In this document: piece after piece, positions 1 to 64,000 of the stretch | Position numbering within the stretch: position 1 is the first letter of the stretch | How the letters are laid out: every line of letters starts with the position of its first letter | Virus record (IMG/VR): IMGVR_UViG_3300027278_000003 | DNA length: 64,000 bases | Direction: 5' to 3' (one strand) | DNA from: a virus | Taxonomy: Duplodnaviria > Caudoviricetes | Position numbers and translations under genes: made by a program | Notes under the pieces: generated by a model | Told to the model about the DNA's origin: nothing | The model's input: the letters and a program-made list of their open reading frames with translations, nothing else | Databases searched by the model: none

Positions 1-1
1 T

Positions 2-139
2 ACAGACATATGGCTGAGTCGTGAAGAAACACCGGAACTGTTTAGATACTTTGCTAAAAATTCAGATTACAACTGGGAAGTAACATACGAACCACTACCA
101 GACAATGGTATGCAGCAATGGGTAATGAGAAAATATTAA
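2..139 (+). CDS. 3' end of a gene truncated by the window edge (...WEVTYEPLPDNGMQQWVMRKY*)
   Basis: Open frame from nt 2 to TAA at 137-139, overlapping the start of the next ORF. Confidence 0.55.
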   Translation, partial: TDIWLSREETPELFRYFAKNSDYNWEVTYEPLPDNGMQQWVMRKY

Positions 140-1707
140 AGAAAAAGATACTACTGGGATCTATTTCTATCATCCATTCAAACTGGTTGCCGTATGCTGC
201 TGGATGTTTGATTAGTTATTGCAATCGAATAGAAGCGATAACACAGCGTTATGAATTTCATACTCCTATATATAAACACAAACCGGTAGAATATTACCGA
301 GATTTGTTTCTTGATACCGACATACTTGGCTTGACATGTTATGTGTGGAATCAAAGTTACAATGATGAACTATCAAAATATTTCAAATCTGTGAATCCAA
401 ACGGTATCGTAATCTACGGTGGTCCGCAAATACCAGAACGTACAGAAGAAAAACTACAGTTTGATGCAGAACGAGATTGGGTAGACTGTACGATTGCAGG
501 ACTTGGGGAAATTGCATTCGCGGAATGGTTGCAAGACTTAGAATACAGCAATGCTACATTAAAAACAATGCCAACACCTTACACTGATGGAGTATTCGAC
601 AGTTTGTTGAATATTGGTGAGGATTTCAAAGTAAGTTTTGAAACGAACAGAGGATGTCCATACAGTTGTGCGTTTTGTGATTGGGGTGGTCAGTCTAAAA
701 GTAAACTGACGAAATTCGACATCAATAAAGTATATGCGACGATAGATTACATATACAAGTTTAAGAATATCAGCGAGTTAGAAATTCTAGACGCAAACTT
801 TGGTATCTTAAAACAAGACATTGACATTATTGATTATATGATAGCAAAACAAAATGAAAACGACAACTATCTAAAAATATCGTACAGTGGATTGGCCAAG
901 AACGGAAGTAAAAACCTACCAATCATACTTCAAAAGATATTTGACAACGTTAGTATTGATCAACGAAATCTTAAATTGAGTTTTCAAACTCATACTCCAG
1001 AAGTTTTAGAAATCATTAATAGATCAAATATCGACAACAGTAGATTGCTTCCACTGATCAATGAATACAAAGCAAACAACATACCAACAACAAGTGAAAT
1101 GATAATTGCACTTCCGGGAGAAACAGCAGACAGTTGGTTGAAAACTCTACATTACAATTATCACACTCTTGGTATAGATTATGTGAGAACCTACTTCTTG
1201 CACTTGGTATCAAATATCGATATGTCAAGTGACGAATACAAAGAGCGATACGGCATAAAGACCAAGATTATTAAGATTGGTCATCAGGAATTTGAAATCA
1301 TACATCGTTGCATGAGTTACGACTTAGATGAATTAGTTAAGATGTTTGATTATCATTGGTTCTATCACAACTTGATCAACACTGACTTATTAAAGTCGCA
1401 TATAAATAACGTGTATGAAGATTGTTTGATGTTCTTTGAGCAATTAGAAAATATGCCAACATTATCAGTCATTGTAGAAAAGAACCGAGATTTGGTAAGA
1501 CGAATATTTTCCGATACACAAGTAACCGAATTACACAATTCTCTTGAGCAACGTTATTTTAGTTCAAGTTTGCGCACGAACGATCTTGAACAAATTATAA
1601 AAAATCACAAACATATAGAAGATGAATTATTTGCAGTGTTTGGATACAGTATAAACTCAGAATGGAAATGCGACTCTCCAAAGAGTGCAATCGCAATTAT
1701 TACATAA
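118..1707 (+). CDS. B12-binding-domain radical SAM enzyme (class B methyltransferase-like)
   Basis: ETNRGCPYSCAFCDWG (CxxxCxxC); N-terminal LPYAAGCL...GLTCYVWN...IYGGPQ cobalamin-binding-like domain; DANFG and IIALPGET motifs. Confidence 0.85.
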   Translation: MGNEKILKKKILLGSISIIHSNWLPYAAGCLISYCNRIEAITQRYEFHTPIYKHKPVEYYRDLFLDTDILGLTCYVWNQSYNDELSKYFKSVNPNGIVIYGGPQIPERTEEKLQFDAERDWVDCTIAGLGEIAFAEWLQDLEYSNATLKTMPTPYTDGVFDSLLNIGEDFKVSFETNRGCPYSCAFCDWGGQSKSKLTKFDINKVYATIDYIYKFKNISELEILDANFGILKQDIDIIDYMIAKQNENDNYLKISYSGLAKNGSKNLPIILQKIFDNVSIDQRNLKLSFQTHTPEVLEIINRSNIDNSRLLPLINEYKANNIPTTSEMIIALPGETADSWLKTLHYNYHTLGIDYVRTYFLHLVSNIDMSSDEYKERYGIKTKIIKIGHQEFEIIHRCMSYDLDELVKMFDYHWFYHNLINTDLLKSHINNVYEDCLMFFEQLENMPTLSVIVEKNRDLVRRIFSDTQVTELHNSLEQRYFSSSLRTNDLEQIIKNHKHIEDELFAVFGYSINSEWKCDSPKSAIAIIT

Positions 1708-1716
1708 GGCTTAAAA

Positions 1717-2244
1717 ATGGAACAAAAATTACAACGGTGGAGAAAATACTTTTTTCATGTACCAGAGTTGGACTTAAACAGCGATCAACGTGGACTTTTG
1801 CGTGACAAGTTTGAGTTTCAACGTAAAAAAGGATATATGTTTCAAAGTGAATCACTAGATTGTTACTACACTAACACCAAGATGTTAGAAGACATTTACC
1901 CAGAACATATTATTGAAGATATAAACAAAATATGCAAGGGCTATGAGTTTTTAGCAAACTATGGAGAAGTGTTGCGACATCGTGATAGAATTAGATTTGC
2001 CGCGCTGACTATACCTGTGTATAACGAGGATGAAGTTGGTACCGAATTCTGGGACGAAGCACAATCAGAAGTAATTGAAAACTTACACTATGACAACAAA
2101 ACATGGATCATGAGAACACAAGTACCGCACAGTGTTAGAAAAAAGACTCCAAACATCAGAGTGTTCTGGCAAGGTAGTATTCATGGTATGTCGTTTGATG
2201 ATGTTATGTATGAATACGAAGAAGGTAATATATTCAAATCATGA
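1717..2244 (+). CDS. DSBH / 2OG-Fe(II) oxygenase-like protein
   Basis: LRHRD...VPHSV...IRVFWQ: HxD...H...R arrangement. Confidence 0.5.
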   Translation: MEQKLQRWRKYFFHVPELDLNSDQRGLLRDKFEFQRKKGYMFQSESLDCYYTNTKMLEDIYPEHIIEDINKICKGYEFLANYGEVLRHRDRIRFAALTIPVYNEDEVGTEFWDEAQSEVIENLHYDNKTWIMRTQVPHSVRKKTPNIRVFWQGSIHGMSFDDVMYEYEEGNIFKS

Positions 2245-3002
2245 GTTACGTAGAAACCAAAGATGATGAAGTATTGGGTAAACTTTATAGTTACACACAC
2301 TTTGACATACCATTACAGGGATTGAACGGTAACCCGTTTCATAATTTTACTGATGGACATGACTTTGATTTTGAACGTATGGATGATGAAATATGTGCAG
2401 CACTAGCAGTGAGCGACTTGTCTAAACTTCCAATGGTTGGTAGTGCAATTCCACCAAAGTTTGCAGGAGACTTGCCACTCGAAGAAGATGCATTGTTCAA
2501 TTTTGACGGTGACTTAGAGATAGTCAAAAATATGACACAGCAAGAACGCAGAAAGTACATGATCTTCAAGCGCAAATGTGTCGCACCGTGGTTCTTTGTA
2601 TTGGACTTGAAGCCAAACGTGTTCAAGACAAAACACTTAGACAAATTTCCATGGGAACCAATCATGGAAATGATGCCATATACAAAATCGTGTATAGAGA
2701 AACTCCCATTTAAAGAAATAGGCAGAGTGGTGATTTATGGATCATGGGCAGATTCTAAAGTAGTCTGTCACCGAGATTACCCACCAAGAGATACTATCTC
2801 ACATCATATCAATTTTCATCCAGGTGGAAACAGACCAGTATATGTTTATGATTCTATGAATGACAAAAAGATATACTTACCAGATAATCACAGATTATAT
2901 GCATACAACGTAACAGATTATCATGGCGTAGATCCTGTACCTTATTTCAGCTACACAGTGAGAGTAGACGGCACGTATGATGACAGTGTTGGAATAGAAT
3001 GA
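2241..3002 (+). CDS. DSBH / 2OG-Fe(II) oxygenase-like protein
   Basis: VCHRD...DYHGVD...TVRVDG; ATGA overlap with the previous gene. Confidence 0.55.
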   Translation: MSYVETKDDEVLGKLYSYTHFDIPLQGLNGNPFHNFTDGHDFDFERMDDEICAALAVSDLSKLPMVGSAIPPKFAGDLPLEEDALFNFDGDLEIVKNMTQQERRKYMIFKRKCVAPWFFVLDLKPNVFKTKHLDKFPWEPIMEMMPYTKSCIEKLPFKEIGRVVIYGSWADSKVVCHRDYPPRDTISHHINFHPGGNRPVYVYDSMNDKKIYLPDNHRLYAYNVTDYHGVDPVPYFSYTVRVDGTYDDSVGIE

Positions 3003-3616
3003 AAATTATTTTAGGTACGCCGCGTTCAGGTACCAGTTTTGTTGCAAATTGGTATGCAAATGAACTACCCGATCACAAGTACATGTTACCAGAAAAATTA
3101 GGAGAGTATTTTCATCCAGACTTTTTTGCATCAGACGATGTAGATGCAGAAACACTAGAGCGAATTTCTGGACTGCCAATTAAATGCATTTTTAAATTGC
3201 ATACTGGTAAGGAAATGAGCAAGCATATATGGGAATATATTTCAGATAAGCCTGTGATATTGGTGAAGCGTAAAGATATTCTAGGACAGTTTATTAGCAT
3301 TGGTGTAGGTTACACTACGAATAAATGGGTCAACTTCAAAGCAAAGAACACTAATGGATTGCAAGCTGGACAAACATTCTATTATAAAAAAGAATGGTTT
3401 GACGATTTAGCAGAACGAATTATGTCTTTACAAAGTATCGAAAATACGTTATTATTAGAGCGCACCATATGGTTTGAAGATTTAGATCAATTCAAACCGA
3501 ACGGTGAACTGCCTACAAGACAAAACAGTTTGCCAAACGATGTGAAGTTACAGTATATAGAAAACAAAGAAGAATTTCTATCATGGATGAAGATATTTGA
3601 GGACAGCAATGTATAA
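2999..3616 (+). CDS. Sulfotransferase-family protein (P-loop, PAPS-binding)
   Basis: N-terminal GTPRSGTS 5'-PSB loop; ILVKRKDILGQFIS resembles the 3'-PB motif of Stf0-like enzymes. Confidence 0.7.
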   Translation: MKIILGTPRSGTSFVANWYANELPDHKYMLPEKLGEYFHPDFFASDDVDAETLERISGLPIKCIFKLHTGKEMSKHIWEYISDKPVILVKRKDILGQFISIGVGYTTNKWVNFKAKNTNGLQAGQTFYYKKEWFDDLAERIMSLQSIENTLLLERTIWFEDLDQFKPNGELPTRQNSLPNDVKLQYIENKEEFLSWMKIFEDSNV

Positions 3617-4214
3617 GACGTTAGTAGAAAATAAAGTTTGGCTGTTTGAAGACTTTCTATCACCAGAAGATTTTAATTATCTAGAAGAAACGTATGTGTC
3701 AAAAGATTTTGACATGATCCATGTGAACAATAAAGACTTCACGCCGTTGATGGCGGACACGGGTATGAGTTATCGTGTCATTACCATGGATATTTACGAA
3801 CCTATATATGCTGCACTTAACGATTTATCCGTCAATGAGTTCGGTAGGTCTATGGAATGCATTAAGACAGGCGGTCTGAATATGCAATATAAACGATTTG
3901 AAGGCAGTGACTTCTATGATTTACATGCGGAAGACAGTGTGAAATATGGTGATCTAGTTTATATTATGTATCTAACTGATGAAACTGATGGAGAGCTTGT
4001 GCTACCAAGTTATGAGGATGCACAGAGAGAATGGACGGCAGGGTTTCAACAGATGACCGAACAATTCAAAGTCGGCTTCTCAGATAAAACAATTAGTATA
4101 ACACCAAAGAAAAACACATGTGCAGTGATGCGTACTGGCATAGCACACATTGTAAGAGAATGTAGCGGTAGAAGGGACAGTATCGCAGGTTGGCCATGGT
4201 TCATTAAAAAATGA
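3609..4214 (+). CDS. 2OG-Fe(II) dioxygenase (prolyl-hydroxylase-like)
   Basis: YDLHAED...YIMYL...GELV...IAHIV...RRDSIAGW; start moved to the ATG at 3609. Confidence 0.7.
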   Translation: MYKTLVENKVWLFEDFLSPEDFNYLEETYVSKDFDMIHVNNKDFTPLMADTGMSYRVITMDIYEPIYAALNDLSVNEFGRSMECIKTGGLNMQYKRFEGSDFYDLHAEDSVKYGDLVYIMYLTDETDGELVLPSYEDAQREWTAGFQQMTEQFKVGFSDKTISITPKKNTCAVMRTGIAHIVRECSGRRDSIAGWPWFIKK

Positions 4215-4771
4215 GACATTTACGGGCATCAAATGACATCTATGACATAGATGAAATAAAAAAGTTATTAAATGACACACAGTTTTATGGTCTTCCGGGT
4301 CAACTGACATACGATGGACCCGTAGAACTGGATATGGTTCCTGAAAGTTTGAAGAAGTTGTTTGATGAAACATATATCACTGCTGGTTTTGTTAAGGTAT
4401 CGACCGACTATAATTTACCACCACACGAAGACAACTTTTTAGCAAGTAAATTGAACCCTTACAGAAATTTACTTGGTGACTTTTACATTGACTGGTTAGA
4501 AAAAACGGGCAACAGAATGTGTAGTTTCATGATACCAGTTGAGGGTGATTTTGTTAATACTCGCACCGATTTGTATTGGAAAGAAACAAAAGAAAAGTTC
4601 GACAGTTTTACACTAGAAGATGGACCTGTACTATTCCAAACACGAGGTGATGTTATGCACGGTGTTGACAACAGAAATAAAAATGAAAGAATTACATTTC
4701 AATTAAGTTTTGGAGATAGCTATGAATACGTCAGAGATAAGATTCTTGCCTCTGGATTTGCCAAAGTTTGA
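4211..4771 (+). CDS. DSBH / 2OG-Fe(II) oxygenase-like protein
   Basis: LPPHED...MHGVDN...ERITFQLSF. Confidence 0.6.
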   Translation: MRHLRASNDIYDIDEIKKLLNDTQFYGLPGQLTYDGPVELDMVPESLKKLFDETYITAGFVKVSTDYNLPPHEDNFLASKLNPYRNLLGDFYIDWLEKTGNRMCSFMIPVEGDFVNTRTDLYWKETKEKFDSFTLEDGPVLFQTRGDVMHGVDNRNKNERITFQLSFGDSYEYVRDKILASGFAKV

Positions 4772-5384
4772 ACACAAGCAAAAAGTATTGGATGAATTCA
4801 ATCCAGATACTGAATTCTACTTTTGGGGCGAAGAATATATTACGGTACGTGACCGATCCATCCCATTCCACGATCCTATGCCTATAAAAGAAGGGGTGCA
4901 TACCGAACTAGTAGAATATGTCAAAGAGCATTTTCCATTTACGGGTATAGTACTGTTTAAACTTGTAAGGGCCAACAGGGATGTTAAGCCTCACGTGGAT
5001 GACAACTATATTGACTATGTTGGTCCTAGTAAAGACTTCAATACCATAAGCAGAGAATTTAGAGATCACCAACTTAATACGGAACCTTGTGGATATCGTA
5101 TGACAATCGCAGGTGATCGTAAGAGTTTGTATCTTACTGATGGTGAGCCTAGAGTAATCGATGGTAAGCTAGTTTACGGTGAAATTACCGAGCATATTGA
5201 AACGGAAGTACCAGAAGACACAGATTGCTTTGCATTAAAAACATATGGAAGTATGCATGGTGTCAAAAAGACAGACAAAGATGACAACCGATTACTTTTG
5301 TTTGTAGTTGGTTGGTTAGACGAACAGCGGCATAAAGAACTAGTTGAACGCAGTTACGTAAAATATAAGGATTATGTTAGATGA
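4722..5384 (+). CDS. DSBH / 2OG-Fe(II) oxygenase-like protein
   Basis: VKPHVD...MHGVKK...NRLLLF; start uncertain, overlaps the previous gene by about 50 nt. Confidence 0.55.
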   Translation: MNTSEIRFLPLDLPKFEHKQKVLDEFNPDTEFYFWGEEYITVRDRSIPFHDPMPIKEGVHTELVEYVKEHFPFTGIVLFKLVRANRDVKPHVDDNYIDYVGPSKDFNTISREFRDHQLNTEPCGYRMTIAGDRKSLYLTDGEPRVIDGKLVYGEITEHIETEVPEDTDCFALKTYGSMHGVKKTDKDDNRLLLFVVGWLDEQRHKELVERSYVKYKDYVR

Positions 5385-5650
5385 ACATATGGAGTTTTGA
5401 AACATATGTCGCAGACAGTCCAATACACGGTAAAGGTAGATACACATATGAACCTATACGTCTGGGAGAAACTGTACTACGTATCGACGGAAACATTCAC
5501 AAGAATGAAAACCAAAGTTATGTAAATCATAGTATCGATAACAATTTAGACTACGTAGGTAGTAATACCTGGGTAGCAAGCAGGGATATCGATCCAAATG
5601 AAGAACTAACAATGAATTATTTGCAATGGATAAAGGAGTTGCCATTTTGA
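5381..5650 (+). CDS. Minimal SET-domain protein (putative lysine methyltransferase)
   Basis: SPIHGKGRYT (motif I), YVNHS (motif III), DIDPNEELTMNY (motif IV). Confidence 0.8.
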   Translation: MNIWSFETYVADSPIHGKGRYTYEPIRLGETVLRIDGNIHKNENQSYVNHSIDNNLDYVGSNTWVASRDIDPNEELTMNYLQWIKELPF

Positions 5651-6153
5651 AAATAGCATTAACGGGTGATAGTTCGGGATTTGGTCCGTACGTAAGAGAC
5701 ACACTTGAAAATCTAGGACACGAAGTGATCGGATTGAGTAGATCAAAAGGATATGATCTGTCAACTACTATTGGTAGAGAACTTGCCATCTATGCAACAG
5801 AAGATTGCGATGTTTTTATTAATAATAGTTCTGCTGGTGGGTGGCAACCACACATGCTTGAAGATTGGTTGTTGGCATATTACAATCAAAACAAAACTAT
5901 TATCAACATAAGCAGCAATCTTGCACTGGTGAACGAACCCGCGGCAGAACATGTAGCGGAATGGCTTTGTAAAAATAAATTGAATGATGTGCATCGCAAA
6001 TTCATAAATGGTAGTGATTACCATGTAAAATGCCAGTCTAAAATACTCAGTTGGGGTTATTGGAATAATCATCCAATTGCAAAAGATCACCCAGAGGTGA
6101 TAACGAAAATGACAATTAAGGAAGCGATACAAGATATCGTTGATTTACTATGA
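5647..6153 (+). CDS. Short-chain dehydrogenase/reductase-like Rossmann protein
   Basis: KIALTGDSSGFG, DVFINN, IINISS; probable TTG start at 5647. Confidence 0.65.
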   Translation: MKIALTGDSSGFGPYVRDTLENLGHEVIGLSRSKGYDLSTTIGRELAIYATEDCDVFINNSSAGGWQPHMLEDWLLAYYNQNKTIINISSNLALVNEPAAEHVAEWLCKNKLNDVHRKFINGSDYHVKCQSKILSWGYWNNHPIAKDHPEVITKMTIKEAIQDIVDLL

Positions 6154-6647
6154 AATACGCTATAACTGGTCACACATACGGTATTGGTGAAGGGCTTTAT
6201 AAACGTCTTTCACCAAATGCAATTGGTTTCAGCAAAAGCACCGGATATGACATAACCAAAAAAGAAATTAGAAAGAAAATAATTGAAGAAGTACACGATT
6301 GTGATGTATTCATCAACAATGCGCCTGCTGGATTTGGGCAGAGTGAACTGTGTTTAGAACTTTGGCAAGCGTGGAAACATACAAACAAAACAATTATAAA
6401 CGTTGGTAGTCGAATTGCTGAAGGTGACATAGTATATCAATATCCAGGCGTGATGATTGAATATGGTATGCACAAAAAGACACTAAAAACTCTCACCGAA
6501 GATTTGCAAAAGATAGACGCACCAATCAATGTTGTGTATCGTTGGTTTGCATATGTTGGAACTCCTAAAATACTAAGCAAGTATCCTGACTTCACTACGG
6601 ACGACTACATCACAATTGACGAGGCGGTGGATATAATACTATCTTGA
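6150..6647 (+). CDS. Short-chain dehydrogenase/reductase-like Rossmann protein (paralog of the previous gene)
   Basis: YAITGHTYGIG, CDVFINNA, IINVGS, YGMHK (YxxxK-like). Confidence 0.7.
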   Translation: MKYAITGHTYGIGEGLYKRLSPNAIGFSKSTGYDITKKEIRKKIIEEVHDCDVFINNAPAGFGQSELCLELWQAWKHTNKTIINVGSRIAEGDIVYQYPGVMIEYGMHKKTLKTLTEDLQKIDAPINVVYRWFAYVGTPKILSKYPDFTTDDYITIDEAVDIILS

Positions 6648-6671
6648 TAAATACTCTATGAGGAGATTATC

Positions 6672-6986
6672 ATGGGAGACGTAGTTGAACTATCAACGAA
6701 AGTAACATCTGCGGCAATGCCTTGGATAGCACTGTTGTTTTCGATTGTTGTTACAATTTGGATAAAAGATTGGGCTACCAACCTAGCAAAGGGTTGGAGT
6801 TTTTTAAAAAGCCCAGCATTTAATCCGGGCGATAAGGTCTACCTAGACGGTGAACCTGCGATGATTATCTCTATTGGATTAACTAAGACCATTTTTGAGA
6901 TAGAGCGAGATGGCAAAACGGTATGGAGATACATACCAAATCATCGAATAGATTTTGTGAAGATAGAAAAGATAGTAGATAAGTGA
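6672..6986 (+). CDS. Small MscS-like membrane protein (TM helix plus beta domain)
   Basis: Hydrophobic helix, then FNPGDKVYLDGEPAMIISIGLTKT...IPN; late promoter TAAATA at 6648 and GGAG RBS. Confidence 0.6.
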   Translation: MGDVVELSTKVTSAAMPWIALLFSIVVTIWIKDWATNLAKGWSFLKSPAFNPGDKVYLDGEPAMIISIGLTKTIFEIERDGKTVWRYIPNHRIDFVKIEKIVDK

Positions 6987-7651
6987 TGTTAAATTTCTGG
7001 AACTGGCCACGACGAAGCGATGAAAAAGCGATTGAAATCGAAAGTCCAGTTGAGGAAATAGAGAATGACACAACTCACTATCTTTTCATTCACGGCGCAA
7101 ATCAGTCTAGGCTTTCTTGGAACTGCATCATACACTTGTTGCAACCACAAAATTATACAACGCTAGAATACAACACCAACAATCGATTCTTTGACAATCT
7201 AGACATGCTTTCAGAACAGATTGCAAACATAGATGTAAAGATGTTTATAGTTGGACACTCACTTGGTGGTATTTACGGTCTACATCTTTACAATCTACAC
7301 AGAGACAAGTTTAAAGGTGCAGTTACGGCAAGTACCCCATATGGTGGAAGTCGAACCGCAGACTGGGCGAAATATATGGTCCCAGGTTACCCTTTATTCA
7401 AAGAAATTGGCGTTAGAGCAAAGCCAATTTCAGAACTAAAGAACATCAAAATTGAAATCCCTTGGACGCAAATCGTTACAACACGTGGTGCAACGCCGTG
7501 GCACGGCGGCGCAAACGATGGGGTTGTTACTTATGATAGTATGACCCTACGTGACGATATGCAGTATATAGAAGTTGCTGAAAATCACTATGAAATCCTA
7601 GCGTCAGACGATACAGTAGAAATAATAAAAAAACTTGCAACAAAAACTTGA
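6983..7651 (+). CDS. Alpha/beta hydrolase (esterase/lipase-like)
   Basis: LFIHG, GHSLGG nucleophile elbow, NDGVV, C-terminal NHY. Confidence 0.8.
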   Translation: MMLNFWNWPRRSDEKAIEIESPVEEIENDTTHYLFIHGANQSRLSWNCIIHLLQPQNYTTLEYNTNNRFFDNLDMLSEQIANIDVKMFIVGHSLGGIYGLHLYNLHRDKFKGAVTASTPYGGSRTADWAKYMVPGYPLFKEIGVRAKPISELKNIKIEIPWTQIVTTRGATPWHGGANDGVVTYDSMTLRDDMQYIEVAENHYEILASDDTVEIIKKLATKT

Positions 7652-7675
7652 CATCCCAACGAATCATGCTATATT
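7648..7675 (+). promoter_or_regulatory. sigma70-type early promoter with CGAATCA in the spacer
   Basis: TTGACA(7648)-N16-TATATT(7670), followed by a GAGGA RBS and small ORFs. Confidence 0.75.
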
Positions 7676-7707
7676 AATAGAGTAGTCGGAAAAGAGAGGA
7701 CTTCTCA

Positions 7708-7857
7708 ATGCGTGAAATGATTGAAAACTACATCAAAGCATGTGAACAAAACATCGCCAACTATATGTTGATTGAAGATGCCGATGAACGTCAACGTGCG
7801 CTTGATGCCGCATATGGCATGAAAGCAGATTTCGAAAAAATGCTGGAGACTCTCTAA
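7708..7857 (+). CDS. Small early hypothetical protein (49 aa)
   Basis: GAGAGGA RBS; MREMIENYIKACEQ...; TAATG junction to the next ORF. Confidence 0.65.
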   Translation: MREMIENYIKACEQNIANYMLIEDADERQRALDAAYGMKADFEKMLETL

Positions 7858-7997
7858 TGTACACTGTTGAATACGGTTTCTACAACTATCCCCGTAAAAC
7901 AAAAACATTTGACACCTACGCTGCTGCGAAAGGTTTCTTTTACGCAATGTCGCGTAAGAACGGCGTCAAGCGTGTAGAACTTAAGGAGGCTGTATAA
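7857..7997 (+). CDS. Small early hypothetical protein (46 aa)
   Basis: MYTVEYGFYNYPRKTK...; TAATG coupling at both ends. Confidence 0.6.
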   Translation: MYTVEYGFYNYPRKTKTFDTYAAAKGFFYAMSRKNGVKRVELKEAV

Positions 7998-8194
7998 TGT
8001 TCAATAAGTTTCTTGAAAATATGAGGTATGGTGTGTCTCTTGATGAAAACAAGTATCCTGACGACACAATTAACTGGGACTTTGTTGATGCCGATATGTA
8101 TGCGAAGTGGAGCGTTCTGATTGATGGCGAAACATACACTCAATGGTTTGAAAAAGTTGCAGACGAAATCGAAGGAGTTGAAGATACAGCATGA
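7997..8194 (+). CDS. Small early hypothetical protein
   Basis: ORF track; AAGGAGG RBS; translational coupling. Confidence 0.65.
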   Translation: MFNKFLENMRYGVSLDENKYPDDTINWDFVDADMYAKWSVLIDGETYTQWFEKVADEIEGVEDTA

Positions 8195-8337
8195 ACTTCA
8201 TAAGACAATTTTCTTTCTGCTTTGGTTAGAACGAGACGACCCGTCCGCGATGTATGCTACCTATACAGTGACGGAAGCAATCGATGCGCTGGCAGACATT
8301 ATGGGTGTAGACTCAACTAAACTACGGGAGTTGACAG

Positions 8338-8562
8338 ATGCGTGAGGCGATTGTTACTAAAGAATGGGGCGAAGTTGGCTTTGGCAGCAACAAGCGTGAT
8401 GGCTGGGCCTGGGAGGTTGCGTTCTTTGCAAGTGGTGACGAAGATGCAATTGATCGTCACTACTACAACACGGAACTTGCAGCACAGAATGCTGCCAATC
8501 TTTTTGAACGTGGCTTGTATTACACCGGTGAATACGGTGTCGTAGAATTTGAGGTTTGTTAA
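8338..8562 (+). CDS. Small hypothetical protein
   Basis: ORF track; GGGAG RBS. Confidence 0.6.
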   Translation: MREAIVTKEWGEVGFGSNKRDGWAWEVAFFASGDEDAIDRHYYNTELAAQNAANLFERGLYYTGEYGVVEFEVC

Positions 8563-8801
8563 TGCAAGATTTCATCAATACATATATCGCAGGAAATGGT
8601 TGGATCGGGGTCGCGTTGGGTCTCGCAATTTTTGCTATGGGATATTGGAGGGGACTTTCCAGAGTAAATAAGATTGCACCTCTTATCATTGATGCAACGA
8701 TTGCCGATCTTATCGAAAATGGTTTCGTTAAGACCAGGAAGCGTCTTGAGGACGGTGAATGGAAAGAGGAGTTGTTACGCCATGATGAAGAAGAAGTTTA
8801 A
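8562..8801 (+). CDS. Small membrane protein
   Basis: One hydrophobic segment (WIGVALGLAIFAMGYW); GAGG RBS. Confidence 0.6.
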   Translation: MQDFINTYIAGNGWIGVALGLAIFAMGYWRGLSRVNKIAPLIIDATIADLIENGFVKTRKRLEDGEWKEELLRHDEEEV

Positions 8802-8982
8802 TTTCACATCTTATGACGATATATCAGAGGACCTAGTTGGCTATGTTCTCACTATTTCGAATGAAGAAAAAATCACAAATCTAACTCTAGAAGAAATCAA
8901 CGATTTTTTGAACGAAGTTGATGAACACTTGTCCGACGATTGGGCGTGGCAAGATAGCGGCATAGAAATGGGATTTTATTGA
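8782..8982 (+). CDS. Small acidic hypothetical protein
   Basis: In-frame ATG at 8782 within the ORF-track entry; GAGGAG RBS upstream. Confidence 0.5.
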   Translation: MMKKKFNFTSYDDISEDLVGYVLTISNEEKITNLTLEEINDFLNEVDEHLSDDWAWQDSGIEMGFY

Positions 8983-9164
8983 TACCTAATACCAAAGAGT
9001 AGGATACACAGTGACTTGCAAAAATACAGTATTTTTGAGAGACATAATTTTTGAGCATCTTCCAGAATTGTTCCCCATGATGTCTTCCCGGCAACTCGCA
9101 TGGAGGACGGTGCAAAAATCGATACCGCGCCAAAAACTTTTTCTACTTTTTTTGCTGTAAGTTC

Positions 9165-9193
9165 TTGACAGATACCGCGAATCACTATATAAA
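9165..9193 (+). promoter_or_regulatory. sigma70-type early promoter with CGAATCA at spacer positions 8-14
   Basis: TTGACA(9165)-N17-TATAAA(9188); A/T tracts upstream. Confidence 0.8.
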
Positions 9194-9225
9194 GTATATG
9201 TAAGTTGATGAAAAGGGAATGAGAC

Positions 9226-9573
9226 ATGAACTACGAATTCGACACCGCGATCAATGAACTTTTGAACACGATCAAATCTGACTATTATCGTTACACTTCG
9301 CGCAACGGCACCCGCGAACTCACTGACATTAACAAGCGTATGATTGACGAATTCAATGCCGAACTTTCTGTTGAAGAAGGTCGCAAGTATGTAAAAGTGA
9401 TCAAAGGTGGTTCTGTTTGGGGTTTCATTGTCAAAGCAGACGACAAGAAATTCAAAGCAGGTGACATTCTGAAAGCTGCATCGTGGGCTTCTCCTGCAAA
9501 GAACAAAGCGCGTGGCAATATCCTTGAAGGCAACTTCTCTTGGGTTCAGTGGACTGGTCCTGCATATCTCTAA
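9226..9573 (+). CDS. Phage hypothetical protein (type seen in T4-like marine phages)
   Basis: GRKYVKVI...SVWGFIVK...GDILKAASWASPAKNKARGNI. Confidence 0.65.
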   Translation: MNYEFDTAINELLNTIKSDYYRYTSRNGTRELTDINKRMIDEFNAELSVEEGRKYVKVIKGGSVWGFIVKADDKKFKAGDILKAASWASPAKNKARGNILEGNFSWVQWTGPAYL

Positions 9574-9606
9574 TAAATAAAAACACTAAAGACTAAGGAG
9601 AATAAC

Positions 9607-9930
9607 ATGTCTGCAATTGAATATGAAAACAGCGGTGATGTAGATATTGTAGGTACTTCATTGATGGGGTATATCGGAACATCATACAATGAACTAGAAG
9701 TCGCTTTTGGAAATCCAACCTACTACTATGCTGAAGGTGCCACAACTGTGGAATGGGTTCTGCAATTAAAAGTACCAAATGGTGGCGACTTCGACTATGT
9801 AACCGCTACGATCTATGACCGCCACGAGGATTTCACACCACTGCAAGATAAAGACAAAGAAGGTGTTTGGTATATTGGCGGGTTTGAACGTGCATCAGTG
9901 GATGCAGTATATATGGCAATGGGACGTTGA
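9607..9930 (+). CDS. Phage hypothetical protein
   Basis: AAGGAG RBS; GTSLMGYI...FGNP...VEW. Confidence 0.65.
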   Translation: MSAIEYENSGDVDIVGTSLMGYIGTSYNELEVAFGNPTYYYAEGATTVEWVLQLKVPNGGDFDYVTATIYDRHEDFTPLQDKDKEGVWYIGGFERASVDAVYMAMGR

Positions 9931-10157
9931 AAATGCAAATTGAAGGTTTGACTTCGGAGCAAGTAGAACTACTTGATAAAATGTGGTCGATAGATACTCA
10001 TACCGAGTTGTCAGCATGGTTTAACACGTTAACTGAAAAAAAACACCAAGAGGCAATGGTTCTTCTAGAGTTGATTGAACTTGCGGCGATTGATGATCAA
10101 GTAGATGAAGACCAAGACCTAACCATCGCAAAACTGATGTTGAATAGCATTCTCTAA
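9927..10157 (+). CDS. Small acidic hypothetical protein
   Basis: ORF track, coupled to the previous gene. Confidence 0.55.
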   Translation: MKMQIEGLTSEQVELLDKMWSIDTHTELSAWFNTLTEKKHQEAMVLLELIELAAIDDQVDEDQDLTIAKLMLNSIL

Positions 10158-10174
10158 TTTTCATAAATACTAAT

Positions 10175-10870
10175 ATGAAAATTTATGAGATTGTTTCAGA
10201 AGCAAAACTAGAACCAGACTACGATTTCTTAGCTCAAGTTGAGGAAATCGTTGATGATGCTCTGGAAGAATATGCAGAATTCCTAGCAGATAATGACGAC
10301 AAAGACGACATTGATGAACTGGAAGAAATCCTAAATTCAAACAACTATGATGAATTACCAATTGAATTCATCGCTGACCATCACCCGCGCAAGGACCCAG
10401 ACGAATGGCTTAGTGCCGCGGCAGACTGGGATCCAAAAGAAGGTAAGAGCGTAAGAGTATTCTTACATGCTAAAAATCTTGAAGGTGTATATGGTCCACA
10501 AACATTCAAAAAAATTCTAATGCGTATGTTAGCCCATGAAACAATTCACTGGGGACAATACGATAAATTTGACCCGAAAGTATTGGACACTTACAAGAGT
10601 GGTTATATGAAGGGTGTAGAAAAAAAGAAGTCAGGCGGAACTGACCGTGACCTAATGCGTATGTATTTGCGTGATCCACACGAATTAATGGCATATGCAC
10701 ATGACCTCGCGGATGAAATGCGTGATACTGACAATCCTGAGGATGCACTACGCAACCCAGAGAAATATATTAAAGAACTGCCTGTATATCAGCGTTTCCG
10801 TCAGAGTTTTCCACGTGACGCGAAACAAATCAAGCAATTGATGAAATATACAGCAGGATACTTTAATTGA
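10175..10870 (+). CDS. Late protein with HExxH zincin-like motif
   Basis: LAHETIHWGQY and DPHELMAYA; N-terminus MKIYEIVSE; late promoter TAAATA at 10164. Confidence 0.55.
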   Translation: MKIYEIVSEAKLEPDYDFLAQVEEIVDDALEEYAEFLADNDDKDDIDELEEILNSNNYDELPIEFIADHHPRKDPDEWLSAAADWDPKEGKSVRVFLHAKNLEGVYGPQTFKKILMRMLAHETIHWGQYDKFDPKVLDTYKSGYMKGVEKKKSGGTDRDLMRMYLRDPHELMAYAHDLADEMRDTDNPEDALRNPEKYIKELPVYQRFRQSFPRDAKQIKQLMKYTAGYFN

Positions 10871-10934
10871 TTGCGCAAGTAGAAAACGATGCAATTTTGA
10901 ACAAGCGCCAGATCAAAAAACTCTACGAAATGCA

Positions 10935-11357
10935 ATGAATACTCTAACAGCAAAACAACAGAAAATCACCCGAACTCTGTTTCAACTTGCAAAAGACAAT
11001 GAGACTGCAACAAGAGCGAAACTTGTTGCAGCCGTTGTGTATAAAAATCAGATTATTAGTTTTGGTTTCAACAGCAAAAAATCACATCCATTTGTCATTC
11101 CATTTCAAAAGAATGAAGACGCAATCTATCTACATGCAGAGACAGACGCAATCAAAAACGCATTGCGTACCATTGGTGTAGATCAACTTGCGAAATGTGA
11201 CTTATATGTCGTGAGAGCAAAATACACAGACAAAAATAGATCAAATGCGCAACTTGGAATGGCAAAACCATGTAAAGGGTGCGCAAAATGCATCAGTCAG
11301 TTTGGGGTCAAGCGCGTTATCTATTCGACTGATGAACAAAGCTATGCATTTTTGTAA
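10935..11357 (+). CDS. Cytidine/deoxycytidylate deaminase-family zinc protein
   Basis: LHAETDAI ... AKPCKGC (HxE...PCxxC). Confidence 0.8.
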   Translation: MNTLTAKQQKITRTLFQLAKDNETATRAKLVAAVVYKNQIISFGFNSKKSHPFVIPFQKNEDAIYLHAETDAIKNALRTIGVDQLAKCDLYVVRAKYTDKNRSNAQLGMAKPCKGCAKCISQFGVKRVIYSTDEQSYAFL

Positions 11358-11400
11358 TATCTACAGTTAATTCTACTATATCTTGTGTCTAAATACATAT

Positions 11401-11497
11401 GTAGGCATGACGCCTACACTAAAGATGGTGCGCCCTGCACCATTCTCTAGTCCTCTTCGCCAACTGACCCGGTAGTCTAAGACTATCGGGTCTTTTT
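11401..11497 (+). ncRNA. Putative small structured late RNA ending in an intrinsic terminator
   Basis: TAAATA at 11390; hairpins GTAGGC/GCCTAC and ATGGTGC/GCACCAT; terminator GACCCGGTAGTC-TAA-GACTATCGGGTC-TTTTT; no ORF with an RBS. Confidence 0.45.
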
Positions 11498-11539
11498 GTT
11501 AATATACGACAATTCTATCACCAACATGCTAAATAAGTT

Positions 11540-11707
11540 TAATACAAATAGACGAAGCCCCTTCTGAGTTAGTAGTTGGCCCGCCGGGCAATACAACTCA
11601 GAGGTCTTCTAATAGATAATGGGGCATAGACCCCATACATTCTATAGGTATTATCGTTTTGGCGAACGAGGGAAATAAAAATTCAATGCAAGCGGATGTA
11701 ATCTGCA
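11540..11707 (+). ncRNA. Putative second structured RNA
   Basis: TAAATA at 11530; stems CTGAGTT/AACTCAG, GCCC/GGGC, ATGGGG/CCCCAT, AATGCA/TGCATT in non-coding DNA. Confidence 0.35.
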
Positions 11708-11736
11708 TTGACAATCTTCGCCATTTAGATTATATT
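11708..11736 (+). promoter_or_regulatory. sigma70-type promoter of putA
   Basis: TTGACA-N17-TATATT, then GAGG RBS before the ATG at 11756. Confidence 0.7.
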
Positions 11737-11755
11737 AATAGTAATTGAGGCGAAT

Positions 11756-14608
11756 ATGAAGTGTTATCCACATAATGAGTATTACAGAGTTGAGGAAGCG
11801 GAGATACTTCCTAAACTAATTTTGGCTACACGAATTGCCAAGACTGAAAGAGAACAAATTCTTGCAGCGGCAACTGAAATACAGTCAAAATTAAATGAAA
11901 CTCACTATGTTCACAAAGTTATGAAAGCGTACAATCTGTCTGGTACAGAGGGTATGGCACTTATGACATTGTGCGAAGCACTTCTACGCACACCAGATGT
12001 TGAAACCCGCGACAAACTTATCAAAGAAAAACTAAGCCGCGCACAGTGGAATCAGATTGCAGAAAATTCATTCTATGCAACAATCTCAGGTATCGCATTG
12101 ACAAAAGCACAGAGTTTTGCAGCATATGACACTGTTGTGAAGCGCATGGGTTGGCCAACAGTAAGAACGATGGTCGAAGAAGTAGTCAAAGTGATGGGCA
12201 CCATCTACGTGATGGGAGAAACGATCACAAAAGCCATAAAAAAGAAACAAGTAGACTATTCTTATTCGTTTGATATGCTAGGCGAAGCAGCATTGACTTG
12301 GGAAGACGCAAATGCATATTACGAAAAGTACATTGAAGCCTCTACACAATTCAAAGATTCAATATCTGTAAAACTCAGTGCAATCCATCCACGATATGAA
12401 TTGCGTAACTATCAAGACGTTGTTCAAACCCTTGTTCCCCGCCTTGCAGCAATTGCAAGAGTGTGTGAAGAACATGGCACAACTATGTTTATTGACGCAG
12501 AAGAAAGTTACAGACTTGATCTTAGTATTATGGTACTTGAAGAACTGCTAAAGACACACCGATTTAAAAAGAAAACTATCGGATTCGCAGTACAAGCATA
12601 TCAAAAACGTGCGTTTTGGGTAATCGACACGTTAGAAAGCATTGCAAGTGAAGCATCAACACAAATTGCTGTTAGACTTGTCAAAGGTGCATATTGGGAC
12701 ACTGAAATTAAACTTGCACAACAGCAAGGATTGCACTACCCAGTATTCACACGTAAAGAATTCACAGATATTTCATATCTTGCATGTGCAAGAAAACTAA
12801 TGCAATCTAAATTCATTAGTCCAGCATATGCGACACACAATACATTCACCGTGGCAGCCATTTATCACTACAACACAGATATAGGAGGTGATTTCGAATT
12901 TCAGAAATTATATGGCATGGGGAACGGTCTATTCGACCACATAAAAGAACATTACGATGCTAGTGTTCGTGTTTATGCTCCCGTAGGTGAATATAAAGAC
13001 CTGCTTGCGTATCTTGTGCGCAGACTTCTAGAAAATGGAGCAAACACAAGTTTCGTATTTAACCAGCAAGTAGTTGATCCTTTCGTTGAAGCAAAGCAGG
13101 TAAAGGACAACTTGCCATCTTATCTAGATTTATATGGTAAGAGAAAGAATTCGAACGGATATGATCTAACTGATGTAGACAAAATCATGTCGATACCACA
13201 TTCCGAGACAGTAGATTTCATAAATCGTGAAGGATACAATTTAGAAGAGTCTCTGGCGGTATTAACGTCTAAAACGAATAGTTGGAAAGCAAAGACATTT
13301 GCAGAACGAAAGTCGGCAGTACTTGCGTATGCTGATTATCTTGAAGAACATCTAATAACCGCAGCAAAGACAATCACAGATCACGCATATAAAACATTTC
13401 CAAACTCTATCGCAGAAGTACGTGAAGGTATCGACTTCATTCGATATTATGCAGAGGTTGCGGAACAGATGTATGATACTAAAGATACTGAATTGCGCGG
13501 TTACACTGGCGAGTACAACAAAACATCATACGAAGCACGTGGAACATGGATGGTGATTTCTCCGTGGAACTTCCCATTTGCTATTATGGTTGGGCCTGTC
13601 ATTGCGGCGTTGTTGGCGGGCAATACGGTCTTAGTTAAATCTGCGCCACAGACACAAGTTGTAGCAGACATAACAATTGGATGTATGTTAGTTGTGGGTA
13701 TACCGACGGATGCAATACAATTCTGTGATCCAAATCCAAGTGAAGCAGAAAAAGCATTGCGCGATGAACGCATCAATGGAGTTACGTTTACTGGTTCGCA
13801 TCCAACAGCAAAGCGTATACAATGTGTTCTTGCCGAGCGCGATGGGCCTATCATTCCGTTCATTGCAGAAACGGGTGGTATTAACTGTATGATTGCAGAC
13901 AGCACTTGTTTGCCAGAACAATTAGTCAAAGATGTACTAGTTGGAGCATTCGACAGCGCGGGACAGCGTTGTTCTGCTACTCGCTTCTTGTTTGTACAGC
14001 GTGACAACTCTGAAATCATTCTGAAAATGCTAAAAGGCGCAATGAAAAATCTTGTGCTTGGCTTCCCCGACGATTTAAACACTGATGTGTCACGCGTTAT
14101 TGATGGCGCAGCGTATCAGCGCATACAAGAACGTATCGCAGTATTAGAAGAACATGAAACTCTTATTTCTACTAAAGGTAGAAATGGTGCAGAACTACCA
14201 AAGCTAACAGTTGCGCCAAGCGCGTATCTTGTTTCTGATTACAAGAAGTATTTTGACAAAGAAATCTTTGGTCCGCTCTTACATGTGTATGTATATGACG
14301 CAGATGAATTAGATGAAATTATAGAATTTATGAATGCTACTAAGTTTGGACTAACGCTAGGTATACATTCTCGCATTTCATCGTTGTATGAACACATTTC
14401 GTCAAAACTAAACGTAGGAAACATATACGTCAATCGTGATCAAGTTGGTGCAGTTGTAGAAACGCATCCATTTGGTGGTGTTGGACTGTCTGGCACAGGA
14501 CCAAAAGCTGGTGGACCTGATTATCTACGTTCATATGTATGGGAAAAGCATATCTGCATCAATACAACTGCTATTGGCGGCAACACTGTTCTACTTTCTT
14601 CAAAATGA
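11756..14608 (+). CDS. putA: Bifunctional proline dehydrogenase / P5C dehydrogenase (PutA)
   Basis: SFDMLGE, ISVKLSA, IDAEE, VRLVKGAYWDTEIK, ATHN, FEFQKLYGMG, YLVRRLLENGANTSF; ALDH part ISPWNFP, FTGS, IAETGG, FDSAGQRCSA, EIFGP, PFGGVGLSGTGPKAGG, INTTAIGGN. Confidence 0.95.
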   Translation: MKCYPHNEYYRVEEAEILPKLILATRIAKTEREQILAAATEIQSKLNETHYVHKVMKAYNLSGTEGMALMTLCEALLRTPDVETRDKLIKEKLSRAQWNQIAENSFYATISGIALTKAQSFAAYDTVVKRMGWPTVRTMVEEVVKVMGTIYVMGETITKAIKKKQVDYSYSFDMLGEAALTWEDANAYYEKYIEASTQFKDSISVKLSAIHPRYELRNYQDVVQTLVPRLAAIARVCEEHGTTMFIDAEESYRLDLSIMVLEELLKTHRFKKKTIGFAVQAYQKRAFWVIDTLESIASEASTQIAVRLVKGAYWDTEIKLAQQQGLHYPVFTRKEFTDISYLACARKLMQSKFISPAYATHNTFTVAAIYHYNTDIGGDFEFQKLYGMGNGLFDHIKEHYDASVRVYAPVGEYKDLLAYLVRRLLENGANTSFVFNQQVVDPFVEAKQVKDNLPSYLDLYGKRKNSNGYDLTDVDKIMSIPHSETVDFINREGYNLEESLAVLTSKTNSWKAKTFAERKSAVLAYADYLEEHLITAAKTITDHAYKTFPNSIAEVREGIDFIRYYAEVAEQMYDTKDTELRGYTGEYNKTSYEARGTWMVISPWNFPFAIMVGPVIAALLAGNTVLVKSAPQTQVVADITIGCMLVVGIPTDAIQFCDPNPSEAEKALRDERINGVTFTGSHPTAKRIQCVLAERDGPIIPFIAETGGINCMIADSTCLPEQLVKDVLVGAFDSAGQRCSATRFLFVQRDNSEIILKMLKGAMKNLVLGFPDDLNTDVSRVIDGAAYQRIQERIAVLEEHETLISTKGRNGAELPKLTVAPSAYLVSDYKKYFDKEIFGPLLHVYVYDADELDEIIEFMNATKFGLTLGIHSRISSLYEHISSKLNVGNIYVNRDQVGAVVETHPFGGVGLSGTGPKAGGPDYLRSYVWEKHICINTTAIGGNTVLLSSK

Positions 14609-15213
14609 TAAACACAAGTGACGAATATGAAGTTTGGAGATATGTTGACCCAGAAGATTTATGGGTATTTGACAAACTTATTTTAGCACGTAGATTGGGA
14701 TATACCTGCGGCCCAACCGGAATACCTGTACCAAATCCTGGAGTTTATATTGTTAGGCCTTGTGTCAACGCAATGGGTCTAGGGTTAGGAACAAAACGTG
14801 TATTCATTGATAATAACACTGAACACTTGCCTGTCGGACACTTTTGGATTGAAGAATTCGATGGACCTCATTTAAGTGTTGATTATCATTGGGGAGAGCA
14901 GGTTCTTTGCGTTCAAGGGTTTAAACCACATGAAGAATTTATTCGTTGGGCAGCGTGGAGCAAAGTAGATTTTTCAAAAGAGTTACCCGACATTATTAAA
15001 CCTTTTGCAAAAAAGTATGAATGGATTAATTGTGAATTTATAGGAAACAAGGTTCTTGAAATACATTTTAGGCGTAATCCAGACTTTGATTATAATAATT
15101 CGATATTCATACCAGTCTGGAATGAAGAAATGAAAGACAATCCAAGATATAATACAATGCAGTTTATAGAATGCCCAGATGTAAACGGAAGAATAGGAGC
15201 ATTTGTTAAATAA
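14605..15213 (+). CDS. Phage protein, possible ATP-grasp fold
   Basis: YIVRPCVN..GLG, FWIEEFDGPHLSVDY, WINCEF..NKVLEIH.R.NPD; ATGA overlap with putA. Confidence 0.5.
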   Translation: MINTSDEYEVWRYVDPEDLWVFDKLILARRLGYTCGPTGIPVPNPGVYIVRPCVNAMGLGLGTKRVFIDNNTEHLPVGHFWIEEFDGPHLSVDYHWGEQVLCVQGFKPHEEFIRWAAWSKVDFSKELPDIIKPFAKKYEWINCEFIGNKVLEIHFRRNPDFDYNNSIFIPVWNEEMKDNPRYNTMQFIECPDVNGRIGAFVK

Positions 15214-15276
15214 TACTTGTAAATTGTATTATAATAGTGTATTATGAAATATAACCTAAAACAATAAGAGGACATA

Positions 15277-15684
15277 ATGACAAAACAAGTTGATCTAAAC
15301 GCATACCGTGATTTCGTTGCAGAAGTAACGAGTGATGCAAGTAATGAGCTAGAAGTAATGATTGCACGACTTCGTGAACTAAACGAAACTGTGAATATCT
15401 CACTCCTAATGACAGGTGCGATTGGTATGAGTGCAGAAGGTGGCGAGTTTGCAGAAGTTGTCAAGAAATGTGTATTCCAAGGTAAACCAATGAACGACGA
15501 AACAGTCTTTCATATGAAGCGTGAACTTGGTGACATTGCTTGGTATTTTGTGAATGCGTGTCGTGCGATTGGTGAAGACCCAAATGAAGTGATTGCAGAG
15601 AATGTGCGTAAACTCGAAGCACGTTATCCCGGTGGATCATTTGATGCATTCTATTCAGAAAATCGCAAAGACGGCGATCTATAA
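15277..15684 (+). CDS. mazG: MazG-like nucleotide pyrophosphohydrolase
   Basis: AEGGEFAEVVKK...RELGDIAWY...ENVRKLEARYP. Confidence 0.85.
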   Translation: MTKQVDLNAYRDFVAEVTSDASNELEVMIARLRELNETVNISLLMTGAIGMSAEGGEFAEVVKKCVFQGKPMNDETVFHMKRELGDIAWYFVNACRAIGEDPNEVIAENVRKLEARYPGGSFDAFYSENRKDGDL

Positions 15685-15711
15685 TAACATTAAATAAAAT
15701 AGAAAATAGCA

Positions 15712-17076
15712 ATGGAAGAAAAAAGCAAAACGTGGTGCCTTGCACCTTGGACCGAACTGGCTATAAAAGAATACCGTGATGGGAAACTTACATCTGCATG
15801 GCCATGTTGTATGATGGGCAACTATGGAGAGCTTAATCCATTAGGCATTGATAATATTGAAAATCTGACACCAGATGAAATTTTTAATCATCCAGCCATG
15901 GAACAGTTACGACAGGACGGGTTGAATGGTGTCAGAAACCCAGCATGTAAAGTATGCTGGGATCAAGAAGATAAAGGGTTAGATTCTTTCAGGCATATGT
16001 CAAATCATGCTAGATACGGCGGGGACCATCACAACGGTAACAACATACCACATTATTCTGATAACCCAGAAGAAATGGGAATGTATGTATTAGATGTTAC
16101 CACTTCAAATAAATGCAACCTTGCGTGTAGAATGTGTACACCATCTGCAAGTGACCTTCTTGAGAAAGATACAAACTACTGGAAAGATAATGGCATTTAT
16201 GTGCAGACCTTAAATGCCATTAGAAGATGGTCCCCGTCGATGCCAGTCGGTATAGTAGGGACCTCTCAGTGGGATTGGTTGATGGAAAACACACACAAAA
16301 TAAAGGTGTTGAAGCTATCTGGTGGTGAACCATTGTACGATGAAAAAGTTGTCAGATTGCTACAAAGATACATAGACACTGGTAACGCATCAGATACCAC
16401 CCTTCATTTTCACACAAACGCAACTATTTTCAGTAAAAAGAATATAGAATTGTTGTCTAAATTTAGAATGAATGAACACGTGTTTAGTATCGATGGATGT
16501 GGGAAGACATACGAATACATCAGATATCCTATGACATTTCAGAAACTTGAACGATCTATAAAAAACTTTTTAAATTCTTCGGTGCGTAGAACATCCGTTC
16601 AACAATATAGTATGGTTGTATCCGCACTTAACGTATTGAATATCGTTGATTATACTAAATGGATAGCAAAAATTAGCTCAGAATCTAACAACTTAACCGT
16701 CAGTGAAATACATTTTGCAGAAATGTATCCATTGAACGAGCGTGGGACTTCTCTTTGTAATCTTCCAGTGCATATACTTGAACATGCATTAGAAAAAATA
16801 GAAAATTATGTTGAAGAAGCCAACAGTTTGACAGATATCTCAAATCGTTCTTACGTTATTATAATGAAAAACATTGAAAGGATGATGAATAATCCGATAA
16901 TTTCTATAAAAAATGCGATTGAACATAATACATGTACCGAGAATAATGCAAAACGAATGTTGACAGAAATAACAGCTTTTGACAAATCTCGCAACCAATC
17001 ATATCGCGACTTTTTAGATCCGATGTTAATAGAATGGTTGGATTCGATAGAAGGGTCTATAACACCTGTTCTATAA
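15712..17076 (+). CDS. Radical SAM protein with N-terminal SPASM/twitch-type Cys domain
   Basis: WCLAPW..PCC..C..CW; CNLACRMC; GGEP; TNAT; SIDG..YEYIRYP. Confidence 0.85.
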   Translation: MEEKSKTWCLAPWTELAIKEYRDGKLTSAWPCCMMGNYGELNPLGIDNIENLTPDEIFNHPAMEQLRQDGLNGVRNPACKVCWDQEDKGLDSFRHMSNHARYGGDHHNGNNIPHYSDNPEEMGMYVLDVTTSNKCNLACRMCTPSASDLLEKDTNYWKDNGIYVQTLNAIRRWSPSMPVGIVGTSQWDWLMENTHKIKVLKLSGGEPLYDEKVVRLLQRYIDTGNASDTTLHFHTNATIFSKKNIELLSKFRMNEHVFSIDGCGKTYEYIRYPMTFQKLERSIKNFLNSSVRRTSVQQYSMVVSALNVLNIVDYTKWIAKISSESNNLTVSEIHFAEMYPLNERGTSLCNLPVHILEHALEKIENYVEEANSLTDISNRSYVIIMKNIERMMNNPIISIKNAIEHNTCTENNAKRMLTEITAFDKSRNQSYRDFLDPMLIEWLDSIEGSITPVL

Positions 17077-17148
17077 ATATACATACAGAATAATAGATTT
17101 CTAGCTGATAAATACAGATAGAGATTGATATATAAGAAGGCAGGTCTA

Positions 17149-17415
17149 ATGTTTCAAGAATATAAAAGTCTCTCCGACGAAGATTTGGACTCGAAAATGG
17201 AGAGTGTCATGAAGAAAATTCAAATGGCACATAGAATGGGCCACGATGTTGCAGTAGAACAGTTACAACATTTCTTAGAAATGATGCAACTTGAACTAAT
17301 GGAACGTAGTGAGAAAATGCGATTTAAAATGATCATAGATCGCACACCAGAGTCATTAATTATTGGAGAAGACGATGACACCAATGCATCAACCGGTTCA
17401 AACAAAAAAAGTTAA
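17149..17415 (+). CDS. Hypothetical protein
   Basis: ORF track, start moved to an ATG; late promoter GATAAATAC near 17107. Confidence 0.55.
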   Translation: MFQEYKSLSDEDLDSKMESVMKKIQMAHRMGHDVAVEQLQHFLEMMQLELMERSEKMRFKMIIDRTPESLIIGEDDDTNASTGSNKKS

Positions 17416-17749
17416 TCACGCATTCGTATTAGATGGGACAGATGTTGAAATCACACGTTTTGTAGAATACATCGATAGTGAGTGGTTAGGCGAATGGCAA
17501 GGATTACTAAATTTCTCCGATGTGAAATTTGATATAGGTCACGACACACTAATATTAACAACAGAAAGCGTCAAAGAGAACCTAGTCAAGTTTGCAACAA
17601 AACTAAGTTTGAGATTTCCGAAAATCTTTATGATGTACGAATTCTACACAGAAGATGAAGAAGATTTTCAACAAGGAACATTTTATCTACTAGCGGGTAA
17701 AATCACAACAGAGGAAGATGAACTTCTTCCTTTCTATAATGAGGTATAA
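17375..17749 (+). CDS. Hypothetical protein
   Basis: GGAG RBS before the ATG at 17375. Confidence 0.55.
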   Translation: MTPMHQPVQTKKVNHAFVLDGTDVEITRFVEYIDSEWLGEWQGLLNFSDVKFDIGHDTLILTTESVKENLVKFATKLSLRFPKIFMMYEFYTEDEEDFQQGTFYLLAGKITTEEDELLPFYNEV

Positions 17750-18427
17750 ATGTCTGATTTTGTATCAGTTAACAGTTATTCTACTTTTAAAGCACAATTT
17801 AGTGCAACAGTAATTCAAAGTGCGCCAATATTATTGAGCGACACATACGAAGTTGAAGTAGATTTCCTCTGGGCGGACATGGATCCGGCCAGAGGAAATG
17901 CAGCGTTCATGAAAATGCGCTATTTCCTAGAAGATGAACTGCATCAAAGCGTTCTTACTTATCCCCAAGCACCAATGGCAGTTAATGGTATTGAGAATAA
18001 CATTGTGTTGTTCCCATTTGTACCAACTAACGACATTATTGCAATGACACTACATGCAAAGTTGAATACAATTTGCGGACAGTATATTGAAATCATCAGT
18101 GTGCGTGTCGGCAGTAAGTATGCACAACCCAATCTCATATACACTTATGCAGATGATGAATATCCAGCAATGCCATCACTAAAAGACTTTATAGGTCTTG
18201 ACACAGATGAATATTATTATGATCAACCTTGGTGGTTCAGAAGTGATGCAACTACCGGAGAATTTGACACAAGTGACGATAAGGACTTGACAGACCCACC
18301 AGAACCTGATACTATACTAGATGATATAGAAAAAATGGTCATGGGGGAATTGAAACTCCGCGACGGCGATCAAGGCGGTGAAGTAGTTGACATTAAAGGA
18401 TGGAAACCAAAAATCATTGATGATTAA
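17750..18427 (+). CDS. Hypothetical phage protein
   Basis: GAGG RBS; 225-aa ORF. Confidence 0.65.
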   Translation: MSDFVSVNSYSTFKAQFSATVIQSAPILLSDTYEVEVDFLWADMDPARGNAAFMKMRYFLEDELHQSVLTYPQAPMAVNGIENNIVLFPFVPTNDIIAMTLHAKLNTICGQYIEIISVRVGSKYAQPNLIYTYADDEYPAMPSLKDFIGLDTDEYYYDQPWWFRSDATTGEFDTSDDKDLTDPPEPDTILDDIEKMVMGELKLRDGDQGGEVVDIKGWKPKIIDD

Positions 18428-18935
18428 AGATCAGTACAGTAGAGTACTGGTGAGCCGGCACGACCTTTACGAAATGTTATACAATGGTGTATCTATTGAT
18501 AATATTCGTGATGTAGAATGGCATGAAGACTTTGAAAAGTACAATAATGCAATCGCTCTGAACCATCTTTCAACTCCCCTAAAGGAACCACTCAAGAAAC
18601 TCAATCTTGATGTTTCAGAATTTCATGAGTCTAAACAGCGGGAATGGTTGATACCAGAAGAATATATGCAGATGGACATATATCAATACATTTTGGATAG
18701 AACACCTGATGTAGGGTTGGAACGAGTTGAAACAGAGTTAAAATTATACGATAAATATGGTTTAATGGACATCTTACGTGTATGTGTATACATCGTAGAT
18801 ACGTTTAAAAAGAATAGACTCATGTGGGGCGTAGGAAGGGGAAGTAGTGTAGCAAGTTATGTGCTTTATGTTATCGGTATTCACCGAGTTGACAGTATTA
18901 AGTACAATCTTGATATACATGAATTTTTGAAATGA
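18420..18935 (+). CDS. dnaE: Stand-alone fragment of DNA polymerase III alpha (DnaE)
   Basis: RVETELKLY...WGVGRGSSVASYVLYVIGIHRVDSIKYNL matches DnaE GxGRGSxxGSLVAY.LGIT.VDP. Confidence 0.75.
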   Translation: MIKDQYSRVLVSRHDLYEMLYNGVSIDNIRDVEWHEDFEKYNNAIALNHLSTPLKEPLKKLNLDVSEFHESKQREWLIPEEYMQMDIYQYILDRTPDVGLERVETELKLYDKYGLMDILRVCVYIVDTFKKNRLMWGVGRGSSVASYVLYVIGIHRVDSIKYNLDIHEFLK

Positions 18936-19138
18936 CAGATATAATACTTAAATTTCCTAACAGCAAACGCAGACTTACTCCTGCGGAAGAAAGCGTAGTG
19001 CGAAAGTGTGCGAACCGTATGCATATTTTATATAAAGATAACAATCCATTCGTTACAGATGAAGCAAGACAACATGCAGCAGAAAAACTGTTACGAGAAT
19101 GCATTAAAACAATATTTGAGTTGAATGAGGAAAAATAA
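18932..19138 (+). CDS. Small hypothetical protein
   Basis: ORF track, ATGA overlap. Confidence 0.55.
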   Translation: MTDIILKFPNSKRRLTPAEESVVRKCANRMHILYKDNNPFVTDEARQHAAEKLLRECIKTIFELNEEK

Positions 19139-19587
19139 TGGCAACACATAGAAGTAACCGAGGTGTCCCATTGGATCTTGGTAAATTGATGGCACAACAA
19201 GAGAAAAACATTACTGTTGGGAACGTCAAAACAAATGCACGTGGTGATCAACTTGGTCGCGGTGGGCGTGTAGTCAAGAGTGCAGACCAAATCGCACGTG
19301 AACACTACGCAAATAACCCACCACGCGAAGTTAAGCGAACAACAATTAAAACTGACACTGCCGATGTTAAAAAAGCAGTATCAAAACCCCTTGAAGACGA
19401 TTGGGCGGAACCTGCACCAAAAGCAGATCCAATTGTTAGCAAAAAAGAAGAACCAGAAGTAGATCCAAACTTCAACACGGATGAGGCCCCATGGATCGAA
19501 GATGCCGATGGTAACTTTGTAAGAGCAAGCGAACTCGCAGAAAGACTCGAAGATGAATCCGTATCAAAATCTAAAAAAAATAAATGA
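19138..19587 (+). CDS. Hypothetical protein with acidic/Pro-rich C-terminus
   Basis: GAGG RBS; TAATG coupling. Confidence 0.65.
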   Translation: MATHRSNRGVPLDLGKLMAQQEKNITVGNVKTNARGDQLGRGGRVVKSADQIAREHYANNPPREVKRTTIKTDTADVKKAVSKPLEDDWAEPAPKADPIVSKKEEPEVDPNFNTDEAPWIEDADGNFVRASELAERLEDESVSKSKKNK

Positions 19588-19600
19588 AGTGGTAATAGAC

Positions 19601-19939
19601 ATGCAAACACTTACTCCATTAGCAGATAAAATTATTTTAGTAAATCTTGACCATGGCGTCAAGAAATCACTAGGTGGTGTTATTCTTGCAGATGATAGCA
19701 CAACAGACGCCGGTGAACGTGGTATTCGCGCACGTTGGGCACAAGTATACGCAGCGGGTCCGGATCAAAAAGACGTTAAACGTGGCGATTGGGTTCTTAT
19801 GGATCATGGTCGTTGGAGTCTAGGGCAAGACCTTGATCTTGGCGAAGGAACATTTCGTTTTTGGCTAGGAGACCCAAATGGTATTCTTGGTTTGTCCGAG
19901 ACTATCCCAGATGGAATCGAACCAAAAGTAACTATCTAA
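19601..19939 (+). CDS. groES: Co-chaperonin GroES-like protein
   Basis: LTPLADKIIL...GGVILAD...VYAAGP...VKRGDWVL. Confidence 0.8.
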   Translation: MQTLTPLADKIILVNLDHGVKKSLGGVILADDSTTDAGERGIRARWAQVYAAGPDQKDVKRGDWVLMDHGRWSLGQDLDLGEGTFRFWLGDPNGILGLSETIPDGIEPKVTI

Positions 19940-19940
19940 T

Positions 19941-20657
19941 ATGCTTGATGTTTTTTATCTAACATATAATGGCGACTATTCTCAGAAGAATTTTGACAGA
20001 ATTGTCGAATTATCTGATGGTGAAAATCGTATCACAAACGTTGCAGATATTGATGGAATCTATGCTGCACACAAACGTTGCGCGGAAATGTCAATGACGG
20101 AAAACTTCTTTGTAATCGACGGTGATGCATATCTGTTAGATGGGTTCAACATTGGTTATGATCCGAGTAATGCAAAAGACGTATATCCCGGTGTCCCCGC
20201 AACGCAATGTACGCACGTTTGGCGGGCCCGTAATCCGTATACTGATAAAGTCTATGGATATGGCGGTGTAAAAATGTTCAACGTTGGTGCGTTTGACAGT
20301 GACGATGATGATGTAGTTGATATGACTACTACCGTTGCAAAACGTGGCTTTCCATACTATGCAGTAAAGCAAGTCTCTAACATCACACAGTTTAACAATA
20401 GTCCATTCAATGCTTGGAAAGGTGCATTTCGAGAATGTGCAAAACTAGCAAGCGGTGGTATGGAATGGGGAGATGTTGAGAAGCTAAACGAGTGGAAAAC
20501 ACGAAACTATCATGCAGACTTCTATGAGCAAGTTCACACAGGCGTTCTCATGGGAGAGAAGTATGGCAGAGAACACAGAGACGACCGAGAAGCAATGAAG
20601 AAGATTAACGATTTTGAATGGTTGAAACTTTGTTTCGACAGCATGGTGAATATATGA
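19941..20657 (+). CDS. Glycosyltransferase-like (GT-A type) phage protein
   Basis: DVFYLTY, AAHKRCA, FFVIDGDA (DxD), YGYGGVKMF, AFRECAKL. Confidence 0.55.
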   Translation: MLDVFYLTYNGDYSQKNFDRIVELSDGENRITNVADIDGIYAAHKRCAEMSMTENFFVIDGDAYLLDGFNIGYDPSNAKDVYPGVPATQCTHVWRARNPYTDKVYGYGGVKMFNVGAFDSDDDDVVDMTTTVAKRGFPYYAVKQVSNITQFNNSPFNAWKGAFRECAKLASGGMEWGDVEKLNEWKTRNYHADFYEQVHTGVLMGEKYGREHRDDREAMKKINDFEWLKLCFDSMVNI

Positions 20658-20872
20658 GACGCAAACGCTTTAATCTGACTGAACAAGAAAAATCACAGTT
20701 ACGTCAGAAAAAACTAGATATGTTGATGGAAAAAGAAACAGTCTGGTTAAATGAACCATTTCACGGATACTGCGACAACTCAGATCATCCATTGTTTACA
20801 ATAAAAGTAACACTTGACAAGCAAATATGTGCATGTTATTATTGTTCTAAAGTATACATACTAAAACGTTAA
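20654..20872 (+). CDS. zf-CHCC-like zinc-finger protein
   Basis: C..SDHP....CYYC..Y. Confidence 0.55.
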   Translation: MRRKRFNLTEQEKSQLRQKKLDMLMEKETVWLNEPFHGYCDNSDHPLFTIKVTLDKQICACYYCSKVYILKR

Positions 20873-20881
20873 GAGGATATT

Positions 20882-21067
20882 ATGGCAAAAGAATCTCAGC
20901 CAATAGACCATATTGTAATTGGTCTGGACGATGCAACCCCCAACACAATGCAAGAAGCAAACAAGCGCCGTTGGAAGATGTGGTCAGAATTCATGACTGT
21001 TCAACGTCTACAAATTATTCTGCTTTCTGCTATTCTGGCGGTTGAACTTGTACAGTTGCTAAAATGA
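20882..21067 (+). CDS. Small hypothetical protein with hydrophobic C-terminus
   Basis: GAGG RBS; ORF track. Confidence 0.55.
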   Translation: MAKESQPIDHIVIGLDDATPNTMQEANKRRWKMWSEFMTVQRLQIILLSAILAVELVQLLK

Positions 21068-21300
21068 GCGAATGGCTGCGGCGACTAATCGCCAAACATA
21101 CTGAAAAACAATTTCAAGAAAAACGAATTGACGTTATCAATGACATGTGCTATACAAGTAGACACGATTTTGGTCTTGTCAAGAATCCAGACCGACCATT
21201 GGAAAGTGGCATGACAGAAGCAGAACGTGAGTTTCTGTGGAATGAAATGGCACAAATATTTGATAATTGTATTGCACCAAAGATGGATTTCAAAAAGTGA
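21064..21300 (+). CDS. Small hypothetical protein
   Basis: ORF track, ATGA overlap. Confidence 0.55.
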   Translation: MSEWLRRLIAKHTEKQFQEKRIDVINDMCYTSRHDFGLVKNPDRPLESGMTEAEREFLWNEMAQIFDNCIAPKMDFKK

Positions 21301-21509
21301 AACTCCAAGTGACTGAATTTAAAATTCATGAAAATGGATATTTTGAAGAAATATTTGCAGTCAAGAAACATGCATATATTCCAAGAAAAATGTCAAGTGG
21401 TCATTGGGTCTGGAGAAAACCATACTATAGAATTTGTATCGTAAATGAACCAATGCATTTTTATGAAGGTGAATCATACACAAGCTATCAATGGATGGAT
21501 GAATCGTAA
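21297..21509 (+). CDS. Small hypothetical protein
   Basis: GTGA overlap with the previous stop. Confidence 0.45.
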   Translation: MKLQVTEFKIHENGYFEEIFAVKKHAYIPRKMSSGHWVWRKPYYRICIVNEPMHFYEGESYTSYQWMDES

Positions 21510-21704
21510 TTTGCCTATTTTACATTACTAAACGCTGATAACACAGGGAAACTATAAAGTGACAAGACAACTCGCAGATTTTATCACTGCTGAAATTGAT
21601 GATTTAGGTGATCTAGTGATTACTTTTGATGATAATGATGAATATTTTGAAATGAGTGTTCCTGCACGTGATGTGCTTGAAATGCTACGGGAGTTTTTTG
21701 ACGA

Positions 21705-22634
21705 ATGAAAGAGCTATGGGTAGAAAAGTATCGTCCGAAATCTGTAAAAGATTACGTGTTTCGTGACGAAAAACAAAAGAAGCAAGTACAGTCATGGGTT
21801 AGTAGTGGTGCTATTCCACATTTGCTATTTTCTGGTGCTGCTGGTACTGGCAAGACCACACTTGCAAAAGTTCTGCTAAATGAACTTGGCGTTGACGGTG
21901 GCGACATTATGATGATCAACGCATCAAACGAAAACAATGTTGACACAATGCGAACAAAGATCAATGGCTTCGCAAGTTCCCTACCATTCTCTGGCGATTT
22001 CAAATATGTGCTACTAGACGAAGCCGATTATCTATCTCCAAACGCACAAGCGATTCTACGTAACATGATGGAAACATATAGTTCAACTTGTCGTTTCATT
22101 CTCACGTGTAACTATCCAAACAAAGTGATCCCTGCTATCCACTCCCGCTGTCAGGGTTATCACATTGAAAAACTAGACAAAGAAGAATTTATGGCACGTG
22201 TTGCAACTATTCTTATCAGTGAAGGTGTTGATCTAGACATTGAAACTCTGGACATTTATGTTGCTGCAACATATCCCGATCTACGCAAATGCACAAACAT
22301 GGTACAGCAAAGTGTCGTTGATGGCGTGCTACAAGCACCAGGTGCAGGAGAGAGTGGCGAGAGTGATTGGATTCTCGAATACGTTGCAATGTTCCAAATT
22401 GGTAATATTGCAGGCGCACGTAAGCTAATTGTTGAAAAAGCGCGGCCAGAAGAATATGAAGGTGTTTATCGTAAACTATATGAAAACATCACAGATTGGT
22501 TTGGGCCAGACGAAAAGACTATCGGGCGTGCATTACTTTGCATTCGTGACGGTCTAGTCAATCATGCACTTGTTGCTGACCCAGAAATCAATTTGAGTGC
22601 AACACTCCTTGAACTTCAATATATTGCGAAATAA
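21705..22634 (+). CDS. Sliding-clamp loader AAA+ subunit (T4 gp44 / RFC small subunit family)
   Basis: WVEKYRP, LLFSGAAGTGKTT, INASNE, LDEADYL, RFILTCN, IHSRC. Confidence 0.92.
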   Translation: MKELWVEKYRPKSVKDYVFRDEKQKKQVQSWVSSGAIPHLLFSGAAGTGKTTLAKVLLNELGVDGGDIMMINASNENNVDTMRTKINGFASSLPFSGDFKYVLLDEADYLSPNAQAILRNMMETYSSTCRFILTCNYPNKVIPAIHSRCQGYHIEKLDKEEFMARVATILISEGVDLDIETLDIYVAATYPDLRKCTNMVQQSVVDGVLQAPGAGESGESDWILEYVAMFQIGNIAGARKLIVEKARPEEYEGVYRKLYENITDWFGPDEKTIGRALLCIRDGLVNHALVADPEINLSATLLELQYIAK

Positions 22635-23048
22635 ATGGACGAAGAATACGAACCACGAATTATCATGACTGACAACGAGTATGCACAATATAGATTGTTG
22701 CTACATCGTGAGCTTGCTACTATTGCAGAAAACCGTGATCCGCCGAGTCCATTTAGACCATTGCTTGAAGAAGGTTACAATCTAAAAATTGTAGTAAATC
22801 ACACAAATGATCTTCCTTGGGTGATTGAAAGATTTGAAGAAAAAATTATAAACGGCGATTATGAACACGTAATCATTGGCGACCCAAAAACACTAGGATA
22901 CAGCATGGATACGCTTGATCGACTACTTGAAGATCGGGATGTGTCTGCAACGTATTATAAAAATAAAGAATGGATTATTTTTTTGCTAAATATAACAAAG
23001 AACAATAAACTTGTTATTGAACAATCAAAAATAATTGTAGAAAGATAA
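22635..23048 (+). CDS. Hypothetical protein
   Basis: ORF track, directly abuts the clamp loader. Confidence 0.55.
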   Translation: MDEEYEPRIIMTDNEYAQYRLLLHRELATIAENRDPPSPFRPLLEEGYNLKIVVNHTNDLPWVIERFEEKIINGDYEHVIIGDPKTLGYSMDTLDRLLEDRDVSATYYKNKEWIIFLLNITKNNKLVIEQSKIIVER

Positions 23049-23050
23049 TA

Positions 23051-23374
23051 ATGGCAAAAAACGCATATATCGTATTGCAGCATATGTATGTCCCTGCAAA
23101 AGGTGAGAACACCAGTATGAAAAACTGGGGTGAACTCGGAAAAAACACAATGGTTGAGGAAATCTACTTCGTTACACGTATTCGTAAACGTTGGTGGCAA
23201 ACCGCAACTACTATCGTAAATCTAACAGAACGTAAAATTGAAAAGAACAGTGCGGAAACAACTGACTACAATCAGATTGTACAACACGTGATGATTAAGT
23301 ATCCAGCACAATATAACTCATTCATCGATGAATGCCGCGAATCAGGTTTGATCAACAAAGGTGCAAAAGAATGA
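23051..23374 (+). CDS. Hypothetical phage protein
   Basis: ORF track. Confidence 0.6.
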   Translation: MAKNAYIVLQHMYVPAKGENTSMKNWGELGKNTMVEEIYFVTRIRKRWWQTATTIVNLTERKIEKNSAETTDYNQIVQHVMIKYPAQYNSFIDECRESGLINKGAKE

Positions 23375-23814
23375 GCCGTATCTTAAAGAGAAAATTTCAA
23401 TCAATTCATAACATGCCATCATATAAAGTGATAGGCACCGTATCTCCTGAGATTATGAAAAAACTAACCGACCTCACTGTTAACAAAAACACAGAGGTAG
23501 CGCAAGAAATCGTTACTGCGATTACACAAGTGCTAAAAGCAAATATCACTGGTATGGCAGCAGATGCGTATGTTGAACCGTTCGAAACAGATTGGATCAA
23601 CCGTTTGAATTACGAAACTCCTACTGGTATTTTCTATTTGATTTCAGAGGGTGATGCTGATATCCAGTTCCCTAAAGAATCTGTAAAAATACAACCAGGA
23701 AAAGTTTATTTTGTGGATGAACGTCAAACATTTAAAATAAGTTCACCAAACAACACACGCGTGTGCTTAATGAGCGGACGTTTCACTTGGAACAAAGAGG
23801 TTCACGGAGACTAA
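23371..23814 (+). CDS. Hypothetical protein (possible cupin-like C-terminus)
   Basis: ATGA overlap; IFYLISEG...IQPGKVYFV. Confidence 0.5.
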   Translation: MSRILKRKFQSIHNMPSYKVIGTVSPEIMKKLTDLTVNKNTEVAQEIVTAITQVLKANITGMAADAYVEPFETDWINRLNYETPTGIFYLISEGDADIQFPKESVKIQPGKVYFVDERQTFKISSPNNTRVCLMSGRFTWNKEVHGD

Positions 23815-24617
23815 TGAAAAAGTTTATCGTTTCACTATTCGTTTCATTATTTGCAACGATTTTGTTTGCCGGTACTACCGGCGAACTACCAGTGGACGAT
23901 AAGCGCGGGTGGTGGTTTGAAACTATTGACTTGGATGCAAGAGATTACGCATATGATGTTGTCACCGATAATACTCGGAAAGGTGAGACCGGTCTGCGTT
24001 TTGAATTGCGCGATGGTGATTGCTATACCGCATATCCAGAAAATCCAAGCAGTGGTTGGGATGACTGCACCCGTGACCGTGAACGCAGTGAAATCCGTGA
24101 ACGTTGGAATCCAATTCTGGATAAGAGTGTTTGGTATGCATTTAGTATCTTCATTCCAGAAGATTACGAACCAATGTATCCAAAGCAAATCTTCTTCCAA
24201 TGGCACGGCGGTCCTGCACCAACAATCTACTATCATCTAAACGAAAATAAGTTTCATGTTGATATTCTAGCAGAGGTTGGACAGACCACTACACAATACA
24301 CATTTGGAGACAACATTCTCACACTCGGAGAATGGCATGACTTCGAAGTCAATATTGTTTGGAGTGCTAACGAACAAAATGGCAAGATGCTACTTTATGT
24401 AGACGGTGTGCGTCTTATCGAATATCGCGGTCCCACTATGCCACAAGAAGTTTATGATGCAGGCGAAGGTCCACAAGTAAAGTTTGGCATCTATCGTTCA
24501 CATCTGTCACGTTGGTCAGAAGATCGTCCGCACCCAACGCATGTTCTTTACTTTGATGAATATCGTCGTGGCTATAATCATACTGACGTTGATGTTGACA
24601 ATTACACAGGTGACTAA
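23814..24617 (+). CDS. Secreted polysaccharide-lyase-like beta-jelly-roll protein
   Basis: Signal peptide MKKFIVSLFVSLFATILFA; LRFELRDGD, RERSE, WYAFSIFIP, FQWH, GEWHDF, KFGIYRS, LYFDE. Confidence 0.7.
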   Translation: MKKFIVSLFVSLFATILFAGTTGELPVDDKRGWWFETIDLDARDYAYDVVTDNTRKGETGLRFELRDGDCYTAYPENPSSGWDDCTRDRERSEIRERWNPILDKSVWYAFSIFIPEDYEPMYPKQIFFQWHGGPAPTIYYHLNENKFHVDILAEVGQTTTQYTFGDNILTLGEWHDFEVNIVWSANEQNGKMLLYVDGVRLIEYRGPTMPQEVYDAGEGPQVKFGIYRSHLSRWSEDRPHPTHVLYFDEYRRGYNHTDVDVDNYTGD

Positions 24618-24919
24618 TGCCTGTAGATTTACACGGATATAAAATTCACAGTGCGTGGAGAGAGTATCGAAAAGCAACGCAAGATTGCTACTTTAAAGGT
24701 GTAAAAAAATTACAAGTAATAACTGGTCATGGAGTAATGCAACGAGAATTTCTCGGTTGGGTAGACGCTGACCCGTATGCAGTATCCGCCGCAAGACTTG
24801 ACCCGAATAAAGGTGCATGGACTGTTTACATCAAACGTAAAGAAAATCAGCCGAAACCAAAACCAATCGAACAGTTAAATCTCAAAGAACTTTATAAACA
24901 TTTTAATAAAAGTTCTTGA
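24617..24919 (+). CDS. Stand-alone Smr-domain protein
   Basis: VDLHG...LQVITGHG...NKGAWTVYIK. Confidence 0.75.
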   Translation: MPVDLHGYKIHSAWREYRKATQDCYFKGVKKLQVITGHGVMQREFLGWVDADPYAVSAARLDPNKGAWTVYIKRKENQPKPKPIEQLNLKELYKHFNKSS

Positions 24920-24944
24920 CATCCTCTGCGAATCATCATATAAC
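24916..24944 (+). promoter_or_regulatory. sigma70-type early promoter with CGAATCA at spacer positions 8-14
   Basis: TTGACA(24916)-N17-TATAAC(24939). Confidence 0.8.
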
Positions 24945-24976
24945 ATACATGTGATGAACAAATAGAGGACATTCTA

Positions 24977-26581
24977 ATGAATATCAAACTTTTTAAATCG
25001 CTTGTTGCTACTACGTTTCTAGTATCCGCAGGCTCAGCGGTAATTGCAGGACCGACAGAAGTTCGACAAGTGCAGGCAATGCTAAACTTTATCGGATATG
25101 AGTCCGGTCCTGCGGATGGAGTCGCTGGTCGTCGTACTAACGCAGCGGTAGAGAAATTCTACCGAGATCGTGGTCAAGTATTTGACGGTACAATCGATGG
25201 TAATGAGGTGGACTTCATTAAACTAGAAGCAGAAGCAAAGGGTTATGCAACTCAAGAACTTTGGTCATCCGATACGATTAACAACTCGCAATCAAACTTA
25301 CCTTTATTTGTGAGCAATTATTACAATAATTTCCCATCTGGTGGGAATATGCGATTCCGTGAAATGTACGGCGGCACAAACTCTTGGGCGGCCGCTCTGG
25401 CAGATTTCGACTACGATGGTGATGGAATTCGTGATAAAGTTATCGCTGTAGTTGCAGAAGCGGATAACCGTTCAAAGCAGGAATATGGCGAATCAGACCG
25501 GGAATACGGTCTACGTGGACGTTGTGATGGTGAGTGTGAATTCTCAACCTTCTCTGGTGTAATTTTCCTTAAAGGGCAGGGGAATGGAGAGTTTCGTTAT
25601 GTTCCGGGTGCAATCGTTGAAAATCCCGATAATATGATCGAATACGGGCATCAGATCGAAACTGCTGATTTCAATGGCGACGGCAAACTTGATATTATTG
25701 TCACAGACCACGGACTAGACCACTGGCGCGACGATTTTGTTGGACGTACTTTAAAATATTTCTTGTCTCAGCCAGATGGGACATGGCGTGAAAGTTCAGC
25801 AACGCATATGAACGGTGGTCGCCATTGGCGTAACTTCAACCATGGTATTACAGTCGGTGATATTGATAGCGATGGCGACATCGATATCGTAGAAACATCA
25901 ATTGCGCGGAACAACCAAGCATACCTTTGGTGCCGCATTAATGACGGTGCGGGGAATATGACACCTCGCGCATGTGGTGGGCGTGGAACCGGTTGGGGTT
26001 TGGCAGCAGAGGACTTCGATGGTGACGGCTGTATTGACGTTGCTCAAGTAGGCACTGGCGGGGAACGTTATCACTTCACTGGGATCAATTGGGGTAACTG
26101 TAGCGGGCGATTTAATGGTGCTACGACACGCATTAATGACCACGATGGACGCAAGGACGACCCAAACAATTGGGAAGGAACTGTAAATGTTTGGTCACAC
26201 GACCTAGACGGTGATGGCGACAAGGATCTTATCGTAAGTCGTATTGGCACTTATTATGTGGGCGGCGCATTCCAGATCGTTGAAAATCTTGGAAACCGCA
26301 AATTTGAAGATCGCGGTATTTTTGTCTACAATGCTCCTCCGGAAACCGCAGCTGGCGTACGGTCATGTCACGATAATTCGGAAGCCAATCCGTGCAACCT
26401 AACAGTAGATCGTCTGTACTTTATTGATGTAAATAACGACGGTATCGATGATCTTGTTACTACAAGCGGCGCAGCACATGTAAACGGCTTGGTTTGGATC
26501 AATAACGGTAACTACGAATTTAATCAGACTTCGGCGCGTGATCTTCGTATTGCTCCCGCGATGCATCGTCGCGACGACTGA
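24977..26581 (+). CDS. Secreted protein: signal peptide, peptidoglycan-binding-like domain and FG-GAP/VCBS repeats
   Basis: VRQVQAMLNFIGY..GPADGVAGRRTNAAV..F; repeated ADFDYDGDG, ADFNGDGKLD, GDIDSDGDID, EDFDGDGCID, DLDGDGDKD, DVNNDGIDD. Confidence 0.8.
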   Translation: MNIKLFKSLVATTFLVSAGSAVIAGPTEVRQVQAMLNFIGYESGPADGVAGRRTNAAVEKFYRDRGQVFDGTIDGNEVDFIKLEAEAKGYATQELWSSDTINNSQSNLPLFVSNYYNNFPSGGNMRFREMYGGTNSWAAALADFDYDGDGIRDKVIAVVAEADNRSKQEYGESDREYGLRGRCDGECEFSTFSGVIFLKGQGNGEFRYVPGAIVENPDNMIEYGHQIETADFNGDGKLDIIVTDHGLDHWRDDFVGRTLKYFLSQPDGTWRESSATHMNGGRHWRNFNHGITVGDIDSDGDIDIVETSIARNNQAYLWCRINDGAGNMTPRACGGRGTGWGLAAEDFDGDGCIDVAQVGTGGERYHFTGINWGNCSGRFNGATTRINDHDGRKDDPNNWEGTVNVWSHDLDGDGDKDLIVSRIGTYYVGGAFQIVENLGNRKFEDRGIFVYNAPPETAAGVRSCHDNSEANPCNLTVDRLYFIDVNNDGIDDLVTTSGAAHVNGLVWINNGNYEFNQTSARDLRIAPAMHRRDD

Positions 26582-26603
26582 GTGTAGAAAATATGAAAAA
26601 ATG

Positions 26604-26629
26604 AAAAGACCCTTCGGGGTCTTTTTTTT
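26604..26629 (+). terminator. Rho-independent terminator (cUUCGg loop)
   Basis: AAAAGACCC-TTCG-GGGTCTTTTTTTT. Confidence 0.9.
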
Positions 26630-26630
26630 G

Positions 26631-26659
26631 TTGACATACTACACGAAACACATTATACA
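26631..26659 (+). promoter_or_regulatory. sigma70-type early promoter, variant spacer motif CGAAAC
   Basis: TTGACA(26631)-N17-TATACA(26654). Confidence 0.7.
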
Positions 26660-26677
26660 TATGCTGTAACAAGGACA

Positions 26678-26908
26678 ATGATGATGCGAAATCTAACACA
26701 ACTTGAAGAAGACCTTTTTGATCTTGCAGAAAAACTTGGTGTTGGCACGAAAAGCAGTGATGTATGTCTACGAGCCATTCGCAAGATACAAGAACTTGAA
26801 GGCGAAGTAACTGATCTTACTGCTAAGAATACTCGTATGAGTTGGGAAGTAAATCCTGATCGTATGGGCGGAATGTTTACTCGCGAAGAACTGAATAGGG
26901 ATGAATGA
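26678..26908 (+). CDS. Small early hypothetical protein
   Basis: AAGGA RBS; ORF track. Confidence 0.6.
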   Translation: MMMRNLTQLEEDLFDLAEKLGVGTKSSDVCLRAIRKIQELEGEVTDLTAKNTRMSWEVNPDRMGGMFTREELNRDE

Positions 26909-27147
26909 TAATGACTTTTTGGGCTACACTATGGTATGCGGGTGCGGTTGTATTAACACTTGGGGATGAAGGACAAACCGAAGACGAGTGCAATATGATC
27001 GGACATCAAATAATGTATGACATTACAACTCCGTATTCAGACCCAGAAATGGAAGAAGTTTTGGCGGAAAGTCCATTCCCTACTCACCAGTTTTCATTCT
27101 CTTGTGAAAAAGAAATGCTTCCGATTGACGAAAAATATCGCAAATAA
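26905..27147 (+). CDS. Small early hypothetical protein
   Basis: ATGA overlap. Confidence 0.55.
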   Translation: MIMTFWATLWYAGAVVLTLGDEGQTEDECNMIGHQIMYDITTPYSDPEMEEVLAESPFPTHQFSFSCEKEMLPIDEKYRK

Positions 27148-27150
27148 TTC

Positions 27151-27179
27151 TTGACAGTTTGTACGAATCGCGCTATACA
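27151..27179 (+). promoter_or_regulatory. sigma70-type early promoter with CGAATCG at spacer positions 8-14
   Basis: TTGACA(27151)-N17-TATACA(27174). Confidence 0.8.
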
Positions 27180-27207
27180 TAGTATGTAAGAAAAAAGAAA
27201 GAGACAA

Positions 27208-27780
27208 ATGACTGAAAAACTTATTTTGACCGACTGCGATGGTGTTCTTCTTGATTGGGAAGTAGCGTTTGAGCAATGGATGGAACAGCATGGGCACAAG
27301 AAAGTTGTCCAAGCAACGTATGATATTTCTACCACGTACGGTATCGACAAAGCCGAAGGCAAGCGTCTTGTTCGTGAATTCAACGAAAGTGCGTGGATGG
27401 GATTTCTTCCTGCGTTTCGTGATGCCCGGAGCGGTGTTGCAAAACTTGTTGAACAAGGCTACAAGTTTGTTGTTATCACTTCGCTTTCACTTGACGAAAA
27501 AGCCCGGATGCTACGGATCAGCAACTTGAAAAACATCTTTGGTAAGGATGTGTTCGTTGATGTTATCTGTCTTGACACTGGTGCAGACAAGGACGAAGAA
27601 CTTGTAAAGTACGCGGGTACTGGTCTGCGGTGGATCGAAGATAAGCCAGAAAACGCTGAATGCGGGTTGAAATACGGATTGAAGCCGATCTTGATTGAAC
27701 ACAATCACAACCGTGATCACGATGTTGAAGGCATTGAATACGCAGAAGATTGGGACGATATCGTTTCCAACTTGATTTAA
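27208..27780 (+). CDS. HAD-superfamily 5'(3')-nucleotidase-like protein
   Basis: LTDCDGVLLDW (DxDG), VITS, WIEDKPENA. Confidence 0.75.
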   Translation: MTEKLILTDCDGVLLDWEVAFEQWMEQHGHKKVVQATYDISTTYGIDKAEGKRLVREFNESAWMGFLPAFRDARSGVAKLVEQGYKFVVITSLSLDEKARMLRISNLKNIFGKDVFVDVICLDTGADKDEELVKYAGTGLRWIEDKPENAECGLKYGLKPILIEHNHNRDHDVEGIEYAEDWDDIVSNLI

Positions 27781-27783
27781 CAG

Positions 27784-27812
27784 TTGACACACTCTGCGAA
27801 TCGCTCTATAAA
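27784..27812 (+). promoter_or_regulatory. sigma70-type early promoter with CGAATCG at spacer positions 8-14
   Basis: TTGACA(27784)-N17-TATAAA(27807). Confidence 0.8.
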
Positions 27813-27838
27813 GATAGTGTAACAAACGGAGTAATACG

Positions 27839-28111
27839 ATGATTAAGATGTTATCTCGCGAAGAAAAAGCAGCACTGTTTCAAGAAGCAGTTGGCGCGAT
27901 TTCTATGGGTGCGCTCATTGATGTAGTTGATGCAAGCGGTTCTGCTAATTCTGTATGCATCGGTGATTTCCGTGATATTGGTTGGAGTGAGCGGATTTCT
28001 ACGCGCCGTTCGCTCTATTATCGTTGGACTGGTCCGGTTGCGATTCGTGTGAATGGACAAATTGTTGAACCCGGTGGCTACACCGAAGAATATGAAATGG
28101 ATTGGACATGA
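27839..28111 (+). CDS. Small early hypothetical protein
   Basis: GGAG RBS downstream of the promoter. Confidence 0.6.
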   Translation: MIKMLSREEKAALFQEAVGAISMGALIDVVDASGSANSVCIGDFRDIGWSERISTRRSLYYRWTGPVAIRVNGQIVEPGGYTEEYEMDWT

Positions 28112-28404
28112 TTGAACTTAATGATTGCACGATGATTGAGAAAGCTGATTTCCCAGGCGGATACCAATGTGTACTAGATTACGGTGATGAAACACAATTG
28201 AGTATTATCACAGGTAATGGTGCTATTGGTGGTACACAGGGATTGTACGAGATTGCAATTCTCAAGAATGGTGATGTTGCTTCTCTGCCGGGTATCAACG
28301 ATCTTGATACTGATGTAGTTCGCGGGTATCTAACGGAAGACGAAGTAAACGCGATCATGAAAAAACTTTATCTTATCACAGCAAAAATTCCGGAGCAAGT
28401 ATAA
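28102..28404 (+). CDS. Hypothetical phage protein
   Basis: ORF track; LYEIAIL and VRGYLT motifs. Confidence 0.6.
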   Translation: MDMIELNDCTMIEKADFPGGYQCVLDYGDETQLSIITGNGAIGGTQGLYEIAILKNGDVASLPGINDLDTDVVRGYLTEDEVNAIMKKLYLITAKIPEQV

Positions 28405-28646
28405 TGCCTACTATTAGCACACATGTTGACGTTGATATTGATCTAGATGATTTTGACGATGATGAAATCATTGAAGAAATGGAGCATCGTGGTTATACGT
28501 GTTACAAATCACAAATACCAGTACAAGAAGAAAATAGATTGACACGAAACGAATTTGATGTTATCTATTCTATGCTGAATGACTTGGAAGATTGGGAACA
28601 TCGCCGCATTCGCGACAAACTCAAAATGATGGAACAACTAAAATGA
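28404..28646 (+). CDS. Small acidic hypothetical protein
   Basis: TAATG coupling. Confidence 0.55.
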   Translation: MPTISTHVDVDIDLDDFDDDEIIEEMEHRGYTCYKSQIPVQEENRLTRNEFDVIYSMLNDLEDWEHRRIRDKLKMMEQLK

Positions 28647-28664
28647 TGGAACAACTAAAATGAT
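28623..28664 (+). repeat. 17-bp tandem duplication AAAATGATGGAACAACT (x2.5) at a gene junction
   Basis: 28623-39, 28640-56, partial 28657-64. Confidence 0.85.
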
Positions 28665-28845
28665 TAGCAAAGTAGACGACACAACCGCAGCGTTTCCAAA
28701 AGCCACTCGTATTGAAGTGATTGGTAACGGACGTGAATATGTCAAGTATGGTGTTCGCAATGTTTGGGCAAGTATCCAAGATGATGGACGCACTGTAAAA
28801 ATCTTTCTTGAATATGACGAAGAAGAGGAAATCTGTAATGACTGA
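28660..28845 (+). CDS. Small hypothetical protein
   Basis: ORF track. Confidence 0.55.
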   Translation: MISKVDDTTAAFPKATRIEVIGNGREYVKYGVRNVWASIQDDGRTVKIFLEYDEEEEICND

Positions 28846-29127
28846 TCATATTGTAGACTTTATTAAATTTCTTGCAAACCTAGCAGTTGCTATTGGCGTT
28901 GTTTAATTTCTTGCGTGGCTTACTGGCCAAACTCCCGATGAAGTAGTAGAATGAAGGCATACACAGCATACAAGCGTTGGTGGAAAATTACACAAGCACC
29001 TAATCTAATACCTTCGCTGTATTGGGGCGAAACAGTGGAAGAAGCGTTCGTAGTTCACATAAGCAAAATGAGTTTGTATGAGCTTATGGAAAAATTGGAA
29101 GATTGGAATAACGATGAGTAAACTATC

Positions 29128-29601
29128 TTGATTATGAAGCAAAGGGACTACATGGCAATGACGGCTAATATCTCACATCGTCCAATCTTGGACACTGCCA
29201 AAGTATGCGAACACTATTCAGCAAAGGATGGTGTAGAAGTAAAGTATATTTGCACTAGCGCACTAGGCGGCGAAGCGCAAGCGATGGATATCTACTATCG
29301 TGCGACTCCGCACCCAGAGTTTGGTAATCGCTATTTTGGTCTGTATTTTAGGTCAACTGGCCCATTGGATGAACAACGACAACTTTGTATCACCAATGCA
29401 GACAGGATTGAAGAACTAGAGTTTGGCATGAAAGAAGTTGATGGGCAATGGCATTACAGTCAACACCGTCACGATTTTTACACTGTGGGTGATGTATCAC
29501 TTGATGGTGGTCGTGCATACTTTCGTGTAGTTGGTAATGTGAACCTACCAACCAAATTCTTTGCTGTTAAAGATGGCGAGTTTGTAGAGAAACCAGAATG
29601 A
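29128..29601 (+). CDS. Hypothetical phage protein
   Basis: YSQHRHDF..VSLDGGRAYFR. Confidence 0.6.
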   Translation: MIMKQRDYMAMTANISHRPILDTAKVCEHYSAKDGVEVKYICTSALGGEAQAMDIYYRATPHPEFGNRYFGLYFRSTGPLDEQRQLCITNADRIEELEFGMKEVDGQWHYSQHRHDFYTVGDVSLDGGRAYFRVVGNVNLPTKFFAVKDGEFVEKPE

Positions 29602-29622
29602 AACAAAATTCATTAAATCTTT

Positions 29623-29856
29623 GTGGAGAAATATTATCGCACAGAAAGTGATCACGAAAAACGACAGTCGAAATATTATTGTGATTTGTATTCAAAACAA
29701 CAACTAGATTATCATATCGCGCAAGATGAAATTCGCAAACTAAAACGTAAGGTAACTGAAAAATCATCGCAGCGTATTACAAACCTAATGATTGGATTCT
29801 TCACAGGATTCTTTTTGAGTGGGTTTGTAATGAATCTGGCAGGATTGGAAGTATAA
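29623..29856 (+). CDS. Small coiled-coil protein with C-terminal membrane anchor
   Basis: ORF track; hydrophobic tail LMIGFFTGFFLSGFVM. Confidence 0.5.
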   Translation: MEKYYRTESDHEKRQSKYYCDLYSKQQLDYHIAQDEIRKLKRKVTEKSSQRITNLMIGFFTGFFLSGFVMNLAGLEV

Positions 29857-29857
29857 A

Positions 29858-30601
29858 ATGGAAGATAGAGTTTTAACACATACTGTAGAATTTAAACTTG
29901 ACGAACCAATTCACGTTCAAGGAACAAAACTATTCTACAAGAAATATCCATACAAAATCGTTATTTCTAAAAAGTTGTCAACACGTAGTATCCCTAGTAT
30001 CCCTTGGCAACGTAGATCAAGTGATGAAGCAATCTTTCGTTCTATCACTGAAAACAACTTTTATAAAACAAAGCAACTGGTCCGTGAAGATGCAACGAGT
30101 GACATTTTTAAAGATAAGGTTCGGGTCCGTGAAGAAATGGATATGAGCGTTTTCTTTGCAAACAAAGAAGACTACGATCTTGGTGTTAAACGATATGGTA
30201 TTGCAATCAAAGAAGTCACAGAACCTTTCCGTGAAGATTTGACGCAACTTGTTGGCGGATTGAACAAGCGTGTTGAAATTCGCAAGAGTTTGTATTTCAA
30301 AGAATACAAATATCGTGTTGATTTCACAATCCCATATAGTTACGGGACTAGTGCTGGTGGGAAAAAAGACGCACTATATAAAGAATTGTCAAGATTCTTC
30401 AAAGATGATCCAGTTGGACAACGTGCAGGTATGAACAGTCTGTTGGAATGGTATATGAAACATGGCAACAGATACTATCATTCTACATACAGTATGTTGT
30501 TCAATGATGAATCTGACGTTGCCTATGTTGCTTTTATGCTTGACGAAAAAATCAAAATCAAAGCAATCAAAGAAGCAGTGCTAATGAAAGACTTTGAATG
30601 A
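29858..30601 (+). CDS. Hypothetical protein, paralog of 38839-39549
   Basis: TKLFYKKYPYKI and RKSLYFKEYKYRV shared with 38839-39549. Confidence 0.7.
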   Translation: MEDRVLTHTVEFKLDEPIHVQGTKLFYKKYPYKIVISKKLSTRSIPSIPWQRRSSDEAIFRSITENNFYKTKQLVREDATSDIFKDKVRVREEMDMSVFFANKEDYDLGVKRYGIAIKEVTEPFREDLTQLVGGLNKRVEIRKSLYFKEYKYRVDFTIPYSYGTSAGGKKDALYKELSRFFKDDPVGQRAGMNSLLEWYMKHGNRYYHSTYSMLFNDESDVAYVAFMLDEKIKIKAIKEAVLMKDFE

Positions 30602-30840
30602 AACAATATCCCTTTAAGTTCAAACTCAAATGGGATGGCATTGAATGGTGGCAGAGCAAAGTAACGCTTGGCTCTGATCACTATTTTTATTACATCTATT
30701 GGTGGAACTGGCTTCCAAAAGAATATCGAAGTTGGGGCTTTGAACAAATGTATTACGATGGACCACATAATATGTTTAACTTTTGGTTCTTCAATATTAG
30801 TTGGTCAACTCCACTGACGAAGGTCCGTAAGGATACTTAA
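30598..30840 (+). CDS. Small Trp/Tyr-rich hypothetical protein
   Basis: ATGA overlap. Confidence 0.5.
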   Translation: MKQYPFKFKLKWDGIEWWQSKVTLGSDHYFYYIYWWNWLPKEYRSWGFEQMYYDGPHNMFNFWFFNISWSTPLTKVRKDT

Positions 30841-30853
30841 AGAAAGACTTGTA

Positions 30854-31273
30854 ATGAAGATACTAATTTTTGGCTTGCCGGGTAGTGGAAAAACCTGGCT
30901 TGCTGAGAGACTACAAAAAGAACTTGGTTGTGCATGGTTTAATGCTGACCAAGTTCGAACCATGTCCAATGACTGGGATTTTTCAGAAGACGGAAGATTA
31001 CGTCAGTCAAATAGAATGAAAAATCTTGCAGACTTTGAACACAAATTTGGTAGGATTGTTATTTGTGATTTTGTATGTCCAACAGAACACACACGCAAGT
31101 CGTTTGATGCGGATTATACGATTTGGCTGGACACTATAGACGCTGGTAGGTTTGCAGACACAAACAAAATTTTTGAAAAGCCAAATAAAGTAGACTACCA
31201 CATATCACAGTGGTTTGATGATACACATGTGCAACTTGCCGAAATTATAAAACGGAGAATTATAAATGTTTGA
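30854..31273 (+). CDS. cysC: Adenylylsulfate (APS) kinase-like protein
   Basis: GLPGSGKT P-loop, NADQVR, DFSEDGRLRQ, VICDFVCP. Confidence 0.75.
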   Translation: MKILIFGLPGSGKTWLAERLQKELGCAWFNADQVRTMSNDWDFSEDGRLRQSNRMKNLADFEHKFGRIVICDFVCPTEHTRKSFDADYTIWLDTIDAGRFADTNKIFEKPNKVDYHISQWFDDTHVQLAEIIKRRIINV

Positions 31274-31676
31274 TTGGAAAAAACCAACTGCACAAATGCT
31301 AGGGCGTTGGCAACCGTGGCATGATGGACATACCGCATTGTTTAAAAAGGCTCTTGCTGAAATTGGACAAGTTTGTATCATGGTGCGTGACGTTGGCGGT
31401 ATCGTTGGCGAAGACGCAGGCGGAGGACGTACTGCAAAACAAGATGATAACCCATTCGATTACCCTAGAGTCCACATTAATATTGTTAATGGTCTTGGCG
31501 AACATGGATTCACAGAAGGAGGTGAATACGTCATAATGCGCGTTCCGAATATTGTGGATATTAGCTATGGTCGGAGTGTTGGTTACACATTGACGGAACA
31601 TGATCTGGGCGAAGATATTCATAACATCAGCGCAACCAAAATTCGTGCAAAACTAAGGGAAGATGGGAAACTTTAA
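31266..31676 (+). CDS. Cytidylyltransferase-superfamily nucleotidyltransferase
   Basis: GRWQPWHDGH (HxGH), DNPF, ISATKIR. Confidence 0.75.
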   Translation: MFDWKKPTAQMLGRWQPWHDGHTALFKKALAEIGQVCIMVRDVGGIVGEDAGGGRTAKQDDNPFDYPRVHINIVNGLGEHGFTEGGEYVIMRVPNIVDISYGRSVGYTLTEHDLGEDIHNISATKIRAKLREDGKL

Positions 31677-31690
31677 CAATAAATACTCTA

Positions 31691-32938
31691 ATGAGCAAAA
31701 TTAAAGTTTTCTATGATGCAGTAAGATGCAACCCATATAGTTCAATACAATTTTATAGAATGTTGTCACCTGATCAGGTAGATAACTTACTATTAATGGA
31801 CATTGCAGATACGCATACCGCTACCGAAAATTATTATTTGTATTTTCATATGTATGATGCTCTTTATCATTCACACTTTGATAATTTTTGTGATGAACTA
31901 GCCAAATGCAATTATGATGTGAATCAAGTGCCTGCGTGGAATGCAATAATGAATATGAGAGGTATAATGGCTCTCACTGATGTTCACATACGAGACATAA
32001 AATCTGGTAAATGTAAGGTTATAATAGATACTGTATTAGAAGGATTTTTTTTAACAGCGTGGCGGTTCATACATCATATATTTGACAGTGAGCCAAGTAG
32101 CATAATATGGTTAACTGGTGATTATAAATTAGCATACAAAAACGATATAGGATACGACCTCAGAACCATAAATTATTGGGAACGTCACATGAGTGAGCAA
32201 AATCAATCAGGTGATGAAATGCGAGAGTTTTTAAAAGAAATATCAACGCCGCCAAATCCAAATGGCACTCGTTTACACTATTGCACATATTATAACAGAA
32301 GAATACGAAATCACCGCGTGGACATGATGATTGAAATGTTTCATCGTGAACAAACAAAAAATATGATTTGGTCGTGGGGCGGCAACGTTGAAAAGTATGC
32401 AATGCATATACGCAGCCCAAGATACAGAAACTATATAATAAACAAATTTGGCAATGAGTATATAAATGCCGCAAGCGATGTTCTTGCTTGGGGTAATCGA
32501 CAATCACATCCATCCACGACCGACAATTTATCTGTTAACTTATGCCAAATATATAATTTTGACCACATACGAAATACATATTATCAATTTGTAGTAGAAA
32601 CTTTTGCATCAGATGGGATACATACATTCCTGAGTGAAAAGACATTTAAAGCGTTTCTGTTTAGACAACCATTTGTGATGTGGGGAGATCCGAACACGGT
32701 TTCCGAACTTCGCAAGTCTGGATATAAGACATTTGATCATTGGATAAATCATAGCTACGATACTATAGAAAACCCAGATGATCGAAGACAGGCTATTGCG
32801 GATGAAATCGTGAGATTGAATTCTATACCAAAACATGAATGGACATCAATGTTAATTGAAATGCAAGAAGAATTGAACCACAACTATCACCATTTGGTTG
32901 ACACCGCACACAACCGCTATTCGTTGAAATTAGAGTAA
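31691..32938 (+). CDS. Hypothetical protein, possible glycosyltransferase-like
   Basis: VVET..FLSEKTFKA...QPFVMWG...GYKTFDHWINHSYD; late promoter AATAAATAC near 31678. Confidence 0.5.
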   Translation: MSKIKVFYDAVRCNPYSSIQFYRMLSPDQVDNLLLMDIADTHTATENYYLYFHMYDALYHSHFDNFCDELAKCNYDVNQVPAWNAIMNMRGIMALTDVHIRDIKSGKCKVIIDTVLEGFFLTAWRFIHHIFDSEPSSIIWLTGDYKLAYKNDIGYDLRTINYWERHMSEQNQSGDEMREFLKEISTPPNPNGTRLHYCTYYNRRIRNHRVDMMIEMFHREQTKNMIWSWGGNVEKYAMHIRSPRYRNYIINKFGNEYINAASDVLAWGNRQSHPSTTDNLSVNLCQIYNFDHIRNTYYQFVVETFASDGIHTFLSEKTFKAFLFRQPFVMWGDPNTVSELRKSGYKTFDHWINHSYDTIENPDDRRQAIADEIVRLNSIPKHEWTSMLIEMQEELNHNYHHLVDTAHNRYSLKLE

Positions 32939-32942
32939 TATC

Positions 32943-33374
32943 ATGGAACTATATACACTACAGCCAAACTTACCAGAAATACCAGAACACTTAATATTAA
33001 AAGATCCCGAACTTATACGTAAAATACCTGATAACTTTCCATATCCAAACCCAACATATTCTACACATGACGTAAGCCCAGTGTTACGAATTTGGTTGCA
33101 AAAACACTTTGATTTTAAATTTTATGTGAATTATCAGGTCATGTATAGACAACTTCCTATACACATTGATATCGACCGAGAGGTCTGTTATAACTACATA
33201 ATTGATACAGGTGGTGATAACGTCAAAACTAGGTGGTACGACGACTCACAGACTACTGAAATTCATAGCGTAGTTGTTCCCGAACGAGTTTGGCACAAAC
33301 TTGATGTATCCAAACCACATGACATTAGTGAAGTTTCTAGACCAAGATTTAGTATTACTGTTTGGCCTGCATAA
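32943..33374 (+). CDS. DSBH / 2OG-Fe(II) oxygenase-like protein
   Basis: LPIHID...KPHDI...RFSITV. Confidence 0.55.
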   Translation: MELYTLQPNLPEIPEHLILKDPELIRKIPDNFPYPNPTYSTHDVSPVLRIWLQKHFDFKFYVNYQVMYRQLPIHIDIDREVCYNYIIDTGGDNVKTRWYDDSQTTEIHSVVVPERVWHKLDVSKPHDISEVSRPRFSITVWPA

Positions 33375-33375
33375 T

Positions 33376-33402
33376 AAAAAAGGGGACCTAAGTCCCCTTT
33401 TC
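33376..33402. terminator. Bidirectional intrinsic terminator between convergent genes
   Basis: AAAAAAGGGGAC-CTAA-GTCCCCTTTT. Confidence 0.8.
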
Positions 33403-33409
33403 CATTTTA

Positions 33410-34162
33410 TTAATCGTCTTCTCCGTAGATTTTTAGAACTTCTACAACTGCTGGGTGCCGTTCAACATCCATCATGTCAAAACGTGATATTGCAATATGT
33501 TTTAGATTTGCATGTTCATAACGTCTTACTAAGTCCATAAAATCTGAGAGACCATTCTCCGAAAATCCCCTATCGTGTTGTTTTAGGTCTCCAGTTACGA
33601 TCATCTTAGCACCGTTGCCGATACGCGTTAGTAGCATTTTCATTTGCGACTTTGTAGCGTTCTGCATCTCGTCTGCGATGATCCAAGCATTTTCAAATGT
33701 TCTGCCGCGCATATAAGCAAGCGGTGAGATTTCGATTACGTTGTTTTCTAACATCATCGTAATTTGATCTACTGTGAAATGCTTTTCAAAAATATCAAAT
33801 ATTGGTCTTGTCCAAGGTGCCATCTTCTCATTTAGATCACCCGGCAGGAAACCGTGTTGCTCGTCCACTGATACTGCTGGACGAGTAATAACAATCTTTT
33901 TCACCTCTCTTTCCATAAATGCTTTGATACCCATTTGTGTACACAACAGCGTTTTACCTGTACCAGCTGGCCCGATAGCGAATACAATATTGTTATCTGG
34001 ATTTGCTAGTTGATAAAGGTAATCTTCCTGTGCTATGTTACGGGGTAAGATTGTTGGTAATGTTTTTCTGTGTAGTGGAATAATGCCATGATCGTTTGAG
34101 TGTTGAGTCTCACGGCTGACTCGGCTATTAGTGTGTTTTTCAACACGCTTTTTTCTTGCCAT
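33410..34162 (-). CDS. phoH: PhoH-family ATPase
   Basis: GPAGTGKT, ITRPAV, GFLPG, PLAYMRGRTF, DEMQN, VTGDLKQHD, RHPAV. Confidence 0.95.
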   Translation of the reverse strand: MARKKRVEKHTNSRVSRETQHSNDHGIIPLHRKTLPTILPRNIAQEDYLYQLANPDNNIVFAIGPAGTGKTLLCTQMGIKAFMEREVKKIVITRPAVSVDEQHGFLPGDLNEKMAPWTRPIFDIFEKHFTVDQITMMLENNVIEISPLAYMRGRTFENAWIIADEMQNATKSQMKMLLTRIGNGAKMIVTGDLKQHDRGFSENGLSDFMDLVRRYEHANLKHIAISRFDMMDVERHPAVVEVLKIYGEDD

Positions 34163-34315
34163 GTTGTTGCCTCCTAGTGAGGGGATTTTCTATACGAACA
34201 AACTATTTGTTCATATATACTTATCATATAACAACCCTCAAAAAATTACAAGTTAACTTTGGACTTGACAAAAAGTTATTTCTATGATAAATACATTAAC
34301 AACGGAGAATTCACA

Positions 34316-34828
34316 ATGTCAGAAGTTAATCAAAACGATGTTCTTGATAATCTAAGATCAATCGACAAGAACGGTACCCTATTGGAAATGTTGCTAGAGT
34401 TTGAACATGTGTTAGACCAGCAAGGCATGTATGCATACAAAAACTGGAAACTAGGAGAAGTGGCTGAAGGTCCGCACCTTTCACGTTACTGGTTACATAT
34501 AAAGTTACTATACCCATACAAGAAAATGCCAGACCCACGTGCTGCATTGCGTTTGACTGATATTGGTTGTGAAATCAAATTCAACAAAGGTGTTCTTAAA
34601 ACTCCAGTTGATGTAAAATCACGCGAAGACTTGGACGAAGAAGGTAAGCCAAAACTAAAATCTAATGACGTTTGGTTAATCGACGTTTGGATGCCACGTA
34701 AATTTGTTGATGAATTCTCAGATGAAAAAATTAAAATTGGCGATGATGAAGTAGATATGTCAGAACTGAACCAAGCATATGACGATGGTTTGGACGACGA
34801 AACTAATATTGAACAGCAGGATATTTAA
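34316..34828 (+). CDS. Hypothetical phage protein
   Basis: GGAG RBS; late promoter TAAATA at 34288. Confidence 0.65.
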   Translation: MSEVNQNDVLDNLRSIDKNGTLLEMLLEFEHVLDQQGMYAYKNWKLGEVAEGPHLSRYWLHIKLLYPYKKMPDPRAALRLTDIGCEIKFNKGVLKTPVDVKSREDLDEEGKPKLKSNDVWLIDVWMPRKFVDEFSDEKIKIGDDEVDMSELNQAYDDGLDDETNIEQQDI

Positions 34829-34830
34829 CA

Positions 34831-35244
34831 ATGAGATACGAACAGATAAAAGAAGGCGTTGAATACGGCGACCTACAATCACTTGTAAAAAATATCGTCA
34901 GCATTGCCGAATTCGAACCAAAAACTGGCATCGATAATGATGTTGTAGTAATTGGATTCTATGTTGACGACGAATCACCTGCACAAGACTTGGGTACTTT
35001 TCTTGAGCGCGGCGTTGCAGAAATTCTAGACACAGAAGTTTCTCCTAACCCAGACGATGAAGGTTATTACATGGTTTTCGTTGAAATAGACAATGACGAA
35101 AAACTTATGGAAAACGTGTTTGAAATGATTCTGGACACAGAACGTCTAACAAACATTCAAGAATGGACTCTGCGCTTCTTTAACGGTACTACAAAAACAA
35201 TTACAACGGAACAGATTAAAGCATGGCTAAAGACGAATACATAG
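34831..35244 (+). CDS. Hypothetical phage protein
   Basis: ORF track, operon context. Confidence 0.65.
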   Translation: MRYEQIKEGVEYGDLQSLVKNIVSIAEFEPKTGIDNDVVVIGFYVDDESPAQDLGTFLERGVAEILDTEVSPNPDDEGYYMVFVEIDNDEKLMENVFEMILDTERLTNIQEWTLRFFNGTTKTITTEQIKAWLKTNT

Positions 35245-35441
35245 AATTTGAAGGTCAGGTGGTAGACGTACTGCCGGGAAGCAAATTCAAAATTAAACTA
35301 GATAACAACCACATGATAGAAGGAACGTTGTCTGGAAAGATGCGAAAGAACAACATCAAAGTTATTCTATATGATCGTGTTAAAGTCGAAGTGTCGCCAT
35401 ACGATTTGAGCAAGGGACGTATTACGTTTAGATACAAATAA
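35223..35441 (+). CDS. infA: Translation initiation factor IF-1
   Basis: MAKDEYIEFEGQVVDVLP..F.IKLDN....SGKMRKNNIKV...DRVKVEVSPYDLSKGRITFRYK. Confidence 0.93.
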   Translation: MAKDEYIEFEGQVVDVLPGSKFKIKLDNNHMIEGTLSGKMRKNNIKVILYDRVKVEVSPYDLSKGRITFRYK

Positions 35442-35914
35442 TGTTTGCACTACCAAATATAAGAAAGTATTTCATACTTGCAGCACTGATATGTGCAGCA
35501 AGTTTCGCCGCCTGGAAATACTACACTTATACGCAAAATCAAATTCAAGTAGCAAAAACTAACGCAGCACTTGCGGAACAAGCCCTTGCAGACTCGAATG
35601 ATGCACTGTCAATGGTACGAGAAGATTTGATACAAGTTCGTGAAGAATTCGACCGAGTATCACAAGAATTCGCAGACGCACAGCGCAGAGTAGATGTATT
35701 GGAAGAAAAACTAACAGAGCATGAAATTGGCGCATTGGCGCAAGCAAAGCCTGCACTAGTTGAAAAAATAGTTGACAATGCTACACAAGATGTGTTAAGA
35801 TGTTTTGAGATAGAAAGTGGGTCACCACTTACACAGGAAGAAATCAATGCAACACGCCCGAGTGAAATCAACACTAGCTGTCCTGACATTGCTAACCCTA
35901 ACTACCGCCCTTAG
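35441..35914 (+). CDS. Inner-membrane spanin (Rz-like)
   Basis: N-terminal TM, long coiled coil, C-terminal Cys; its 3' end overlaps a lipoprotein gene. Confidence 0.65.
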   Translation: MFALPNIRKYFILAALICAASFAAWKYYTYTQNQIQVAKTNAALAEQALADSNDALSMVREDLIQVREEFDRVSQEFADAQRRVDVLEEKLTEHEIGALAQAKPALVEKIVDNATQDVLRCFEIESGSPLTQEEINATRPSEINTSCPDIANPNYRP

Positions 35915-36251
35915 TGCGTGTTCGACAACTCCACAAGTTGTTGAATATCAAGGAAAGCCAATCGACAGACCTGAACTAATTCTGCCACAAACTTCACAAT
36001 TAGATTTACGCAAAGTAGATTATATTGTTGTCAACCGCGACAACATAGAAGAAGTGTTTGCAGAACTTGAACGCACAGGTCAACCTATTGTACTTTTTGC
36101 TCTTACGAGTGACGGATACGAAGCACTAAGTCTTAACATCGCAGATGTCCTACAACTAGTGTCACAACAGAAAAATGTTATTGTCGCATATAGGAACTAT
36201 TACGAAAACGCAGATAGCGCAATTGCAGCACATAACGCAAGTGTCAAATGA
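35847..36251 (+). CDS. Outer-membrane spanin lipoprotein (Rz1-like)
   Basis: Hydrophobic signal plus lipobox LSAC; Pro-rich start; overlaps the i-spanin in another frame. Confidence 0.65.
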   Translation: MQHARVKSTLAVLTLLTLTTALSACSTTPQVVEYQGKPIDRPELILPQTSQLDLRKVDYIVVNRDNIEEVFAELERTGQPIVLFALTSDGYEALSLNIADVLQLVSQQKNVIVAYRNYYENADSAIAAHNASVK

Positions 36252-36634
36252 CAGATTACTATACACTGTTCGGTCTAACTAAATACTCTAGTAAAGACGA
36301 TATAAAGAAACAATACAGACTACTTCTAGAAAAACATCATCCCGATCTTGGAGGTGATGGAGATCCCGAAAAATTAAATCTTGTTATCGAAGCATATAAA
36401 CACTTGATGTTTGATGCAGACAATTATATACTGAATTTACACATTACGGTAACTTTGTCGCATGAACAACTTGCGTCTATGTTAGGAACAACGCACGACT
36501 TTATGAGTTCTGATATTGATGCAATCTTTAGCGTCAAAGTACCGTATGAAACACGAATTGGCGATACAATTTTAATTAAGAATATCGCACACAGCACTAA
36601 TCTAAAAATAACATTTAAGGACGAAAATGAGTAA
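36248..36634 (+). CDS. DnaJ-domain protein
   Basis: DYYTLFGL...IKKQYRLLLEKHHPDLGGD (HPD intact). Confidence 0.8.
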   Translation: MTDYYTLFGLTKYSSKDDIKKQYRLLLEKHHPDLGGDGDPEKLNLVIEAYKHLMFDADNYILNLHITVTLSHEQLASMLGTTHDFMSSDIDAIFSVKVPYETRIGDTILIKNIAHSTNLKITFKDENE

Positions 36635-38852
36635 TCAACCTGATAGAGTGAACCTTTCAATTGAACGTGCAATTATGAAAGCAAGTTCATTGTCACATGA
36701 ATACGTCACACTTGAACACCTGCTATATGCAATCATCGAAGAAGATGATGTAAGCGACCTTCTAGGTAAGATTGGCGTAGATATTGGACAAGTAGCAGAA
36801 GAACTGGAAGACTATCTAGGATCACGCGACGACATTACCGTTCCCGGTCTAGAAGATGCTCCGCGTAAAACTCTTTCACTTGATCGGGTTTTCAACCGCG
36901 CAGTAACGCAAGTTATTTTCAGTGGCAGAACAAAACTACACTGCCGCGATATTCTAGTGTCGCTATTGAGTGAAAATAGTTCACATGCGTATTACATTCT
37001 ACGCAAAGCCGGAGCAAGTCGAGCAAAAGCAATCGAAGTTCTACAGCAAGAAGTGTATCAGCAGAATGGCGGCGGTATGCCAGCACAACAGGGACAGCAG
37101 CAAGGCGGCCCTGTTAAGTTTGAAGACTTCTGCACAAACTTGAACCGAGAAGCAGCGGAAGGTCGTATCGACCCAGTTATCGGACGTGATCAGGAACTTA
37201 TCGACCTGTCAGAAGTTCTTGCAAGACGTAAGAAGAACAACGTTATCATCGTAGGTGAACCTGGCGTCGGTAAGACTGCAATCGCAGAAGGTCTTGCACT
37301 AAACATCATTAACGACAATGTTCCAGATACACTAAAAGACAAGATTGTTTGGTCACTTGATGTTACATCACTTGTTGCTGGTACAAAATATCGCGGCGAA
37401 TTCGAAGAACGCGCAAAGACTGTGTTCGACCAACTTGCCAAGAAAGATAACGTGATCCTGTTCATTGACGAAATTCATATGATCATGGGCGCGGGTTCAG
37501 CAGGTGGTTCAAATATTGACATTGCGAACTTGCTAAAGCCACTACTTGCAAGCGGCAAACTTCTTTGCATTGGTGCAACCACTAGTGAAGAATATCGTGA
37601 AAACTTTGAAAAGGATCGTGCGCTACAACGTCGATTCCAGAAAGTTGTTATTGATCAACCAAGCAAAGAAGATACTAAACTAATTCTTAAAGGGCTGAAG
37701 CAATACTACGAATCATTCCACGAGCGTGGCTATGACGACGAAGCCGTAGAACTTGCAGTTGATCTAGCAGAACGTTATATGCATGGTAAGTACAACCCAG
37801 ACCGCGCGATTGACATCATGGATGTTGCTGGTGCTAGAGCAAAACTACACAAAAATGAAGGCAACGTTACAGTACGTGATGTACGCGAAGCAGTATCAAA
37901 AATTACACGTGTTCCACTAGAAATGATTGATACTAAGGAAAACAAGAATTTTGCAACGCTTGAAGATAATATCAAGCAAAAGCTATTTGGTCAAGATAAA
38001 GCAGTTGGCGCACTTGTAGAAGCAATTCTAGTTTCAAAATCCGGTATGCGCCCTCGTAACAAACCAATCGGTTCGTTCTTGTTTGTTGGACCGACTGGTA
38101 CTGGTAAAACTGAACTATGTCGTCAGCTTTCTGCAAATCTTGATATCCCACTAAAGAAATATGATATGAGTGAATACATGGAACAACACTCCGTATCAAA
38201 ACTAATTGGTGCCCCTCCAGGTTATGTTGGACATGCCGAAGGCGGCGCTGGCGCAGGTAAACTTATCAATGACGTAGACGAGTCACCAAACTGTATCGTC
38301 CTACTTGACGAAGTTGAAAAAGCGCACCCAAGTGTTATGAACCTCTTGCTACAAGTTATGGACGATGGTAAGTTAACTAGTTCAACTGGTAAAACAGCAG
38401 ATTTCAGCAATGTTATTCTAATTATGACTTCAAACTTGGGTGCGGCGCAAAAATCAAAACGTGCAATCGGTTTCTCAACTGATAATGACGATGCATCAAT
38501 GCAAGCGGTAAACAAGTTCTTCTCTCCTGAATTTAGAAACCGTCTGGATGCTATGGTAGAGTTCGTGCAACTAGGACGTGAACAAATAGATATGATTGTT
38601 GACAAGTCTATCAATGAACTAAACGAAATGCTCAAAGAAAAGAACGTTACAATTGTTCTATCTCCGGCAGCAAAAGAGTGGATGCGCGACAAGGGTTATG
38701 TACCTGATATGGGTGCGCGCCCACTACAGCGTGTTATCAATGATTACATTAAGAAACCATTGTCGAAAGAAATTTTGTTTGGTGCGCTACAAGACGGTGG
38801 CACAGCGACAATAAATATAGTCGATGATGGAGTAACATTTGAATACACCTAG
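36627..38852 (+). CDS. clpA: ATP-dependent Clp protease ATPase subunit ClpA
   Basis: HEYVTLEHLL, DPVIGR, GEPGVGKT, FIDEIH, LQRRFQ, GPTGTGKT, DMSEYME, IGAPPGYVG, LLDEVEKAHP, IGF loop, PEFRNRLD, MGARPL. Confidence 0.95.
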   Translation: MSNQPDRVNLSIERAIMKASSLSHEYVTLEHLLYAIIEEDDVSDLLGKIGVDIGQVAEELEDYLGSRDDITVPGLEDAPRKTLSLDRVFNRAVTQVIFSGRTKLHCRDILVSLLSENSSHAYYILRKAGASRAKAIEVLQQEVYQQNGGGMPAQQGQQQGGPVKFEDFCTNLNREAAEGRIDPVIGRDQELIDLSEVLARRKKNNVIIVGEPGVGKTAIAEGLALNIINDNVPDTLKDKIVWSLDVTSLVAGTKYRGEFEERAKTVFDQLAKKDNVILFIDEIHMIMGAGSAGGSNIDIANLLKPLLASGKLLCIGATTSEEYRENFEKDRALQRRFQKVVIDQPSKEDTKLILKGLKQYYESFHERGYDDEAVELAVDLAERYMHGKYNPDRAIDIMDVAGARAKLHKNEGNVTVRDVREAVSKITRVPLEMIDTKENKNFATLEDNIKQKLFGQDKAVGALVEAILVSKSGMRPRNKPIGSFLFVGPTGTGKTELCRQLSANLDIPLKKYDMSEYMEQHSVSKLIGAPPGYVGHAEGGAGAGKLINDVDESPNCIVLLDEVEKAHPSVMNLLLQVMDDGKLTSSTGKTADFSNVILIMTSNLGAAQKSKRAIGFSTDNDDASMQAVNKFFSPEFRNRLDAMVEFVQLGREQIDMIVDKSINELNEMLKEKNVTIVLSPAAKEWMRDKGYVPDMGARPLQRVINDYIKKPLSKEILFGALQDGGTATINIVDDGVTFEYT

Positions 38853-39549
38853 CACTGTATATTCGACTAAACTATTTTATAAGAAGTATCCATACAAGAT
38901 CACTTACAAGAGATTGTATGGATTCCCTTCTGCCGAAATAATAGAAATGTACAATGCTAGATGTGGTAATGGGCAAACACGACATTTCGATTGGTGGTGG
39001 TGTCCTCTTCCAGAAAGCGACGAAGACAAAGATAAACGAAAGCGTTGTTATTCATATTTGAAGAATAATTTTAAAGACATAAAAGTTCATAACGTAGCAA
39101 CAACCTGTATATACTTCCTCACAAAGGACGACTTTGAACGAGCAAAGAAGCGTTACAAAGAATTACATGTAGAATACACTGAACCGTTTATCGAAGAACT
39201 TCCAGAAATTACTGAAAAGTATCCGGAGAGTGTAGAATTTAAGAAAAGTCTGTATTTCAAAAATTATAGATACCGCGTCACACTTGCACCTAATGATGAT
39301 TTTAGAACACATGTCGCAGAATATCTTGCGATAAATTTTGCAGATAATGAAAACTATCGTTTAAACAAAAATATCCTAGTAGCTGGCGGTGTTATAAACA
39401 ATCATACTGTAAGACGCTACATTGGCTATTATCATACATACAATTTATACTGCAAAGATAGAATAGATTTAGAGTTTATTACGTTCGTAATTAGCGAGTG
39501 TATCGCCAAAATAAGTAAAGTGGTACTCATTGAAGAAATAGATAAATAA
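38839..39549 (+). CDS. Hypothetical protein, paralog of 29858-30601
   Basis: TKLFYKKYPYKI; KKSLYFKNYRYRV. Confidence 0.65.
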   Translation: MNTPSTVYSTKLFYKKYPYKITYKRLYGFPSAEIIEMYNARCGNGQTRHFDWWWCPLPESDEDKDKRKRCYSYLKNNFKDIKVHNVATTCIYFLTKDDFERAKKRYKELHVEYTEPFIEELPEITEKYPESVEFKKSLYFKNYRYRVTLAPNDDFRTHVAEYLAINFADNENYRLNKNILVAGGVINNHTVRRYIGYYHTYNLYCKDRIDLEFITFVISECIAKISKVVLIEEIDK

Positions 39550-39596
39550 GAATAACACTAAAAATAGTTTTATCTATATATAATGAGGACACCAAA

Positions 39597-39758
39597 ATGG
39601 CGAAGATCAAAGAAGAAATTCTTGTAATCAAAATTTCCACAATAACAAAAGATGGTCAAGGTCCAGACGTAGTTAACGATGAAATCGCTGCAACAATTGA
39701 AGCAGTAATTACAGAGTTACTAGGCAACGCCGCTGTGGTGGAATTAGAGAAAGCATAA
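39597..39758 (+). CDS. Small late protein (53 aa, MAKIKEEILVIKIS...)
   Basis: GAGGA RBS; TAAATA near 39543; not in the ORF track because of length. Confidence 0.65.
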   Translation: MAKIKEEILVIKISTITKDGQGPDVVNDEIAATIEAVITELLGNAAVVELEKA

Positions 39759-39768
39759 GGAAACTACG

Positions 39769-40137
39769 ATGGCTAGAAAAACCACAACTCTCATGCCAAA
39801 CAGTGGCGTAGAACTAAACGTAACTGGCGACCCAGTACCGGGCGATAGCTATTATGGTTATACTGACGGTATTCACACCGTTGCAATCTATTGTCAAAAT
39901 CTAACAGGACGTGTCAAAGTACAAGGTACACTTGCAACCAATCCCGGTGAAGGCGATTGGTTCGATATCTTGTTAACTGGTATGCCGTACAAAGATTATA
40001 CAGGGTTTACTGGAGTTGAAGGTTTTACTTTCATAGCGAACCTAGTTTACCTAAGAGCAATTTTAGACCGCGATTCACTTGGCATAACAGACGTAACAGG
40101 CGCAGGTTACATTGATAAGATTTACTTGAATTACTAA
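39769..40137 (+). CDS. Putative virion structural protein
   Basis: AAGGA RBS; beta-rich; in the late operon. Confidence 0.6.
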   Translation: MARKTTTLMPNSGVELNVTGDPVPGDSYYGYTDGIHTVAIYCQNLTGRVKVQGTLATNPGEGDWFDILLTGMPYKDYTGFTGVEGFTFIANLVYLRAILDRDSLGITDVTGAGYIDKIYLNY

Positions 40138-40150
40138 AGGACAGAGATAA

Positions 40151-43100
40151 ATGAGTATTAACGCACAACCGTTTGCACCCACGTTCAAATTGGTGGGGAA
40201 CCTACAGCAAGATCAAGTCTTGGTATTTGATGTTAGCGAAAATGCATTTGTCAATACTACAACAGGCTTAGGTGGCGGCGTAGCATTGATAAGCGATGCA
40301 CAAAATCTTGGTACAGGACATGGCATTTTCGAAAGTATTGCTGGCTCATCCATGCAATTCAAAAGCATTATTGCTGGTTCAAATGTAAACATTGTAGACA
40401 ATGGCGTTGCACTTGTTCTTAATGTTGACGTTACTGAAACTGTACAAACTGGTACAAACGTTGGCACTGGTACACCTGTATTCAAGCAACTAAATGTTGA
40501 CAATCAATTAGAATTCAAAAGCATTGCAGTTGGTTCAGGTCTGACCCTAGCAGACAATGGTTCTACTCTAACTATCTCACTAAACGCAACAGCGGGTGGT
40601 GTTCTCGTTCCGTCAAACAATCTGTCCGATTTGACTGACGATGCGGCCGCCCGTGTAAATCTAAGTGTATACTCAAAAGCAGATTCAGATGCAAAGTTCT
40701 TTAAGCTAGACAATCATAACATCCCATCAGTAGATAACAGATGGGATATCGGTTCTCCTGAAAAACGCTTCAATGACGTTTACGGTGAAACATTCCATGG
40801 CACTGCAATCCGTGCAGAGGAACTTGCTATATCTGGTCAACTAGGTAACGTGTTAATGCACAACGGTACGAAATGGGTGGCATCTCCAGACTTTGCACAA
40901 AAATCATATGTTGATGCGCAAGTTGCGGCGGCGGTAAGCGGCGGTAATATTGATCTAAGTGGATATGTAACCGATGCAGAACTAAGTGCAGCAATCGCAG
41001 GTGTAACTCACCCAGCGGCAGATTGGAATACACTTCTAAACAAACCAACACTATTCGATGGACAATATTCATCATTGACTGGTGCTATTGAAGGGCTATC
41101 AAGCGATACAGGTACGAATACACTCACATTGAAAGCGGGTTGGAATTTAATCCCAGAGGCAGATAGTCTACAAAGTCTAGGTTCCCCAACAAATCGCTTT
41201 ACAAACATCTATCTAGACAATTCGACTATTTCAATTGGCGACAATAGCCTAGAAGCAGACGCGAATGGAACTCCTCTATGGAACAGTGAGGCGCTTGCGA
41301 CACGCAACTATGTCGATACAGCGATTGCAAACATTTCAACTGGTGGTTCGGTCGATCTAACTAACTACTACACAAAAGGTGAAGTTGATGCATTGATCCC
41401 AACTACATTCTCAGGCGACTACAACGATCTAATCAATACACCAGCGATCCCATCACTTGCAGGTTATGCGACACAGCAATGGGTTATTGATCAAGGCTTT
41501 ATGACAGGCGATAGTGATAACCAATCGTTGACACTAACTGGTACTGTTCTATCAATTTCAAATGGTAATTCGGTTGATCTAGCCGCAATTGATACAAACG
41601 TTGATCTAACTAACTACTACACAAAAGGTGAAGTAGATGGATTAATTCCAACTGTATTCAGTGGTGACTACAATGATCTAACTAACACCCCATCTATCCC
41701 AGAAACACTGCAAGATTTGACTAATGTTTCAAACGTTGCGCCAGCAGATGGTCAGCATCTTGTTTATGTAGCCTCGACGGGTCTTTGGACTCCTAGTGCA
41801 TCATCGACTGGTTCAGGGACAGGCTATTCAGATGCAGACGCACGTGCAGCAATTTCAGGTGGTACAGGTCTATCATACAACAGCACAACTGGTGTTATGG
41901 CTCTTAACGCTGAAATCGGTCAGCTTACAAATGTTGATACTGCTGGCATACAAAACGGTCAAGTTCTAAAATGGAACGGTTCTAGTTTTGTCCCTGCAAA
42001 TGACACAGTTCTAACATCAACTGATCAACTTCCAGAAGGTACAACAAACAAGTGGTGGACAGATGCAAGATTTGATTCACGTTTTGCAGCGAAATCAACA
42101 AGTGACCTAGCAGAAGGCACAAATCTATACTTTACAGATGCACGTGTTGATGCACGACTTGCAACACAATTGGTTGCGGGTACAAATATCACAATCACAA
42201 ACGGTGCAGGTGGCGTTAGAACAATTTCAGCAGCGACAACTGATCTGAGTGCGTATGCAACAACAGCATATGTAGATAGTGCAGTATTCAGTGGCGTATA
42301 CGCAGACCTAACTGGTAAACCAACACTATTCTCAGGTGATTATAACGATCTAACTAACAAACCTACACTGTTTGATGGTGCATATACATCACTAACTGGG
42401 ACACCAACAATCCCAGCAGATGTATCAGACTTGACAGATACGCAAAATCTATTAGGTGGTTCAACATACGGCGATAGTGATGTTCTTGCACTAAACAATG
42501 GCGGTCTAGAACACATGATCCCAAGTGCAGACGTTACATATGATTTGGGTAGTGCAACATACAGATGGCGTGATTTATACCTAAGTGGTAACACAATTCA
42601 CATCGGTGACGCAACACTGTCTAAGGATGCAGACGGTCTAAAATATAATGGTTATGATCTACAAGACTTCAACAACTTGAAGAATAAACCTGATCTAAGT
42701 AACCTAACAGACACAAACGTTAATAACGTAAACCGTCCCGTAACATATGCAGCACTTAACACACAACTTGAACCATATATTACTGCGGATGAACTAACAG
42801 CAGCACTTGCTGGCGTTACACTATTCTCTGGTGACTACAATGATCTAACTAACAAACCAACTATACCAGCAGATATAAGTGATTTAACTGATATTACTGG
42901 TCTTCTTGGAGCAGCAACAGTTGATCTAACTAACTACTACACAAAAGGTGAAGTAGATGCATTGATCCCAACTGTGTTCAGTGGTGACTACAATGATTTA
43001 ATCAATAAACCAACGATCCCAGACGTTACTGGTTTCGCAACAACTACGGATGTAGCAAATGCAGTAGCGAATATCAATACATTCTCAGGATCATACAACG

Positions 43101-44092
43101 ATCTTACGGATAAGCCAACACTACAAAATCTAAGTGCCGGTACTGGTATTCAAATCAATACAAACACAGTGTCATTGAGCGCAAATATTGGTGATCTACA
43201 GAATGTTTCAAACACCGCACCAACAACAGGCCAAGTTCTAAAATGGGATGGCGCACAGTGGGCTCCAGGTACAGATAATGCAGGCACTAGTGTTTCTACT
43301 ACTCTATTTGGTCTAACAGATACAAATATTTCAAGTATTGCAAACGATCAAATTCTAACATACAACACTGCATCAGGCCAGTGGAGAAACGTTGATCTAA
43401 CTGCACACCCAGATTATTTCAGTTCAAGTGACTTTGATACAGCATTCGCAGCGAAATCAGTTGCAGACCTAGGCGATGTTGATACTGCTGGCATTCAAAC
43501 TGGTCAGTTCTTACAATGGGATGGCACAAAGTTCGTTGCAGCAAGCGTTGCAGGTGGTGGCTCAGTTGATCTAACACAAGAAAGTATTAATGAACTAAGT
43601 GATGTTGACACTGCAACTAGCGCACCAGTTAATGGCGATGTTCTAACATGGAACTCAACATCAAGCAAGTGGCAACCAGCGGCGGCTCCTGCAGGTTCGG
43701 GTGGTACAGGTGCAAGTACAGAATACTTTAAGTTGAACTATGCAACTAACGGTGCATTAACAAGTATTACAAACGCAACAAGTGGCGTAAGTGCAACAAT
43801 TCTATCAACAACTGGCGGTGACGTTGAAATCACATTCTCAGGATACAATTTCCCACCATCAAACGTTCTGATTTATGGTTATGCGTATCAGTCAAATGAA
43901 TATGTTATCATGCCACTAAACAAAGACATTACAACACGTGTTGTTGCAGGTGGTGGTAGTGCAGGTAACCCAGTTGCATTTGGTAACTTCGGCAGCACAA
44001 CTATGACATTGAAATTACGCGAAGCAGATACAGGCGCGTCACGTTCGTTCGGCACAGCAACACACGCTTGGATCGTGTTCTCTATGATTTAA
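40151..44092 (+). CDS. Long tail-fibre-like virion protein with internal repeats (1313 aa)
   Basis: Repeats VDLTNYYTKGEVDALIPT.FSGDYNDL.N.P, FSGDYNDLTNKP, L.DV......GQVLKWDG..W.P, TDQLPEGTTNKWWT/TSDLAEGTNLYFT. Confidence 0.8.
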   Translation: MSINAQPFAPTFKLVGNLQQDQVLVFDVSENAFVNTTTGLGGGVALISDAQNLGTGHGIFESIAGSSMQFKSIIAGSNVNIVDNGVALVLNVDVTETVQTGTNVGTGTPVFKQLNVDNQLEFKSIAVGSGLTLADNGSTLTISLNATAGGVLVPSNNLSDLTDDAAARVNLSVYSKADSDAKFFKLDNHNIPSVDNRWDIGSPEKRFNDVYGETFHGTAIRAEELAISGQLGNVLMHNGTKWVASPDFAQKSYVDAQVAAAVSGGNIDLSGYVTDAELSAAIAGVTHPAADWNTLLNKPTLFDGQYSSLTGAIEGLSSDTGTNTLTLKAGWNLIPEADSLQSLGSPTNRFTNIYLDNSTISIGDNSLEADANGTPLWNSEALATRNYVDTAIANISTGGSVDLTNYYTKGEVDALIPTTFSGDYNDLINTPAIPSLAGYATQQWVIDQGFMTGDSDNQSLTLTGTVLSISNGNSVDLAAIDTNVDLTNYYTKGEVDGLIPTVFSGDYNDLTNTPSIPETLQDLTNVSNVAPADGQHLVYVASTGLWTPSASSTGSGTGYSDADARAAISGGTGLSYNSTTGVMALNAEIGQLTNVDTAGIQNGQVLKWNGSSFVPANDTVLTSTDQLPEGTTNKWWTDARFDSRFAAKSTSDLAEGTNLYFTDARVDARLATQLVAGTNITITNGAGGVRTISAATTDLSAYATTAYVDSAVFSGVYADLTGKPTLFSGDYNDLTNKPTLFDGAYTSLTGTPTIPADVSDLTDTQNLLGGSTYGDSDVLALNNGGLEHMIPSADVTYDLGSATYRWRDLYLSGNTIHIGDATLSKDADGLKYNGYDLQDFNNLKNKPDLSNLTDTNVNNVNRPVTYAALNTQLEPYITADELTAALAGVTLFSGDYNDLTNKPTIPADISDLTDITGLLGAATVDLTNYYTKGEVDALIPTVFSGDYNDLINKPTIPDVTGFATTTDVANAVANINTFSGSYNDLTDKPTLQNLSAGTGIQINTNTVSLSANIGDLQNVSNTAPTTGQVLKWDGAQWAPGTDNAGTSVSTTLFGLTDTNISSIANDQILTYNTASGQWRNVDLTAHPDYFSSSDFDTAFAAKSVADLGDVDTAGIQTGQFLQWDGTKFVAASVAGGGSVDLTQESINELSDVDTATSAPVNGDVLTWNSTSSKWQPAAAPAGSGGTGASTEYFKLNYATNGALTSITNATSGVSATILSTTGGDVEITFSGYNFPPSNVLIYGYAYQSNEYVIMPLNKDITTRVVAGGGSAGNPVAFGNFGSTTMTLKLREADTGASRSFGTATHAWIVFSMI
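41354..42954 (+). repeat. Three near-identical DNA repeats GATCTAACTAACTACTACACAAAAGGTGAAGT inside the fibre gene
   Basis: Copies at 41354, 41603 and 42923, with similarity extending a further 40-50 bp. Confidence 0.85.
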
Positions 44093-44106
44093 TAAGGAAA
44101 TAAAGA

Positions 44107-46137
44107 ATGGCTAACTACAAAACCAGTGCAATTGATCTTAACGTCCCTGCCAAAGTTCTACCATGTAACGTTACAAAAGCAACAGCAGTAGCATTCTGGG
44201 ATTATGACGATGGCAAGGGTGACGCATGGTGGAGTGGTGGTTCTAACCCAAAAGCATATCGTTGGGAAATCGCTATGAACGTGACTACTGTAAATCACGG
44301 TTCACACTTAACTAGAACGCCAAACGTATTCAATGGGTATGACGTAGTTGTAGGTGATTTTATCGCTGGTGCAACTGATGGTCGTGCGCTACAGATTGTT
44401 TCAATCTCAGCAAAAACAGCATTTACAGTTACTTGCGAAGTTGAAGATAGACTACGCTACAACACATTTAGAAGTGCGTCTGGTTCTGGTATCTTTACTA
44501 TCCCAGGTGCTGGTGTTATTTTCCAACTTAACGAGAACGGCGACCCCATGCTTGATCCGCTTCCATCTGGTGTGGTTTCAGCAGACTTTTACGCAAACGT
44601 AAACTCACGCTTCAAATATCTAAACCCATCAAACAACTATCTACTAAGACAACCAAATCACGGTTTTGAAGAAGGTGATGTAATTTGTATCAATCCAGAT
44701 ACAAACGGTTTTGAAGTTTCATCACCGGATAATATTGACAGACTTGTTGGCACAGTAACACATCCAGGTCCGGGCCCAAACAACTTTCTACTACGTCCTG
44801 CAAACGGAGTAATTGACTTTGTTCCAGGTCTGCCAGGTGAAGTAGGCGATTTCATCTACCCAAGTGTTGACGGCTCAGGTGACCTGACACTAACAGACAC
44901 CGGCGTTGCTATTTTCTTGAAACTACTAGAAGCAGTACCTAGCGTTGTACGTGGCACAAAAACAAATGGTAAAGCAACAGCAGGTGATACTCTCGAAATA
45001 AACGATGTGAATGTCCAATTCACAACAAACACACTTGGTGATGTTACTGTTCAAAACGCAGTAACAGACATTAACCAAAAAACAAATCTACACAAAGTAG
45101 TAGCAGAAGCAAGTGCAGCGCCAAATGAAGTGAAATCAAATATTGCTACATACGGTTCTGCATATGGTCTAGTTGGCGGCTTCCCGCCATTCGCAGCAAC
45201 TATCAATGGTCAAACTGTAAACTTTAACACGACTACAGCAGGTAATGCACAATATGGCATGCCAGTTGCGGTAGCAGAAGATATGGCAAATGACATTATG
45301 CTTGCTGGTATTCCAAATCTAACTGCTTCACACGAAAATGGTGATTTAATACTAATTGAAACTAATGGCGGTGGTATCACAATCGCCAACGTTTCTAACG
45401 ATGCACAAGGTAACCCATTTGCAGGTATGAATTCAATTACATCATTGAATACATCATACGCAGGTGCAACTGGTGTTTATGTGCTTCAACTACGCAGAAA
45501 TGACGGCGGTGAAATCATTCTAAGAGACATTGTTGGTTCTGCGACAACAGACTTCGGTATCCTATCAGGACATAACGGCTCATACGCAGTTGGTCTAAAC
45601 GTAGAACAAGGTGTTCGCAAAGCGGGTACTGTAGTCGTACAAAACATTGCATCACGTGATGCACTACCGACTAAACTAGTGGGCGATAGTGCGTATGTGC
45701 TTAATACAGGTGAAGGTGAATGGGGTCTATACATTTGGGATGGATCCGATTGGACACTTGTAGCAACACAAGACAGTGCTGCAACAGACGCAAATTCACT
45801 TTCTTACACATTCACATGCCCGGTAGGCGGCTTTGGTACTGCTAAAACCGTTACATTAGGACGTATTAGTGACAATTCACGTGTAGTAAGTGTTCTTGTA
45901 GAAGTTCTAGGTCCAATTCAAGGTTATGCTAATGGCGTTCCTGCGCTTGAAGTAGGCACGGCGGCTGACCCTGACAGATTTATGTCAGAGGATGAAAACG
46001 ATCTAGAAGGTAACGGATCTTATACAACAACACCTGACTTCCATTATACTGGTTCAACAGAACTTGAAATCAAAGCAAATCTAAAACACTTTGGTGCAAC
46101 TTCTGGTGAAATTAAAGTCACTGTGACATATGTATAA
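44107..46137 (+). CDS. Virion structural protein (676 aa)
   Basis: AAGGA RBS; Gly/Thr-rich; C-terminal beta-sandwich resembling that of 46356-51134. Confidence 0.7.
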   Translation: MANYKTSAIDLNVPAKVLPCNVTKATAVAFWDYDDGKGDAWWSGGSNPKAYRWEIAMNVTTVNHGSHLTRTPNVFNGYDVVVGDFIAGATDGRALQIVSISAKTAFTVTCEVEDRLRYNTFRSASGSGIFTIPGAGVIFQLNENGDPMLDPLPSGVVSADFYANVNSRFKYLNPSNNYLLRQPNHGFEEGDVICINPDTNGFEVSSPDNIDRLVGTVTHPGPGPNNFLLRPANGVIDFVPGLPGEVGDFIYPSVDGSGDLTLTDTGVAIFLKLLEAVPSVVRGTKTNGKATAGDTLEINDVNVQFTTNTLGDVTVQNAVTDINQKTNLHKVVAEASAAPNEVKSNIATYGSAYGLVGGFPPFAATINGQTVNFNTTTAGNAQYGMPVAVAEDMANDIMLAGIPNLTASHENGDLILIETNGGGITIANVSNDAQGNPFAGMNSITSLNTSYAGATGVYVLQLRRNDGGEIILRDIVGSATTDFGILSGHNGSYAVGLNVEQGVRKAGTVVVQNIASRDALPTKLVGDSAYVLNTGEGEWGLYIWDGSDWTLVATQDSAATDANSLSYTFTCPVGGFGTAKTVTLGRISDNSRVVSVLVEVLGPIQGYANGVPALEVGTAADPDRFMSEDENDLEGNGSYTTTPDFHYTGSTELEIKANLKHFGATSGEIKVTVTYV

Positions 46138-46166
46138 TATCTGAATATTATCAACCCAACCAGTTG

Positions 46167-46174
46167 TATAAATA
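46167..46174 (+). promoter_or_regulatory. T4-type late promoter TATAAATA (TAAATA core also at 6648, 10164, 11390, 11530, 34288, 52223, 56620, 59463; full TATAAATA at 54283 and 59197)
   Basis: Exact T4 gp55 consensus here; the core recurs in intergenic gaps ahead of structural and late genes. Confidence 0.75.
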
Positions 46175-46355
46175 CTTTTGTAGGGGATCTAACCCTACTA
46201 CTTCTTGATGTTTCTTCCAAGGAGTATATCTTCACTCAAAATTAAAGGAACAATCATTATAAAAATGATTAACCACTACCCATCCATTAAAACATGATGT
46301 TTAATGATGGGATAGTTACCTTTATTTACAAATGCTATTTTTAAGGAGAAACTAA

Positions 46356-49300
46356 ATGGCAGATATTAAAAACTTTGGTATCCGTGGTATTGGTGCTGAC
46401 GTACAGTTTGGTAAGTCAGGTGGTCGCGTAGTTTATGACTCAGGCAACTCACTTTTCAAAATCACAACTGACGGTACAACACTAGGTCACCTAAATGTTG
46501 CTACAACACCAACAGCGGACAACCACGCAGCTTCAAAAGCATACGTAGACTCAGTAGCATCAGGTCTTGATGTTAAGGATTCAGTACGTGCAGCTACAAC
46601 AGCTAACATCAACGTAGCAGAAGCACCATCAACAATTGACGGTGTTAACCTAGTTGCTGGTGATCGTGTTCTTCTAAAGGACCAAACAACAGCTTCACAA
46701 AACGGTATCTACGTATTCAACGGCGCAGCGGCAGCAATGACACGCGCAGTAGACATGGACGCAACAGGCGAGTTCGTTGGTGCATTCTTCTTCGTAGAAG
46801 AAGGTACTGTTAACTCAGACCAAGGCTTCGTAATGTCATCAAATGGTCCAATCGAAGTTGGCGCATCAGACATCGAATTCACAAAATTCACAGGTACAGG
46901 TCAGATCACAGCAGGTGATGCTCTATCAAAATCAGGCAACACACTAAACGTGAACGTAGACGGTACATATGTTAAGGTTGTAAACGATGCACTAACACTA
47001 AACGGTACTTCAACAACAGGTGAAGTTCTAAAGTCAAACGGTGCAGGCGGCGTTACATTTGGCGCGCTAGACCTAACAAACGCATCAGCAGTATCAGGTG
47101 CTCTACCACTAGCAAACGGTGGTCTAGGCGTTGATGCTTCACAAACAGCAGGTAAAGCAACAGCACGCACAAACCTAGGTCTAGGTTCAATCGCAACACA
47201 GGATGCTAACAACGTAGCAATCACTGGCGGTTCAATCGACATCTCAGGTGGTACTCTAACACTTGCAAACGACCAAATCTCAGGTGATAAGATTTCAGGT
47301 GGTACAATTGACTCAGCTAACATTCAGGGTGGCGCAGGCAAGACACTATCACAATTCGACATCACTGTAGGTGCTGGTAAAACACTAGACGTTGATGGCG
47401 TTCTAGACGTAGACGGCGCAGCTGGTTCAGCAATCGACAACGTAGTTATCGGTGGCACAACATCAGCAGCAGGTACATTCTCATCACTAACATCAGGTAA
47501 CGTAGACCTAAACGGTGGTAACATCGACGGCACAGTTATCGGTGCGGCAGTTGCAGCAAACGCAACATTCGTTGATGCTAACGTAACAGGTACACTATAC
47601 GTTGACACAATCGAAGCGTACACAACAGGTGGTGACATCACATTTAACTCACTAATCGTAACTACACAGGGTATCAACGTTGCAAACGCAGGTATCTCAG
47701 GTGCAGGTACAATCACAACAGGCGACATCAAAACAAACACAATCCTAGAAAAAACAGCAGGTAACGGTGTTGAGATTGATGGCGTTCTACTAAAAGACTC
47801 TGGCGTTACAGCAACAGGTGTGTCAACATTTGCAGACCTAACAGCTACAACAGCAGACATCAATGGTGGTGCAATCGACGGTACAGTTATTGGTGCAGCA
47901 GCATCAGCAGCAGGTACTTTCACAAACCTAACATCAGCTAACGTTGCAATCACAGGCGGCGCAATTTCAGGTACAAACGTTGATCTATCAGGTCAGGCGC
48001 TAACACTTGACAATGACGCAATCTCAGGCGACAAGATCGATGGTGGTCTAATTTCAAACTTCGCTTCAACAGGCATCGATGACAATGCTACTTCAACACA
48101 AGTAACAATCTCAGATGCAGAAGTTGCGTTTGGTGCAGACGTTTCAATCGCAGGTAACCTAACAGTTTCAGGCACACTAACATCTGTAAACACAACAAAC
48201 ACAGAAATCGCAGACAACTCAATCGTTCTAAACAAAGGCGAAACAGGTGCAGGCGTAACAGCAGGTACAGCAGGTATCGAAATCGACCGTGGTACAGCAG
48301 ATGCAGCAACATTCCAGTTCAATGAAACAACAGACACATTTGAATTCAAAGTTGGCGCAGTATATGCAGACCTAAAAGTTGCTAACCTAGCAATGGACGG
48401 TATCGAAGCAGATACAATCGGCTCACTATCAGGTGCAGGCATCACATTCACAGACGCAGTAGACGGCTCATCAGCAGACTTCTCAGGTTCAGTATCAGTA
48501 GATACAATCGCAGAACACACAGTAGGTGCTGGCGTAACAGTTGATGGCGTTGTTCTAAAGGATGGCGTTGTAACAGCAGGTCTAGTAGCAGAAACAGGTG
48601 ATACAGTAGACGTATCAGCAGCTACACTAGTACTAGCAGACGACCAGATTTCAGGTGACAAAGTTGAAGGTGGTACAATTAACTCAATCACAATCAACTC
48701 ACTAGTATCAGGTTCAGTAGACGTAAACGGCGGTGCGATTGATGGCACAGTAATCGGCGGCACAGCAAGTGCAGCAGGTACTTTCTCATCACTAGTATCA
48801 GGCAACGTTGACCTAAACGGCGGTGCAATGGATGGCGTTACAATTGGTGCAGCAGCATCAGCAGCAGCTACATTCACATCAATGACAGCGGATTCAGTTG
48901 ACGTTAACGGTGGTAACATCGACGGCGCAGTTATCGGCGCAGTTGCATCAGCAGCAGGTACATTCTCAACACTAAACTCAGCAAACGCTCAGATCACAGG
49001 TGGCGACATTTCAGGCGCAAACCTAACATCAGACGTTGTTGACCTAAACGGTGGTGCGATTGACGGTGTTGTTATCGGTGCATCAGTATCAGCAGCAGCA
49101 ACATTCTCAACAATGAATTCAAACAATGTTGATATCAATGGTGGTGCAATTGATGGTGCAATCATTGGTGCAAACGCATCAGCAGCGGGTACATTCTCAA
49201 CTCTAACATCAGCGAATGCAACTCTAACAGGTTCAATCGATGTGTCAGCAGGTACTCTAACACTAGCAAACGACCAAATCAACGGTGACAAAGTTCACGG

Positions 49301-51134
49301 TGGTACAATTTCATCAGCAAACCTAACTGGTTCAGCAAATGCAATGACAGGTTACGACATCACAGTAGGCGCAGGTCGCTCACTAGACGTAGCATCAGGT
49401 ACTCTAACACTAGCAGATAACCAAATCTCAGGTGACAAAGTACACGGTGGCGTGATTTCAAACTTCGCTTCAACAGGTATCGATGATAACGCAACAGCAA
49501 CAAAGATCACACTAACAGATACAGCGGCAACATTCGGTGTAGCTGGTGACTTCGGTGCAAACGCTCTAGACGCAGGTGCAGCAACACTAGCTTCACTATC
49601 AGTTTCAGGCGACGCGGTAATCTCAGGTAACCTAACAGTTTCAGGTGCAGTTACAACAACTCTATCAGAAACAGTTGCTATCGAAGATAACATCATCGTT
49701 CTAAACTCAAACGAAGTAGACGCAGCAACACTAAACGCTGGTTTCGAAGTTGAGCGTGGTACTCTAGCAAACGTTTCATTCCTATGGGACGAAGGTAACG
49801 ATGTTTGGACACTAGGTTCAGAAGGTCTAGTTGTAGGTGCAGTTGAAGCAGCTTCACTAACACTAACAACAGAACTAGCTCGCGTATATGGCGGTACAGG
49901 CACAGATACATCAGCATTCGCAGATGACTCAATCGCTCTAATGTCAGGCGCAGGCGTTGCAGAACTAGCAAAAGGTTCAAACAACTCAGTACTAAAAGTT
50001 AACGCATCAGGTGCTCTAGGCTACGGTAAAGTAGTTCTAACAGCAGACGTTGATGGTGTTCTACCAACAGCTAACGGTGGTACAGGTCTATCATCATACG
50101 GCTCAGCACACCAGCTACTAAAAGTTAACTCAGCAGGTACAGCACTAGAGTACGGTTATGCAACACAGCTACGTAACACATCGGGCGTTCTAGTACTAGA
50201 AGCATCAAACGCAGCTTCAGGTACAGCAGAATACCTAGATATCACAAACGCTAACGGTCGTGTAACTCTATCAGCTAAGAACGCATCAGGCACAGGCGCA
50301 GTAGATATGTATCTACAGGGTCAAAACGGTGGTGACGTATTCCTAGTTGGTCAGTCAGGCGAAGCTCTACTACAGGGTGAAGCAGACACAGACCTAACAG
50401 TTGCAGGTGGTGATTCAGTTGCAGGCCTAGGTGGTGATCTAATCCTAAAAGGCGGTAACGGTTCAGCTAACGGTGCATCAGGTTCAGTAATCATCAAGGG
50501 CGGCAACGGCGGCTCAGCAGATGGTAACGTACAGATCCTAGGTGCAGACGATACAGCAATCGCAACATTCGTTGAAACAGCAGCGGCAGCAGACAACTTC
50601 GTATTCACAAACGGTACAGGTGGTCTAGAACTAGCGGCAGCAGGTACATCAACAGATGTTAACCTAAACCTAGCACCAAAAGGCAACGGTCTACTACTAG
50701 CACCAGCTGGTTACGACATGTCAGCAGGCGCAGGCAACGCAATCGTAACAAAAGATTACGTTGACGCAGCGGCCGCTGGTTCAGTTGATATGGGTGTCCG
50801 TCGTGTAGCATTCGCTGCAAACGGCGCATCATCATTCACAATCGGTACAGTAGCAAACGTAGCAGGTAAAACATACTACGTAAACAAAGTTACTGTAAAG
50901 GTTACAAGTGCATTCGTAGGCGCAGACGAGCTAATCGTTACAGACGGTACAAACACACTAGTAGGTGCAAATGACGTTGATCTATCAGAAGGTGGTATCT
51001 ACGTAATGGACCTAGGTTACGAAAACGCAACAGCTGGCGGTTCAACACTAACAGCTAACATCCAGAACGGTGGTTCATCAGCAACACCAGCAACTGGTAA
51101 CGTAATCGTAACAGTTGAATTCAAGCAAATGTAA
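46356..51134 (+). CDS. Very large fibre/decoration-type virion protein (1592 aa)
   Basis: SKAYVD..GLDVKDSVRAATT..IDGV.L..GDRVLLKDQT.ASQNGIY motif; many DLNGGAIDGTVIGA...AAGTF..L repeats; AAGGAG RBS; extreme A-ending codon bias. Confidence 0.85.
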   Translation: MADIKNFGIRGIGADVQFGKSGGRVVYDSGNSLFKITTDGTTLGHLNVATTPTADNHAASKAYVDSVASGLDVKDSVRAATTANINVAEAPSTIDGVNLVAGDRVLLKDQTTASQNGIYVFNGAAAAMTRAVDMDATGEFVGAFFFVEEGTVNSDQGFVMSSNGPIEVGASDIEFTKFTGTGQITAGDALSKSGNTLNVNVDGTYVKVVNDALTLNGTSTTGEVLKSNGAGGVTFGALDLTNASAVSGALPLANGGLGVDASQTAGKATARTNLGLGSIATQDANNVAITGGSIDISGGTLTLANDQISGDKISGGTIDSANIQGGAGKTLSQFDITVGAGKTLDVDGVLDVDGAAGSAIDNVVIGGTTSAAGTFSSLTSGNVDLNGGNIDGTVIGAAVAANATFVDANVTGTLYVDTIEAYTTGGDITFNSLIVTTQGINVANAGISGAGTITTGDIKTNTILEKTAGNGVEIDGVLLKDSGVTATGVSTFADLTATTADINGGAIDGTVIGAAASAAGTFTNLTSANVAITGGAISGTNVDLSGQALTLDNDAISGDKIDGGLISNFASTGIDDNATSTQVTISDAEVAFGADVSIAGNLTVSGTLTSVNTTNTEIADNSIVLNKGETGAGVTAGTAGIEIDRGTADAATFQFNETTDTFEFKVGAVYADLKVANLAMDGIEADTIGSLSGAGITFTDAVDGSSADFSGSVSVDTIAEHTVGAGVTVDGVVLKDGVVTAGLVAETGDTVDVSAATLVLADDQISGDKVEGGTINSITINSLVSGSVDVNGGAIDGTVIGGTASAAGTFSSLVSGNVDLNGGAMDGVTIGAAASAAATFTSMTADSVDVNGGNIDGAVIGAVASAAGTFSTLNSANAQITGGDISGANLTSDVVDLNGGAIDGVVIGASVSAAATFSTMNSNNVDINGGAIDGAIIGANASAAGTFSTLTSANATLTGSIDVSAGTLTLANDQINGDKVHGGTISSANLTGSANAMTGYDITVGAGRSLDVASGTLTLADNQISGDKVHGGVISNFASTGIDDNATATKITLTDTAATFGVAGDFGANALDAGAATLASLSVSGDAVISGNLTVSGAVTTTLSETVAIEDNIIVLNSNEVDAATLNAGFEVERGTLANVSFLWDEGNDVWTLGSEGLVVGAVEAASLTLTTELARVYGGTGTDTSAFADDSIALMSGAGVAELAKGSNNSVLKVNASGALGYGKVVLTADVDGVLPTANGGTGLSSYGSAHQLLKVNSAGTALEYGYATQLRNTSGVLVLEASNAASGTAEYLDITNANGRVTLSAKNASGTGAVDMYLQGQNGGDVFLVGQSGEALLQGEADTDLTVAGGDSVAGLGGDLILKGGNGSANGASGSVIIKGGNGGSADGNVQILGADDTAIATFVETAAAADNFVFTNGTGGLELAAAGTSTDVNLNLAPKGNGLLLAPAGYDMSAGAGNAIVTKDYVDAAAAGSVDMGVRRVAFAANGASSFTIGTVANVAGKTYYVNKVTVKVTSAFVGADELIVTDGTNTLVGANDVDLSEGGIYVMDLGYENATAGGSTLTANIQNGGSSATPATGNVIVTVEFKQM

Positions 51135-51177
51135 TCTTTGATTACACAAGTTTGATTTAACTTTGTGGTAACACAGG

Positions 51178-51210
51178 GAGGGGATTTCGAAAGAGGTCCC
51201 CTCTTTTTTT
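51178..51210 (+). terminator. Rho-independent terminator
   Basis: GAGGGGA...TCCCCTC followed by a T7 tract. Confidence 0.85.
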
Positions 51211-51336
51211 ATTGTACATTTCATTATAATATGATATAATGATAGAAATGATAAATAGATTATGTTAATACTTAACGACACAGCATCAAGACTGTGAATC
51301 ACCAATATAACAAGAACGTTGAGGACTGCGATAACA

Positions 51337-52140
51337 ATGGCTGTTACAATTAATGCTAAAGGTACTAGTGTACCTTATTTCAAGATAGGCAAATCTGGTG
51401 TAACTTTATACCAAGGTGCAACTGACCCGCATACTACCGATGGTTATGCGGTTCGCGCTAATGACATTTGGATAGACACTACAGATAAAACTCTGAAATT
51501 TAGAACTCCGTTATCGACATGGGAAGCATTATCAACTGTAAACGCACTTGCAGATTTAGAAGACGTTGATCTTACTGGTTTAGCAAATGGCTACGTATTA
51601 AAGTACAACGCGCTATCTCAACTTTGGGAACCATCACAAACAACCGGTGGTCTTGCAAGTGATTGGGGTTCAATCGCAGAAACTCCAATCGACTATGACG
51701 GATACACTGGGGATGTTTGGCAATTAGACACCGGGACAGGTGTTCTCTCGTATGCAAACACTGTTCAAATCGGTGGCAACTTGAACGTTTCCGGACATGC
51801 TACTATCTCAGGTAACTTGATATTCGGTGATGCATCAACCGACACAATCTCACTAACAGCGGATATTAATTCAAATCTAATCCCGCAAACTACAGCAACA
51901 TACGATTTTGGTAGTTCTACAAAGCAGTGGAATAATGCGTATATCTCAGGTACTATTGACAACAGCGCCAACACCGGTGCAATGCTTTTCCCAAGAGGAA
52001 CAACTGCACAACGCCCAAGTGAAGCGCAAGAAGGTATGGTACGTTTTAACTCAGAGACAAAACGATTTGAAGGTTACAACGGCAGTGAATGGATCAACAT
52101 CGATATTCCAGATGATTGGGGATCACTTCCTACAGTTTAA
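51337..52140 (+). CDS. Putative virion structural protein
   Basis: MAVTINAKGTS; L.DLEDV..TGLANGYVLKYN; FPRGTTAQRP...GMVRFN.ETKRFEGYNGSEW repeat typical of fibre proteins. Confidence 0.7.
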   Translation: MAVTINAKGTSVPYFKIGKSGVTLYQGATDPHTTDGYAVRANDIWIDTTDKTLKFRTPLSTWEALSTVNALADLEDVDLTGLANGYVLKYNALSQLWEPSQTTGGLASDWGSIAETPIDYDGYTGDVWQLDTGTGVLSYANTVQIGGNLNVSGHATISGNLIFGDASTDTISLTADINSNLIPQTTATYDFGSSTKQWNNAYISGTIDNSANTGAMLFPRGTTAQRPSEAQEGMVRFNSETKRFEGYNGSEWINIDIPDDWGSLPTV

Positions 52141-52162
52141 TACAATAACATGTACATCGAAT

Positions 52163-52189
52163 AGCCCGGCAGAAATGTCGGGTTTTTTT
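52163..52189 (+). terminator. Rho-independent terminator
   Basis: AGCCCGGCA-GAAA-TGTCGGGTT followed by T tract. Confidence 0.8.
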
Positions 52190-52256
52190 GTTTCCACTTC
52201 ACTAAACTGCGAATTTAAAAGATAAATACAGTATGAGAGTTGTCAGGAGACATAAA

Positions 52257-52574
52257 ATGGATAAGCAAGAGCGATGGTGGTGGTATGCACCAGAGTACTT
52301 TAGTAGATGGCGTTTATTTCCAAGAGCGTTCATTTCTATGTACATCTATCTTTTGTATGATGTTGTTCAATGGTTTATGGCGTTGGAAACCCCAAACATG
52401 GAACAAGCAGGATTGGTGAGTGTTATTGTGGGTGCAGGTGCGGCTTGGTTCGGTCTGTATGTGAATTCAAGTTCAACAAAGTTTGAAACAGTTGAAGTCC
52501 CACCAGAAGATGTAAAAATGACGCAAGTACAATGGGAAGCAATGAACAATAGAGGCGCAGGCGAGAATGGCTAA
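52257..52574 (+). CDS. Two-TM membrane protein (holin-like candidate)
   Basis: Two hydrophobic helices; AGGAG RBS; late promoter at 52223. Confidence 0.55.
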   Translation: MDKQERWWWYAPEYFSRWRLFPRAFISMYIYLLYDVVQWFMALETPNMEQAGLVSVIVGAGAAWFGLYVNSSSTKFETVEVPPEDVKMTQVQWEAMNNRGAGENG

Positions 52575-53028
52575 AAACAGTTTCAAGTATTACATTCGTC
52601 TTTCAATGAAAGAAGAATTCTCAAAGCACGACATCAAAGGCATCATAACGGTCCTTAAAAGTGCAATTGCAAATATCTTTAAACCATTAGAAGATGGTAC
52701 TGCCGTGATTTATCGCGAAAAAGACACATTTCATGTGTATGATTTTAGTTTAAATCGCGCAGTGTCAGAAGCAGAAGCAGAAGTAATACTTGGACTATTA
52801 GAAGAATGGACAGATGCAGATTTCACTATGGAAGTCACAACTAGTGAAAAATACGATCTACCAGAAGGTGAAACAGAAATTGATTTATCAGCGATGAAAC
52901 ACAATCGTTGGGTATCAAAGCAAGTCGAAAATGGCTGGAGATATGGTCTACAGTTTAACGAAAATGACAAGACTGATCCAAAACTAAGACCGTATCACGA
53001 ATTAACAGAAAAATTAAAAAACACATAA
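52567..53028 (+). CDS. Protein with C-terminal RyR domain
   Basis: HNRWV...GWRYG...DKTDPKLRPYHEL. Confidence 0.7.
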   Translation: MAKNSFKYYIRLSMKEEFSKHDIKGIITVLKSAIANIFKPLEDGTAVIYREKDTFHVYDFSLNRAVSEAEAEVILGLLEEWTDADFTMEVTTSEKYDLPEGETEIDLSAMKHNRWVSKQVENGWRYGLQFNENDKTDPKLRPYHELTEKLKNT

Positions 53029-53091
53029 GATTGCACTTGACTTTGATACCATCATATAGTAGTATGATAGAGTATACATATAGGTAAAGGT

Positions 53092-53631
53092 ATGTCAGGA
53101 ACGAAGAAAATATACAATCTTACAGAAAAGAACTATTTCAAGTTCTTTGGTATTGATGAAAAATATGGCATTAGTGTGCGTAGCCTAACTACGCATTATA
53201 AGAAAGTTGTTGCTATTTTAAAAGAAGACACAACGGTTCTTGGGAATGATAAACTTATGTTTGCAGAACGTGCATTCAATACACTCGCAGACCCTATCTC
53301 CCGTGCAAGATATCTTATTGAATTAAACGGTGAAGACACTGACATTATTGACAATCTTTCCGTGATAGACCGATCATTATCCCAACATTATGAGTATGCT
53401 CTGGCAGACATTACAAGTGTCGCAGAAATTGATGATTTCATCGCTGATTTAAAAGATCAATCTCAGTTTATCATTGATCAAATTGAATCCAGCATTGATA
53501 CGTACAAAAATTATAAAAATGCGATGGGCTTGATATGTAAGTTTCATTCTATCGCGGAGATACACAATGCCGCAAAAGACAAAAAACAAAAATTGAATGA
53601 TGGGATCAAGTATGTTGTTTTTGACAGATAG
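53092..53631 (+). CDS. hscB: HscB-like co-chaperone with degenerate J-domain
   Basis: NYFKFFGI...Y.K...AFNTLADPISRARYLIEL; no HPD; adjacent to two A-type carriers; TTGACT promoter near 53037. Confidence 0.6.
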   Translation: MSGTKKIYNLTEKNYFKFFGIDEKYGISVRSLTTHYKKVVAILKEDTTVLGNDKLMFAERAFNTLADPISRARYLIELNGEDTDIIDNLSVIDRSLSQHYEYALADITSVAEIDDFIADLKDQSQFIIDQIESSIDTYKNYKNAMGLICKFHSIAEIHNAAKDKKQKLNDGIKYVVFDR

Positions 53632-53935
53632 CGCAAAGCGCAGAATTAATTCTCTGCTTTCAGTAAGTGAAAGCACAGGCATCTATATCAGTATGAAAAC
53701 TGCTGGATGTACGGGCTTAATGTACAATGTAGAACTAGCAGAAAATATTAACCCTCTAAAAGACATGACCGTTGTAATCGATGGCATTAGCGTGTCTGTT
53801 CCGATGGAATACGCACATGCGATTAAAGGTGCAACGTTAGATTTTGTCACAGAGGGATTCAACACACATTTCGAACTTATCGAGAACCCAAACGAAAAAG
53901 CACGTTGTGGGTGCGGCGAGAGTTTTTCAATATAA
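53612..53935 (+). CDS. iscA: A-type Fe-S carrier (IscA/HesB family)
   Basis: LTDSA, KTAGCTGLMY, LDFV.EG, NPN...CGCGESF. Confidence 0.88.
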   Translation: MLFLTDSAKRRINSLLSVSESTGIYISMKTAGCTGLMYNVELAENINPLKDMTVVIDGISVSVPMEYAHAIKGATLDFVTEGFNTHFELIENPNEKARCGCGESFSI

Positions 53936-53946
53936 CGGAGAATACT

Positions 53947-54270
53947 ATGCTTTTCACAGAGAGTGCCGCAGCGCGGGCTAAAGAACTTCTTGTAGAAAAT
54001 GAAGCAGACGAAACAGTTGCACTACGTGTGTACGTAGAAGGTGGCGGTTGTCACGGCTTTAACTATGGTTTTGGCTTTGACAACAATATTGCAGAAGATG
54101 ATACCGTTATTGAAACAAACGGAGTTAAACTAGTAGTAGACAGCATGAGTATCATGTATCTAGATAGCGCAACTATCGACTTTGTTTCTAGTATGCATGG
54201 CGATAGATTCACTATTGATAACCCAAGCGCGGCGACTACATGTGGTTGCGGATCAAGTTTTTCCATGTAA
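53947..54270 (+). CDS. erpA: A-type Fe-S carrier (ErpA/IscA family)
   Basis: FTESAA, LRVYVEGGGCHGFNYGF, VVDSMS..YL, IDF, NP.A..TCGCGSSF. Confidence 0.85.
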   Translation: MLFTESAAARAKELLVENEADETVALRVYVEGGGCHGFNYGFGFDNNIAEDDTVIETNGVKLVVDSMSIMYLDSATIDFVSSMHGDRFTIDNPSAATTCGCGSSFSM

Positions 54271-54318
54271 GTTGATGAATAGTATAAATACTATATCAAA
54301 CTTTTAAAGGAGTGGCGT

Positions 54319-54771
54319 ATGTCCAGAGTTCTTAAATGGTGGCTTGTTTTCTGTATTTCATTAGTAATTGGCTATCTCGCATATTTTTTCGGGTGGGTTG
54401 ATGAAATCTACAGTAAAGACACTACTAAACTAAGTTTTGCAATCCTAGCAATTTATGTAGCAGCAAGTTTACATGTAGGACACGCCACTTTTAAAAAATC
54501 AAAAAAACAATCAGTCAGATCAGCAGCAAACGTAGGTTGGTTCCTAAGTGAAACTATGCTTACTCTTGGTATGATAGGTACAGTTGCAGGTTTCATTCTG
54601 ATGTTAGGATCTAGTTTCGAAAACATCGATACAAGTAATGCTGAGTCATTAAAAGAAGCATTAACTGCAATGGCGCTAGGTATGAGCACCGCACTATATA
54701 CTACACTTGTTGGTCTAATTTGCAGTCAAATACTAAAAATACAACTTGTAAATCTAGAAACAGGAGACTGA
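54319..54771 (+). CDS. MotA/TolQ/ExbB proton-channel family membrane protein
   Basis: LGMIGTVAGFILML...GMSTALYTTLVGLI; TATAAATA late promoter at 54283. Confidence 0.75.
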   Translation: MSRVLKWWLVFCISLVIGYLAYFFGWVDEIYSKDTTKLSFAILAIYVAASLHVGHATFKKSKKQSVRSAANVGWFLSETMLTLGMIGTVAGFILMLGSSFENIDTSNAESLKEALTAMALGMSTALYTTLVGLICSQILKIQLVNLETGD

Positions 54772-54772
54772 T

Positions 54773-55486
54773 ATGGAGTCTCCAAACAGATACAAAAGTT
54801 CAACTGGTATGACTGATTTGCTATTCAATCTTCTGGTTGGATTTGTGTTCCTGTTTGTCGTAGCATTCATTCTTATCAACCCCCCAACTAAGAGAAACGA
54901 TATTCCAACAAAAGCAGAATATCTAATAATCATCGAATGGAACGAAGAATTCAACGATGATGTAGACCTGTGGGTTCAGGACCCGAACGGTGTGAAAGTT
55001 GCATTTATGAACAAAGAAGGCGGCTTGCTAAACTTAGAGAAAGACGATTTGGGATATTCTAATGATACGTTCACCCGTCCCGATGGAACCACTGATGTTT
55101 TACGTATAAATCGTGAGGTAGTCACGATGCGCGGAACACAAGCAGGTACGTATTCAGTTTCAGCACATATATATTCTAGAAGCGTCACTAGATTGGCGGA
55201 TGGGGTTGTTACCGCTGACCCAGGTCCGGGAACAATAAAGTTTACACTAATCAAAGTCAATCCTTACAAAGAATCATTTATTGCAGAATACGAATACACT
55301 GCAAGACGACAAGAAATTCCAATGATTGAATTCACACTTGATGATCAAGGAAACATCATTGACATACAGCCACTAAGACGTAGTATTATAACTGGGCGTG
55401 CAATACATCAATCTGATGCAGCAGGTGGGTCACCAAATACACCCGCAACAAATACTATTAGAACACCAACAATACACGGCCCATAA
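54773..55486 (+). CDS. Single-TM partner protein (MotB/ExbD-like TM Asp, unknown periplasmic domain)
   Basis: MTDLLFNLLVGFVFLFVVAFILI; DVDLWV.DP; AGGAG RBS. Confidence 0.55.
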   Translation: MESPNRYKSSTGMTDLLFNLLVGFVFLFVVAFILINPPTKRNDIPTKAEYLIIIEWNEEFNDDVDLWVQDPNGVKVAFMNKEGGLLNLEKDDLGYSNDTFTRPDGTTDVLRINREVVTMRGTQAGTYSVSAHIYSRSVTRLADGVVTADPGPGTIKFTLIKVNPYKESFIAEYEYTARRQEIPMIEFTLDDQGNIIDIQPLRRSIITGRAIHQSDAAGGSPNTPATNTIRTPTIHGP

Positions 55487-55502
55487 TCACAAGGAACATG
55501 CC

Positions 55503-55994
55503 ATGACAAGTTATAATCTTGATCTATTACCTTTATTAACATCTGTTGTATTTCTTACAATTGTTGTACTTTGGATTGCTGTTAAGAATTATAAAAATTT
55601 CATTATTACATTCTTGATCATTCCGCTAACACTTGTAGCAGCAATCGTGTCGCATTCAACAGTTGATAGATTGTTAGGTTATCCTGTGCATGGGGCAATC
55701 GACAAAGATAGTCTGTACTTATTCCACGTAGAGAGTGGTGACAGAGAATGGATTTATGTATGGGTAATCGCACCCGATGATTTGGGCGAGGTTAGACCAC
55801 GTGCAATTGCCATAGCTAATACAGAGCAAAATAGAAAAGCGATGCAAGAAGCCCAAGAGAAGGGCGAACAAGGACAACCTATGTCTATTGGTCAAGAAGG
55901 ACAAATGGAACTAGGCAATAATGGCGAAACAAATGGTGGAGAATACGAAGTATACGACTTCCAAATCAATCATTCGCCTGATCTAAAAAATTGA
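55503..55994 (+). CDS. Two-TM membrane protein
   Basis: Two hydrophobic helices, then GYP; AAGGA RBS. Confidence 0.6.
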   Translation: MTSYNLDLLPLLTSVVFLTIVVLWIAVKNYKNFIITFLIIPLTLVAAIVSHSTVDRLLGYPVHGAIDKDSLYLFHVESGDREWIYVWVIAPDDLGEVRPRAIAIANTEQNRKAMQEAQEKGEQGQPMSIGQEGQMELGNNGETNGGEYEVYDFQINHSPDLKN

Positions 55995-56059
55995 CAAAAT
56001 GCTTGACAATATTATAGTATTGTAATATAAAGAATGGTAAAATAACAACGGAGAGTGCA

Positions 56060-56242
56060 ATGAGTGATCCAGTCGTTGACGAAAAGCCACTATCAAGTAT
56101 AGAGTGGACTATACTATGCGTACTAAACCAAGAAATCACCGATCTTAAAGTTAAACCTAAACCATCTAACCAAGAACAAGTTGTCATTGACTGGCTGCAA
56201 GAACGACTTGATCGACTCAACGCACGACGACATAAAAACTGA
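56060..56242 (+). CDS. Small hypothetical protein
   Basis: GGAG RBS; TTGACA promoters just upstream. Confidence 0.55.
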   Translation: MSDPVVDEKPLSSIEWTILCVLNQEITDLKVKPKPSNQEQVVIDWLQERLDRLNARRHKN

Positions 56243-56493
56243 TGCAAAATAACATAATTGATGCCCGAGAAATGTTCCTCGGAAGAGCCTTGCTTGCTGC
56301 ACTAGACGCAAAGATAAATGCATACAAAGAACAATACCGTTCCTACTATCTATTAGTAGAAGAATACGGCGAAGATTTTATAGAGTTGAGATTGCATGAC
56401 CTCAATGAAGACATGCACATTGTAATTGACAAAGCACCTATGATTGTATATCTTGAAAGGCAAGAAAATGGACAGGCACTCTTTGAAATCTAA
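56242..56493 (+). CDS. Small hypothetical protein
   Basis: TGATG coupling. Confidence 0.55.
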   Translation: MQNNIIDAREMFLGRALLAALDAKINAYKEQYRSYYLLVEEYGEDFIELRLHDLNEDMHIVIDKAPMIVYLERQENGQALFEI

Positions 56494-56652
56494 CGACGAA
56501 CTACTAAAGCAATTCATTAAGATGCGCAAGTGGAGTAAACCCACCTATGAGCAAATGATGGAATATCTTGAAATATACTCGGAATTGACTATTCGAGGTG
56601 CGATATCTGACTAAAGTCATAAATAAAAGTATAAGATAATTAAAGGAAAGTT

Positions 56653-56724
56653 ATGACATACGAACTTGTTACATCGCAAACATCAACAACACTGGGTAAT
56701 AACCCAGCGAATGATGCTGTGTGA
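56653..56724 (+). CDS. Putative leader peptide MTYELVTSQTSTTLGNNPANDAV (all 5 Thr codons are ACA)
   Basis: AAGGAAAG RBS; late promoter TAAATA at 56620; followed by competing hairpins. Confidence 0.45.
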   Translation: MTYELVTSQTSTTLGNNPANDAV

Positions 56725-56725
56725 C

Positions 56726-56790
56726 AGGGCGTAGACGATAACTAGACTAAAAGTTACGAAACGCCCTCAGAAAAAAATCTGAGGGTTTTT
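56726..56790 (+). terminator. Intrinsic terminator overlapped by an alternative (antiterminator-like) hairpin
   Basis: CCCTCAG(56764)/CTGAGGG(56779)+TTTTT; AGGGCGT(56726) pairs with ACGCCCT(56761). Confidence 0.7.
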
Positions 56791-56801
56791 CATTTTTTAT
56801 G

Positions 56802-57244
56802 TTGACGAATCATAAAGAATGAACTAAATTATATAAATGTGATGGTCACTGACACAAACCAAAACATCGGGTTGTTCCGTAACGGACACGTGAGAGGTCA
56901 CGGTTAGCTTCTCATTCAGAGTATCCGACAGCGTTAAGGTCGGGCGGGGAGCGTCACTCATTATGATACACGCAAACTGACATTTGGGGAAAAATCTGTC
57001 CCGTGGTGGCGACCACATCTGAAAAAAGTTCTTGACGAATCGGATAAGTTTTGATAAGTTAAGAAAGTTGCGAGAGGGCAAAGGCTAGTAACCAGATGCA
57101 CTCGTAACAAAAAAGAAAAAAAGTTCTTGACAAAGACAAAATAGTTTGTTAGAGTGAGGAACATCAGAAGCGAAACGTGAGTTTCAAAAAAACTTCTGAA
57201 AAAGAAAAAAAGTTCTTGACAAAGACATTAAGTTTTGTTAGAGT
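56802..57244 (+). promoter_or_regulatory. Four tandem sigma70 promoters driving the ncRNA/tRNA locus
   Basis: TTGACG-N17-TAAATT (56802); TTGACG-N17-TAAGTT (57032); TTGACA-N17-TAGAGT (57127 and 57216, duplicated with A-tract UP elements). Confidence 0.75.
56837..57020 (+). ncRNA. Unidentified multi-stem RNA
   Basis: Non-coding; stems GTGATG/CGTCAC, TGAGA/TCTCA, TCCGAC/GTCGGG, GTGGT/ACCAC. Confidence 0.4.
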
Positions 57245-57252
57245 TAGGAACA

Positions 57253-57578
57253 CGCTGTTTGAAAATTTAGAATGTCTTAATCTTCTAGACTTCGGTCGAT
57301 AATGAAGATGGAAACAGATTTTATCTGTTTTCAATTGTGTATTAAGAGCAAAGAAACGTGACAGGTAGGTAGGCTCCTAGGAGTAACGAACCCGTAAAAT
57401 CCTGGTGAGGGACCGAGCGTTGACGAATATGCAATTGTAAACAGAGTTTAAAAACGGCACCTGAGAACGAGTTGCTAGGCAGAAGTTGAACCGTGAAGAT
57501 GGCAGAAGTTCAACTACTCAGTAGAGGGTCACCTATACAAAGCCGTTTTTGTCTATTGCCTGGTGAACAATAGACAAA
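57253..57578 (+). ncRNA. Unidentified structured RNA(s) in the tRNA leader
   Basis: GAC-TTCG-GTC tetraloop, GAAACAGAT/ATCTGTTTT, AAAAACGGC/GCCGTTTTT, AGTTGAAC/GTTCAACT, TTGTCTATTG/CAATAGACAA. Confidence 0.45.
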
Positions 57579-57585
57579 TTTTTAT

Positions 57586-57661
57586 TCCCAGATAGCTCAG
57601 TCGGTAGAGCAAATGACTGTTAATCATTGGGTCGGCGGTTCGAGCCCGTCTCTGGGAGCCA
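57586..57661 (+). tRNA. tRNA-Asn(GTT)
   Basis: Acceptor TCCCAGA/TCTGGGA, anticodon loop CT-GTT-AA, GGTTCGA, encoded CCA. Confidence 0.95.
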
Positions 57662-57666
57662 ATATT

Positions 57667-57756
57667 GGAGGGGTGGCAGAGTGGTTGATTGCACCGGTCT
57701 TGAAAACCGGCGTAGGCGAAAGTCTACCGTGGGTTCAAATCCCACCCTCTCCGCCA
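57667..57756 (+). tRNA. tRNA-Ser(TGA)
   Basis: CCGGT-CT-TGA-AA-ACCGG, long variable arm, CCA. Confidence 0.95.
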
Positions 57757-57758
57757 AA

Positions 57759-57980
57759 TTGGCCCTTATAGCTCAGTTGGTAGAGCAACGAGGTTATTCA
57801 TGTGAATGTTGTGGTATAAGCGAATGGCAGGGTAAACCAATCGTTTTAGAATGCGATCATATTGATGGCAATCACAAAAACAATACACCTGAAAACTTAC
57901 GATTAATTTGCCCAAATTGTCACAGTCAGACGGAAACCTATAAAAACAAAAACATAGGTAAAGGTAGATCGTATAGATAA
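57759..57980 (+). mobile_element. HNH homing-endonuclease domain/remnant fused in frame to the tRNA fragment
   Basis: RGYSCECCG..W.GKPIVLECDHIDGNHKNN..ENLRLICPNCHSQT. Confidence 0.8.
57762..57787 (+). pseudogene. 5' tRNA fragment (nt 1-26), identical to the start of tRNA-Thr at 58050
   Basis: GCCCTTATAGCTCAGTTGGTAGAGCA is an exact 26-bp direct repeat. Confidence 0.85.
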
Positions 57981-58049
57981 AATTTAAATTTTAGCGTATT
58001 AGGAACAACTTTTCGTTCTAAATGCTAAATAATTATATACGAAGATAAT

Positions 58050-58167
58050 GCCCTTATAGCTCAGTTGGTAGAGCAGTTGATTTGAAAGCACACGCGATAA
58101 CGATAGGTTCACAAGGTGTGTTTTCGTAATCATCAGGTCCGCGGTTCGAGTCCGTGTGAGGGCACCA
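58050..58167 (+). tRNA. tRNA-Thr (TGT, or CGT) interrupted by a 42-nt hairpin in the anticodon loop
   Basis: Acceptor GCCCTTA/TGAGGGC-A-CCA, normal D and T arms; removing 58084-58125 gives a canonical 76-nt tRNA with loop TT-TGT-AA. Confidence 0.8.
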
Positions 58168-58177
58168 TTCTTCTTAT

Positions 58178-58262
58178 GCGGATATGGCGAAATTGGTAGA
58201 CGCACTAGATTTAGGTTCTAGCGGGGTAACTCGTGGGGGTTCAAGTCCCTCTATCCGCACCA
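58178..58262 (+). tRNA. tRNA-Leu(TAG)
   Basis: CTAGA-TT-TAG-GT-TCTAG, variable arm, CCA. Confidence 0.95.
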
Positions 58263-58362
58263 AAAAATTTAATACCTCTGTGTCCAAATCATCATGAAAT
58301 GGTTCACAGTAAATATAAAAATGAAGTTACGCCTTTAATAGAAAGGCAAATTTCAGAAAAGT

Positions 58363-58436
58363 GGGGAATTGGTGAAGCGGGATCACGCTAGATTTGCATT
58401 CTAGAATCACGAGTTCGATTCTCGTATTCTCCACCA
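58363..58436 (+). tRNA. tRNA-Ala(TGC)
   Basis: G3:U70 pair, A73, CTAGA-TT-TGC-AT-TCTAG, CCA. Confidence 0.9.
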
Positions 58437-58455
58437 AACATATACTGGAAATTGT

Positions 58456-59196
58456 ATGAAGTATCGCTTGCCGTTCACAAAAGAAACTACATATACTAGA
58501 CATGGCTGGTTTCAATATGCTATGGTACTAAGTTTACCATTTTCTTTTTATTTTTTAACATTAGAACAATGGGTATACAGTCTTTTAGTCGGCTATGTGT
58601 TAGCTATAATTGGTCAAATTGTAGGTCACCATAGATATTTCAGCCATAGAAGTTTTAAACTAAACATCTTTTGGCACTATGTTTTATGTTACTTAACAAC
58701 AGTATTATCTATCGGTAGTGTATTAGAGTGGAGAAGAATGCATCTAGCGCATCACAAATACTCAGATACACAATATGATCCACATTCACCAACGTATAAA
58801 GGTATTTTAAAAGTATTTTTTATATCATGGTTTGATTACCCACAGGGTGTGGCTATCTCCGAAGAATCTGAAAAACTTAAATCAGAAAAAGGTATAGTAT
58901 TCTTTCATACATACTATGTATATATTATACTTTTTCATATTGCAATAGTTTCATTGATTGATCCTAAGTTGCTTTATGCTTTATACTTTTTCCCTCCGTT
59001 TCTTGCGTTAAGTATGGGTTCACTAGTGAATTCTCTTTTACACAATGAAAATGGACCGAAAGACAACATATTACTTGCATTTATTGCAGGAGGCGATGGT
59101 TATCATGCAATTCATCACGAAAAACCGTATTTGGCAACCTATCCTTTCCCAGATTTAGCAGGAATGATCATATCATTGATTAAAAAGAAAGAATAG
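58456..59196 (+). CDS. Membrane fatty-acid desaturase (delta-9 type)
   Basis: His boxes HHRYFSH, HLAHHKYSD..DPHSP, YHAIHH; TM segments. Confidence 0.85.
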   Translation: MKYRLPFTKETTYTRHGWFQYAMVLSLPFSFYFLTLEQWVYSLLVGYVLAIIGQIVGHHRYFSHRSFKLNIFWHYVLCYLTTVLSIGSVLEWRRMHLAHHKYSDTQYDPHSPTYKGILKVFFISWFDYPQGVAISEESEKLKSEKGIVFFHTYYVYIILFHIAIVSLIDPKLLYALYFFPPFLALSMGSLVNSLLHNENGPKDNILLAFIAGGDGYHAIHHEKPYLATYPFPDLAGMIISLIKKKE

Positions 59197-59213
59197 TATA
59201 AATAAACGTATAA

Positions 59214-59288
59214 GCGGGCGTAGCTCAGTGGTAGAGCGTCACCTTGCCAAGGTGAGGGTCGTGAGTTCGAATCTCATCGCCCGCTCCA
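59214..59288 (+). tRNA. tRNA-Gly(GCC)
   Basis: GCGGGCG/CGCCCGC-T-CCA, TCACC-TT-GCC-AA-GGTGA. Confidence 0.95.
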
Positions 59289-59366
59289 AATTCCTAGCAT
59301 ATGATTTGACTATGCCATTCGGGTAACATACTTCCCGTTGAAACAATCACAAAAGTCACTGCTTTA

Positions 59367-59442
59367 GGGAGATTAGCTCAGTTGGTAGAGCGTCTCGTTT
59401 ACACCGAGAATGTCAGGAGTTCGAGTCTCTTATCTCCCACCA
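59367..59442 (+). tRNA. tRNA-Val(TAC)
   Basis: GGGAGAT/ATCTCCC-A-CCA, TCTCG-TT-TAC-AC-CGAGA. Confidence 0.95.
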
Positions 59443-59496
59443 TTTCACTTTCTCAAATCAGATAAATACCGTATAAGTTCTTTATGGGAGAAAGTC

Positions 59497-59757
59497 ATGA
59501 TCAAGCGTACAGGTTTAGCAAAAAGAGTGTCGGCGAAAGCGGCTCCTACTAAAAACGTATCTACACGTAAAAAAACAATTACAAAAACTGTCGAAGCAGA
59601 GGCTGCGCCAATGTTTACATTTAACATCACTGCTGGTGTTGAAAATCTAGGTTCAGTTATTGAAGCAAACGAAGAAGCAGCACTTGCGAAAGCAAGAAAG
59701 AAATTCGGCGCGCCATTAAATTATGGTGTGTTCCAATATACAGCAAAGCGTGTATAA
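59497..59757 (+). CDS. Small Lys/Ala-rich late protein
   Basis: GGGAG RBS; TAAATA at 59463. Confidence 0.6.
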   Translation: MIKRTGLAKRVSAKAAPTKNVSTRKKTITKTVEAEAAPMFTFNITAGVENLGSVIEANEEAALAKARKKFGAPLNYGVFQYTAKRV

Positions 59758-59897
59758 TTAAAGTTTCCAAACGTCAGTTGACGGCGTGACTGTTAGGAGA
59801 GACTAACATTTAAACTACATTTATGTGACGTAACCTTACTTAGAGTATGAAGTGCGTATCACCGAAACTTCCCAAGACATTCTAAATTTTTAAACAC

Positions 59898-59974
<77 letters not shown>

Positions 59975-59983
59975 TTTTTAATT

Positions 59984-60010
59984 GCGGTTGTAGCTCAGTT
60001 GGTTAGAGCA
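59984..60010 (+). pseudogene. Second orphan 5' tRNA fragment (acceptor 5' strand plus D arm)
   Basis: GCGGTTGTAGCTCAGTTGGTTAGAGCA, then breaks off before tRNA-Asp. Confidence 0.7.
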
Positions 60011-60019
60011 TTAAATAAA

Positions 60020-60094
60020 GGACTGTTGGTTTATCGGTTAGAATTCTCGCCTGTCACGCGAGGGAGACGGGTTCGATTCCCGTACAGTCCGCCA
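60020..60094 (+). tRNA. tRNA-Asp(GTC)
   Basis: GGACTGT/ACAGTCC-G-CCA, CTCGC-CT-GTC-AC-GCGAG. Confidence 0.93.
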
Positions 60095-60166
60095 TTAATA
60101 AGATATACTATGACAAATACCGGTACCGTTTGTGGAAAGTGATAACAGTTATAGTATATCTTTTAT

Positions 60167-60241
60167 GGCCCGTTCGTCTATCGGTTAGGACGCTAGGTTT
60201 TCAACCTAGAAAGAGGGGTTCGATTCCCCTACGGGCTACCA
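60167..60241 (+). tRNA. tRNA-Glu(TTC)
   Basis: GGCCCGT/ACGGGCT-A-CCA, CTAGG-TT-TTC-AA-CCTAG. Confidence 0.93.
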
Positions 60242-60254
60242 ATCATTATACTAA

Positions 60255-60288
60255 ATATCATCATGAAAGATATATCATCATGAAAGAT
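60255..60288 (+). repeat. 17-bp tandem duplication ATATCATCATGAAAGAT spanning a start codon
   Basis: 60255-71 and 60272-88. Confidence 0.85.
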
Positions 60289-61362
60289 TTAAAACAGTTG
60301 CAAGAACACTACGGATGTTCTCTGCCTTTTATCAACCAATACGTAGTAAAAGACCCAAAAGGTTACTCTGTTAAGCCTTGTTGCATGTCAACTGTTACCC
60401 CACCAGAGTATGTTGATACCTATAAAGAATTAAAAAATCATAAAATTATAGAAGAAACCCAAAATGCTTTTCTAGAAAAGCGTTGGCCTTCCACCTGTAC
60501 GATTTGTAAACTAGACGAAAGCGCCGGAGAACGCAGCTACAGGCAGAGCATGTGGTACAGACATATAAACCACTTTGAAACCAAAAAATTAGTATGGGAT
60601 CTACGGTTTGATAACGTTTGTAATCTAAAATGTATAATGTGTAACCCTAGTAACAGCAGTAAATGGAACGAAGATTTAGACATTTACAACCAATTCAATG
60701 ATACAAATATTGTAGAACATTTTACCCGAAAAACATCAGACATTGACGACATATTAAATGAATGCAGAAACACCGCAATTGAGATAAACCTATTGGGCGG
60801 TGAACCATTTTATAGCAAGAATACGTTTGATTTCATAGAACGACTTTCGGCTAATGTATGGAATACTGAAAATACTGAATTAATATTCGTCAGCAATGGG
60901 AACGGGTTGAACAACAAATGGATAGAATTGTTAAAGCGTTTCCGAAAAATATCAATAATGTTAAGTTTAGATGGTGTAGGTGAGTTAGCAAACTACATAA
61001 GATACCCAACCGATTGGGATCAATATTTAAAAAATGTTGACATTATAAAAGAGAACAATTGGAATCTAGCGTTTAATATAACTTGGAGTGCGTTAAATCT
61101 ATATCAACATAATGAAATCATAGAGTTTTGTAAACAAAATCATATAAGACGCAGAAATAACATTTTACATAATCCAAATTATCTAGGCTTTAATGCACTA
61201 AAAAATTTGAAGCCTATAGGTGTTAAAAACATAGATTACTACATAGAAAACCACCACGAGTACGATGATACTCTAAATAAAAAATTAAAAAACTATCTAG
61301 AAACATTGGACGCCAAACGAAACTTGAATAGTAAAAATTTAATGCCATGGTGCTGGGAATGA
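60280..61362 (+). CDS. Radical SAM protein with N-terminal SPASM/twitch-type Cys domain (paralog of 15712)
   Basis: CSLPF..KPCC..C..CK; CNLKCIMC; GGEP; SNG; SLDG..NYIRYP; start corrected to exclude tRNA-Glu. Confidence 0.85.
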   Translation: MKDLKQLQEHYGCSLPFINQYVVKDPKGYSVKPCCMSTVTPPEYVDTYKELKNHKIIEETQNAFLEKRWPSTCTICKLDESAGERSYRQSMWYRHINHFETKKLVWDLRFDNVCNLKCIMCNPSNSSKWNEDLDIYNQFNDTNIVEHFTRKTSDIDDILNECRNTAIEINLLGGEPFYSKNTFDFIERLSANVWNTENTELIFVSNGNGLNNKWIELLKRFRKISIMLSLDGVGELANYIRYPTDWDQYLKNVDIIKENNWNLAFNITWSALNLYQHNEIIEFCKQNHIRRRNNILHNPNYLGFNALKNLKPIGVKNIDYYIENHHEYDDTLNKKLKNYLETLDAKRNLNSKNLMPWCWE

Positions 61363-61387
61363 TATTTGGCAGTAGCTAAATATCAAT

Positions 61388-62935
61388 ATGAATTCAAAAA
61401 TGTCAGATATTGTTATATTCTCGGAAAGTAGAGTTGATATGAATGGGCTGGGATCTCGCAGTTGGGGATCTTATAGTATAGCCTCACATTTTCGTTCTAT
61501 AGGTTTTTCAACTCAAGTAATTGATTACATATACAATATGAGCCATGAAGAATTAGAGAGAGCAATCAAAAAATATGTTTCATCTGATACCAAAGTTGTT
61601 GGGATTGGCGCAGCATATTGGGAATTTTATCCAAACCATATCTTGCAACAGCTTTCTAAAATTTCAAAACTAATAATTGAATTTTCAAAAAATATAAACC
61701 CAAACATAAAAGTCATAGCTGGTGGTCCTAGTGTGAGAATTTTTCTGAGAGAAAACTTCCCCAAAGTTGATGCCATTTTCGAAGGCTTTTCAGAAAGTGA
61801 TTCTAAAAAATATCTAGAACACGTGTTCAATAATACGCCGAAACCGTTAGAAAATAGTATTGTTAGAAATACTTCAATTTATAATAATGTAGTGGGTGAA
61901 CAGAGTTTTTTCTCAAAAAGTAAAACTTCATATGTGGAACATGACTACATATTGAAAAATGAAGTTCCCATACTAGAAATAGGCAGAGGTTGCATATTCA
62001 ATTGTAAATTTTGTAGTTTTGCGCTTAAAGGTAAGAAGAAGTTAGATTACATAAAAGATCAATCGCTGTTACGGGATGAGTTAATAGAAAATTACGAAAA
62101 GTATGGCATGGATAAGTACATCTTTGTGGATGATACTTTCAACGATAGCCAATACAAACTAGATGAATTGTACAAAACTTTTTCTTCATTGCCATTTAAA
62201 ATGAACTTTTCTGCATTTTTGAGACTTGACTTGTTGAACGCACACCAAGATCAAATTCAACAGTTACAGGAAATGGGGTTAACGTCTACATTTTTTGGAG
62301 TAGAAACATTTCACTATCAAGCGGCAAAAGAAATTGGTAAGGGCATTCACCCAGATAAAGTAAAAGAGCTACTTCATAGGCTCACATCAGTAGATTGGAA
62401 GGACAAAGTTAAAGTAGCCATCACATTACTTATTGGTTTACCACATGAAACCTACGAATCACACGAAGAAACACTAAAATGGATTTTAGACGAAAACAAT
62501 TTAGTAAATCAAGTTGTCCCACATCCACTGATAATACAAGATCCCAAAACACTAATAATACCGGAACAATATCCAAATGTGAGTAAATATCAATTAGAAT
62601 CCGAAAAGTATGGATTTTATTGGAAAGATGACCCGCTTGAATGGCATAATCACATCGGTCCTGTGAAATCTAGACAGGAAACTCTGCAACTATATGCAAG
62701 ATACATAGAAGCGGTGAAGCGCAGTAACCGAGCAATTCAGGGCGGATTTAACTTGCATAGATTATGGCCACTGGTTAAAGTTTATAAACCAAATTTAGAA
62801 TACGATGACTTACTAAAAATGTCAAGGAAAGAATTCGATGACCTGTCTACATACCTATTAGAAAAAGACATGGTAGAATCAACTTTAGTCAACACTTATA
62901 AGAGAAAATTATTAGAAGATGACCGGACCCTATAA
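61388..62935 (+). CDS. B12-binding-domain radical SAM enzyme
   Basis: IAGGP; EIGRGCIFNCKFCSF; FVDDTF; FFGVETF; LIGLPHET. Confidence 0.85.
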   Translation: MNSKMSDIVIFSESRVDMNGLGSRSWGSYSIASHFRSIGFSTQVIDYIYNMSHEELERAIKKYVSSDTKVVGIGAAYWEFYPNHILQQLSKISKLIIEFSKNINPNIKVIAGGPSVRIFLRENFPKVDAIFEGFSESDSKKYLEHVFNNTPKPLENSIVRNTSIYNNVVGEQSFFSKSKTSYVEHDYILKNEVPILEIGRGCIFNCKFCSFALKGKKKLDYIKDQSLLRDELIENYEKYGMDKYIFVDDTFNDSQYKLDELYKTFSSLPFKMNFSAFLRLDLLNAHQDQIQQLQEMGLTSTFFGVETFHYQAAKEIGKGIHPDKVKELLHRLTSVDWKDKVKVAITLLIGLPHETYESHEETLKWILDENNLVNQVVPHPLIIQDPKTLIIPEQYPNVSKYQLESEKYGFYWKDDPLEWHNHIGPVKSRQETLQLYARYIEAVKRSNRAIQGGFNLHRLWPLVKVYKPNLEYDDLLKMSRKEFDDLSTYLLEKDMVESTLVNTYKRKLLEDDRTL

Positions 62936-63209
62936 AACAAAATTCCCACAACAAGCATACAAGCCTAAGTTCAAACAAAAAGAACTTATTCAGATTGCGC
63001 GTAAAATTTGTAGCACACCTGAAGGTTATAAAAGTGACATTGATCCTGTAGAATTCGAATGGAAACCAAAGCGGGGTATCGTGTTGCTACACATGCAGTA
63101 CGCCGAACCCATTGAAGCACAGCAGACTTGGACTTTAGCATTTCCTATCGAACCATTTGAAATTGGTTATGACAAATGGGTGGAGAGTTTAAAAAATGAA
63201 AATACATAA
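62919..63209 (+). CDS. Hypothetical protein
   Basis: ORF track, overlaps the previous stop. Confidence 0.55.
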   Translation: MTGPYKTKFPQQAYKPKFKQKELIQIARKICSTPEGYKSDIDPVEFEWKPKRGIVLLHMQYAEPIEAQQTWTLAFPIEPFEIGYDKWVESLKNENT

Positions 63210-63393
63210 TTATATAATTCGATCAATTTTGATCGCTACTGCGATAGCGTTGCTAATTTCCATATTTGCTATAGCACTAATTATTTTACCATTCTTGATT
63301 GTTTTGTCAGTTTTAGTAGCATCATTGCTCTATGTATGGGTTATAATAGAAAATAAAAAACCTTACATCTTTGGTGAAAAACTGACATTTTAA
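63196..63393 (+). CDS. Small hydrophobic membrane protein
   Basis: About 45 consecutive hydrophobic residues; GGAG RBS. Confidence 0.5.
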   Translation: MKIHNYIIRSILIATAIALLISIFAIALIILPFLIVLSVLVASLLYVWVIIENKKPYIFGEKLTF

Positions 63394-63905
63394 GAAGTTA
63401 AAAAAATGTCATGGTAGTTTGAAAGTACTTCATCCCACGTATATGGTATGTTCAATTGAAGGAAATACCTATCTTTTTTTACGTCCGGGACTCCATGACG
63501 GATTTTGGCATTTATAATAGTGGGACATCTATATGTGTGTCGTGCAATTTCATTCTTATTTTTATCTATGAATATTATATCCGCAGGATAATCTGTGAGT
63601 GGAAACATCAGAACTACATTTCTAAATATGTCTTTGTGGAATGGCATTTCGCCGCCAGCGAGAAGTTTATTGTATTTGAATTGTTTTATGTCTCGTATTT
63701 CTGGTGAGAGTTGGTCTAAGATATCAGTGAATATAGAAACTTCGTCCTTGTCTTCTAAGTATACATCAAAATAATTCATTTTACTTGTATCAACTCCGCT
63801 TCTAGAATAAAGAGGGTTTGGTTGCCAATTTAATTTATGTTGATATTCAAAAATTCGTTCTTTGTCATACTTCAATGATGGTATTTCTAATACATAATCG
63901 TCCAT
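63390..63905 (-). CDS. DSBH / 2OG-Fe(II) oxygenase-like protein
   Basis: MPFHKD...VLMFPL...RHGVP...RYFLQL; GGAG RBS. Confidence 0.6.
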   Translation of the reverse strand: MDDYVLEIPSLKYDKERIFEYQHKLNWQPNPLYSRSGVDTSKMNYFDVYLEDKDEVSIFTDILDQLSPEIRDIKQFKYNKLLAGGEMPFHKDIFRNVVLMFPLTDYPADIIFIDKNKNEIARHTYRCPTIINAKIRHGVPDVKKDRYFLQLNIPYTWDEVLSNYHDIFLTS

Positions 63906-64000
63906 GATATACTCCGTTACATAACATATTTATAATAAACATAGTAGTTAAGTTACGCTCCTGTCTCTTTAAATATATATGAGATGGGAGAAATATTATG

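Follow-up and report, generated by a model that had tools for sequence, protein, structure and literature searches.

Several promoters in a stretch of DNA from an uncultured marine phage carry the same short word, CGAATCA or CGAATCG, at a fixed place near their -35 and -10 elements, which raises the question of what reads this box. The stretch analysed here (64 kb, hereafter the window) belongs to a 342-kb phage genome (G000) that was estimated to be 92% complete, and the phage occurs only in short-read marine metagenomes. All eight promoter sites listed in the initial annotation were found in the window, at their positions and with the letters given (Table 1). The pattern TTGACA-N7-CGAATCR-N3-TATA had four exact matches in the window (9165, 24916, 27151, 27784) and none in 100 shuffles. 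The bare 7-mer CGAATCR was not enriched in the window (13 found versus 15 expected), so the signal of the box is positional.

Table 1 Promoters and adjoining features in the window.
Feature	Position	Strand	Elements	Downstream or adjoining feature
Promoter, 16-bp-spacer class	7648..7675	+	TTGACA-N6-CGAATCA-TGC-TATATT; -35 TTGACA 7648-7653; box CGAATCA 7660-7666; extended -10 TGC-TATATT 7667-7675	49-aa ORF, start 7708
Promoter, 17-bp-spacer class	9165..9193	+	-35 TTGACA 9165-9170; box CGAATCA 9178-9184; -10 TATAAA 9188-9193	ORF 9226-9573
Promoter	24916..24944	+	-35 TTGACA; box CGAATCA 24929-24935; -10 TATAAC	ORF 24977-26581 (534 aa; FG-GAP repeats and peptidoglycan-binding domain)
Terminator hairpin	26603-26626			Immediately 5' of the 26631 promoter
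Promoter, natural variant	26631..26659	+	TTGACA-N7-CGAAACA-N3-TATACA; CGAAACA at box position 26644-26650, no GANTC	ORF 26678-26908
Promoter	27151..27179	+	-35 TTGACA; box CGAATCG 27164-27170; -10 TATACA	ORF 27208-27780
Promoter	27784..27812	+	-35 TTGACA; box CGAATCG 27797-27803; -10 TATAAA	ORF 27839-28111
Promoter, -30 class	56802..56830	+	TTGA-CGAATCA; box 56806-56812, overlapping -35; candidate -10 TAAATT, 17-bp spacer; GAATC at about -30..-26	tRNA locus
Promoter, -30 class	57032..57060	+	TTGA-CGAATCG; box 57036-57042	tRNA locus

Across the whole genome, the full pattern had 14 exact matches, all on the coding strand (control, 0), and the shorter form CGAATCR-N3-TAnA occurred 25 times on the coding strand versus once on the other. 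The initial annotation had called for a genome-wide look at whether the motif keeps its place in promoters, and it does: among 55 coding-strand TTGAC[AG]-N16-18-TAnAnn sites, picked blind to spacer content, 23 had the GAATC box at an identical offset from the -10 element (chance, ~0.006). The combination TTGAC-N7/8-YGANTCR was found 23 times on the coding strand, compared with 3 times in the control; in PA5oct, Vibrio phage 2.275.O, and GAP32 it was no more frequent than chance predicts. Outside promoters the 7-mer fell short of the ~40 copies expected per strand: the non-coding strand had 14 and ORFs had 22. GANTC was also rarer than expected genome-wide (657 versus ~1036, ratio 0.63), and the excess of intergenic GANTC (60 versus 37 expected) is due to the promoter boxes.

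The promoters fell into two registers relative to a start placed by sequence, for which we took the G of a conserved GTA, 7 nt after the -10 element. In the -20 class (23 promoters with CGAATCA or CGAATCG; 23-25 by the GTA placement), GAATC lies at about -21..-17, and in the -30 class (4 promoters reading TTGA-CGAATCR, including TTGACGAATCA at 56802 and TTGACGAATCG at 57032) it lies at about -30..-26. The -35 element was TTGACA in 25 of 25 promoters and the box was CGAATCA in 21 of these 25; the exceptions in the family were CGAATCT and CGAAACA, once each. The box is always three nucleotides from the -10 element and six or seven from the -35 element. GAATC is the only form of GANTC in the boxes of this phage, with no change at the central base, and the C and R on either side are conserved as well. 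TGC before TATATT was restricted to the 16-bp-spacer class, and the 17-bp class has a variable N3. TG at -15/-14, the mark of an extended -10 element (TGn), does not explain a box at -22..-16. In total, ~28 transcription units, presumed to be early, begin at box-bearing promoters, which serve these presumed early genes as well as the tRNA and RNA-repair loci.

Repetition on this scale could come about without selection on the box. T4-type phages have promoter-early stem-loop cassettes, and on this model a box with no function of its own would hitch-hike in a cassette spread by duplication and recombination. The ~9 class B promoters, near-identical over a stretch of ~45 bp that starts with the box and reaches the ribosome-binding site, look like such a cassette (…CGAATCATGCTATATTAATAGAGTAGTC…AGAGAGG, with the promoter at 7648 as one copy). 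However, class A promoters share only the -35 element, box, -10 element, and start, and the box is kept upstream of orthologous genes (38-66% protein identity) although the flanks diverge. It is retained at the 9165 promoter before orthologues at 38-49% protein identity, and the orthologous promoters of 27151 (~65% protein identity) read CGAATCA. Together with the presence of the box in unrelated phage lineages (see below) and the depletion of the 7-mer outside promoters, these observations make passive spread very improbable.

The initial annotation had likened the box to the site of GcrA, the sigma70 cofactor of Caulobacter. The GcrA consensus is TGATTCG / YGAKTCK, and TGATTCG is both the MEME consensus and the site in the GcrA crystal structure (PMC4647560, PMC5887438). 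CGAATCA is the reverse complement of TGATTCG, a 7/7 match, and CGAATCG reads CGATTCG on the other strand, within YGAKTCK; the single CGAATCT falls outside it. Published GcrA sites are centred at -20±1 and -30±2 (or +5..+30) from the transcription start, and both phage registers fit these positions with the start placed as above. In the cryo-EM scaffold of the Caulobacter promoter PcsM, the non-template strand reads TTGACA-CCCGGG-CGAATCC-CTGC-TATAAT (PMC9976885), with GAATC at -22..-18. The phage box has the same orientation, with CG promoter-distal on the non-template strand, and lies 1 bp nearer to the -10 element. Like those sigma70 promoters of Caulobacter crescentus that CcrM methylates and GcrA activates (PcsM among them; Haakonsen 2015, Wu 2018, Wu 2023), the phage promoters carry the same 7-bp site in the same orientation, in the spacer at about -20 or in a second register at about -30, as a single asymmetric site of the monomer type. 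They differ in that the box stands in phage promoters instead of host cell-cycle promoters, that the hexamers are near-consensus and AT-rich, and that ~28 copies of the top-ranked word are hard-wired into one genome. On these grounds we consider the box to be, with fair probability, a GcrA-type site. Our best explanation, in which we have moderate confidence, is that these are sigma70-type promoters for the host RNA polymerase, serving presumed early genes and each with a predicted docking site for GcrA, an alphaproteobacterial reader of N6-methyladenine.

Some features of the promoters would also suit another reader. The invariant GAATC and the conserved flanking C and R would suit a sequence-specific word as well as a methylation site, and an activator may not be needed since the -35 element is consensus and the -10 element is good. 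Class A -10 elements lack the T at -7, and so a compensating contact between polymerase and spacer DNA is conceivable. The box might then be read by another factor or by the host RNA polymerase itself (sigma or the beta' zipper), with the likeness to GcrA coincidental and methylation irrelevant. The nearest relatives of the phage also disagree on the host: its DNA polymerase is closest to those of rhizobial jumbo phages, by a small margin (49%, 46%, 44%), and its large terminase matches Pseudomonas phage PA5oct best (55%), followed by Atu_ph07 (52%). Nevertheless, chance would hardly give agreement at 7/7 bases together with the same orientation and both GcrA registers. The box also recurs in phages with known alphaproteobacterial hosts; two of these, MD18 and RpAliso, have a second site in which the N of GANTC is the only variable position. 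The CcrM-like methyltransferases of relatives also speak against this reading, which we judge unlikely.

GcrA could be supplied by the host or, as the initial annotation allowed, by the phage. A profile search of G000 with PF07750 gave no match at E≤1, and the GcrA-like protein of phage MD18 used as query gave none either, which excludes a phage-encoded GcrA for this genome. No CcrM-type methyltransferase (PF01555) was found in G000, so that neither of the homologues suggested for search by the annotation was present. The GcrA reading of the annotation is supported in part, by consensus, orientation, the two positions, and the same architecture in other phages (see below), but not as regards a GcrA gene carried by this phage. 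PF01555 methyltransferases do occur in the relatives G003 and G002; among solved structures, Caulobacter CcrM (6PBD) matches both of them best (E 3e-21 and 6e-21, respectively), and the gene in G002 lies directly 3' of the DNA polymerase gene. The corresponding slot after the DNA polymerase in this phage holds an NPPY methyltransferase (P0001; phrog_799, E 3e-31), for which no Pfam, NCBIfam, or PDB relative was found.

The box was also found outside this lineage, and 27 loci in IMG/VR carry it in at least two copies. Among them is a 49-kb phage contig which shares no protein with this phage at E 1e-5 and whose large terminase is nearest to Rhizobium phage terminases (62% identity to P106B). 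This distribution favours a host factor over a phage factor as the reader of the predicted site. A 102-kb relative with the box encodes an RNA ligase that matches mostly phages of Alphaproteobacteria. The architecture was absent from Atu_ph07 and Phosso, cultured relatives infecting Alphaproteobacteria, and from Cr30, CcrBL9, and P106B-like rhizobiophages; the box is therefore not general in phages of Alphaproteobacteria.

Cultured phages of Ruegeria and Phaeobacter have the same promoter design. In DSS3P8, a phage of Ruegeria pomeroyi, CGAATCRTG occurs 12 times, always on the same strand (control, 0) and inside a single 8-kb region of small genes. These sites stand before weak -10 elements in two registers (TTGACN-N7-box and TTG-box), offset from each other by 9 bp. 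The cassette is common to RpAliso, V10, DSS3_MAL1, and MD18. The five roseophages (DSS3P8, vB_RpoS-V10, RpAliso, DSS3_MAL1, and MD18) resemble this phage: in them CGAATC(A/G/T) stands N7 after TTGACN or straight after TTG, which gives the two registers, on one strand and 50-60 nt upstream of small early genes, with 10-20 copies per genome. They are unrelated siphoviruses with 56% GC, weak -10 elements (CAAAAC, GACAAA), an upstream palindrome (GCTTGAAGC) and, in some copies, another GANTC close to the start. Such a second site, NGA[N]TCA, is present in nine promoters of MD18 and RpAliso, and its central N takes all four bases, implying that GANTC as such is under selection. The papers describing DSS3P8 and MD18 make no mention of promoters or GcrA (PMC4961962, PMC7643831). 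Since these cultured Roseobacter phages share the design, box-bearing phages probably borrow an epigenetic cofactor of the host.

Many phages control repeated early promoters with proteins of their own, and the box could accordingly be the operator of a phage-encoded monomeric regulator specific to these phages, either an early shut-off repressor or a MotA-like activator. MD18, unlike this phage, encodes a protein with a GcrA-type DNA-binding domain and a different C-terminus, and this phage has, behind one of its box promoters, an early gene (G 114772, 143 aa) whose counterpart gp226 lies in the early region of DSS3P8. We consider this quite improbable, given that this phage has no protein in common with the box-bearing 49-kb contig and only seven with DSS3P8 (mostly RNA-repair enzymes), that its genome has no GcrA-like domain, and that promoters with consensus hexamers, standing before small genes at the head of their operons, have to be active when no phage protein has yet been made. 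T4 middle promoters, in which a MotA box replaces the -35 element, need phage-encoded MotA and AsiA (sigma appropriation). In them, as in the promoters described here, a class of phage promoters is marked by a short, asymmetric box with constant spacing to the -10 element, and a sigma70 cofactor takes part in its reading, the role that we propose for GcrA. The two differ in that here the -35 element is consensus and no phage factor was found. A MotA-type middle promoter was rejected given TTGACA in 25 of 25 promoters and the lack of a protein common to the box-bearing phage lineages.

If GcrA does read the box, the host would be an alphaproteobacterium and the GANTC core would be methylated at N6 of adenine, either by host CcrM or by a phage enzyme. 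Candidates for the latter are the small NPPY methyltransferase beside the polymerase in this phage and the CcrM-like enzymes in relatives. GcrA, riding on domain 2 of sigma70, would bind the box by placing its N-terminal helix-turn-helix in the major groove, on the side of the DNA that faces away from RNA polymerase. By stabilising binding and open-complex formation it could let the phage early promoters out-compete host promoters, and firing would depend both on whether GcrA is present (host S phase) and on how the DNA is methylated. More broadly, and with somewhat less than an even chance in our estimation, a diverse set of marine alphaproteobacterial phages (jumbo, T4-like, and siphoviruses) may hard-wire an optimal GcrA site into their early promoters. 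The first wave of transcription would then be driven by an m6A reader of the host and gated by host cell cycle and methylation, and replisome-tied CcrM-like enzymes of the phages would pre-methylate progeny. Such a strategy of infection, by which progeny DNA is switched on before it reaches the next cell, would be widespread and is so far undescribed.

Among the epigenetic switches of transcription in bacteria, that of GcrA and CcrM is the best understood, and to our knowledge it is known only for host cell-cycle genes. If our reading is right, phages would need a methylation reader of the host for their takeover, and the success of infection could vary with the cell-cycle phase of the host. 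Orphan methyltransferases of phages would gain a regulatory role beyond restriction protection, and the motif would serve as a sequence-only sign of an alphaproteobacterial host for uncultured marine phages. phiCbK-like Caulobacter phages encode GcrA homologues that were proposed to act on host genes (Gill 2012, PMC3556154). These phages likewise engage the GcrA/CcrM cell-cycle module, but they supply the regulator, whereas this phage lacks a gcrA gene and supplies predicted binding sites. The GcrA idea is directly testable because the design also occurs in cultured phages that can be paired with their hosts, namely DSS3P8 or RpAliso on Ruegeria pomeroyi DSS-3 and MD18 on Phaeobacter inhibens. 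GcrA (PF07750) was present in 196 of 301 sampled alphaproteobacterial genomes, some of them only 0.9-1.4 Mb in size.

All eight sites at which the initial annotation had described a CGAATCR box (GANTC core) or, at 26631, its CGAAAC variant in the -35/-10 region were present in the sequence as reported. Across the whole genome (G000), the full pattern TTGACA-N7-CGAATCR-N3-TATA occurred 14 times, on the coding strand only, with no occurrence in the control. The bare 7-mer was not enriched in the window (13 against 15 expected). Outside promoters it was under-represented in G000, where the non-coding strand had 14 and open reading frames 22, against about 40 expected per strand, and GANTC overall stood at 0.63 of expectation. 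The signal of the box is one of position and strand. CGAATCR-N3-TAnA was found 25 times on the coding strand versus once on the opposite strand, and 23 of the 55 coding-strand promoters picked on -35 and -10 alone had the box at the identical offset from the -10. The observation of the box itself is solid.

The 17-bp-spacer promoters (class A) read TTGACA-N7-box-N3-TATA(A/C)(A/C) and were absent from the output of a generic sigma70 scanner because their -10 lacks the T at -7. The 16-bp-spacer promoters (class B), about nine near-identical cassettes, read TTGACA-N6-CGAATCA-TGC-TATATT with an extended -10. The spacing of the box was constant to the -10, not to the -35. A GTA conserved 7 nt past the -10 is the likely transcription start, and with the start placed there GAATC would occupy -21 to -17. 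TTGA-CGAATCR was the form of four more promoters, which precede tRNA and RNA loci; their GAATC would lie at about -30 to -26, and they had nothing else in common. In a single promoter the box immediately followed TTGACA. Genes behind box promoters were mostly small open reading frames without known function but with strong ribosome-binding sites, a combination that is typical of early genes. In one class-B cassette CATCCTC takes the place of the spacer box and CGAATCA follows the start by about 20 nt, right before the ATG; this cassette may exemplify the downstream (+5 to +30) GcrA register.

GcrA prefers TGATTCG, with YGAKTCK as a broader form, and the sites of its regulon are tightly centred near -20, with others at +2 to +30 (Haakonsen et al., PMC4647560). 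Its DNA-binding domain was crystallised on TGATTCG, with contacts to all seven bases (Wu et al. 2018, PMC5887438); the centres of upstream sites are given as -20±1 and -30±2 (Wu et al. 2023, PMC9976885). Read on the opposite strand, the phage box is exactly this crystallised word, and it occupies both published registers of Caulobacter GcrA sites. The Caulobacter reference promoter PcsM reads TTGACA-CCCGGG-CGAATCC-CTGC-TATAAT on the non-template strand of the scaffold (Wu et al. 2023, PMC9976885); the phage box has the same orientation and lies 1 bp closer to the -10. Because of this fourfold match in word, orientation and two registers, together with conservation of the box under divergence, its recurrence in unrelated phages (cultured alphaproteobacterial phages among them) and the CcrM-like enzymes of relatives, we regard the box as probably a GcrA-type site, with moderate confidence. 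Where this reading bears on host, methylation state, transcription start, timing and GcrA dependence, we infer it. The box promoters of G000 have consensus hexamers and might be active unaided. That the box is read by another host factor or serves as a polymerase contact seems rather unlikely. We found no description of GcrA sites in phage promoters in the literature. The papers on phages DSS3P8 and MD18 (PMC4961962, PMC7643831) mention neither promoters nor GcrA, and the phiCbK paper (PMC3556154) deals with phage-encoded GcrA homologues only.

TTGACA-N7-CGAATCA-N3-TATA was kept upstream of orthologues with 38-66% protein identity in uncultured relatives, while spacer flanks and leaders had diverged; beside this conservation, we give very little credence to the box being a hitch-hiker. 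A pattern scan of IMG/VR returned at least 112 stretches, at least 27 of them with two or more box promoters, and among those multi-box stretches listed most were relatives of G000 and some were unrelated. One 49-kb contig (G001) had five promoters that read TTGACAATGTTTC-CGAATCA-N3-TAnAAT and shared no protein with G000 at E 1e-5. Its large terminase was 62% identical to that of Rhizobium phage P106B and 59% to that of RHph_X2_24. The presence of the box in phages without shared proteins argues for a host factor over a phage-encoded one, and the box is improbable as the site of a phage-encoded regulator. All five G001 promoters also had GGAGATTCG(A/C)AAATG, a second GANTC in reversed orientation, at the ribosome-binding site and start codon, and one of them drives a DUF4942-type methyltransferase gene.

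TTGAC-N7/8-YGANTCR had three matches in the cultured Roseobacter phage DSS3P8 (host Ruegeria pomeroyi DSS-3) and none in the control. CGAATCRTG occurred 12 times in DSS3P8, each time on the same strand (control: 0), and all of these sites lay within an 8-kb small-gene region, as a rule 50-60 nt ahead of a start codon. In one register, TTGACN-N7-CGAATCR-TGG-CAAAAC, the box lies 16-18 nt ahead of the conserved leader CGAAACGC; in the other, CTTG-CGAATCA…GACAAA, it lies 26 nt ahead of that leader. The 9-bp offset between registers is identical to that in G000, whereas the -10 elements of DSS3P8 are weak. This type of cassette is common to Ruegeria phages V10 and RpAliso, DSS3_MAL1 and Phaeobacter phage MD18; the -20 box of MD18 is CGAATCT, and the -30 register predominates in RpAliso. 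Nine promoters of MD18 and RpAliso had a second site, NGA[N]TCA, abutting the leader, in which N was A, C, G or T, so that GANTC itself is conserved there, not one word. A near-palindrome, GC(T)TGAAGC / GCTTCAAGC, opens the early cassettes of roseophages about 20-30 bp ahead of the -35, and a common leader, CCGAAACGCAG, precedes their ribosome-binding site.

The initial annotation had linked the early promoters to GcrA and CcrM; neither homologue was found in G000, where gcrA (PF07750) and CcrM-type methyltransferases (PF01555) gave no match. TGT/DpdA (PF01702) had no match either, leaving a DpdA-like enzyme without Pfam support. The gene for a small NPPY methyltransferase (P0001), whose product ends in FDNFFDL, directly follows the DNA polymerase gene; searches of Pfam, NCBIfam and PDB found no relatives of it, and its sole match was a PHROG family. 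In an uncultured relative (G002) this slot is occupied by a 483-aa PF01555 enzyme, a non-orthologous replacement, and in another (G003) a 288-aa PF01555 gene belongs to an insertion that separates the counterparts of two neighbouring G000 genes. The best solved relative of both enzymes was Caulobacter CcrM 6PBD (E 6e-21 and 3e-21, respectively). These CcrM-like enzymes make self-methylation of GANTC within the lineage plausible, though the specificity of P0001 is not thereby established. In one protein of MD18 a GcrA DNA-binding domain is joined to a C-terminal part that differs from the sigma-interacting domain, and a short reading frame of DSS3P8 corresponds to that C-terminal part only.

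The box architecture was at chance level in PA5oct, Vibrio phage 2.275.O and GAP32, and absent or at chance level in the alphaproteobacterial phages Atu_ph07, Phosso, Cr30, CcrBL9, P106B, RHph_X2_24, HMSP1-Susan and RHph_TM26, so that it marks some lineages of alphaproteobacterial phages, not all. Among the matches listed from 185,579 bacterial genomes, the promoter pattern gave single, chance-like ones across many phyla. By hand tally, TTGAC-N8-CGAATCR occurred about 100 times in 301 Alphaproteobacteria (control about 39) and 196 times in 301 Gammaproteobacteria (control about 102), most matches lying inside genes and the control being biased by dinucleotide content. GcrA is common among Alphaproteobacteria, with matches in 196 of 301 sampled genomes, very small ones included. 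The bacterial samples for the tallies and the GcrA survey include the unpublished genomes G044 and G346, neither of which carries any conclusion by itself.

The IMG/VR record to which the window belongs has 342,181 bp, 39% GC and an estimated completeness of 92% (CheckV), with almost all genes on a single strand. It was found in sequencing runs of marine, estuary and algae-associated metagenomes, and no RNA dataset was among the listed holders. Its DNA polymerase is nearest to those of Sinorhizobium phage Phosso (49%), Agrobacterium phage Atu_ph07 (46%), a Vibrio jumbo phage (44%) and Rak2-like phages (42%), and its large terminase to those of Pseudomonas phage PA5oct (55%), Atu_ph07 (52%) and Phosso (50.5%), which places G000 in the PA5oct/Atu_ph07/Rak2 jumbo-phage supergroup. 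Phylogeny by itself is insufficient to fix the host, for which the initial annotation had pointed to the Alphaproteobacteria. Among cultured phages, 5 kb of window sequence had no Megablast match; the ClpA-like protein (L072) of a relative was matched exactly only in metagenome contigs, and the topoisomerase of L130 did not point to a host. A single genome may be the source of the IMG/VR contigs whose ids begin with 2747842453. The 6-bp palindromes AAGCTT, AGATCT, AGCGCT, GACGTC, GAGCTC and GTCGAC are wholly missing from G000 and others are depleted 5- to 25-fold, which indicates strong avoidance of restriction sites.

Coordinates of promoters and genes in the phage genome and in the phages compared with it
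Feature	Location	Strand	Remarks
TTGA-CGAATCR promoters	window 56802, 57032
Class-B cassette with CATCCTC	G 305098 (window-frame 91472, outside window)
P0001, NPPY methyltransferase	L025:6664-7236 (window-frame 73320-73892, just past window end)	-	190 aa; phrog_799 'DNA methyltransferase', E 3e-31
ClpA-type AAA+ unfoldase	window 36627-38852	+	two-domain, 741 aa; Clp_N, AAA, AAA_2, ClpB_D2-small
ClpP-like peptidase	G 43326 (outside window)
Radical-SAM proteins	window 118-1707, 15712-17076, 60130-61362, 61388-62935		one with SPASM domain, one with B12-binding domain
PutA-like protein	window 11756-14608	+	950 aa; proline dehydrogenase and aldehyde dehydrogenase; 37% identity to Acinetobacter-type PutA
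Promoter of PutA-like gene	window 11708		box-less, TTGACA-N17-TATATT
G001 box promoters	G001 (L153) 4150-7900
DUF4942-type methyltransferase	G001 5267-6631
Roseophage early cassettes	L150/L151 (DSS3P8 142-146 kb and 1-5 kb); L298, L299
MD18 GcrA-like protein	L152, MD18 108218-108436		GcrA DNA-binding domain, E 9.5e-19
DSS3P8 short reading frame	DSS3P8 70000-70209		81% identical to MD18 C-terminal part; without DNA-binding domain

Several other genes were observed in the window. The unfoldase gene has a DnaJ-domain gene just upstream of its counterpart in relatives, and a ClpP-like peptidase is encoded elsewhere in the genome. The four radical-SAM proteins are separate genes within the 64 kb. 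The PutA-like gene is an auxiliary metabolic gene of a type unusual for a phage.

Follow-up and report, generated by a model that had tools for sequence, protein, structure and literature searches.

Between a late-type promoter and the cluster of noncoding RNA (ncRNA) and tRNA genes of a marine phage lies what is probably a transcription attenuator, one coupled to the translation of a short leader open reading frame (ORF) and responsive to several kinds of codon. Judged from sequence and folding models, we give this reading about an even chance. The phage is represented by a virus record of 342 kb (39% G+C, 92% complete) from marine metagenomes, and the part of it analyzed here, a stretch of 64,000 nucleotides, is called the window throughout. 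What argues for attenuation is that the leader contains the four segments of a textbook attenuator, that its reading frame and its mutually exclusive helices are conserved in two diverged clades of related phages, and that it stands in every one of those phages directly before the RNA genes.

Organization of the leader

The features of the leader and its surroundings are as follows.

56618-56625, + strand: CATAAATA, read from the sequence; TAAATA begins at 56620
56619-56639, + strand: late-type promoter motif ATAAATA, then the conserved AAAGTATAAGATAA
56643-56650, + strand: Shine-Dalgarno (SD)-like sequence AAGGAAAG, read from the sequence; the ATG is 5 nt further on
56653-56724, + strand: leader ORF of 23 codons plus TGA, MTYELVTSQTSTTLGNNPANDAV, with ATG at 56653 and TGA at 56722-56724 (sequence and ORF list)
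56656, 56671, 56680, 56686 and 56689, + strand: ACA codons of the leader ORF
56649-56690, + strand: segment 1, the 5' arm of a long predicted hairpin, with the start codon, codons 1-13 and all five ACA codons
56692-56707, + strand: apical hairpin CTGGGT-AATA-ACCCAG, arms 56692-56697 and 56702-56707, coding for LGNNP
56709-56743, + strand: segment 2, the 3' arm of the long predicted hairpin, with the stop codon, AGGGCGT (56726-56732) and TAACT (56739-56743)
56752-56767, + strand: segment 3, AGTTACG..ACGCCCT (ACGCCCT at 56761-56767), the predicted partner of segment 2 in an antiterminator hairpin
56763-56798, + strand: intrinsic terminator (segments 3 and 4), GCCCTCAGA, a 6-nt loop and TCTGAGGGT, arms 56763-56771 and 56778-56786, then T5-CA-T6 (terminator scan)
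56802-56830, + strand: first sigma70-type promoter of the ncRNA/tRNA cluster, TTGACG, a 17-nt spacer and TAAATT

The leader features listed in the initial annotation, which was made from the sequence alone, are all present where they were placed (sequence and ORF list), save that the inner hairpin, CTGGGT/ACCCAG, sits at 56692-56707, one base to the left of its implied position. All five Thr codons of the leader ORF are ACA, three of them inside TSTT. A single base, C at 56725, separates the stop codon from AGGGCGT, and the overlap between ACGCCCT and the 5' strand of the terminator is exactly CCCT. The terminator itself, a GC-rich stem of 9 bp with a run of T after it, is on the same strand as the RNA genes and stands between them and the leader ORF. 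It also closes the upstream string of genes, the terminator scan having found no other + strand terminator in 54000-56760. A search of the same genome with nhmmer turned up no second copy of the leader.

The promoter and the downstream RNA cluster

The initial annotation called TAAATA a late promoter. The motif makes a plausible promoter: the coding strand has 70 copies of NATAAATA, the opposite strand 19, and the copies mostly lie 20-50 nt before an SD sequence and ATG and in 39 cases directly follow a G. That the promoter is a late one we infer from its likeness to the late promoter of phage T4, TATAAATA, and from its place before genes of structural type.

Downstream of the leader are the following.

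56837-57578: structured RNAs with no assigned family, beside the leader
57586-60241, + strand: tRNA array Asn, Ser, Thr(UGU), Leu, Ala, Gly, Val, Pro, Asp, Glu (ARAGORN, Rfam)
58050-58166, + strand: tRNA-Thr(UGU), split by a 42-nt insert

A gene for tRNA-Thr(UGU) is thus at hand downstream of the leader, in keeping with the initial annotation. The same annotation made the leader the gate of the tRNA locus, and as the sole gate it fails. Four sigma70-type promoters come just after the terminator, and a late-type motif stands directly before tRNA-Gly at 59198, so that read-through cannot be the only source of transcription and the leader can only modulate it.

Exact metatranscriptome contigs cover 56801-57577 (four sets, compared with 55500-58500), and the blank at 55500-56800 is not counted as evidence; a search of RNA data with the leader alone likewise gave no match. 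Within one RNA contig, 56801-57076, lie both hexamers (-35 and -10) of the first sigma70 promoter, which a transcript begun there would lack; the contigs are shallow and may include DNA.

Relatives with and without the module

The leader belongs to a module made up of an ATAAATA promoter, an SD sequence, an ORF of 22-27 codons, a hairpin and an antiterminator/terminator pair. Homologues of the upstream 83-aa protein, sought in metagenome assemblies, led to relatives whose contigs share gene order, and among them the module is found in seven sequence variants, in two clades of uncultured phages. Clade A consists of the window, L006, L002, L008 and L010, and clade B of L117 and the IMG/VR contigs L128-130. 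The extended promoter motif is kept in all leader-bearing relatives, and since the full arrangement is conserved in related phages, the observation is more than chance.

The leader is better conserved than its surroundings, with a nucleotide identity of 88-100% against 68-79% for the flanking genes. In L006, whose contig breaks off inside segment 3, the part present differs by a single change, A to G in the promoter-proximal motif, although the flanking protein is only 67% identical. Across the leader-bearing phages the identity of the neighboring 84-aa protein falls as low as 46%, in clade B. The variants of clade A are nearly identical to one another, and the region has perhaps been shared by recombination, leaving effectively two or three independent versions of the module.

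In every leader-bearing phage the module is followed immediately by the sigma70 promoter that opens the ncRNA/tRNA cluster. On the module's other side the gene varies, being a 48-aa gene in some phages and an Asp/Arg-hydroxylase in others. With the upstream gene changing and the downstream RNA cluster constant, the module belongs with the RNA cluster. It is absent from L018, L113, L125 and L031 and from the second tRNA cluster of the phage studied here, and is thus dispensable. The late-type motif, ATAAATA-AAAGT.TAAG, abuts the sigma70 promoter directly in L018, L113 and L125, and so it does, with nothing between, at the second tRNA cluster of the phage itself, which makes the module look like an optional insert between the late-type promoter and the RNA genes. 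L031 has no late-type motif at that junction; the motif is found instead directly before tRNA-Thr.

Other searches added little. Isolate phages gave no match to 56200-57400 by BLAST, in near or distant modes, and none by tblastn to the 83-aa protein. The 237-aa protein found among isolate phages only distant Rhizobium phages, and these without synteny. Scans of IMG/VR with the 83-aa and 237-aa proteins yielded no confirmed relatives, nor did the exact junction of terminator and promoter find a match there. The exact word at the start of the ncRNA occurs, in JGI metagenomes, only in the L002 contig. A scan for GTTACA(N3-6)ACATCAACAACA returned 81 loci, all of them chance by nhmmer, the best (L075) lying inside a coding gene. 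Also set aside were a hydroxylase homologue, P0013, in a different and non-syntenic context, and L017, where a gene follows directly after the hydroxylase and there is no leader.

Predicted folds of the leader RNA

The leader RNA from 56632 to 56792 is predicted to fold with a free energy of -54.1 kcal/mol (z = -9.15, with none of 200 dinucleotide shuffles as stable). In the minimum free energy fold, the whole leader ORF lies inside one long imperfect hairpin with the small hairpin at its apex. The pairing of 56649-56690 with 56709-56743 (segments 1 and 2) is made of the helices AGTTAT/ATAACT, TACG/CGTA, CTTGTTACAT/GTGTGACAGG, GCA/TGC and TCA/TGA; this domain alone is worth -34.8 kcal/mol, and it is predicted in all variants. 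The long hairpin supplies the 1:2 pairing and so completes, at this locus, the set of four segments known from textbook attenuators. The attenuator geometry that the initial annotation had read from the sequence is accordingly there, and in a stronger form than was described, for the 1:2 element and the stability that it brings had been overlooked.

The two states proposed to compete are the 2:3 antiterminator and the 3:4 terminator, which share CCCT and have predicted energies of -15.2 and -14.6 kcal/mol. The pairs in contest are the lowest 4-5 of the 9 terminator pairs in the window, and in clade B the overlap is 6 bases. In every variant, a nascent transcript reaching only to segment 3 is predicted to take the 2:3 form once segment 1 is masked. 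A 2:3 hairpin such as AGGGCGT...ACGCCCT is matched by 6 of 1000 dinucleotide shuffles for the window, 2 of 1000 for L002 and 80 of 1000 for L117. Ranked by the energy of a forced upstream antiterminator, the locus comes fourth among 43 terminator-like hairpins in the genome and is not an outlier. The energies of the three pairings are of the order expected of an attenuator. When a mask the size of a ribosome (30 nt) is placed over the TSTT codons, equilibrium folding still predicts the terminator, and there is no flip to the antiterminator. Any switch must therefore be kinetic and not thermodynamic.

Conservation of the reading frame and the helices

The frame of the leader ORF is the sole open frame in all six sequences examined. 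Every variant keeps the ATG and, before it, an SD-like run of purines, the letters of which differ (AGGAAC, GAGGAT, AAGGAAT). All three indels within the ORF are multiples of three (p = 0.037), and three 1-nt indels lie just outside it. The stop codon, TGA or TAA, is always beside or inside segment 2; in clade B the upper 2:3 stem opens with its three bases.

The helices are likewise kept while their sequences change. The apical hairpin is present in all variants, one of its pairs being G-C in the window, A-U in L002 and G-U in L117, and in L008 and L010 two apical pairs have been lost and one basal pair gained. In the terminator helix, 98.5% of cells pair (five sequences), and three pairs have changed on both sides, two of them in the stem proper. 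The upper 2:3 stem exists in three versions, TAACT/AGTTA, AGAAAT/GTTTCT and TGAAAC/GTTTCA, all of which pair. The lower 2:3 stem is AGGGCGT, AGGGTGT or TGGGGG, and it always complements the base of the 5' strand of the terminator. Segment 2, which has two partners to satisfy, has changed in L002 and L128 in ways compatible with both, and compensatory changes are found in the 1:2 pairing as well. Across the whole terminated state the share of paired cells is 86%, as compared with 35-45% when the partners are slid. Five pairs of that state have changed on both sides, a modest figure, as 30 of 500 shuffles reach it. Taken together, the aligned sequences lead us to regard the support for structural conservation as real, but it rests on two or three independent versions.

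Alternatively, the leader may be a stable, highly structured small RNA made late, about 160 nt long and always terminated at its own terminator, possibly with a dual function but with no regulation of the genes downstream, the small ORF being incidental or auxiliary. It would then be a further one of the stable RNAs that lie around the tRNAs. The very strong fold (z = -9.15) and the conservation of its nucleotides above that of the neighboring genes are what one would look for in such an RNA, and the structured RNAs that it adjoins, 56837-57578, are covered by exact RNA-library contigs. There is a parallel in phage T4, whose tRNA region also encodes stable RNAs that are not tRNAs. Moreover, attenuator RNAs, once liberated, can act in trans, as is reported for rnTrpL (PMC6614838). 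A free-standing small RNA would, however, need neither an SD sequence nor an ATG, nor should its indels come in threes or its stop codon be fixed at segment 2 in two diverged clades. It would also leave unexplained why both clades, with differing sequences, keep a strand that can pair with the terminator base. We consider this explanation unlikely.

Codon content and what may be sensed

According to the initial annotation, the leader senses Thr through its ACA codons. By the phage's own standards, the codons are somewhat unusual. ACA accounts for 50% of Thr codons genome-wide, so that five of five in the leader has p = 0.03, and its share behind ATAAATA motifs is 57%, versus 49%. At least five ACA codons are found in 10 of the 5127 small ORFs of the genome that begin with ATG, and only in the leader ORF are three ACA codons found as well within four consecutive codons. 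In four leaders of clade A, all 20 Thr codons are ACA, including Thr codons gained at variable positions. The clade A contigs that reach far enough, L002 and L008, carry tRNA-Thr(UGU) in their arrays, L008 in two copies. Clade B presents a different picture. Both L117 and L128 keep the ORF, the hairpin, the antiterminator and the terminator, but their Thr codons number just two, one ACT and one ACA, and form no run. The initial annotation looked to related phages for conserved ACA codons and covarying stems; the stems do show compensatory changes and ACA is kept in clade A, and it is the ACA run that is missing from clade B.

The leader codons can also be compared with the downstream tRNAs as a set. 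By strict wobble rules, 17 of the 22 codons of the window's leader match a downstream anticodon (background 0.45, binomial p = 0.002, empirical p = 0.02), and in clade B the count is 19 of 25. Over all tests of the match between leader codons and anticodons, p ranges from about 0.002 to 0.04, figures to be read in light of the test being post hoc and of the correlation that would exist anyway between the favored codons and the tRNAs of these phages. The array of clade B includes extra tRNAs (Gln-UUG, Gly-UCC, Met/Ile-CAU and Arg-UCU), and codons read only by these make up 6 of 25 codons in the clade B leader (p = 0.015), as against 1 of 22 in the window's. The pattern suggests a core of ACA and UCA in the vicinity of Thr-UGU and Ser-UGA, with CAG, CAA, GGA, GGG and AUA appearing where the array adds Gln-UUG, Gly-UCC and the CAU tRNA.

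In its strict version, the first proposal holds that only charged tRNA-Thr(UGU) is sensed, with stalls at ACA leading to read-through, much as in thrL. Much of the above could be brought to its support: ACA makes up 5 of the 22 codons, three of them in TSTT; it is the main Thr codon of the phage, still more so behind ATAAATA; clade A uses nothing else for Thr and has gained more of it at variable positions; and tRNA-Thr(UGU) is in the arrays of the window, L002 and L008. Clade B is the obstacle, for it keeps the switch with two Thr codons and no run even though its array, too, carries tRNA-Thr(UGU). Furthermore, p = 0.03 is all that five ACA codons of five amount to, given the codon usage of the genome; the remaining codons of the leader match downstream tRNAs as well; and the run is in the apical third of the hairpin, where by equilibrium folding a stalled ribosome leaves segment 2 unfreed. 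On balance, the exclusive sensing of Thr seems less likely still than a small RNA. The lack of an ACA run in clade B and the broad match to anticodons favor instead a sensor of decoding speed on several codons, with ACA weighing heaviest in clade A. What stands of the original claim is the consistent use of ACA in clade A and the presence of tRNA-Thr(UGU) downstream.

One may go further and read the leader as a sensor, barcoded by its codons, of how much tRNA the phage itself supplies, its codon make-up tracking the downstream anticodons so that slow decoding of any of these codons late in infection would open the terminator and boost exactly those tRNAs. We offer this only tentatively, as a possibility short of a probability.

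Two other uses of the ACA-rich sequence were considered and dropped, neither being conserved in clade B: ACA as a cleavage motif of the MazF type and the AAC repeats as an Hfq site.

The leader peptide

Substitutions in the leader are spread equally over the three codon positions, with no bias toward the third, and non-synonymous changes are as common as synonymous. The peptide, of 22-27 residues, is free to vary outside LGNNP, a motif that is invariant or nearly so and that coincides with the apical hairpin. The absence of third-position bias fits selection on the act of translation rather than on the peptide. These observations bear on another view of the locus, as an ordinary tiny late gene that has its 22- to 27-residue peptide as product and a normal terminator at its end, the RNA structure serving mRNA stability or translational control. 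Such a gene would have the conserved ORF and SD sequence that are seen, might well have an invariant LGNNP, and would account for a terminator that does close the upstream gene string. On the other hand, a peptide under selection would not be expected to change so freely outside LGNNP or to vary so in length, and the module travels with the downstream RNA cluster and not with the upstream gene, be it the 48-aa gene or the hydroxylase. We regard a tiny gene as improbable. As for pure chance, an unremarkable terminator that happens to have a short ORF and a complementary heptamer upstream, the features taken singly are indeed weak (the codons at p = 0.03, the antiterminator ranked 4 of 43, an open frame of 22 codons being common), but the full arrangement is conserved across both clades, in seven variants that show compensatory changes, and the fold has a z of -9, so that coincidence is very improbable indeed.

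A model for the leader

If the leader is, as we favor, an attenuator that responds to multiple codons, it might work as follows. Transcription would begin just after ATAAATA and, if stopped at the terminator, would give a leader transcript of about 160 nt. With no ribosome on the transcript, the RNA would take the form with 1:2 and 3:4 paired, and transcription would stop. A ribosome that proceeds without delay to the stop codon at 56722 would cover segment 2, again allowing 3:4 to form, and the result would again be termination. A ribosome that lingers over segment 1 codons, by contrast, would hold the 1:2 pairing open and leave segment 2 uncovered. The 2:3 hairpin would then be the first to form, sequestering the CCCT that the terminator requires, and RNA polymerase would read on through the sigma70 promoters into the genes for the stable RNAs and tRNAs.

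According to the model, the signal is slow decoding of codons that are read by the phage's own downstream tRNAs. In clade A, the heaviest input would be ACA and its tRNA-Thr(UGU), ACA making up 5 of the 22 codons. In effect, the tRNA/ncRNA cluster would be synthesized late and in response to demand.

Comparison with known leaders

The phage leader is most easily compared with thrL, the attenuator of the thr operon in enterobacteria (RF00506). Both have a short, Thr-rich leader ORF with its stop beside the stems, mutually exclusive 1:2, 2:3 and 3:4 hairpins, and an intrinsic terminator, and in both, read-through would be expected when a ribosome stalls. The phage leader differs in being less rich in Thr codons (5 of 22, every one ACA); in lying behind a late-type phage promoter and before RNA genes rather than biosynthetic enzymes; and in an antiterminator that overlaps only the base of the terminator stem. 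The end of the thrL peptide, TTGNGAG, resembles the TTLGNN of the phage leader, a likeness to which no weight is given. The resemblance to thrL does not extend to Rfam, where 56600-56810 has no match to Thr_leader (RF00506) at E values up to 10. It does give a match below the gathering score of 49 bits to His_leader (RF00514), full-length over 56680-56794, at 18.9 bits and E = 0.44. Codon run, stems and terminator follow one another in the His operon leader as they do in the phage leader, but the latter has no His codons and the likeness is one of layout only. Rfam thus offers no known family for the leader, and there was no match to a T-box.

Attenuators that respond to more than one kind of codon are familiar. 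The leaders of ilvGMEDA and ilvBN mix several regulatory amino acids, and the slow decoding of any of these relieves termination. The broad match of the phage leader's codons to the downstream set of tRNAs is similar, except that the input to the ilv leaders is the supply of amino acids and their output is a biosynthetic operon, while the presumed input to the phage leader is the supply of tRNA and its output tRNA genes.

Precedents exist also for feedback from the state of tRNA. In pheST, with its leader pheM, and in T-box systems, the state of a tRNA is conveyed to genes of the translation apparatus through a choice between terminator and antiterminator. The pheM leader controls a synthetase, and T-boxes, found mainly in Gram-positive bacteria, bind uncharged tRNA directly and have no leader ORF. 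The phage leader would share with both the feedback from tRNA state, differing from pheM in that its output is tRNA genes and from T-boxes in that it does have a leader ORF.

Classical attenuation is known to us from amino acid biosynthesis and a few synthetase operons, not from tRNA genes or from late transcription in phages. The initial annotation knew of no such attenuator at a phage tRNA locus, and full-text searches of the literature likewise brought up no account of tRNA genes in phages being controlled by attenuation.

Implications

Why phages carry tRNA genes and how the levels of the tRNAs are set are old questions. If the model is true, the leader would be part of a simple circuit, in which the pace of a ribosome on selected codons would tune how strongly the cognate tRNAs are transcribed. 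At about 170 nt the module is small, and nature provides variants with it and without it, as well as two clades with different sets of codons. The circuit would be a feedback loop on tRNA genes by way of ribosome-mediated attenuation, and with it a phage could perhaps answer host defenses that deplete or cleave tRNAs.

The tRNA array and related RNA genes

A single Thr tRNA was detected across the 342-kb record: a tRNA-Thr(UGU) in which ARAGORN, run in intron mode, places a 42-nt insert inside the anticodon. Its surroundings in the array include two HNH sequences, typical of homing-endonuclease traffic:

57759-57980, HNH endonuclease ORF, between tRNA-Ser and tRNA-Thr
58050-58166, tRNA-Thr(UGU) with the insert
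58233-58391, short HNH-like remnant, between tRNA-Leu and tRNA-Ala

In an RNA-library contig (X22) that is 90-95% alike, position 58083 is joined to 58126, skipping 42 bases. The source of this junction may, however, be an uninterrupted tRNA of another organism. Copies of tRNA-Thr without the interruption occur in the related phage contigs L002, L008, and L031.

Elsewhere in the phage genome, outside the window, lie a tmRNA (G000:C1 185943-186373) and a tRNA with the amber-reading anticodon CUA (G000:C1 132737-132811), labeled Pyl by ARAGORN. A CUA tRNA is also found in the array downstream of the clade-B leader (L130 4667-4743).

Sequences flanking the leader

The unassigned structured RNAs that precede tRNA-Asn (56801-57577) match no Rfam family. 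They are matched, mostly exactly, by metatranscriptome contigs from four runs (56801-57076, 57085-57268, 57169-57432, and 57451-57577) and are probably abundant in nature. In two relatives, a stretch of about 500 nt, free of ORFs and higher in G+C, is present between the shared ncRNAs and tRNA-Arg(UCU) (L008 7560-8070; L010 7420-7930). This stretch, absent from the window, could be a further large structured RNA.

On the other side of the leader (the candidate attenuator), four relatives carry a gene encoding an Asp/Arg beta-hydroxylase (PF05118) of 199-203 aa, preceded by a 48-aa gene and followed by the leader or late motif:

L002 6367-6966
L008 6367-6975
L010 6227-6835
L018 3001-3612

The gene is absent from the window phage and from L006, and so there is a clean presence/absence difference just 5' of the leader.

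The late-type motif at RNA-gene junctions

The commonest late-type motif across the genome is GATAAATA rather than the T4 form, TATAAATA. The base preceding ATAAATA on the main coding strand is G at 39 of 70 sites and T at 13. An extended motif, ATAAATA followed after 3 nt by GTATAAG (or GTAGAAG), occurs repeatedly at RNA-gene junctions. The recorded positions, given in window coordinates except for one in a leaderless relative (L031), are:

56619
59198, immediately 5' of tRNA-Gly
59462
-5942 (outside the window), immediately 5' of the second tRNA cluster's sigma70 promoter
-80535 (outside the window)
L031 3719, immediately 5' of tRNA-Thr

The extended motif may define late promoters of a distinct class, or it may be a signal for the start or processing of stable RNAs.

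Follow-up and report, generated by a model that had tools for sequence, protein, structure and literature searches.

A tRNA-HNH fusion in a phage tRNA array is very probably the deletion scar of a free-standing homing-endonuclease gene

HNH genes occur in viral tRNA clusters (PMC6409571). A homing endonuclease of such a cluster is SegB of bacteriophage T4, a free-standing GIY-YIG enzyme that cuts inside tRNA genes and moves the tRNA region along with itself (PMC2330249; PMC2988022). The segB and I-Tev genes of T4 have a late promoter within a hairpin that hides the Shine-Dalgarno (SD) sequence (PMC2988022, PMC2330249). In cyanophage S-PM2, the free-standing nuclease F-CphI adjoins a psbA group I intron; the nuclease is intact, the intron is self-splicing, and both cleavage and protection have been shown (PMC6083498). 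T4 I-TevIII is a defunct phage homing endonuclease (PMC2790892), and it is listed as active only in RB3 (PMC2988022). Interrupted tRNA genes are known from the Lak megaphages, whose enigmatic tRNA introns include one in tRNA-Thr(TGT) (PMC6784885).

The locus described here, in which the 5' end of a tRNA-Thr gene runs in frame into an HNH nuclease core, lies in a 64,000-nt stretch (the window) of IMG/VR virus record IMGVR_UViG_3300027278_000003. The record is 342,181 bp long and about 92% complete and has a major capsid gene of the T4 type; ARAGORN finds 28 tRNAs and a two-piece tmRNA in it. Outside the window, on the reverse strand of G000, ARAGORN placed the two-piece (permuted) tmRNA at 155809-156239 and a tRNA with a CUA anticodon, a possible amber suppressor, at 209371-209445. 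The locus belongs to the second tRNA array (Asn, Ser, Thr, Leu, Ala, Gly, Val, Pro, Asp, Glu) and has the following features:

57667..57756, + strand: tRNA-Ser(UGA), the left neighbour, with an in-frame GTG at 57681 and, ahead of it, a GGAGG (57667-57671) occluded by RNA base pairing
57762..57787, + strand: 5' stub of tRNA-Thr(UGU) copy 1, nt 1-26 of a deleted gene that is whole in L395:51-126
57782..57787, + strand: deletion junction with AGAGCA microhomology, 284 bp lost; L395:71-76 (D-arm) against L395:355-360 (HNH codons 62-64)
57783..57980, + strand: HNH pseudogene, codons 63-127 and stop of a 127-aa zinc-HNH endonuclease linked to tRNA-Thr, with the catalytic and zinc-binding residues of the core intact
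57981..58049, + strand: 69-nt spacer containing a weak hairpin and, at 58024-58031, a late-promoter-like GCTAAATA; it is assigned to tRNA-Thr copy 2, and the HNH-free allele L399 has it as well
58050..58167, + strand: tRNA-Thr(UGU) copy 2, interrupted in the anticodon; minus the insert it is the 76-nt gene of L399
58085..58126 (equivalent register 58084-58125), + strand: 42-nt hairpin insert between anticodon G35 and U36, with relatives in L035 and L239, and in L275 by its stem
58260..58391, + strand: second HNH scar, the C-terminal ~40 codons of an HNH linked to tRNA-Ala, with ACCAAA microhomology to the CCA end of tRNA-Leu and without the catalytic Asp-His
58363..58436, + strand: divergent replacement tRNA-Ala(UGC), overlapping the second HNH remnant

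The surroundings of the array have features of their own. A 26-nt inverted repeat (57253-57278 / 59874-59899; 92% complementary, 2.6 kb apart) brackets most of the array and could form a processing stalk, and the other tRNA array of the genome is preceded by a similar 5' motif. Three tandem sigma70-like promoter repeats with A-tracts occupy 57022-57252, and sister strains have about one unit fewer. Upstream of tRNA-Asn, where the window is short (57445-57580), L385:1720-2195 and L399:1-480 contain long extra non-coding sequence that looks structured and may be a large ncRNA that the window strain has lost or replaced.

A first-pass annotation of this DNA had noted an exact copy of the tRNA-Thr 5' end 288 bp upstream of the gene, leading in frame into an intact zinc-HNH core, and both observations hold. 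The 26-nt repeat (57762-57787 = 58050-58075; offset 288) cannot be extended and has two copies genome-wide, and an uninterrupted reading frame runs from TTG 57759 to a stop whose last base is 57980. The core scores 24.3 bits against Pfam HNH (cut-off 21.4), contains every residue that is invariant in 72 homologs, and has the two Cys pairs, the Asp-His dyad, and the Asn and His metal ligands of a zinc-HNH (beta-beta-alpha-metal) domain. Its best profile matches are PHROG 10822 (E 4e-27) and PHROG 14736 (E 6e-26). Sequence and fold searches returned no close solved structure; the fold neighbours are HNH domains, the best of them at a weak Z of 5.8. In an AlphaFold model of the 73-aa chimera (pLDDT 83), which leans on the homolog alignment, the tRNA-derived residues form a helix; the predicted fold shows only that the core is self-contained. 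Gene callers annotated ORFs of 73 and 99 aa at the locus.

How much of the chimera comes from the tRNA? The peptide LALIAQLVEQR had been assigned to it entirely. The frame is indeed open, but only eight of these residues are specific to the tRNA: Glu-Gln lies in a hexamer shared by both partners, and from Arg-Gly-Tyr onward the sequence is native HNH. The commonest native sequence ahead of the family core ends Leu-Ala-Glu-Gln-Arg, so the last three "tRNA" residues are the enzyme's own.

The origin of the junction is revealed by P0184, a homolog of 127 aa on contig L395 that is identical to the window at 64 of 67 residues over the aligned core. The parent allele is known from L395 alone, a single 659-nt contig from sample ERR514705, which also contains contigs ~97% identical to the flanks of the window. 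Kin in sister strains were located through cluster members and exact look-ups; viral scans with the neighbouring protein and with the spacer found none. L395 carries, in this order, the end of tRNA-Ser, a whole uninterrupted tRNA-Thr(UGU) gene with the same first 26 nt, a promoter/RBS hairpin containing a late-promoter-like motif, GGAGG, and ATG, the HNH gene, the same spacer, and the start of a second tRNA-Thr gene. By alignment and length arithmetic, the window equals L395 minus 284 bp between two AGAGCA hexamers. The comparison shows a parent allele that, as read from this contig, comprised tRNA-Ser, tRNA-Thr copy 1, a late promoter with an RBS-sequestering hairpin, a 127-aa HNH gene, the spacer, and tRNA-Thr copy 2; one 284-bp deletion took from it nt 27-76 of the tRNA, the promoter, SD, and ATG, and 62 codons that include the N-terminal zinc domain and helices. 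The change was clearly a deletion, because an insertion could not have rebuilt a whole tRNA plus a conserved N-terminal domain. The deletion probably arose by microhomology-mediated recombination between the hexamers. The in-frame fusion is a by-product, because AGAGCA, read as the enzyme's own Glu-Gln (GAG-CAA), fixes the frame; the codons ahead of the hexamer are supplied by any conserved D-arm, and the frame does not need selection.

Rather than a working tRNA-nuclease fusion, the locus is very probably what a deletion left of a free-standing HNH homing-endonuclease gene that is now dead. A deletion scar had been one of two options in the first-pass annotation, and L395, the undeleted allele of a sister strain, bears it out directly. 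Two parts of the earlier description give way in the process. The upstream copy is not a tRNA fragment duplicated ahead of the enzyme but what remains of a second complete tRNA-Thr gene, and the tRNA residues do not replace one N-terminal helix, since the loss amounts to 62 of 127 residues and all expression signals. At the orthologous site L395 is filled, L399 lacks the HNH gene, and the window is truncated, which makes the occurrence of the nuclease optional.

Could the junction instead be a mis-join of tRNA and HNH reads? Many short repeats exist in tRNA arrays, but a 6-nt repeat is far below the assembly k-mer size, and the stretch with the repeat and junction is base-identical in five other assemblies, made from different samples with different assemblers; an assembly artefact can practically be dismissed. 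With introns allowed, ARAGORN joins the stub and the far 3' half into one tRNA with a 321-nt "intron", a candidate that was rejected because L395 has two separate genes. What does count against a scar is that the HNH core of the window has not decayed and that the deleted allele is widespread, the neighbouring gene being identical in 63 index blocks; the predicted fold of the chimera, the in-frame GTG behind its SD-like GGAGG, and the annotated ORFs point the same way. The core differs from the L395 parent by 11 synonymous and two non-synonymous codons (pN/pS 0.06). This ratio is no evidence of a live gene, because nearly all of the divergence may be older than the deletion.

The other option in the first-pass annotation was a live element. 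A living chimera would be a 73-aa product from TTG or a 99-aa product from the GTG in tRNA-Ser, cutting DNA with the tRNA-derived helix as a substitute for the native one. In its favour are the open frame with all core residues, a Leu kept at a conserved helix position, the helix predicted by AlphaFold, and the SD-like GGAGG 9 nt upstream of the in-frame GTG 57681 (-9.8 kcal/mol). However, this GGAGG forms the 5' strand of tRNA-Ser, where the predicted precursor has it paired with a probability of about 0.99. tRNA maturation would cleave a message that spans tRNA-Ser. Neither TTG has an SD, the pairing energies being +1.9 kcal/mol before TTG 57759 and -1.5 kcal/mol before TTG 57777. A late-promoter-like motif lies at most 70 nt from the ATG in 46 of 53 intact copies, often in an SD-hiding hairpin, and none was found at the start of the window HNH. 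The promoter, SD, and start codon of the gene itself, present in L395 and most homologs, went with the deletion, as did half of the protein, including the near-invariant zinc domain; against P0184 there is no full-length frame, and the conserved Trp-x-Lys positions of the helix are unmatched. The frame itself was forced by AGAGCA. A live chimeric nuclease is very improbable on these grounds, and the remnant would not be translated at a useful level.

A second scar in the same array serves as an internal control. The segment 58260-58391, 480 bp downstream of the first remnant, is the tail of an HNH from another family; each of its 13 distinct relatives lies upstream of a tRNA-Ala(UGC), and the complete ones have 146-193 aa. 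The remnant starts at the CCA of tRNA-Leu, and ACCAAA is common to the tRNA-Leu end and the Pro-Lys codons of the enzyme. To judge from the homologs, this junction probably arose like the first; no direct parent allele was found for it. At the Ala site, L399 has a canonical tRNA-Ala and no HNH, an empty allele. Without the catalytic Asp-His, the second remnant is certainly dead, yet it is open and conserved. An open frame thus does not show selection, since this non-catalytic remnant is just as open as the first.

What did the intact enzyme do? Longer homologs number 647, listed from 129 aa up. Those parsed, a set selected for length, all have at least 66 residues ahead of the core, and an N-terminal Cys motif is found in 117 of 118. 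The part lost from the window contains four near-invariant Cys and, in the AlphaFold model of a full-length homolog, two strands and a 19-residue helix; it probably acts in DNA recognition. Among 64 distinct viral loci, the HNH gene abuts tRNA-Thr in 36 and tRNA-Gly in 13, and the association with tRNA-Thr has a binomial p of 3e-7, although the loci are not independent. The link to homing endonucleases of phage tRNA clusters that had been drawn earlier is correct. At many family loci, a complete, divergent tRNA is accompanied by a stub from a tRNA of the same amino acid, either its 5' part upstream or its 3' part downstream. In an unrelated phage (L007/L142), the identical 26-nt stub stands ahead of a replacement tRNA-Thr and an intact HNH.

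Most likely, the parent enzyme worked like SegB but with a tRNA-specific target. The intact enzyme would be a homing endonuclease that cuts tRNA-Thr genes around the junction of the D-arm and anticodon arm, and it would spread with a replacement tRNA whose sequence escapes cutting. The stubs and the chimeric-looking copy 1 of L395 place the breaks near tRNA nt 16-36. Immunity through a non-canonical D-arm was considered and is not established: the D-arm is canonical in 4 of 39 HNH-adjacent and 4 of 17 other Thr genes (p 0.23). A literature search found no paper giving the target or activity of this HNH family and, with partial coverage, no account of the stub-HNH-tRNA layout. Full-length family members also occur in two cultured phages, Synechococcus phage DSL-LC03 (L380) and the T5-like phage HdH2 (L381); in HdH2 the gene abuts tRNA-Thr and offers a laboratory system for target testing.

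Cassettes of this kind are found intact in sister strains. At the tRNA-Val site of L399, a 23-nt stub that matches the tRNA-Val of the window exactly is followed by a promoter and an intact HNH of the family, with a new tRNA-Val behind them. In L391-L393, an intact HNH and a new tRNA-Val are accompanied by a 3' stub with the sequence of the window allele. Nuclease-plus-replacement-tRNA cassettes are therefore polymorphic in the phage population, and they would spread, by analogy with SegB, through cutting of the resident tRNA gene. The two HNH and replacement tRNA-Val cassettes, in L391-L393 and at L399:1941-2586 (orthologous to window 59367-59442), are different from each other, and in the L399 replacement the anticodon has changed from UAC to CAC. 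At L391:765-1201, orthologous to window 59898, a gene for an Endo VII-type nuclease lies between a tRNA-Pro 5' stub and a replacement tRNA-Pro, so that a different nuclease family is used in a cassette of identical design.

The 42-nt hairpin in the anticodon of tRNA-Thr copy 2 (z -3.4) raises a separate question. Its removal yields exactly the 76-nt gene of L399, the empty allele, so it is a precise polymorphic insertion. No Thr tRNA gene other than copy 2 was detected in the genome record. After the deletion the insert interrupts the sole gene of this kind, which would therefore be either spliced or dispensable. Pattern scans found 44 distinct clean inserts at the same anticodon position, although the position is dictated by the pattern and some hits may reflect rearrangements of another kind. 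Three relatives (L035, L239, L275) have the same stem, end in A, and fix the register at 35/36; in an alignment of only four sequences, 93% of the cells in the stem pair and one pair is changed on both sides. When genome contigs were scanned with the insert core, the three hits fell in a coding gene and were discarded as chance matches. No Rfam intron matches the insert, and a 42-nt single hairpin lacks the features of a group I tRNA intron, which has a ribozyme core of about 200 nt or more and ends in G. The last two bases of the insert are able to pair with U34-G35, and staggered cuts would free the hairpin with a 2-nt 3' overhang. Such an overhang is the product geometry of RNase III, and the ends suit T4-type RNA ligase 1. 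The phage encodes a T4-type RNA ligase beside a P-loop kinase; neither RtcB nor RNase III was found in its record.

Other inserts in tRNA-Thr genes look different. Those of L245, L278, L284, and L352 can be read as an acceptor stem, alone or combined with a T-arm, that ends in NCCA if the insert is placed at 34/35. They form a different class from the window hairpin, and those of L278 and L284 follow immediately after intact HNH genes of the family. Unrelated hairpins of 28-33 nt occupy the same position of tRNA-Thr(UGU) in L200, L201, L205, L206, L208, L213, L214, and L218, many of them with a 2-3-nt 3' overhang.

Did the insert protect the gene from the enzyme? Self-immunity by the hairpin had been proposed in the first-pass annotation, and the survey of other genomes gives the result that the annotation itself had named as refuting it. 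A family HNH adjoins 2 of the 43 other genes with an insert and 2 of the 77 intronless control genes (Fisher p 0.62; flank lengths vary), a pair of counts without the co-occurrence expected of a collaborative homing pair. There is no HNH beside the three closest inserts within the available flanking DNA, and no insert-bearing Thr gene in 80 HNH-centred loci. Intact enzymes stand alongside uninterrupted tRNA genes in L077, L085, L151, L229, and L395, the last being the parent allele. The insert is not the usual self-protection of this HNH family.

Past collaborative homing at this one locus, which would be compatible with a scar, is a different matter. The intact parent HNH would have cut the common uninterrupted allele of copy 2, with a different anticodon stem protecting copy 1 and the insert protecting copy 2; enzyme and insert would have spread together, and the enzyme would then have been deleted. 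Within the phage group, the two fully informative alleles are concordant, the window having the HNH remnant and the insert, and L399 having neither at this site but two uninterrupted Thr genes with the common anticodon arm; two alleles, however, carry no statistical weight. L395 terminates exactly at the insertion point, as a branch between alleles might cause. Its copy 1 looks chimeric at nt 27/28: it differs from copy 2 only past nt 27, with two stem mismatches across that boundary, and its acceptor 3' strand is found in 0 of 34 control genes that share the 5' end, which hints at an exchange next to the insert. In L278 and L284 an intact family HNH occurs together with a tRNA-Thr that carries an insert, and F-CphI with the psbA intron provides a precedent (PMC6083498). 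Set against these points are the survey above and the next-closest enzyme, P0185 (82%), which adjoins an uninterrupted gene with the same anticodon arm and another D-arm. On balance, past collaborative homing is possible but unlikely. In its specific form, P0184 would have cut the uninterrupted copy 2 next to the anticodon, and a hairpin removed by proteins, because it is too small for self-splicing, would have protected the gene and spread with the enzyme; this version is doubtful. If true, it would be collaborative homing with a protein-spliced phage tRNA mini-intron, explaining how such inserts move, and the deletion, by leaving the insert-bearing gene as the sole Thr tRNA, would have set up a natural test of insert splicing.

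Under the preferred reading, that of a deletion scar, the tRNA-HNH fusion is debris and of little weight alone. Its interest lies in the three sister alleles, with no HNH, an intact HNH, and a deleted HNH, which together with the Val, Pro, and Ala sites document cassette gain and loss in one natural phage population. They also supply reagents for questions of HNH target and insert splicing, namely intact P0184 and insert-plus and insert-minus alleles of an otherwise identical gene. A caution follows for annotation: conserved tRNA D-arms yield chance open frames, which gene callers annotate.

How does the locus compare with the described systems? Like SegB, the intact parent is a free-standing nuclease gene among phage tRNAs, with a late promoter in an SD-hiding hairpin. 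In contrast to SegB, which recognizes a T-loop motif of many tRNAs, the family consists of zinc-HNH enzymes found mostly at Thr or Gly genes; it travels with a replacement tRNA and leaves stubs, and the window copy is truncated. As with F-CphI, a free-standing nuclease adjoins an insertion that could interrupt its target, whereas here the nuclease is truncated, Rfam has no match for the 42-nt insert, and the survey across genomes shows no association between the two. In the window and the Lak phages alike, a tRNA-Thr(UGU) of a large phage is interrupted in the anticodon loop, and relatives have empty alleles; compared by description only, the Lak Thr intron is tRNA-like and the window insert a plain hairpin. 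As with I-TevIII, a homing-endonuclease gene is dead in one phage and intact in a relative. I-TevIII sits in a group I intron, whereas the HNH gene of the window was free-standing, and its deletion also destroyed the adjoining tRNA gene.

Follow-up and report, generated by a model that had tools for sequence, protein, structure and literature searches.

In bacterial 23S rRNA, intervening sequences (IVS) are removed by RNase III, and the resulting fragments remain unligated yet functional. RNase III products carry 3' overhangs with 3'-OH and 5'-phosphate ends, which ligases of the Rnl1 type can join without previous healing. In phage T4, Rnl1 acts in tRNA repair, in such a manner that the nick made by the nuclease PrrC is healed by Pnkp and then sealed by Rnl1, and a related ligase, Trl1, serves for tRNA splicing in yeast and plants. 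To our knowledge, RNase III-dependent splicing of a tRNA has never been described. In the process known as collaborative homing, the target of a free-standing endonuclease coincides with the insertion site of an intron (PMC3984707). SegB of T4 is a free-standing homing endonuclease located in the phage tRNA cluster (PMC13096335). Finally, the Lak megaphages contain "enigmatic" tRNA introns with no known mechanism of removal (Devoto et al. 2019, PMC6784885).

Here, a tRNA-Thr gene interrupted inside its anticodon by a 42-nt hairpin was analyzed in a large phage. The window, meaning the whole stretch of 64,000 nucleotides under analysis, corresponds to the minus strand of an IMG/VR virus record (IMGVR_UViG_3300027278_000003) of 342,181 bp, with an estimated completeness of 92%. 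Its composition and gene content fit a jumbo phage, which is read with the standard code and occurs mainly in marine metagenomes. The features of the locus are collected in Table 1.

Table 1. Features of the interrupted tRNA-Thr locus, in positions of the window.
Feature	Position	Strand	Remarks
Two promoter-like sites	57127..57244	+	TTGACA-17-TAGAGT, each with TG, spacing 89 nt; upstream of the array Asn-Ser-...-Thr-Leu
tRNA-Asn(GUU) and tRNA-Ser(UGA)	57586..57756	+	Intact, start of the array; same order in the sister strain L256
tRNA-Thr 5'-end fragment, 28 nt	57762..57789	+	Acceptor strand, D arm and first 2 nt of the anticodon stem
HNH homing-endonuclease remnant	57789..57980	+	C-terminal catalytic core, about 63 aa
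Spacer	57981..58049	+	57996-58049 homologous to the spacer between the two intact Thr genes of L256
tRNA-Thr(UGU) 5' exon	58050..58083	+	tRNA positions 1-34; to 58084 in the other boundary reading
42-nt insertion	58084..58125 (alternative register 58085-58126)	+	10-bp stem with one G-U, 22-nt loop
tRNA-Thr(UGU) 3' exon	58126..58167	+	tRNA positions 35-76, CCA encoded
tRNA-Leu(UAG)	58178..58262	+	Next gene of the array; Thr-Leu(UAG) adjacency also in L010, L175, L180 and L256

The Rfam tRNA model (RF00005) matched positions 58050-58164 from end to end, with 53.2 bits against a gathering threshold of 29 and covering model positions 1-71, and ARAGORN, run on 58001-58200 with introns allowed, returned a tRNA-Thr(tgt) of 76 nt interrupted at 35/36 by an intron of 42 nt. 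Together with the uninterrupted alleles presented below, these data bear out the initial annotation, which had recognized a 42-nt hairpin inside the anticodon of a tRNA-Thr at 58050-58167. Its description of every arm as canonical holds for the acceptor, D and T arms but not for the anticodon stem, where a U-U mismatch is found at 28-42; the same mismatch is present in uninterrupted copies of the gene. Removal of the 42 nt does leave, as had been stated, a 76-nt gene with the anticodon UGU, and this gene does not differ from uninterrupted tRNA-Thr(UGU) genes. One redundant G makes the boundary ambiguous, so it can be placed at 58083/58084...58125/58126 or at 58084/58085...58126/58127, and UGU is restored by both. 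A further register giving CGU, through which the choice of splice site could set codon specificity, had also been suggested; the comparison of DNAs places the boundaries at 34/35 or 35/36 and lends it no support, and the idea that UGU and CGU registers could be chosen between is wholly conjectural.

The insert folds with -12.8 kcal/mol (z = -3.4), a value equalled by 2 of 200 shuffled sequences. When lonely pairs were disallowed, the lowest-energy fold of the 118-nt RNA was a cloverleaf of -40.6 kcal/mol, whose anticodon arm continues into the insert hairpin through 16 pairs with one bulged U. This predicted extended stem includes the pairs U32-A38 and U33-A37 and a U34-G35 wobble, followed by the stem of the insert, with U36 as the bulged base.

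An identical 76-nt gene without the 42 nt was found in four unrelated IMG/VR contigs (L006, L008, L011 and L012). The nearest comparison is provided by a sister strain (L256, a 2.7-kb contig from ENA), 98.4% identical over the desaturase gene, 300 nt downstream. Its array has the order Asn-Ser-Thr-Thr-Leu-Ala, with two intact Thr(UGU) genes in tandem, and the second of them (L256:823-898) is exactly the uninterrupted 76-nt form, with the same spacer, trailer and tRNA-Leu. The 42 nt are a true insertion in an orthologous Thr gene. The insert-bearing form, for its part, was recovered with zero mismatches over 4.2-5.7 kb in five assemblies (the source record L252 and four ENA or JGI samples), and the Logan contigs of run X1 match it exactly. 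Run X15, from another study (2021), has the insert unchanged; three differences fall in the upstream spacer, and neither the tRNA nor the insert shows any. An assembly artefact as the source of the interrupted gene is thereby ruled out. The neighbouring protein is indexed in 63 collection blocks, and the insert is present without mismatch in every long assembly compared; the interrupted allele is the dominant form sampled. As the variants diverge by only about 1-2%, the zero changes in 118 nt are no significant evidence of constraint. A search of IMG/VR for close relatives through the desaturase gene found none, and the variant contigs reached through the upstream 83-aa protein end before the Thr locus. 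Among the runs listed as containing the 156-nt stretch used as a probe, none is an RNA run, and the contigs of RNA run X19 correspond to related tRNAs only, with none across the insert, a result that is neutral on expression.

Neither the window nor the genome contains the insert a second time, only chance 9-14-mers being matched, and its origin as a repeated or mobile element was rejected, given that it is single-copy in both. Searches with 20-22-mers of the loop and of the 5' half against 596 Gb of genomes gave 0 matches and 1 chance match; the core of the insert had no match in viral contigs, and no Thr gene of this type with any insert of 13-43 nt was found among the viral or metagenome contigs searched, from which records of this genome or its near relatives may be missing. 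A stem pattern with a free loop produced 35 metagenome and 3 viral matches, a number close to chance expectation, none of them in a tRNA and all in unrelated contexts. Same-site insertions with covarying stems, a survey of which the initial annotation had proposed, were not found among the viral, metagenome and genome collections searched; with the insert confined to one phage lineage, there is no covariation.

A scan for insert-bearing, tRNA-like viral stretches recovered 100 distinct examples (112 loci), most of which belong to a family different from the insert studied here, as judged from its sequence module. Its members (L063, L080, L086, L110, L118, L079, L100, L131 and L140) are viral tRNA-like genes with canonical D and T arms. 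In genes of the L063 type, a conserved short hairpin followed by ACAGCAA replaces the anticodon loop, with compensatory changes among the hairpin copies. Apart from this family, three viral tRNAs (L114:678-754, minus strand; L152:2346-2427; L087:630-720, minus strand) seemingly contain hairpins of 22-36 nt in the anticodon loop, and in one hairpin-bearing example, a tRNA-Phe(GAA), the insert lies between positions 32 and 33. Flush hairpin inserts may thus recur in phage tRNAs. A crude motif check of 10 loci of insert-bearing viral tRNAs found an HNH or GIY-YIG nuclease near one of them (HNH, 1.1 kb away), and a general link between insert-bearing tRNAs and nearby nucleases is unsupported by this check.

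Regarding expression, no terminator-like site was found between the promoter-like sites and the Thr gene, for which reason the interrupted gene is probably co-transcribed with the array. Both identical promoter-like sites are carried by an 89-nt direct repeat at 57110-57252, and in the variant from run X15 the contig skips 88 nt of this repeat, leaving a single copy. ARAGORN and Infernal agree on 28-29 tRNAs in the whole genome, and neither of them detected an intact tRNA-Thr gene, so the interrupted gene is the sole Thr tRNA of the phage; Tyr and Trp tRNAs are missing from the set as well. Threonine accounts for 6.8% of the phage codons and ACA for 51% of the Thr codons, a usage like that seen in the other family boxes with a retained U34 tRNA.

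Other tRNA loci of this phage also show peculiarities. Outside the window (G000:C1:132737-132811 and 131539-140659), the genome has a tRNA with the amber-suppressor-like anticodon CUA, seven tRNAs with the anticodon CAU, and two ARAGORN oddities, Phe(AAA) and Ser(ACU). In the interval 58263-58436 of the window, around 100 nt that contain an HNH-like motif (NLIPLCPNHHEMVH) with no Pfam match separate tRNA-Leu from a tRNA-Ala(UGC) whose D arm is unusual. At the counterpart of this interval in the sister strain (L256:909-1078), a canonical tRNA-Ala follows straight after tRNA-Leu. To judge by its layout, the interval looks like a second and older event in which a nuclease came with a replacement tRNA. 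The sister strain has in turn a 173-aa HNH-like gene between tRNA-Gly and tRNA-Val (L256:2016-2537) that is absent from the strain studied, indicating that nuclease gene content varies among otherwise near-identical strains.

The context of the gene offers a more ordinary origin for the insert than those considered in the initial annotation, which had left out the HNH remnant and the duplicated tRNA 5' fragment. This remnant is located 70 nt upstream of the interrupted gene and matches Pfam HNH with 24.3 bits and PHROG HNH families with E 3e-26. Its core is fused in frame to the tRNA-Thr fragment, and its own RBS and start and the Cys-rich N-terminal region are absent. Aligned to full-length relatives of 122-136 aa, it misses about 58 N-terminal columns, and its IMG/VR relatives have 127-212 aa. 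With the N-terminal residues, RBS and start missing, the nuclease gene is a wreck, truncated and no longer active. The core is 64.8% identical to phage genes annotated as homing endonuclease, one of them named F-TflIV. The 28-nt tRNA fragment has 26 nt identical to 58050-58075, and over its 28 nt it is fully identical (28/28) to the Thr allele of L005 and L009. Fragment and truncated HNH stand in the place of the first Thr gene of the sister strain, which has neither the HNH remnant nor the insert at its Thr genes; the strain studied has both. A derivation of the insert from the missing N-terminal DNA of the nuclease was rejected, since no similarity between the two was found.

The HNH family has more than 585 relatives in IMG/VR. 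Among the best 80 of these loci, tRNAs were present at 78, and a Thr gene was found within 150 nt at 44 of the 78. Thr genes make up 47 of the 116 tRNAs adjacent to the HNH genes, versus 11 of the 229 non-adjacent ones. On these genomic counts, the family is tRNA-Thr-associated. In L180, a Thr 5' fragment reaching to position 27 is followed by an RBS, an HNH gene of 122 aa (L180:1303-1671), a complete Thr gene and Leu(UAG). In L175, the same 27-nt fragment as in the studied locus abuts a different, complete (replacement) Thr gene, after which a 131-aa HNH gene and the remnant of a tRNA 3' end are found. Fragments ending at position 27 in both contigs indicate that the family inserts at 27/28 of Thr genes, and the hairpin is located 6-8 bp downstream of this point. 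The 5' fragment of L180 (L180:1237-1276) has a 9-nt D-loop insertion relative to the complete gene (L180:1673-1748). Four other contigs (L205:1089-1173, L231:1089-1173, L206:1699-1784 and L236:973-1056) contain unusual tRNA-Thr(UGU) genes, 84-86 nt in length, whose variable region is long and whose D arms are non-canonical. Each adjoins a full-length HNH gene of the same family: in L205 and L231 it lies 6 nt upstream, in L236 63 nt upstream, and in L206 at the 3' end of the gene. Such Thr genes may be nuclease-resistant replacement copies.

The best reading of these data, which we give a little less than an even chance, is that the hairpin is a strain-specific insertion tied to the invasion by a tRNA-Thr-targeting HNH endonuclease, and that it breaks the target of this enzyme. 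We infer this from position and co-occurrence. According to this proposal, the endonuclease recognized or cut the anticodon-arm DNA of Thr genes, in such a manner that the second Thr copy would be a target of the incoming nuclease, and an allele split by the insertion would be immune and, for this reason, retained. Gene conversion could also have carried the immune allele into uninterrupted alleles that had been cut, as happens with ORF-less introns in collaborative homing. Later, the nuclease gene would have decayed, leaving the insertion behind. Transcription of the interrupted gene as part of the array probably continues, and its RNA would be trimmed to a tRNA-shaped molecule of 118 nt with an anticodon arm of 16-18 bp, which fairly probably is not matured into a decoding tRNA.

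Several observations favor this homing-linked origin. The insertion is recent in lineage terms, as indicated by the identity to L256 over the desaturase gene; the remnant and the tRNA 5' fragment lie immediately upstream, and the family to which the remnant belongs is associated with tRNA-Thr and shows the same architecture in L180 and L175. The only sister strain available for comparison lacks remnant and insert together, the HNH core resembles annotated homing endonucleases, the interrupted allele dominates among the sampled forms, and collaborative homing offers a precedent (PMC3984707). On the other side, target breaking is deduced from position only, and other genomes with this family keep an intact Thr gene beside the nuclease, so insertion is not the usual route to immunity. 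The co-occurrence of HNH and insert comes from one strain pair, and the insert-bearing run X15 has no contig over the HNH core at >=85% identity, from which it follows that insert and nuclease may be separable. In addition, a 10-bp hairpin flush with the ends of the insert is unlike a repair scar or filler, a shape that speaks for either RNA-level selection or some special origin, and exons identical to uninterrupted copies, with ACA as the main Thr codon, fit a gene that is still used.

These last points lead to the explanations in which the insert is an intron. As the initial annotation had argued, it is neither a group I or group II intron nor of the bulge-helix-bulge type. Its 42 nt fall far below the about 200 nt or more of a group I core (P3-P9), and no group I intron, ribozyme or other RNA family matched Rfam within 57000-61000 at E<=1, nor did the insert itself contain a tRNA-like or other Rfam match. 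Of the ends expected for group I, a U before the intron fits only the 34/35 register and a terminal G only 35/36, so that neither of the registers, which are ambiguous by one base, has both. In the predicted fold the junctions oppose each other within a continuous helix with a single 1-nt bulge, and no bulge-helix-bulge is formed; protein-spliced introns of archaea and eukaryotes use such a motif or the 37/38 position, and the insert is at 34/35 or 35/36. An EndA-type endonuclease (PF01974) and RtcB (PF01139) are absent from the 342-kb record, in which the controls respond, and the phage has neither an Rnl2-type ligase nor an RNase III gene. A larger group I-type intron of 321 nt with the HNH as cargo, delimited in 57762-58167 by ARAGORN on the whole genome (option -i, Thr(tgt)), deserves practically no credence. 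A U at the end of its 5' exon and a G at the end of the intron would be as expected, but the resulting tRNA would be 85 nt long, its D and anticodon stems would be separated by two bases, its variable region would have 13 nt, and its anticodon would come from inside the hairpin arm; no group I match is found at E<=1, the supposed intron would hold a complete second 5' half, and L256 shows that the downstream gene is a complete unit. A splicing model that needs no ribozyme is possible, though doubtful. In this model, a host enzyme of the RNase III type would cut both strands of the 118-nt precursor, the phage having no RNase III gene of its own, and a phage ligase of the Rnl1 type would join the exons. 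Cuts after G35 (58084) and before U36 (after 58126) would release the hairpin with a 2-nt 3' overhang and leave 3'-OH and 5'-phosphate ends, whose ligation would give tRNA-Thr(UGU). Consistent with it, the predicted fold places the hairpin coaxially with the anticodon stem and keeps intact the arms needed for end processing, and the 35/36 reading offsets the junctions by 2 bp with 3' overhangs; such a stagger, however, is near-automatic for a flush hairpin with one redundant base, and the helix around the proposed cuts (about 9 bp above them and 7-8 bp below) is shorter than suits RNase III. Of the joining enzymes that had been suggested, RtcB is missing, as said, while a T4 Rnl1-type ligase is present outside the window, at L013:958-2088 (minus strand). 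It is a full-length homologue (PF09511, 91.7 bits; PHROG 562, E 2e-69) that aligns to T4 Rnl1 structures over residues 59-366, C-terminal region included, and is adjoined by a P-loop AAA_33 kinase (PHROG polynucleotide kinase, E 3e-11) and a phosphohydrolase, these two assignments being weaker. The full-length ligase with its two neighbours speaks for splicing, but Rnl1 modules are common in large phages for tRNA repair, which makes an intron needless to explain them. It also counts in favor of splicing that the interrupted gene is the only Thr tRNA among the 28-29 and that the share of ACA matches the boxes with kept U34 tRNAs, to which it can be opposed that a set already without Tyr and Trp tRNAs is incomplete anyway. 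The identity of the exons to uninterrupted genes elsewhere, the clean hairpin in place of random filler, the promoter-like sites without a terminator suggesting co-transcription, and the unexplained tRNA inserts of Lak megaphages, one of them in a Thr(TGT) gene (PMC6784885), fit the model too; the lack of homologous inserts, and hence of covariation, and a neighborhood full of decaying elements do not. By analogy with the ORF-less introns of collaborative homing, splicing would be compatible with the homing-linked origin, but the joint proposal, in which the hairpin would be a protein-dependent tRNA intron processed by a host dsRNA nuclease and the phage Rnl1 and would double as immunity or homing partner of the HNH, appears unlikely.

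Two further explanations dispense with splicing. The gene could be a plain pseudogene, for a tRNA that was not needed, hit by an accident of neutral or slightly harmful effect in which the nuclease had no part, with exons too young to have decayed. The restriction of the insert to one lineage, the uninterrupted state of L256, the low divergence that makes the unchanged 118 nt uninformative on constraint, and the precedent of Tyr and Trp tRNAs already missing agree with this. Filler, however, would very rarely form a 10-bp helix from its ends (z = -3.4), the insert has no source copy in the genome, it lies within 6-8 bp of the insertion coordinate of a Thr-specific nuclease with a remnant of this nuclease 70 nt away, and the interrupted genotype was assembled in many samples, for all of which we judge such an accident quite improbable. 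Lower still, at only a slight chance, stands the proposal that the unspliced 118-nt RNA is itself the product, either as a tRNA-shaped decoy or as a masked pro-tRNA against host anticodon nucleases. Its acceptor, D and T arms are intact, so this RNA should be trimmed and stable, and the tRNA clusters of phages are known to be contested by defences that cleave tRNAs (PMC13096335). Against it, conservation of the element stops at one lineage, two ordinary Thr genes serve the sister strain well, no Thr-specific anticodon nuclease is implicated, and the loop matches no known Rfam RNA family.

Even as a nuclease-linked disruption and nothing more, the locus would provide a clean example from nature of how homing endonucleases remodel phage tRNA arrays, in which a widespread 342-kb marine phage would have lost both of the Thr genes kept by its sister strain. 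Should the RNA be matured, it would give the bacterial world its first worked-out case of short tRNA splicing without a ribozyme, the Rnl1 modules that large phages carry would gain a function beyond repair, with damage repair turned into splicing, and a mechanism would be at hand for the unexplained tRNA inserts of Lak megaphages. A pair of strains with and without the insert, a defined junction and an identified ligase gene make the locus directly testable.

Compared with the described systems, the Lak inserts share with this one their location in the anticodon region of phage tRNAs, including Thr(TGT), their polymorphism among related genomes with identity where present, and boundaries one base off the predicted ones. 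The Lak Thr insert, however, is predicted to encode a tRNA (PMC6784885), whereas the insert studied here is a bare hairpin in a marine jumbo phage with the standard code. Like the IVS of 23S rRNA, it is a strain-specific hairpin that extends a helix of a conserved structured RNA and is absent from close relatives, but a tRNA cut in its anticodon would need ligation. The sealing half of an anticodon-loop pathway such as T4 repair or Trl1 splicing is present in this phage, with a full-length Rnl1, a kinase and a phosphohydrolase; in contrast, T4 repairs damage and removes no insert, and no endonuclease partner was found in the studied phage. With SegB and F-TflIV, the locus has in common a nuclease gene among phage tRNA genes flanked by partial tRNA duplications, although these enzymes are not described as leaving a hairpin in an anticodon, and the family found here shows a marked preference for tRNA-Thr. 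The closest parallel is collaborative homing, where a free-standing nuclease gene likewise adjoins a conserved gene split by a short ORF-less insert, the insert is close to the site of the nuclease family, and insert-free relatives exist. The nuclease studied here differs in being truncated and in that positional evidence is what links its site to the insert, and the 42 nt, having no ribozyme core, cannot self-splice as the introns of collaborative homing do. By analogy, the insert would thus work most like an ORF-less intron accompanied by a free-standing homing endonuclease, minus the ribozyme that defines such introns.
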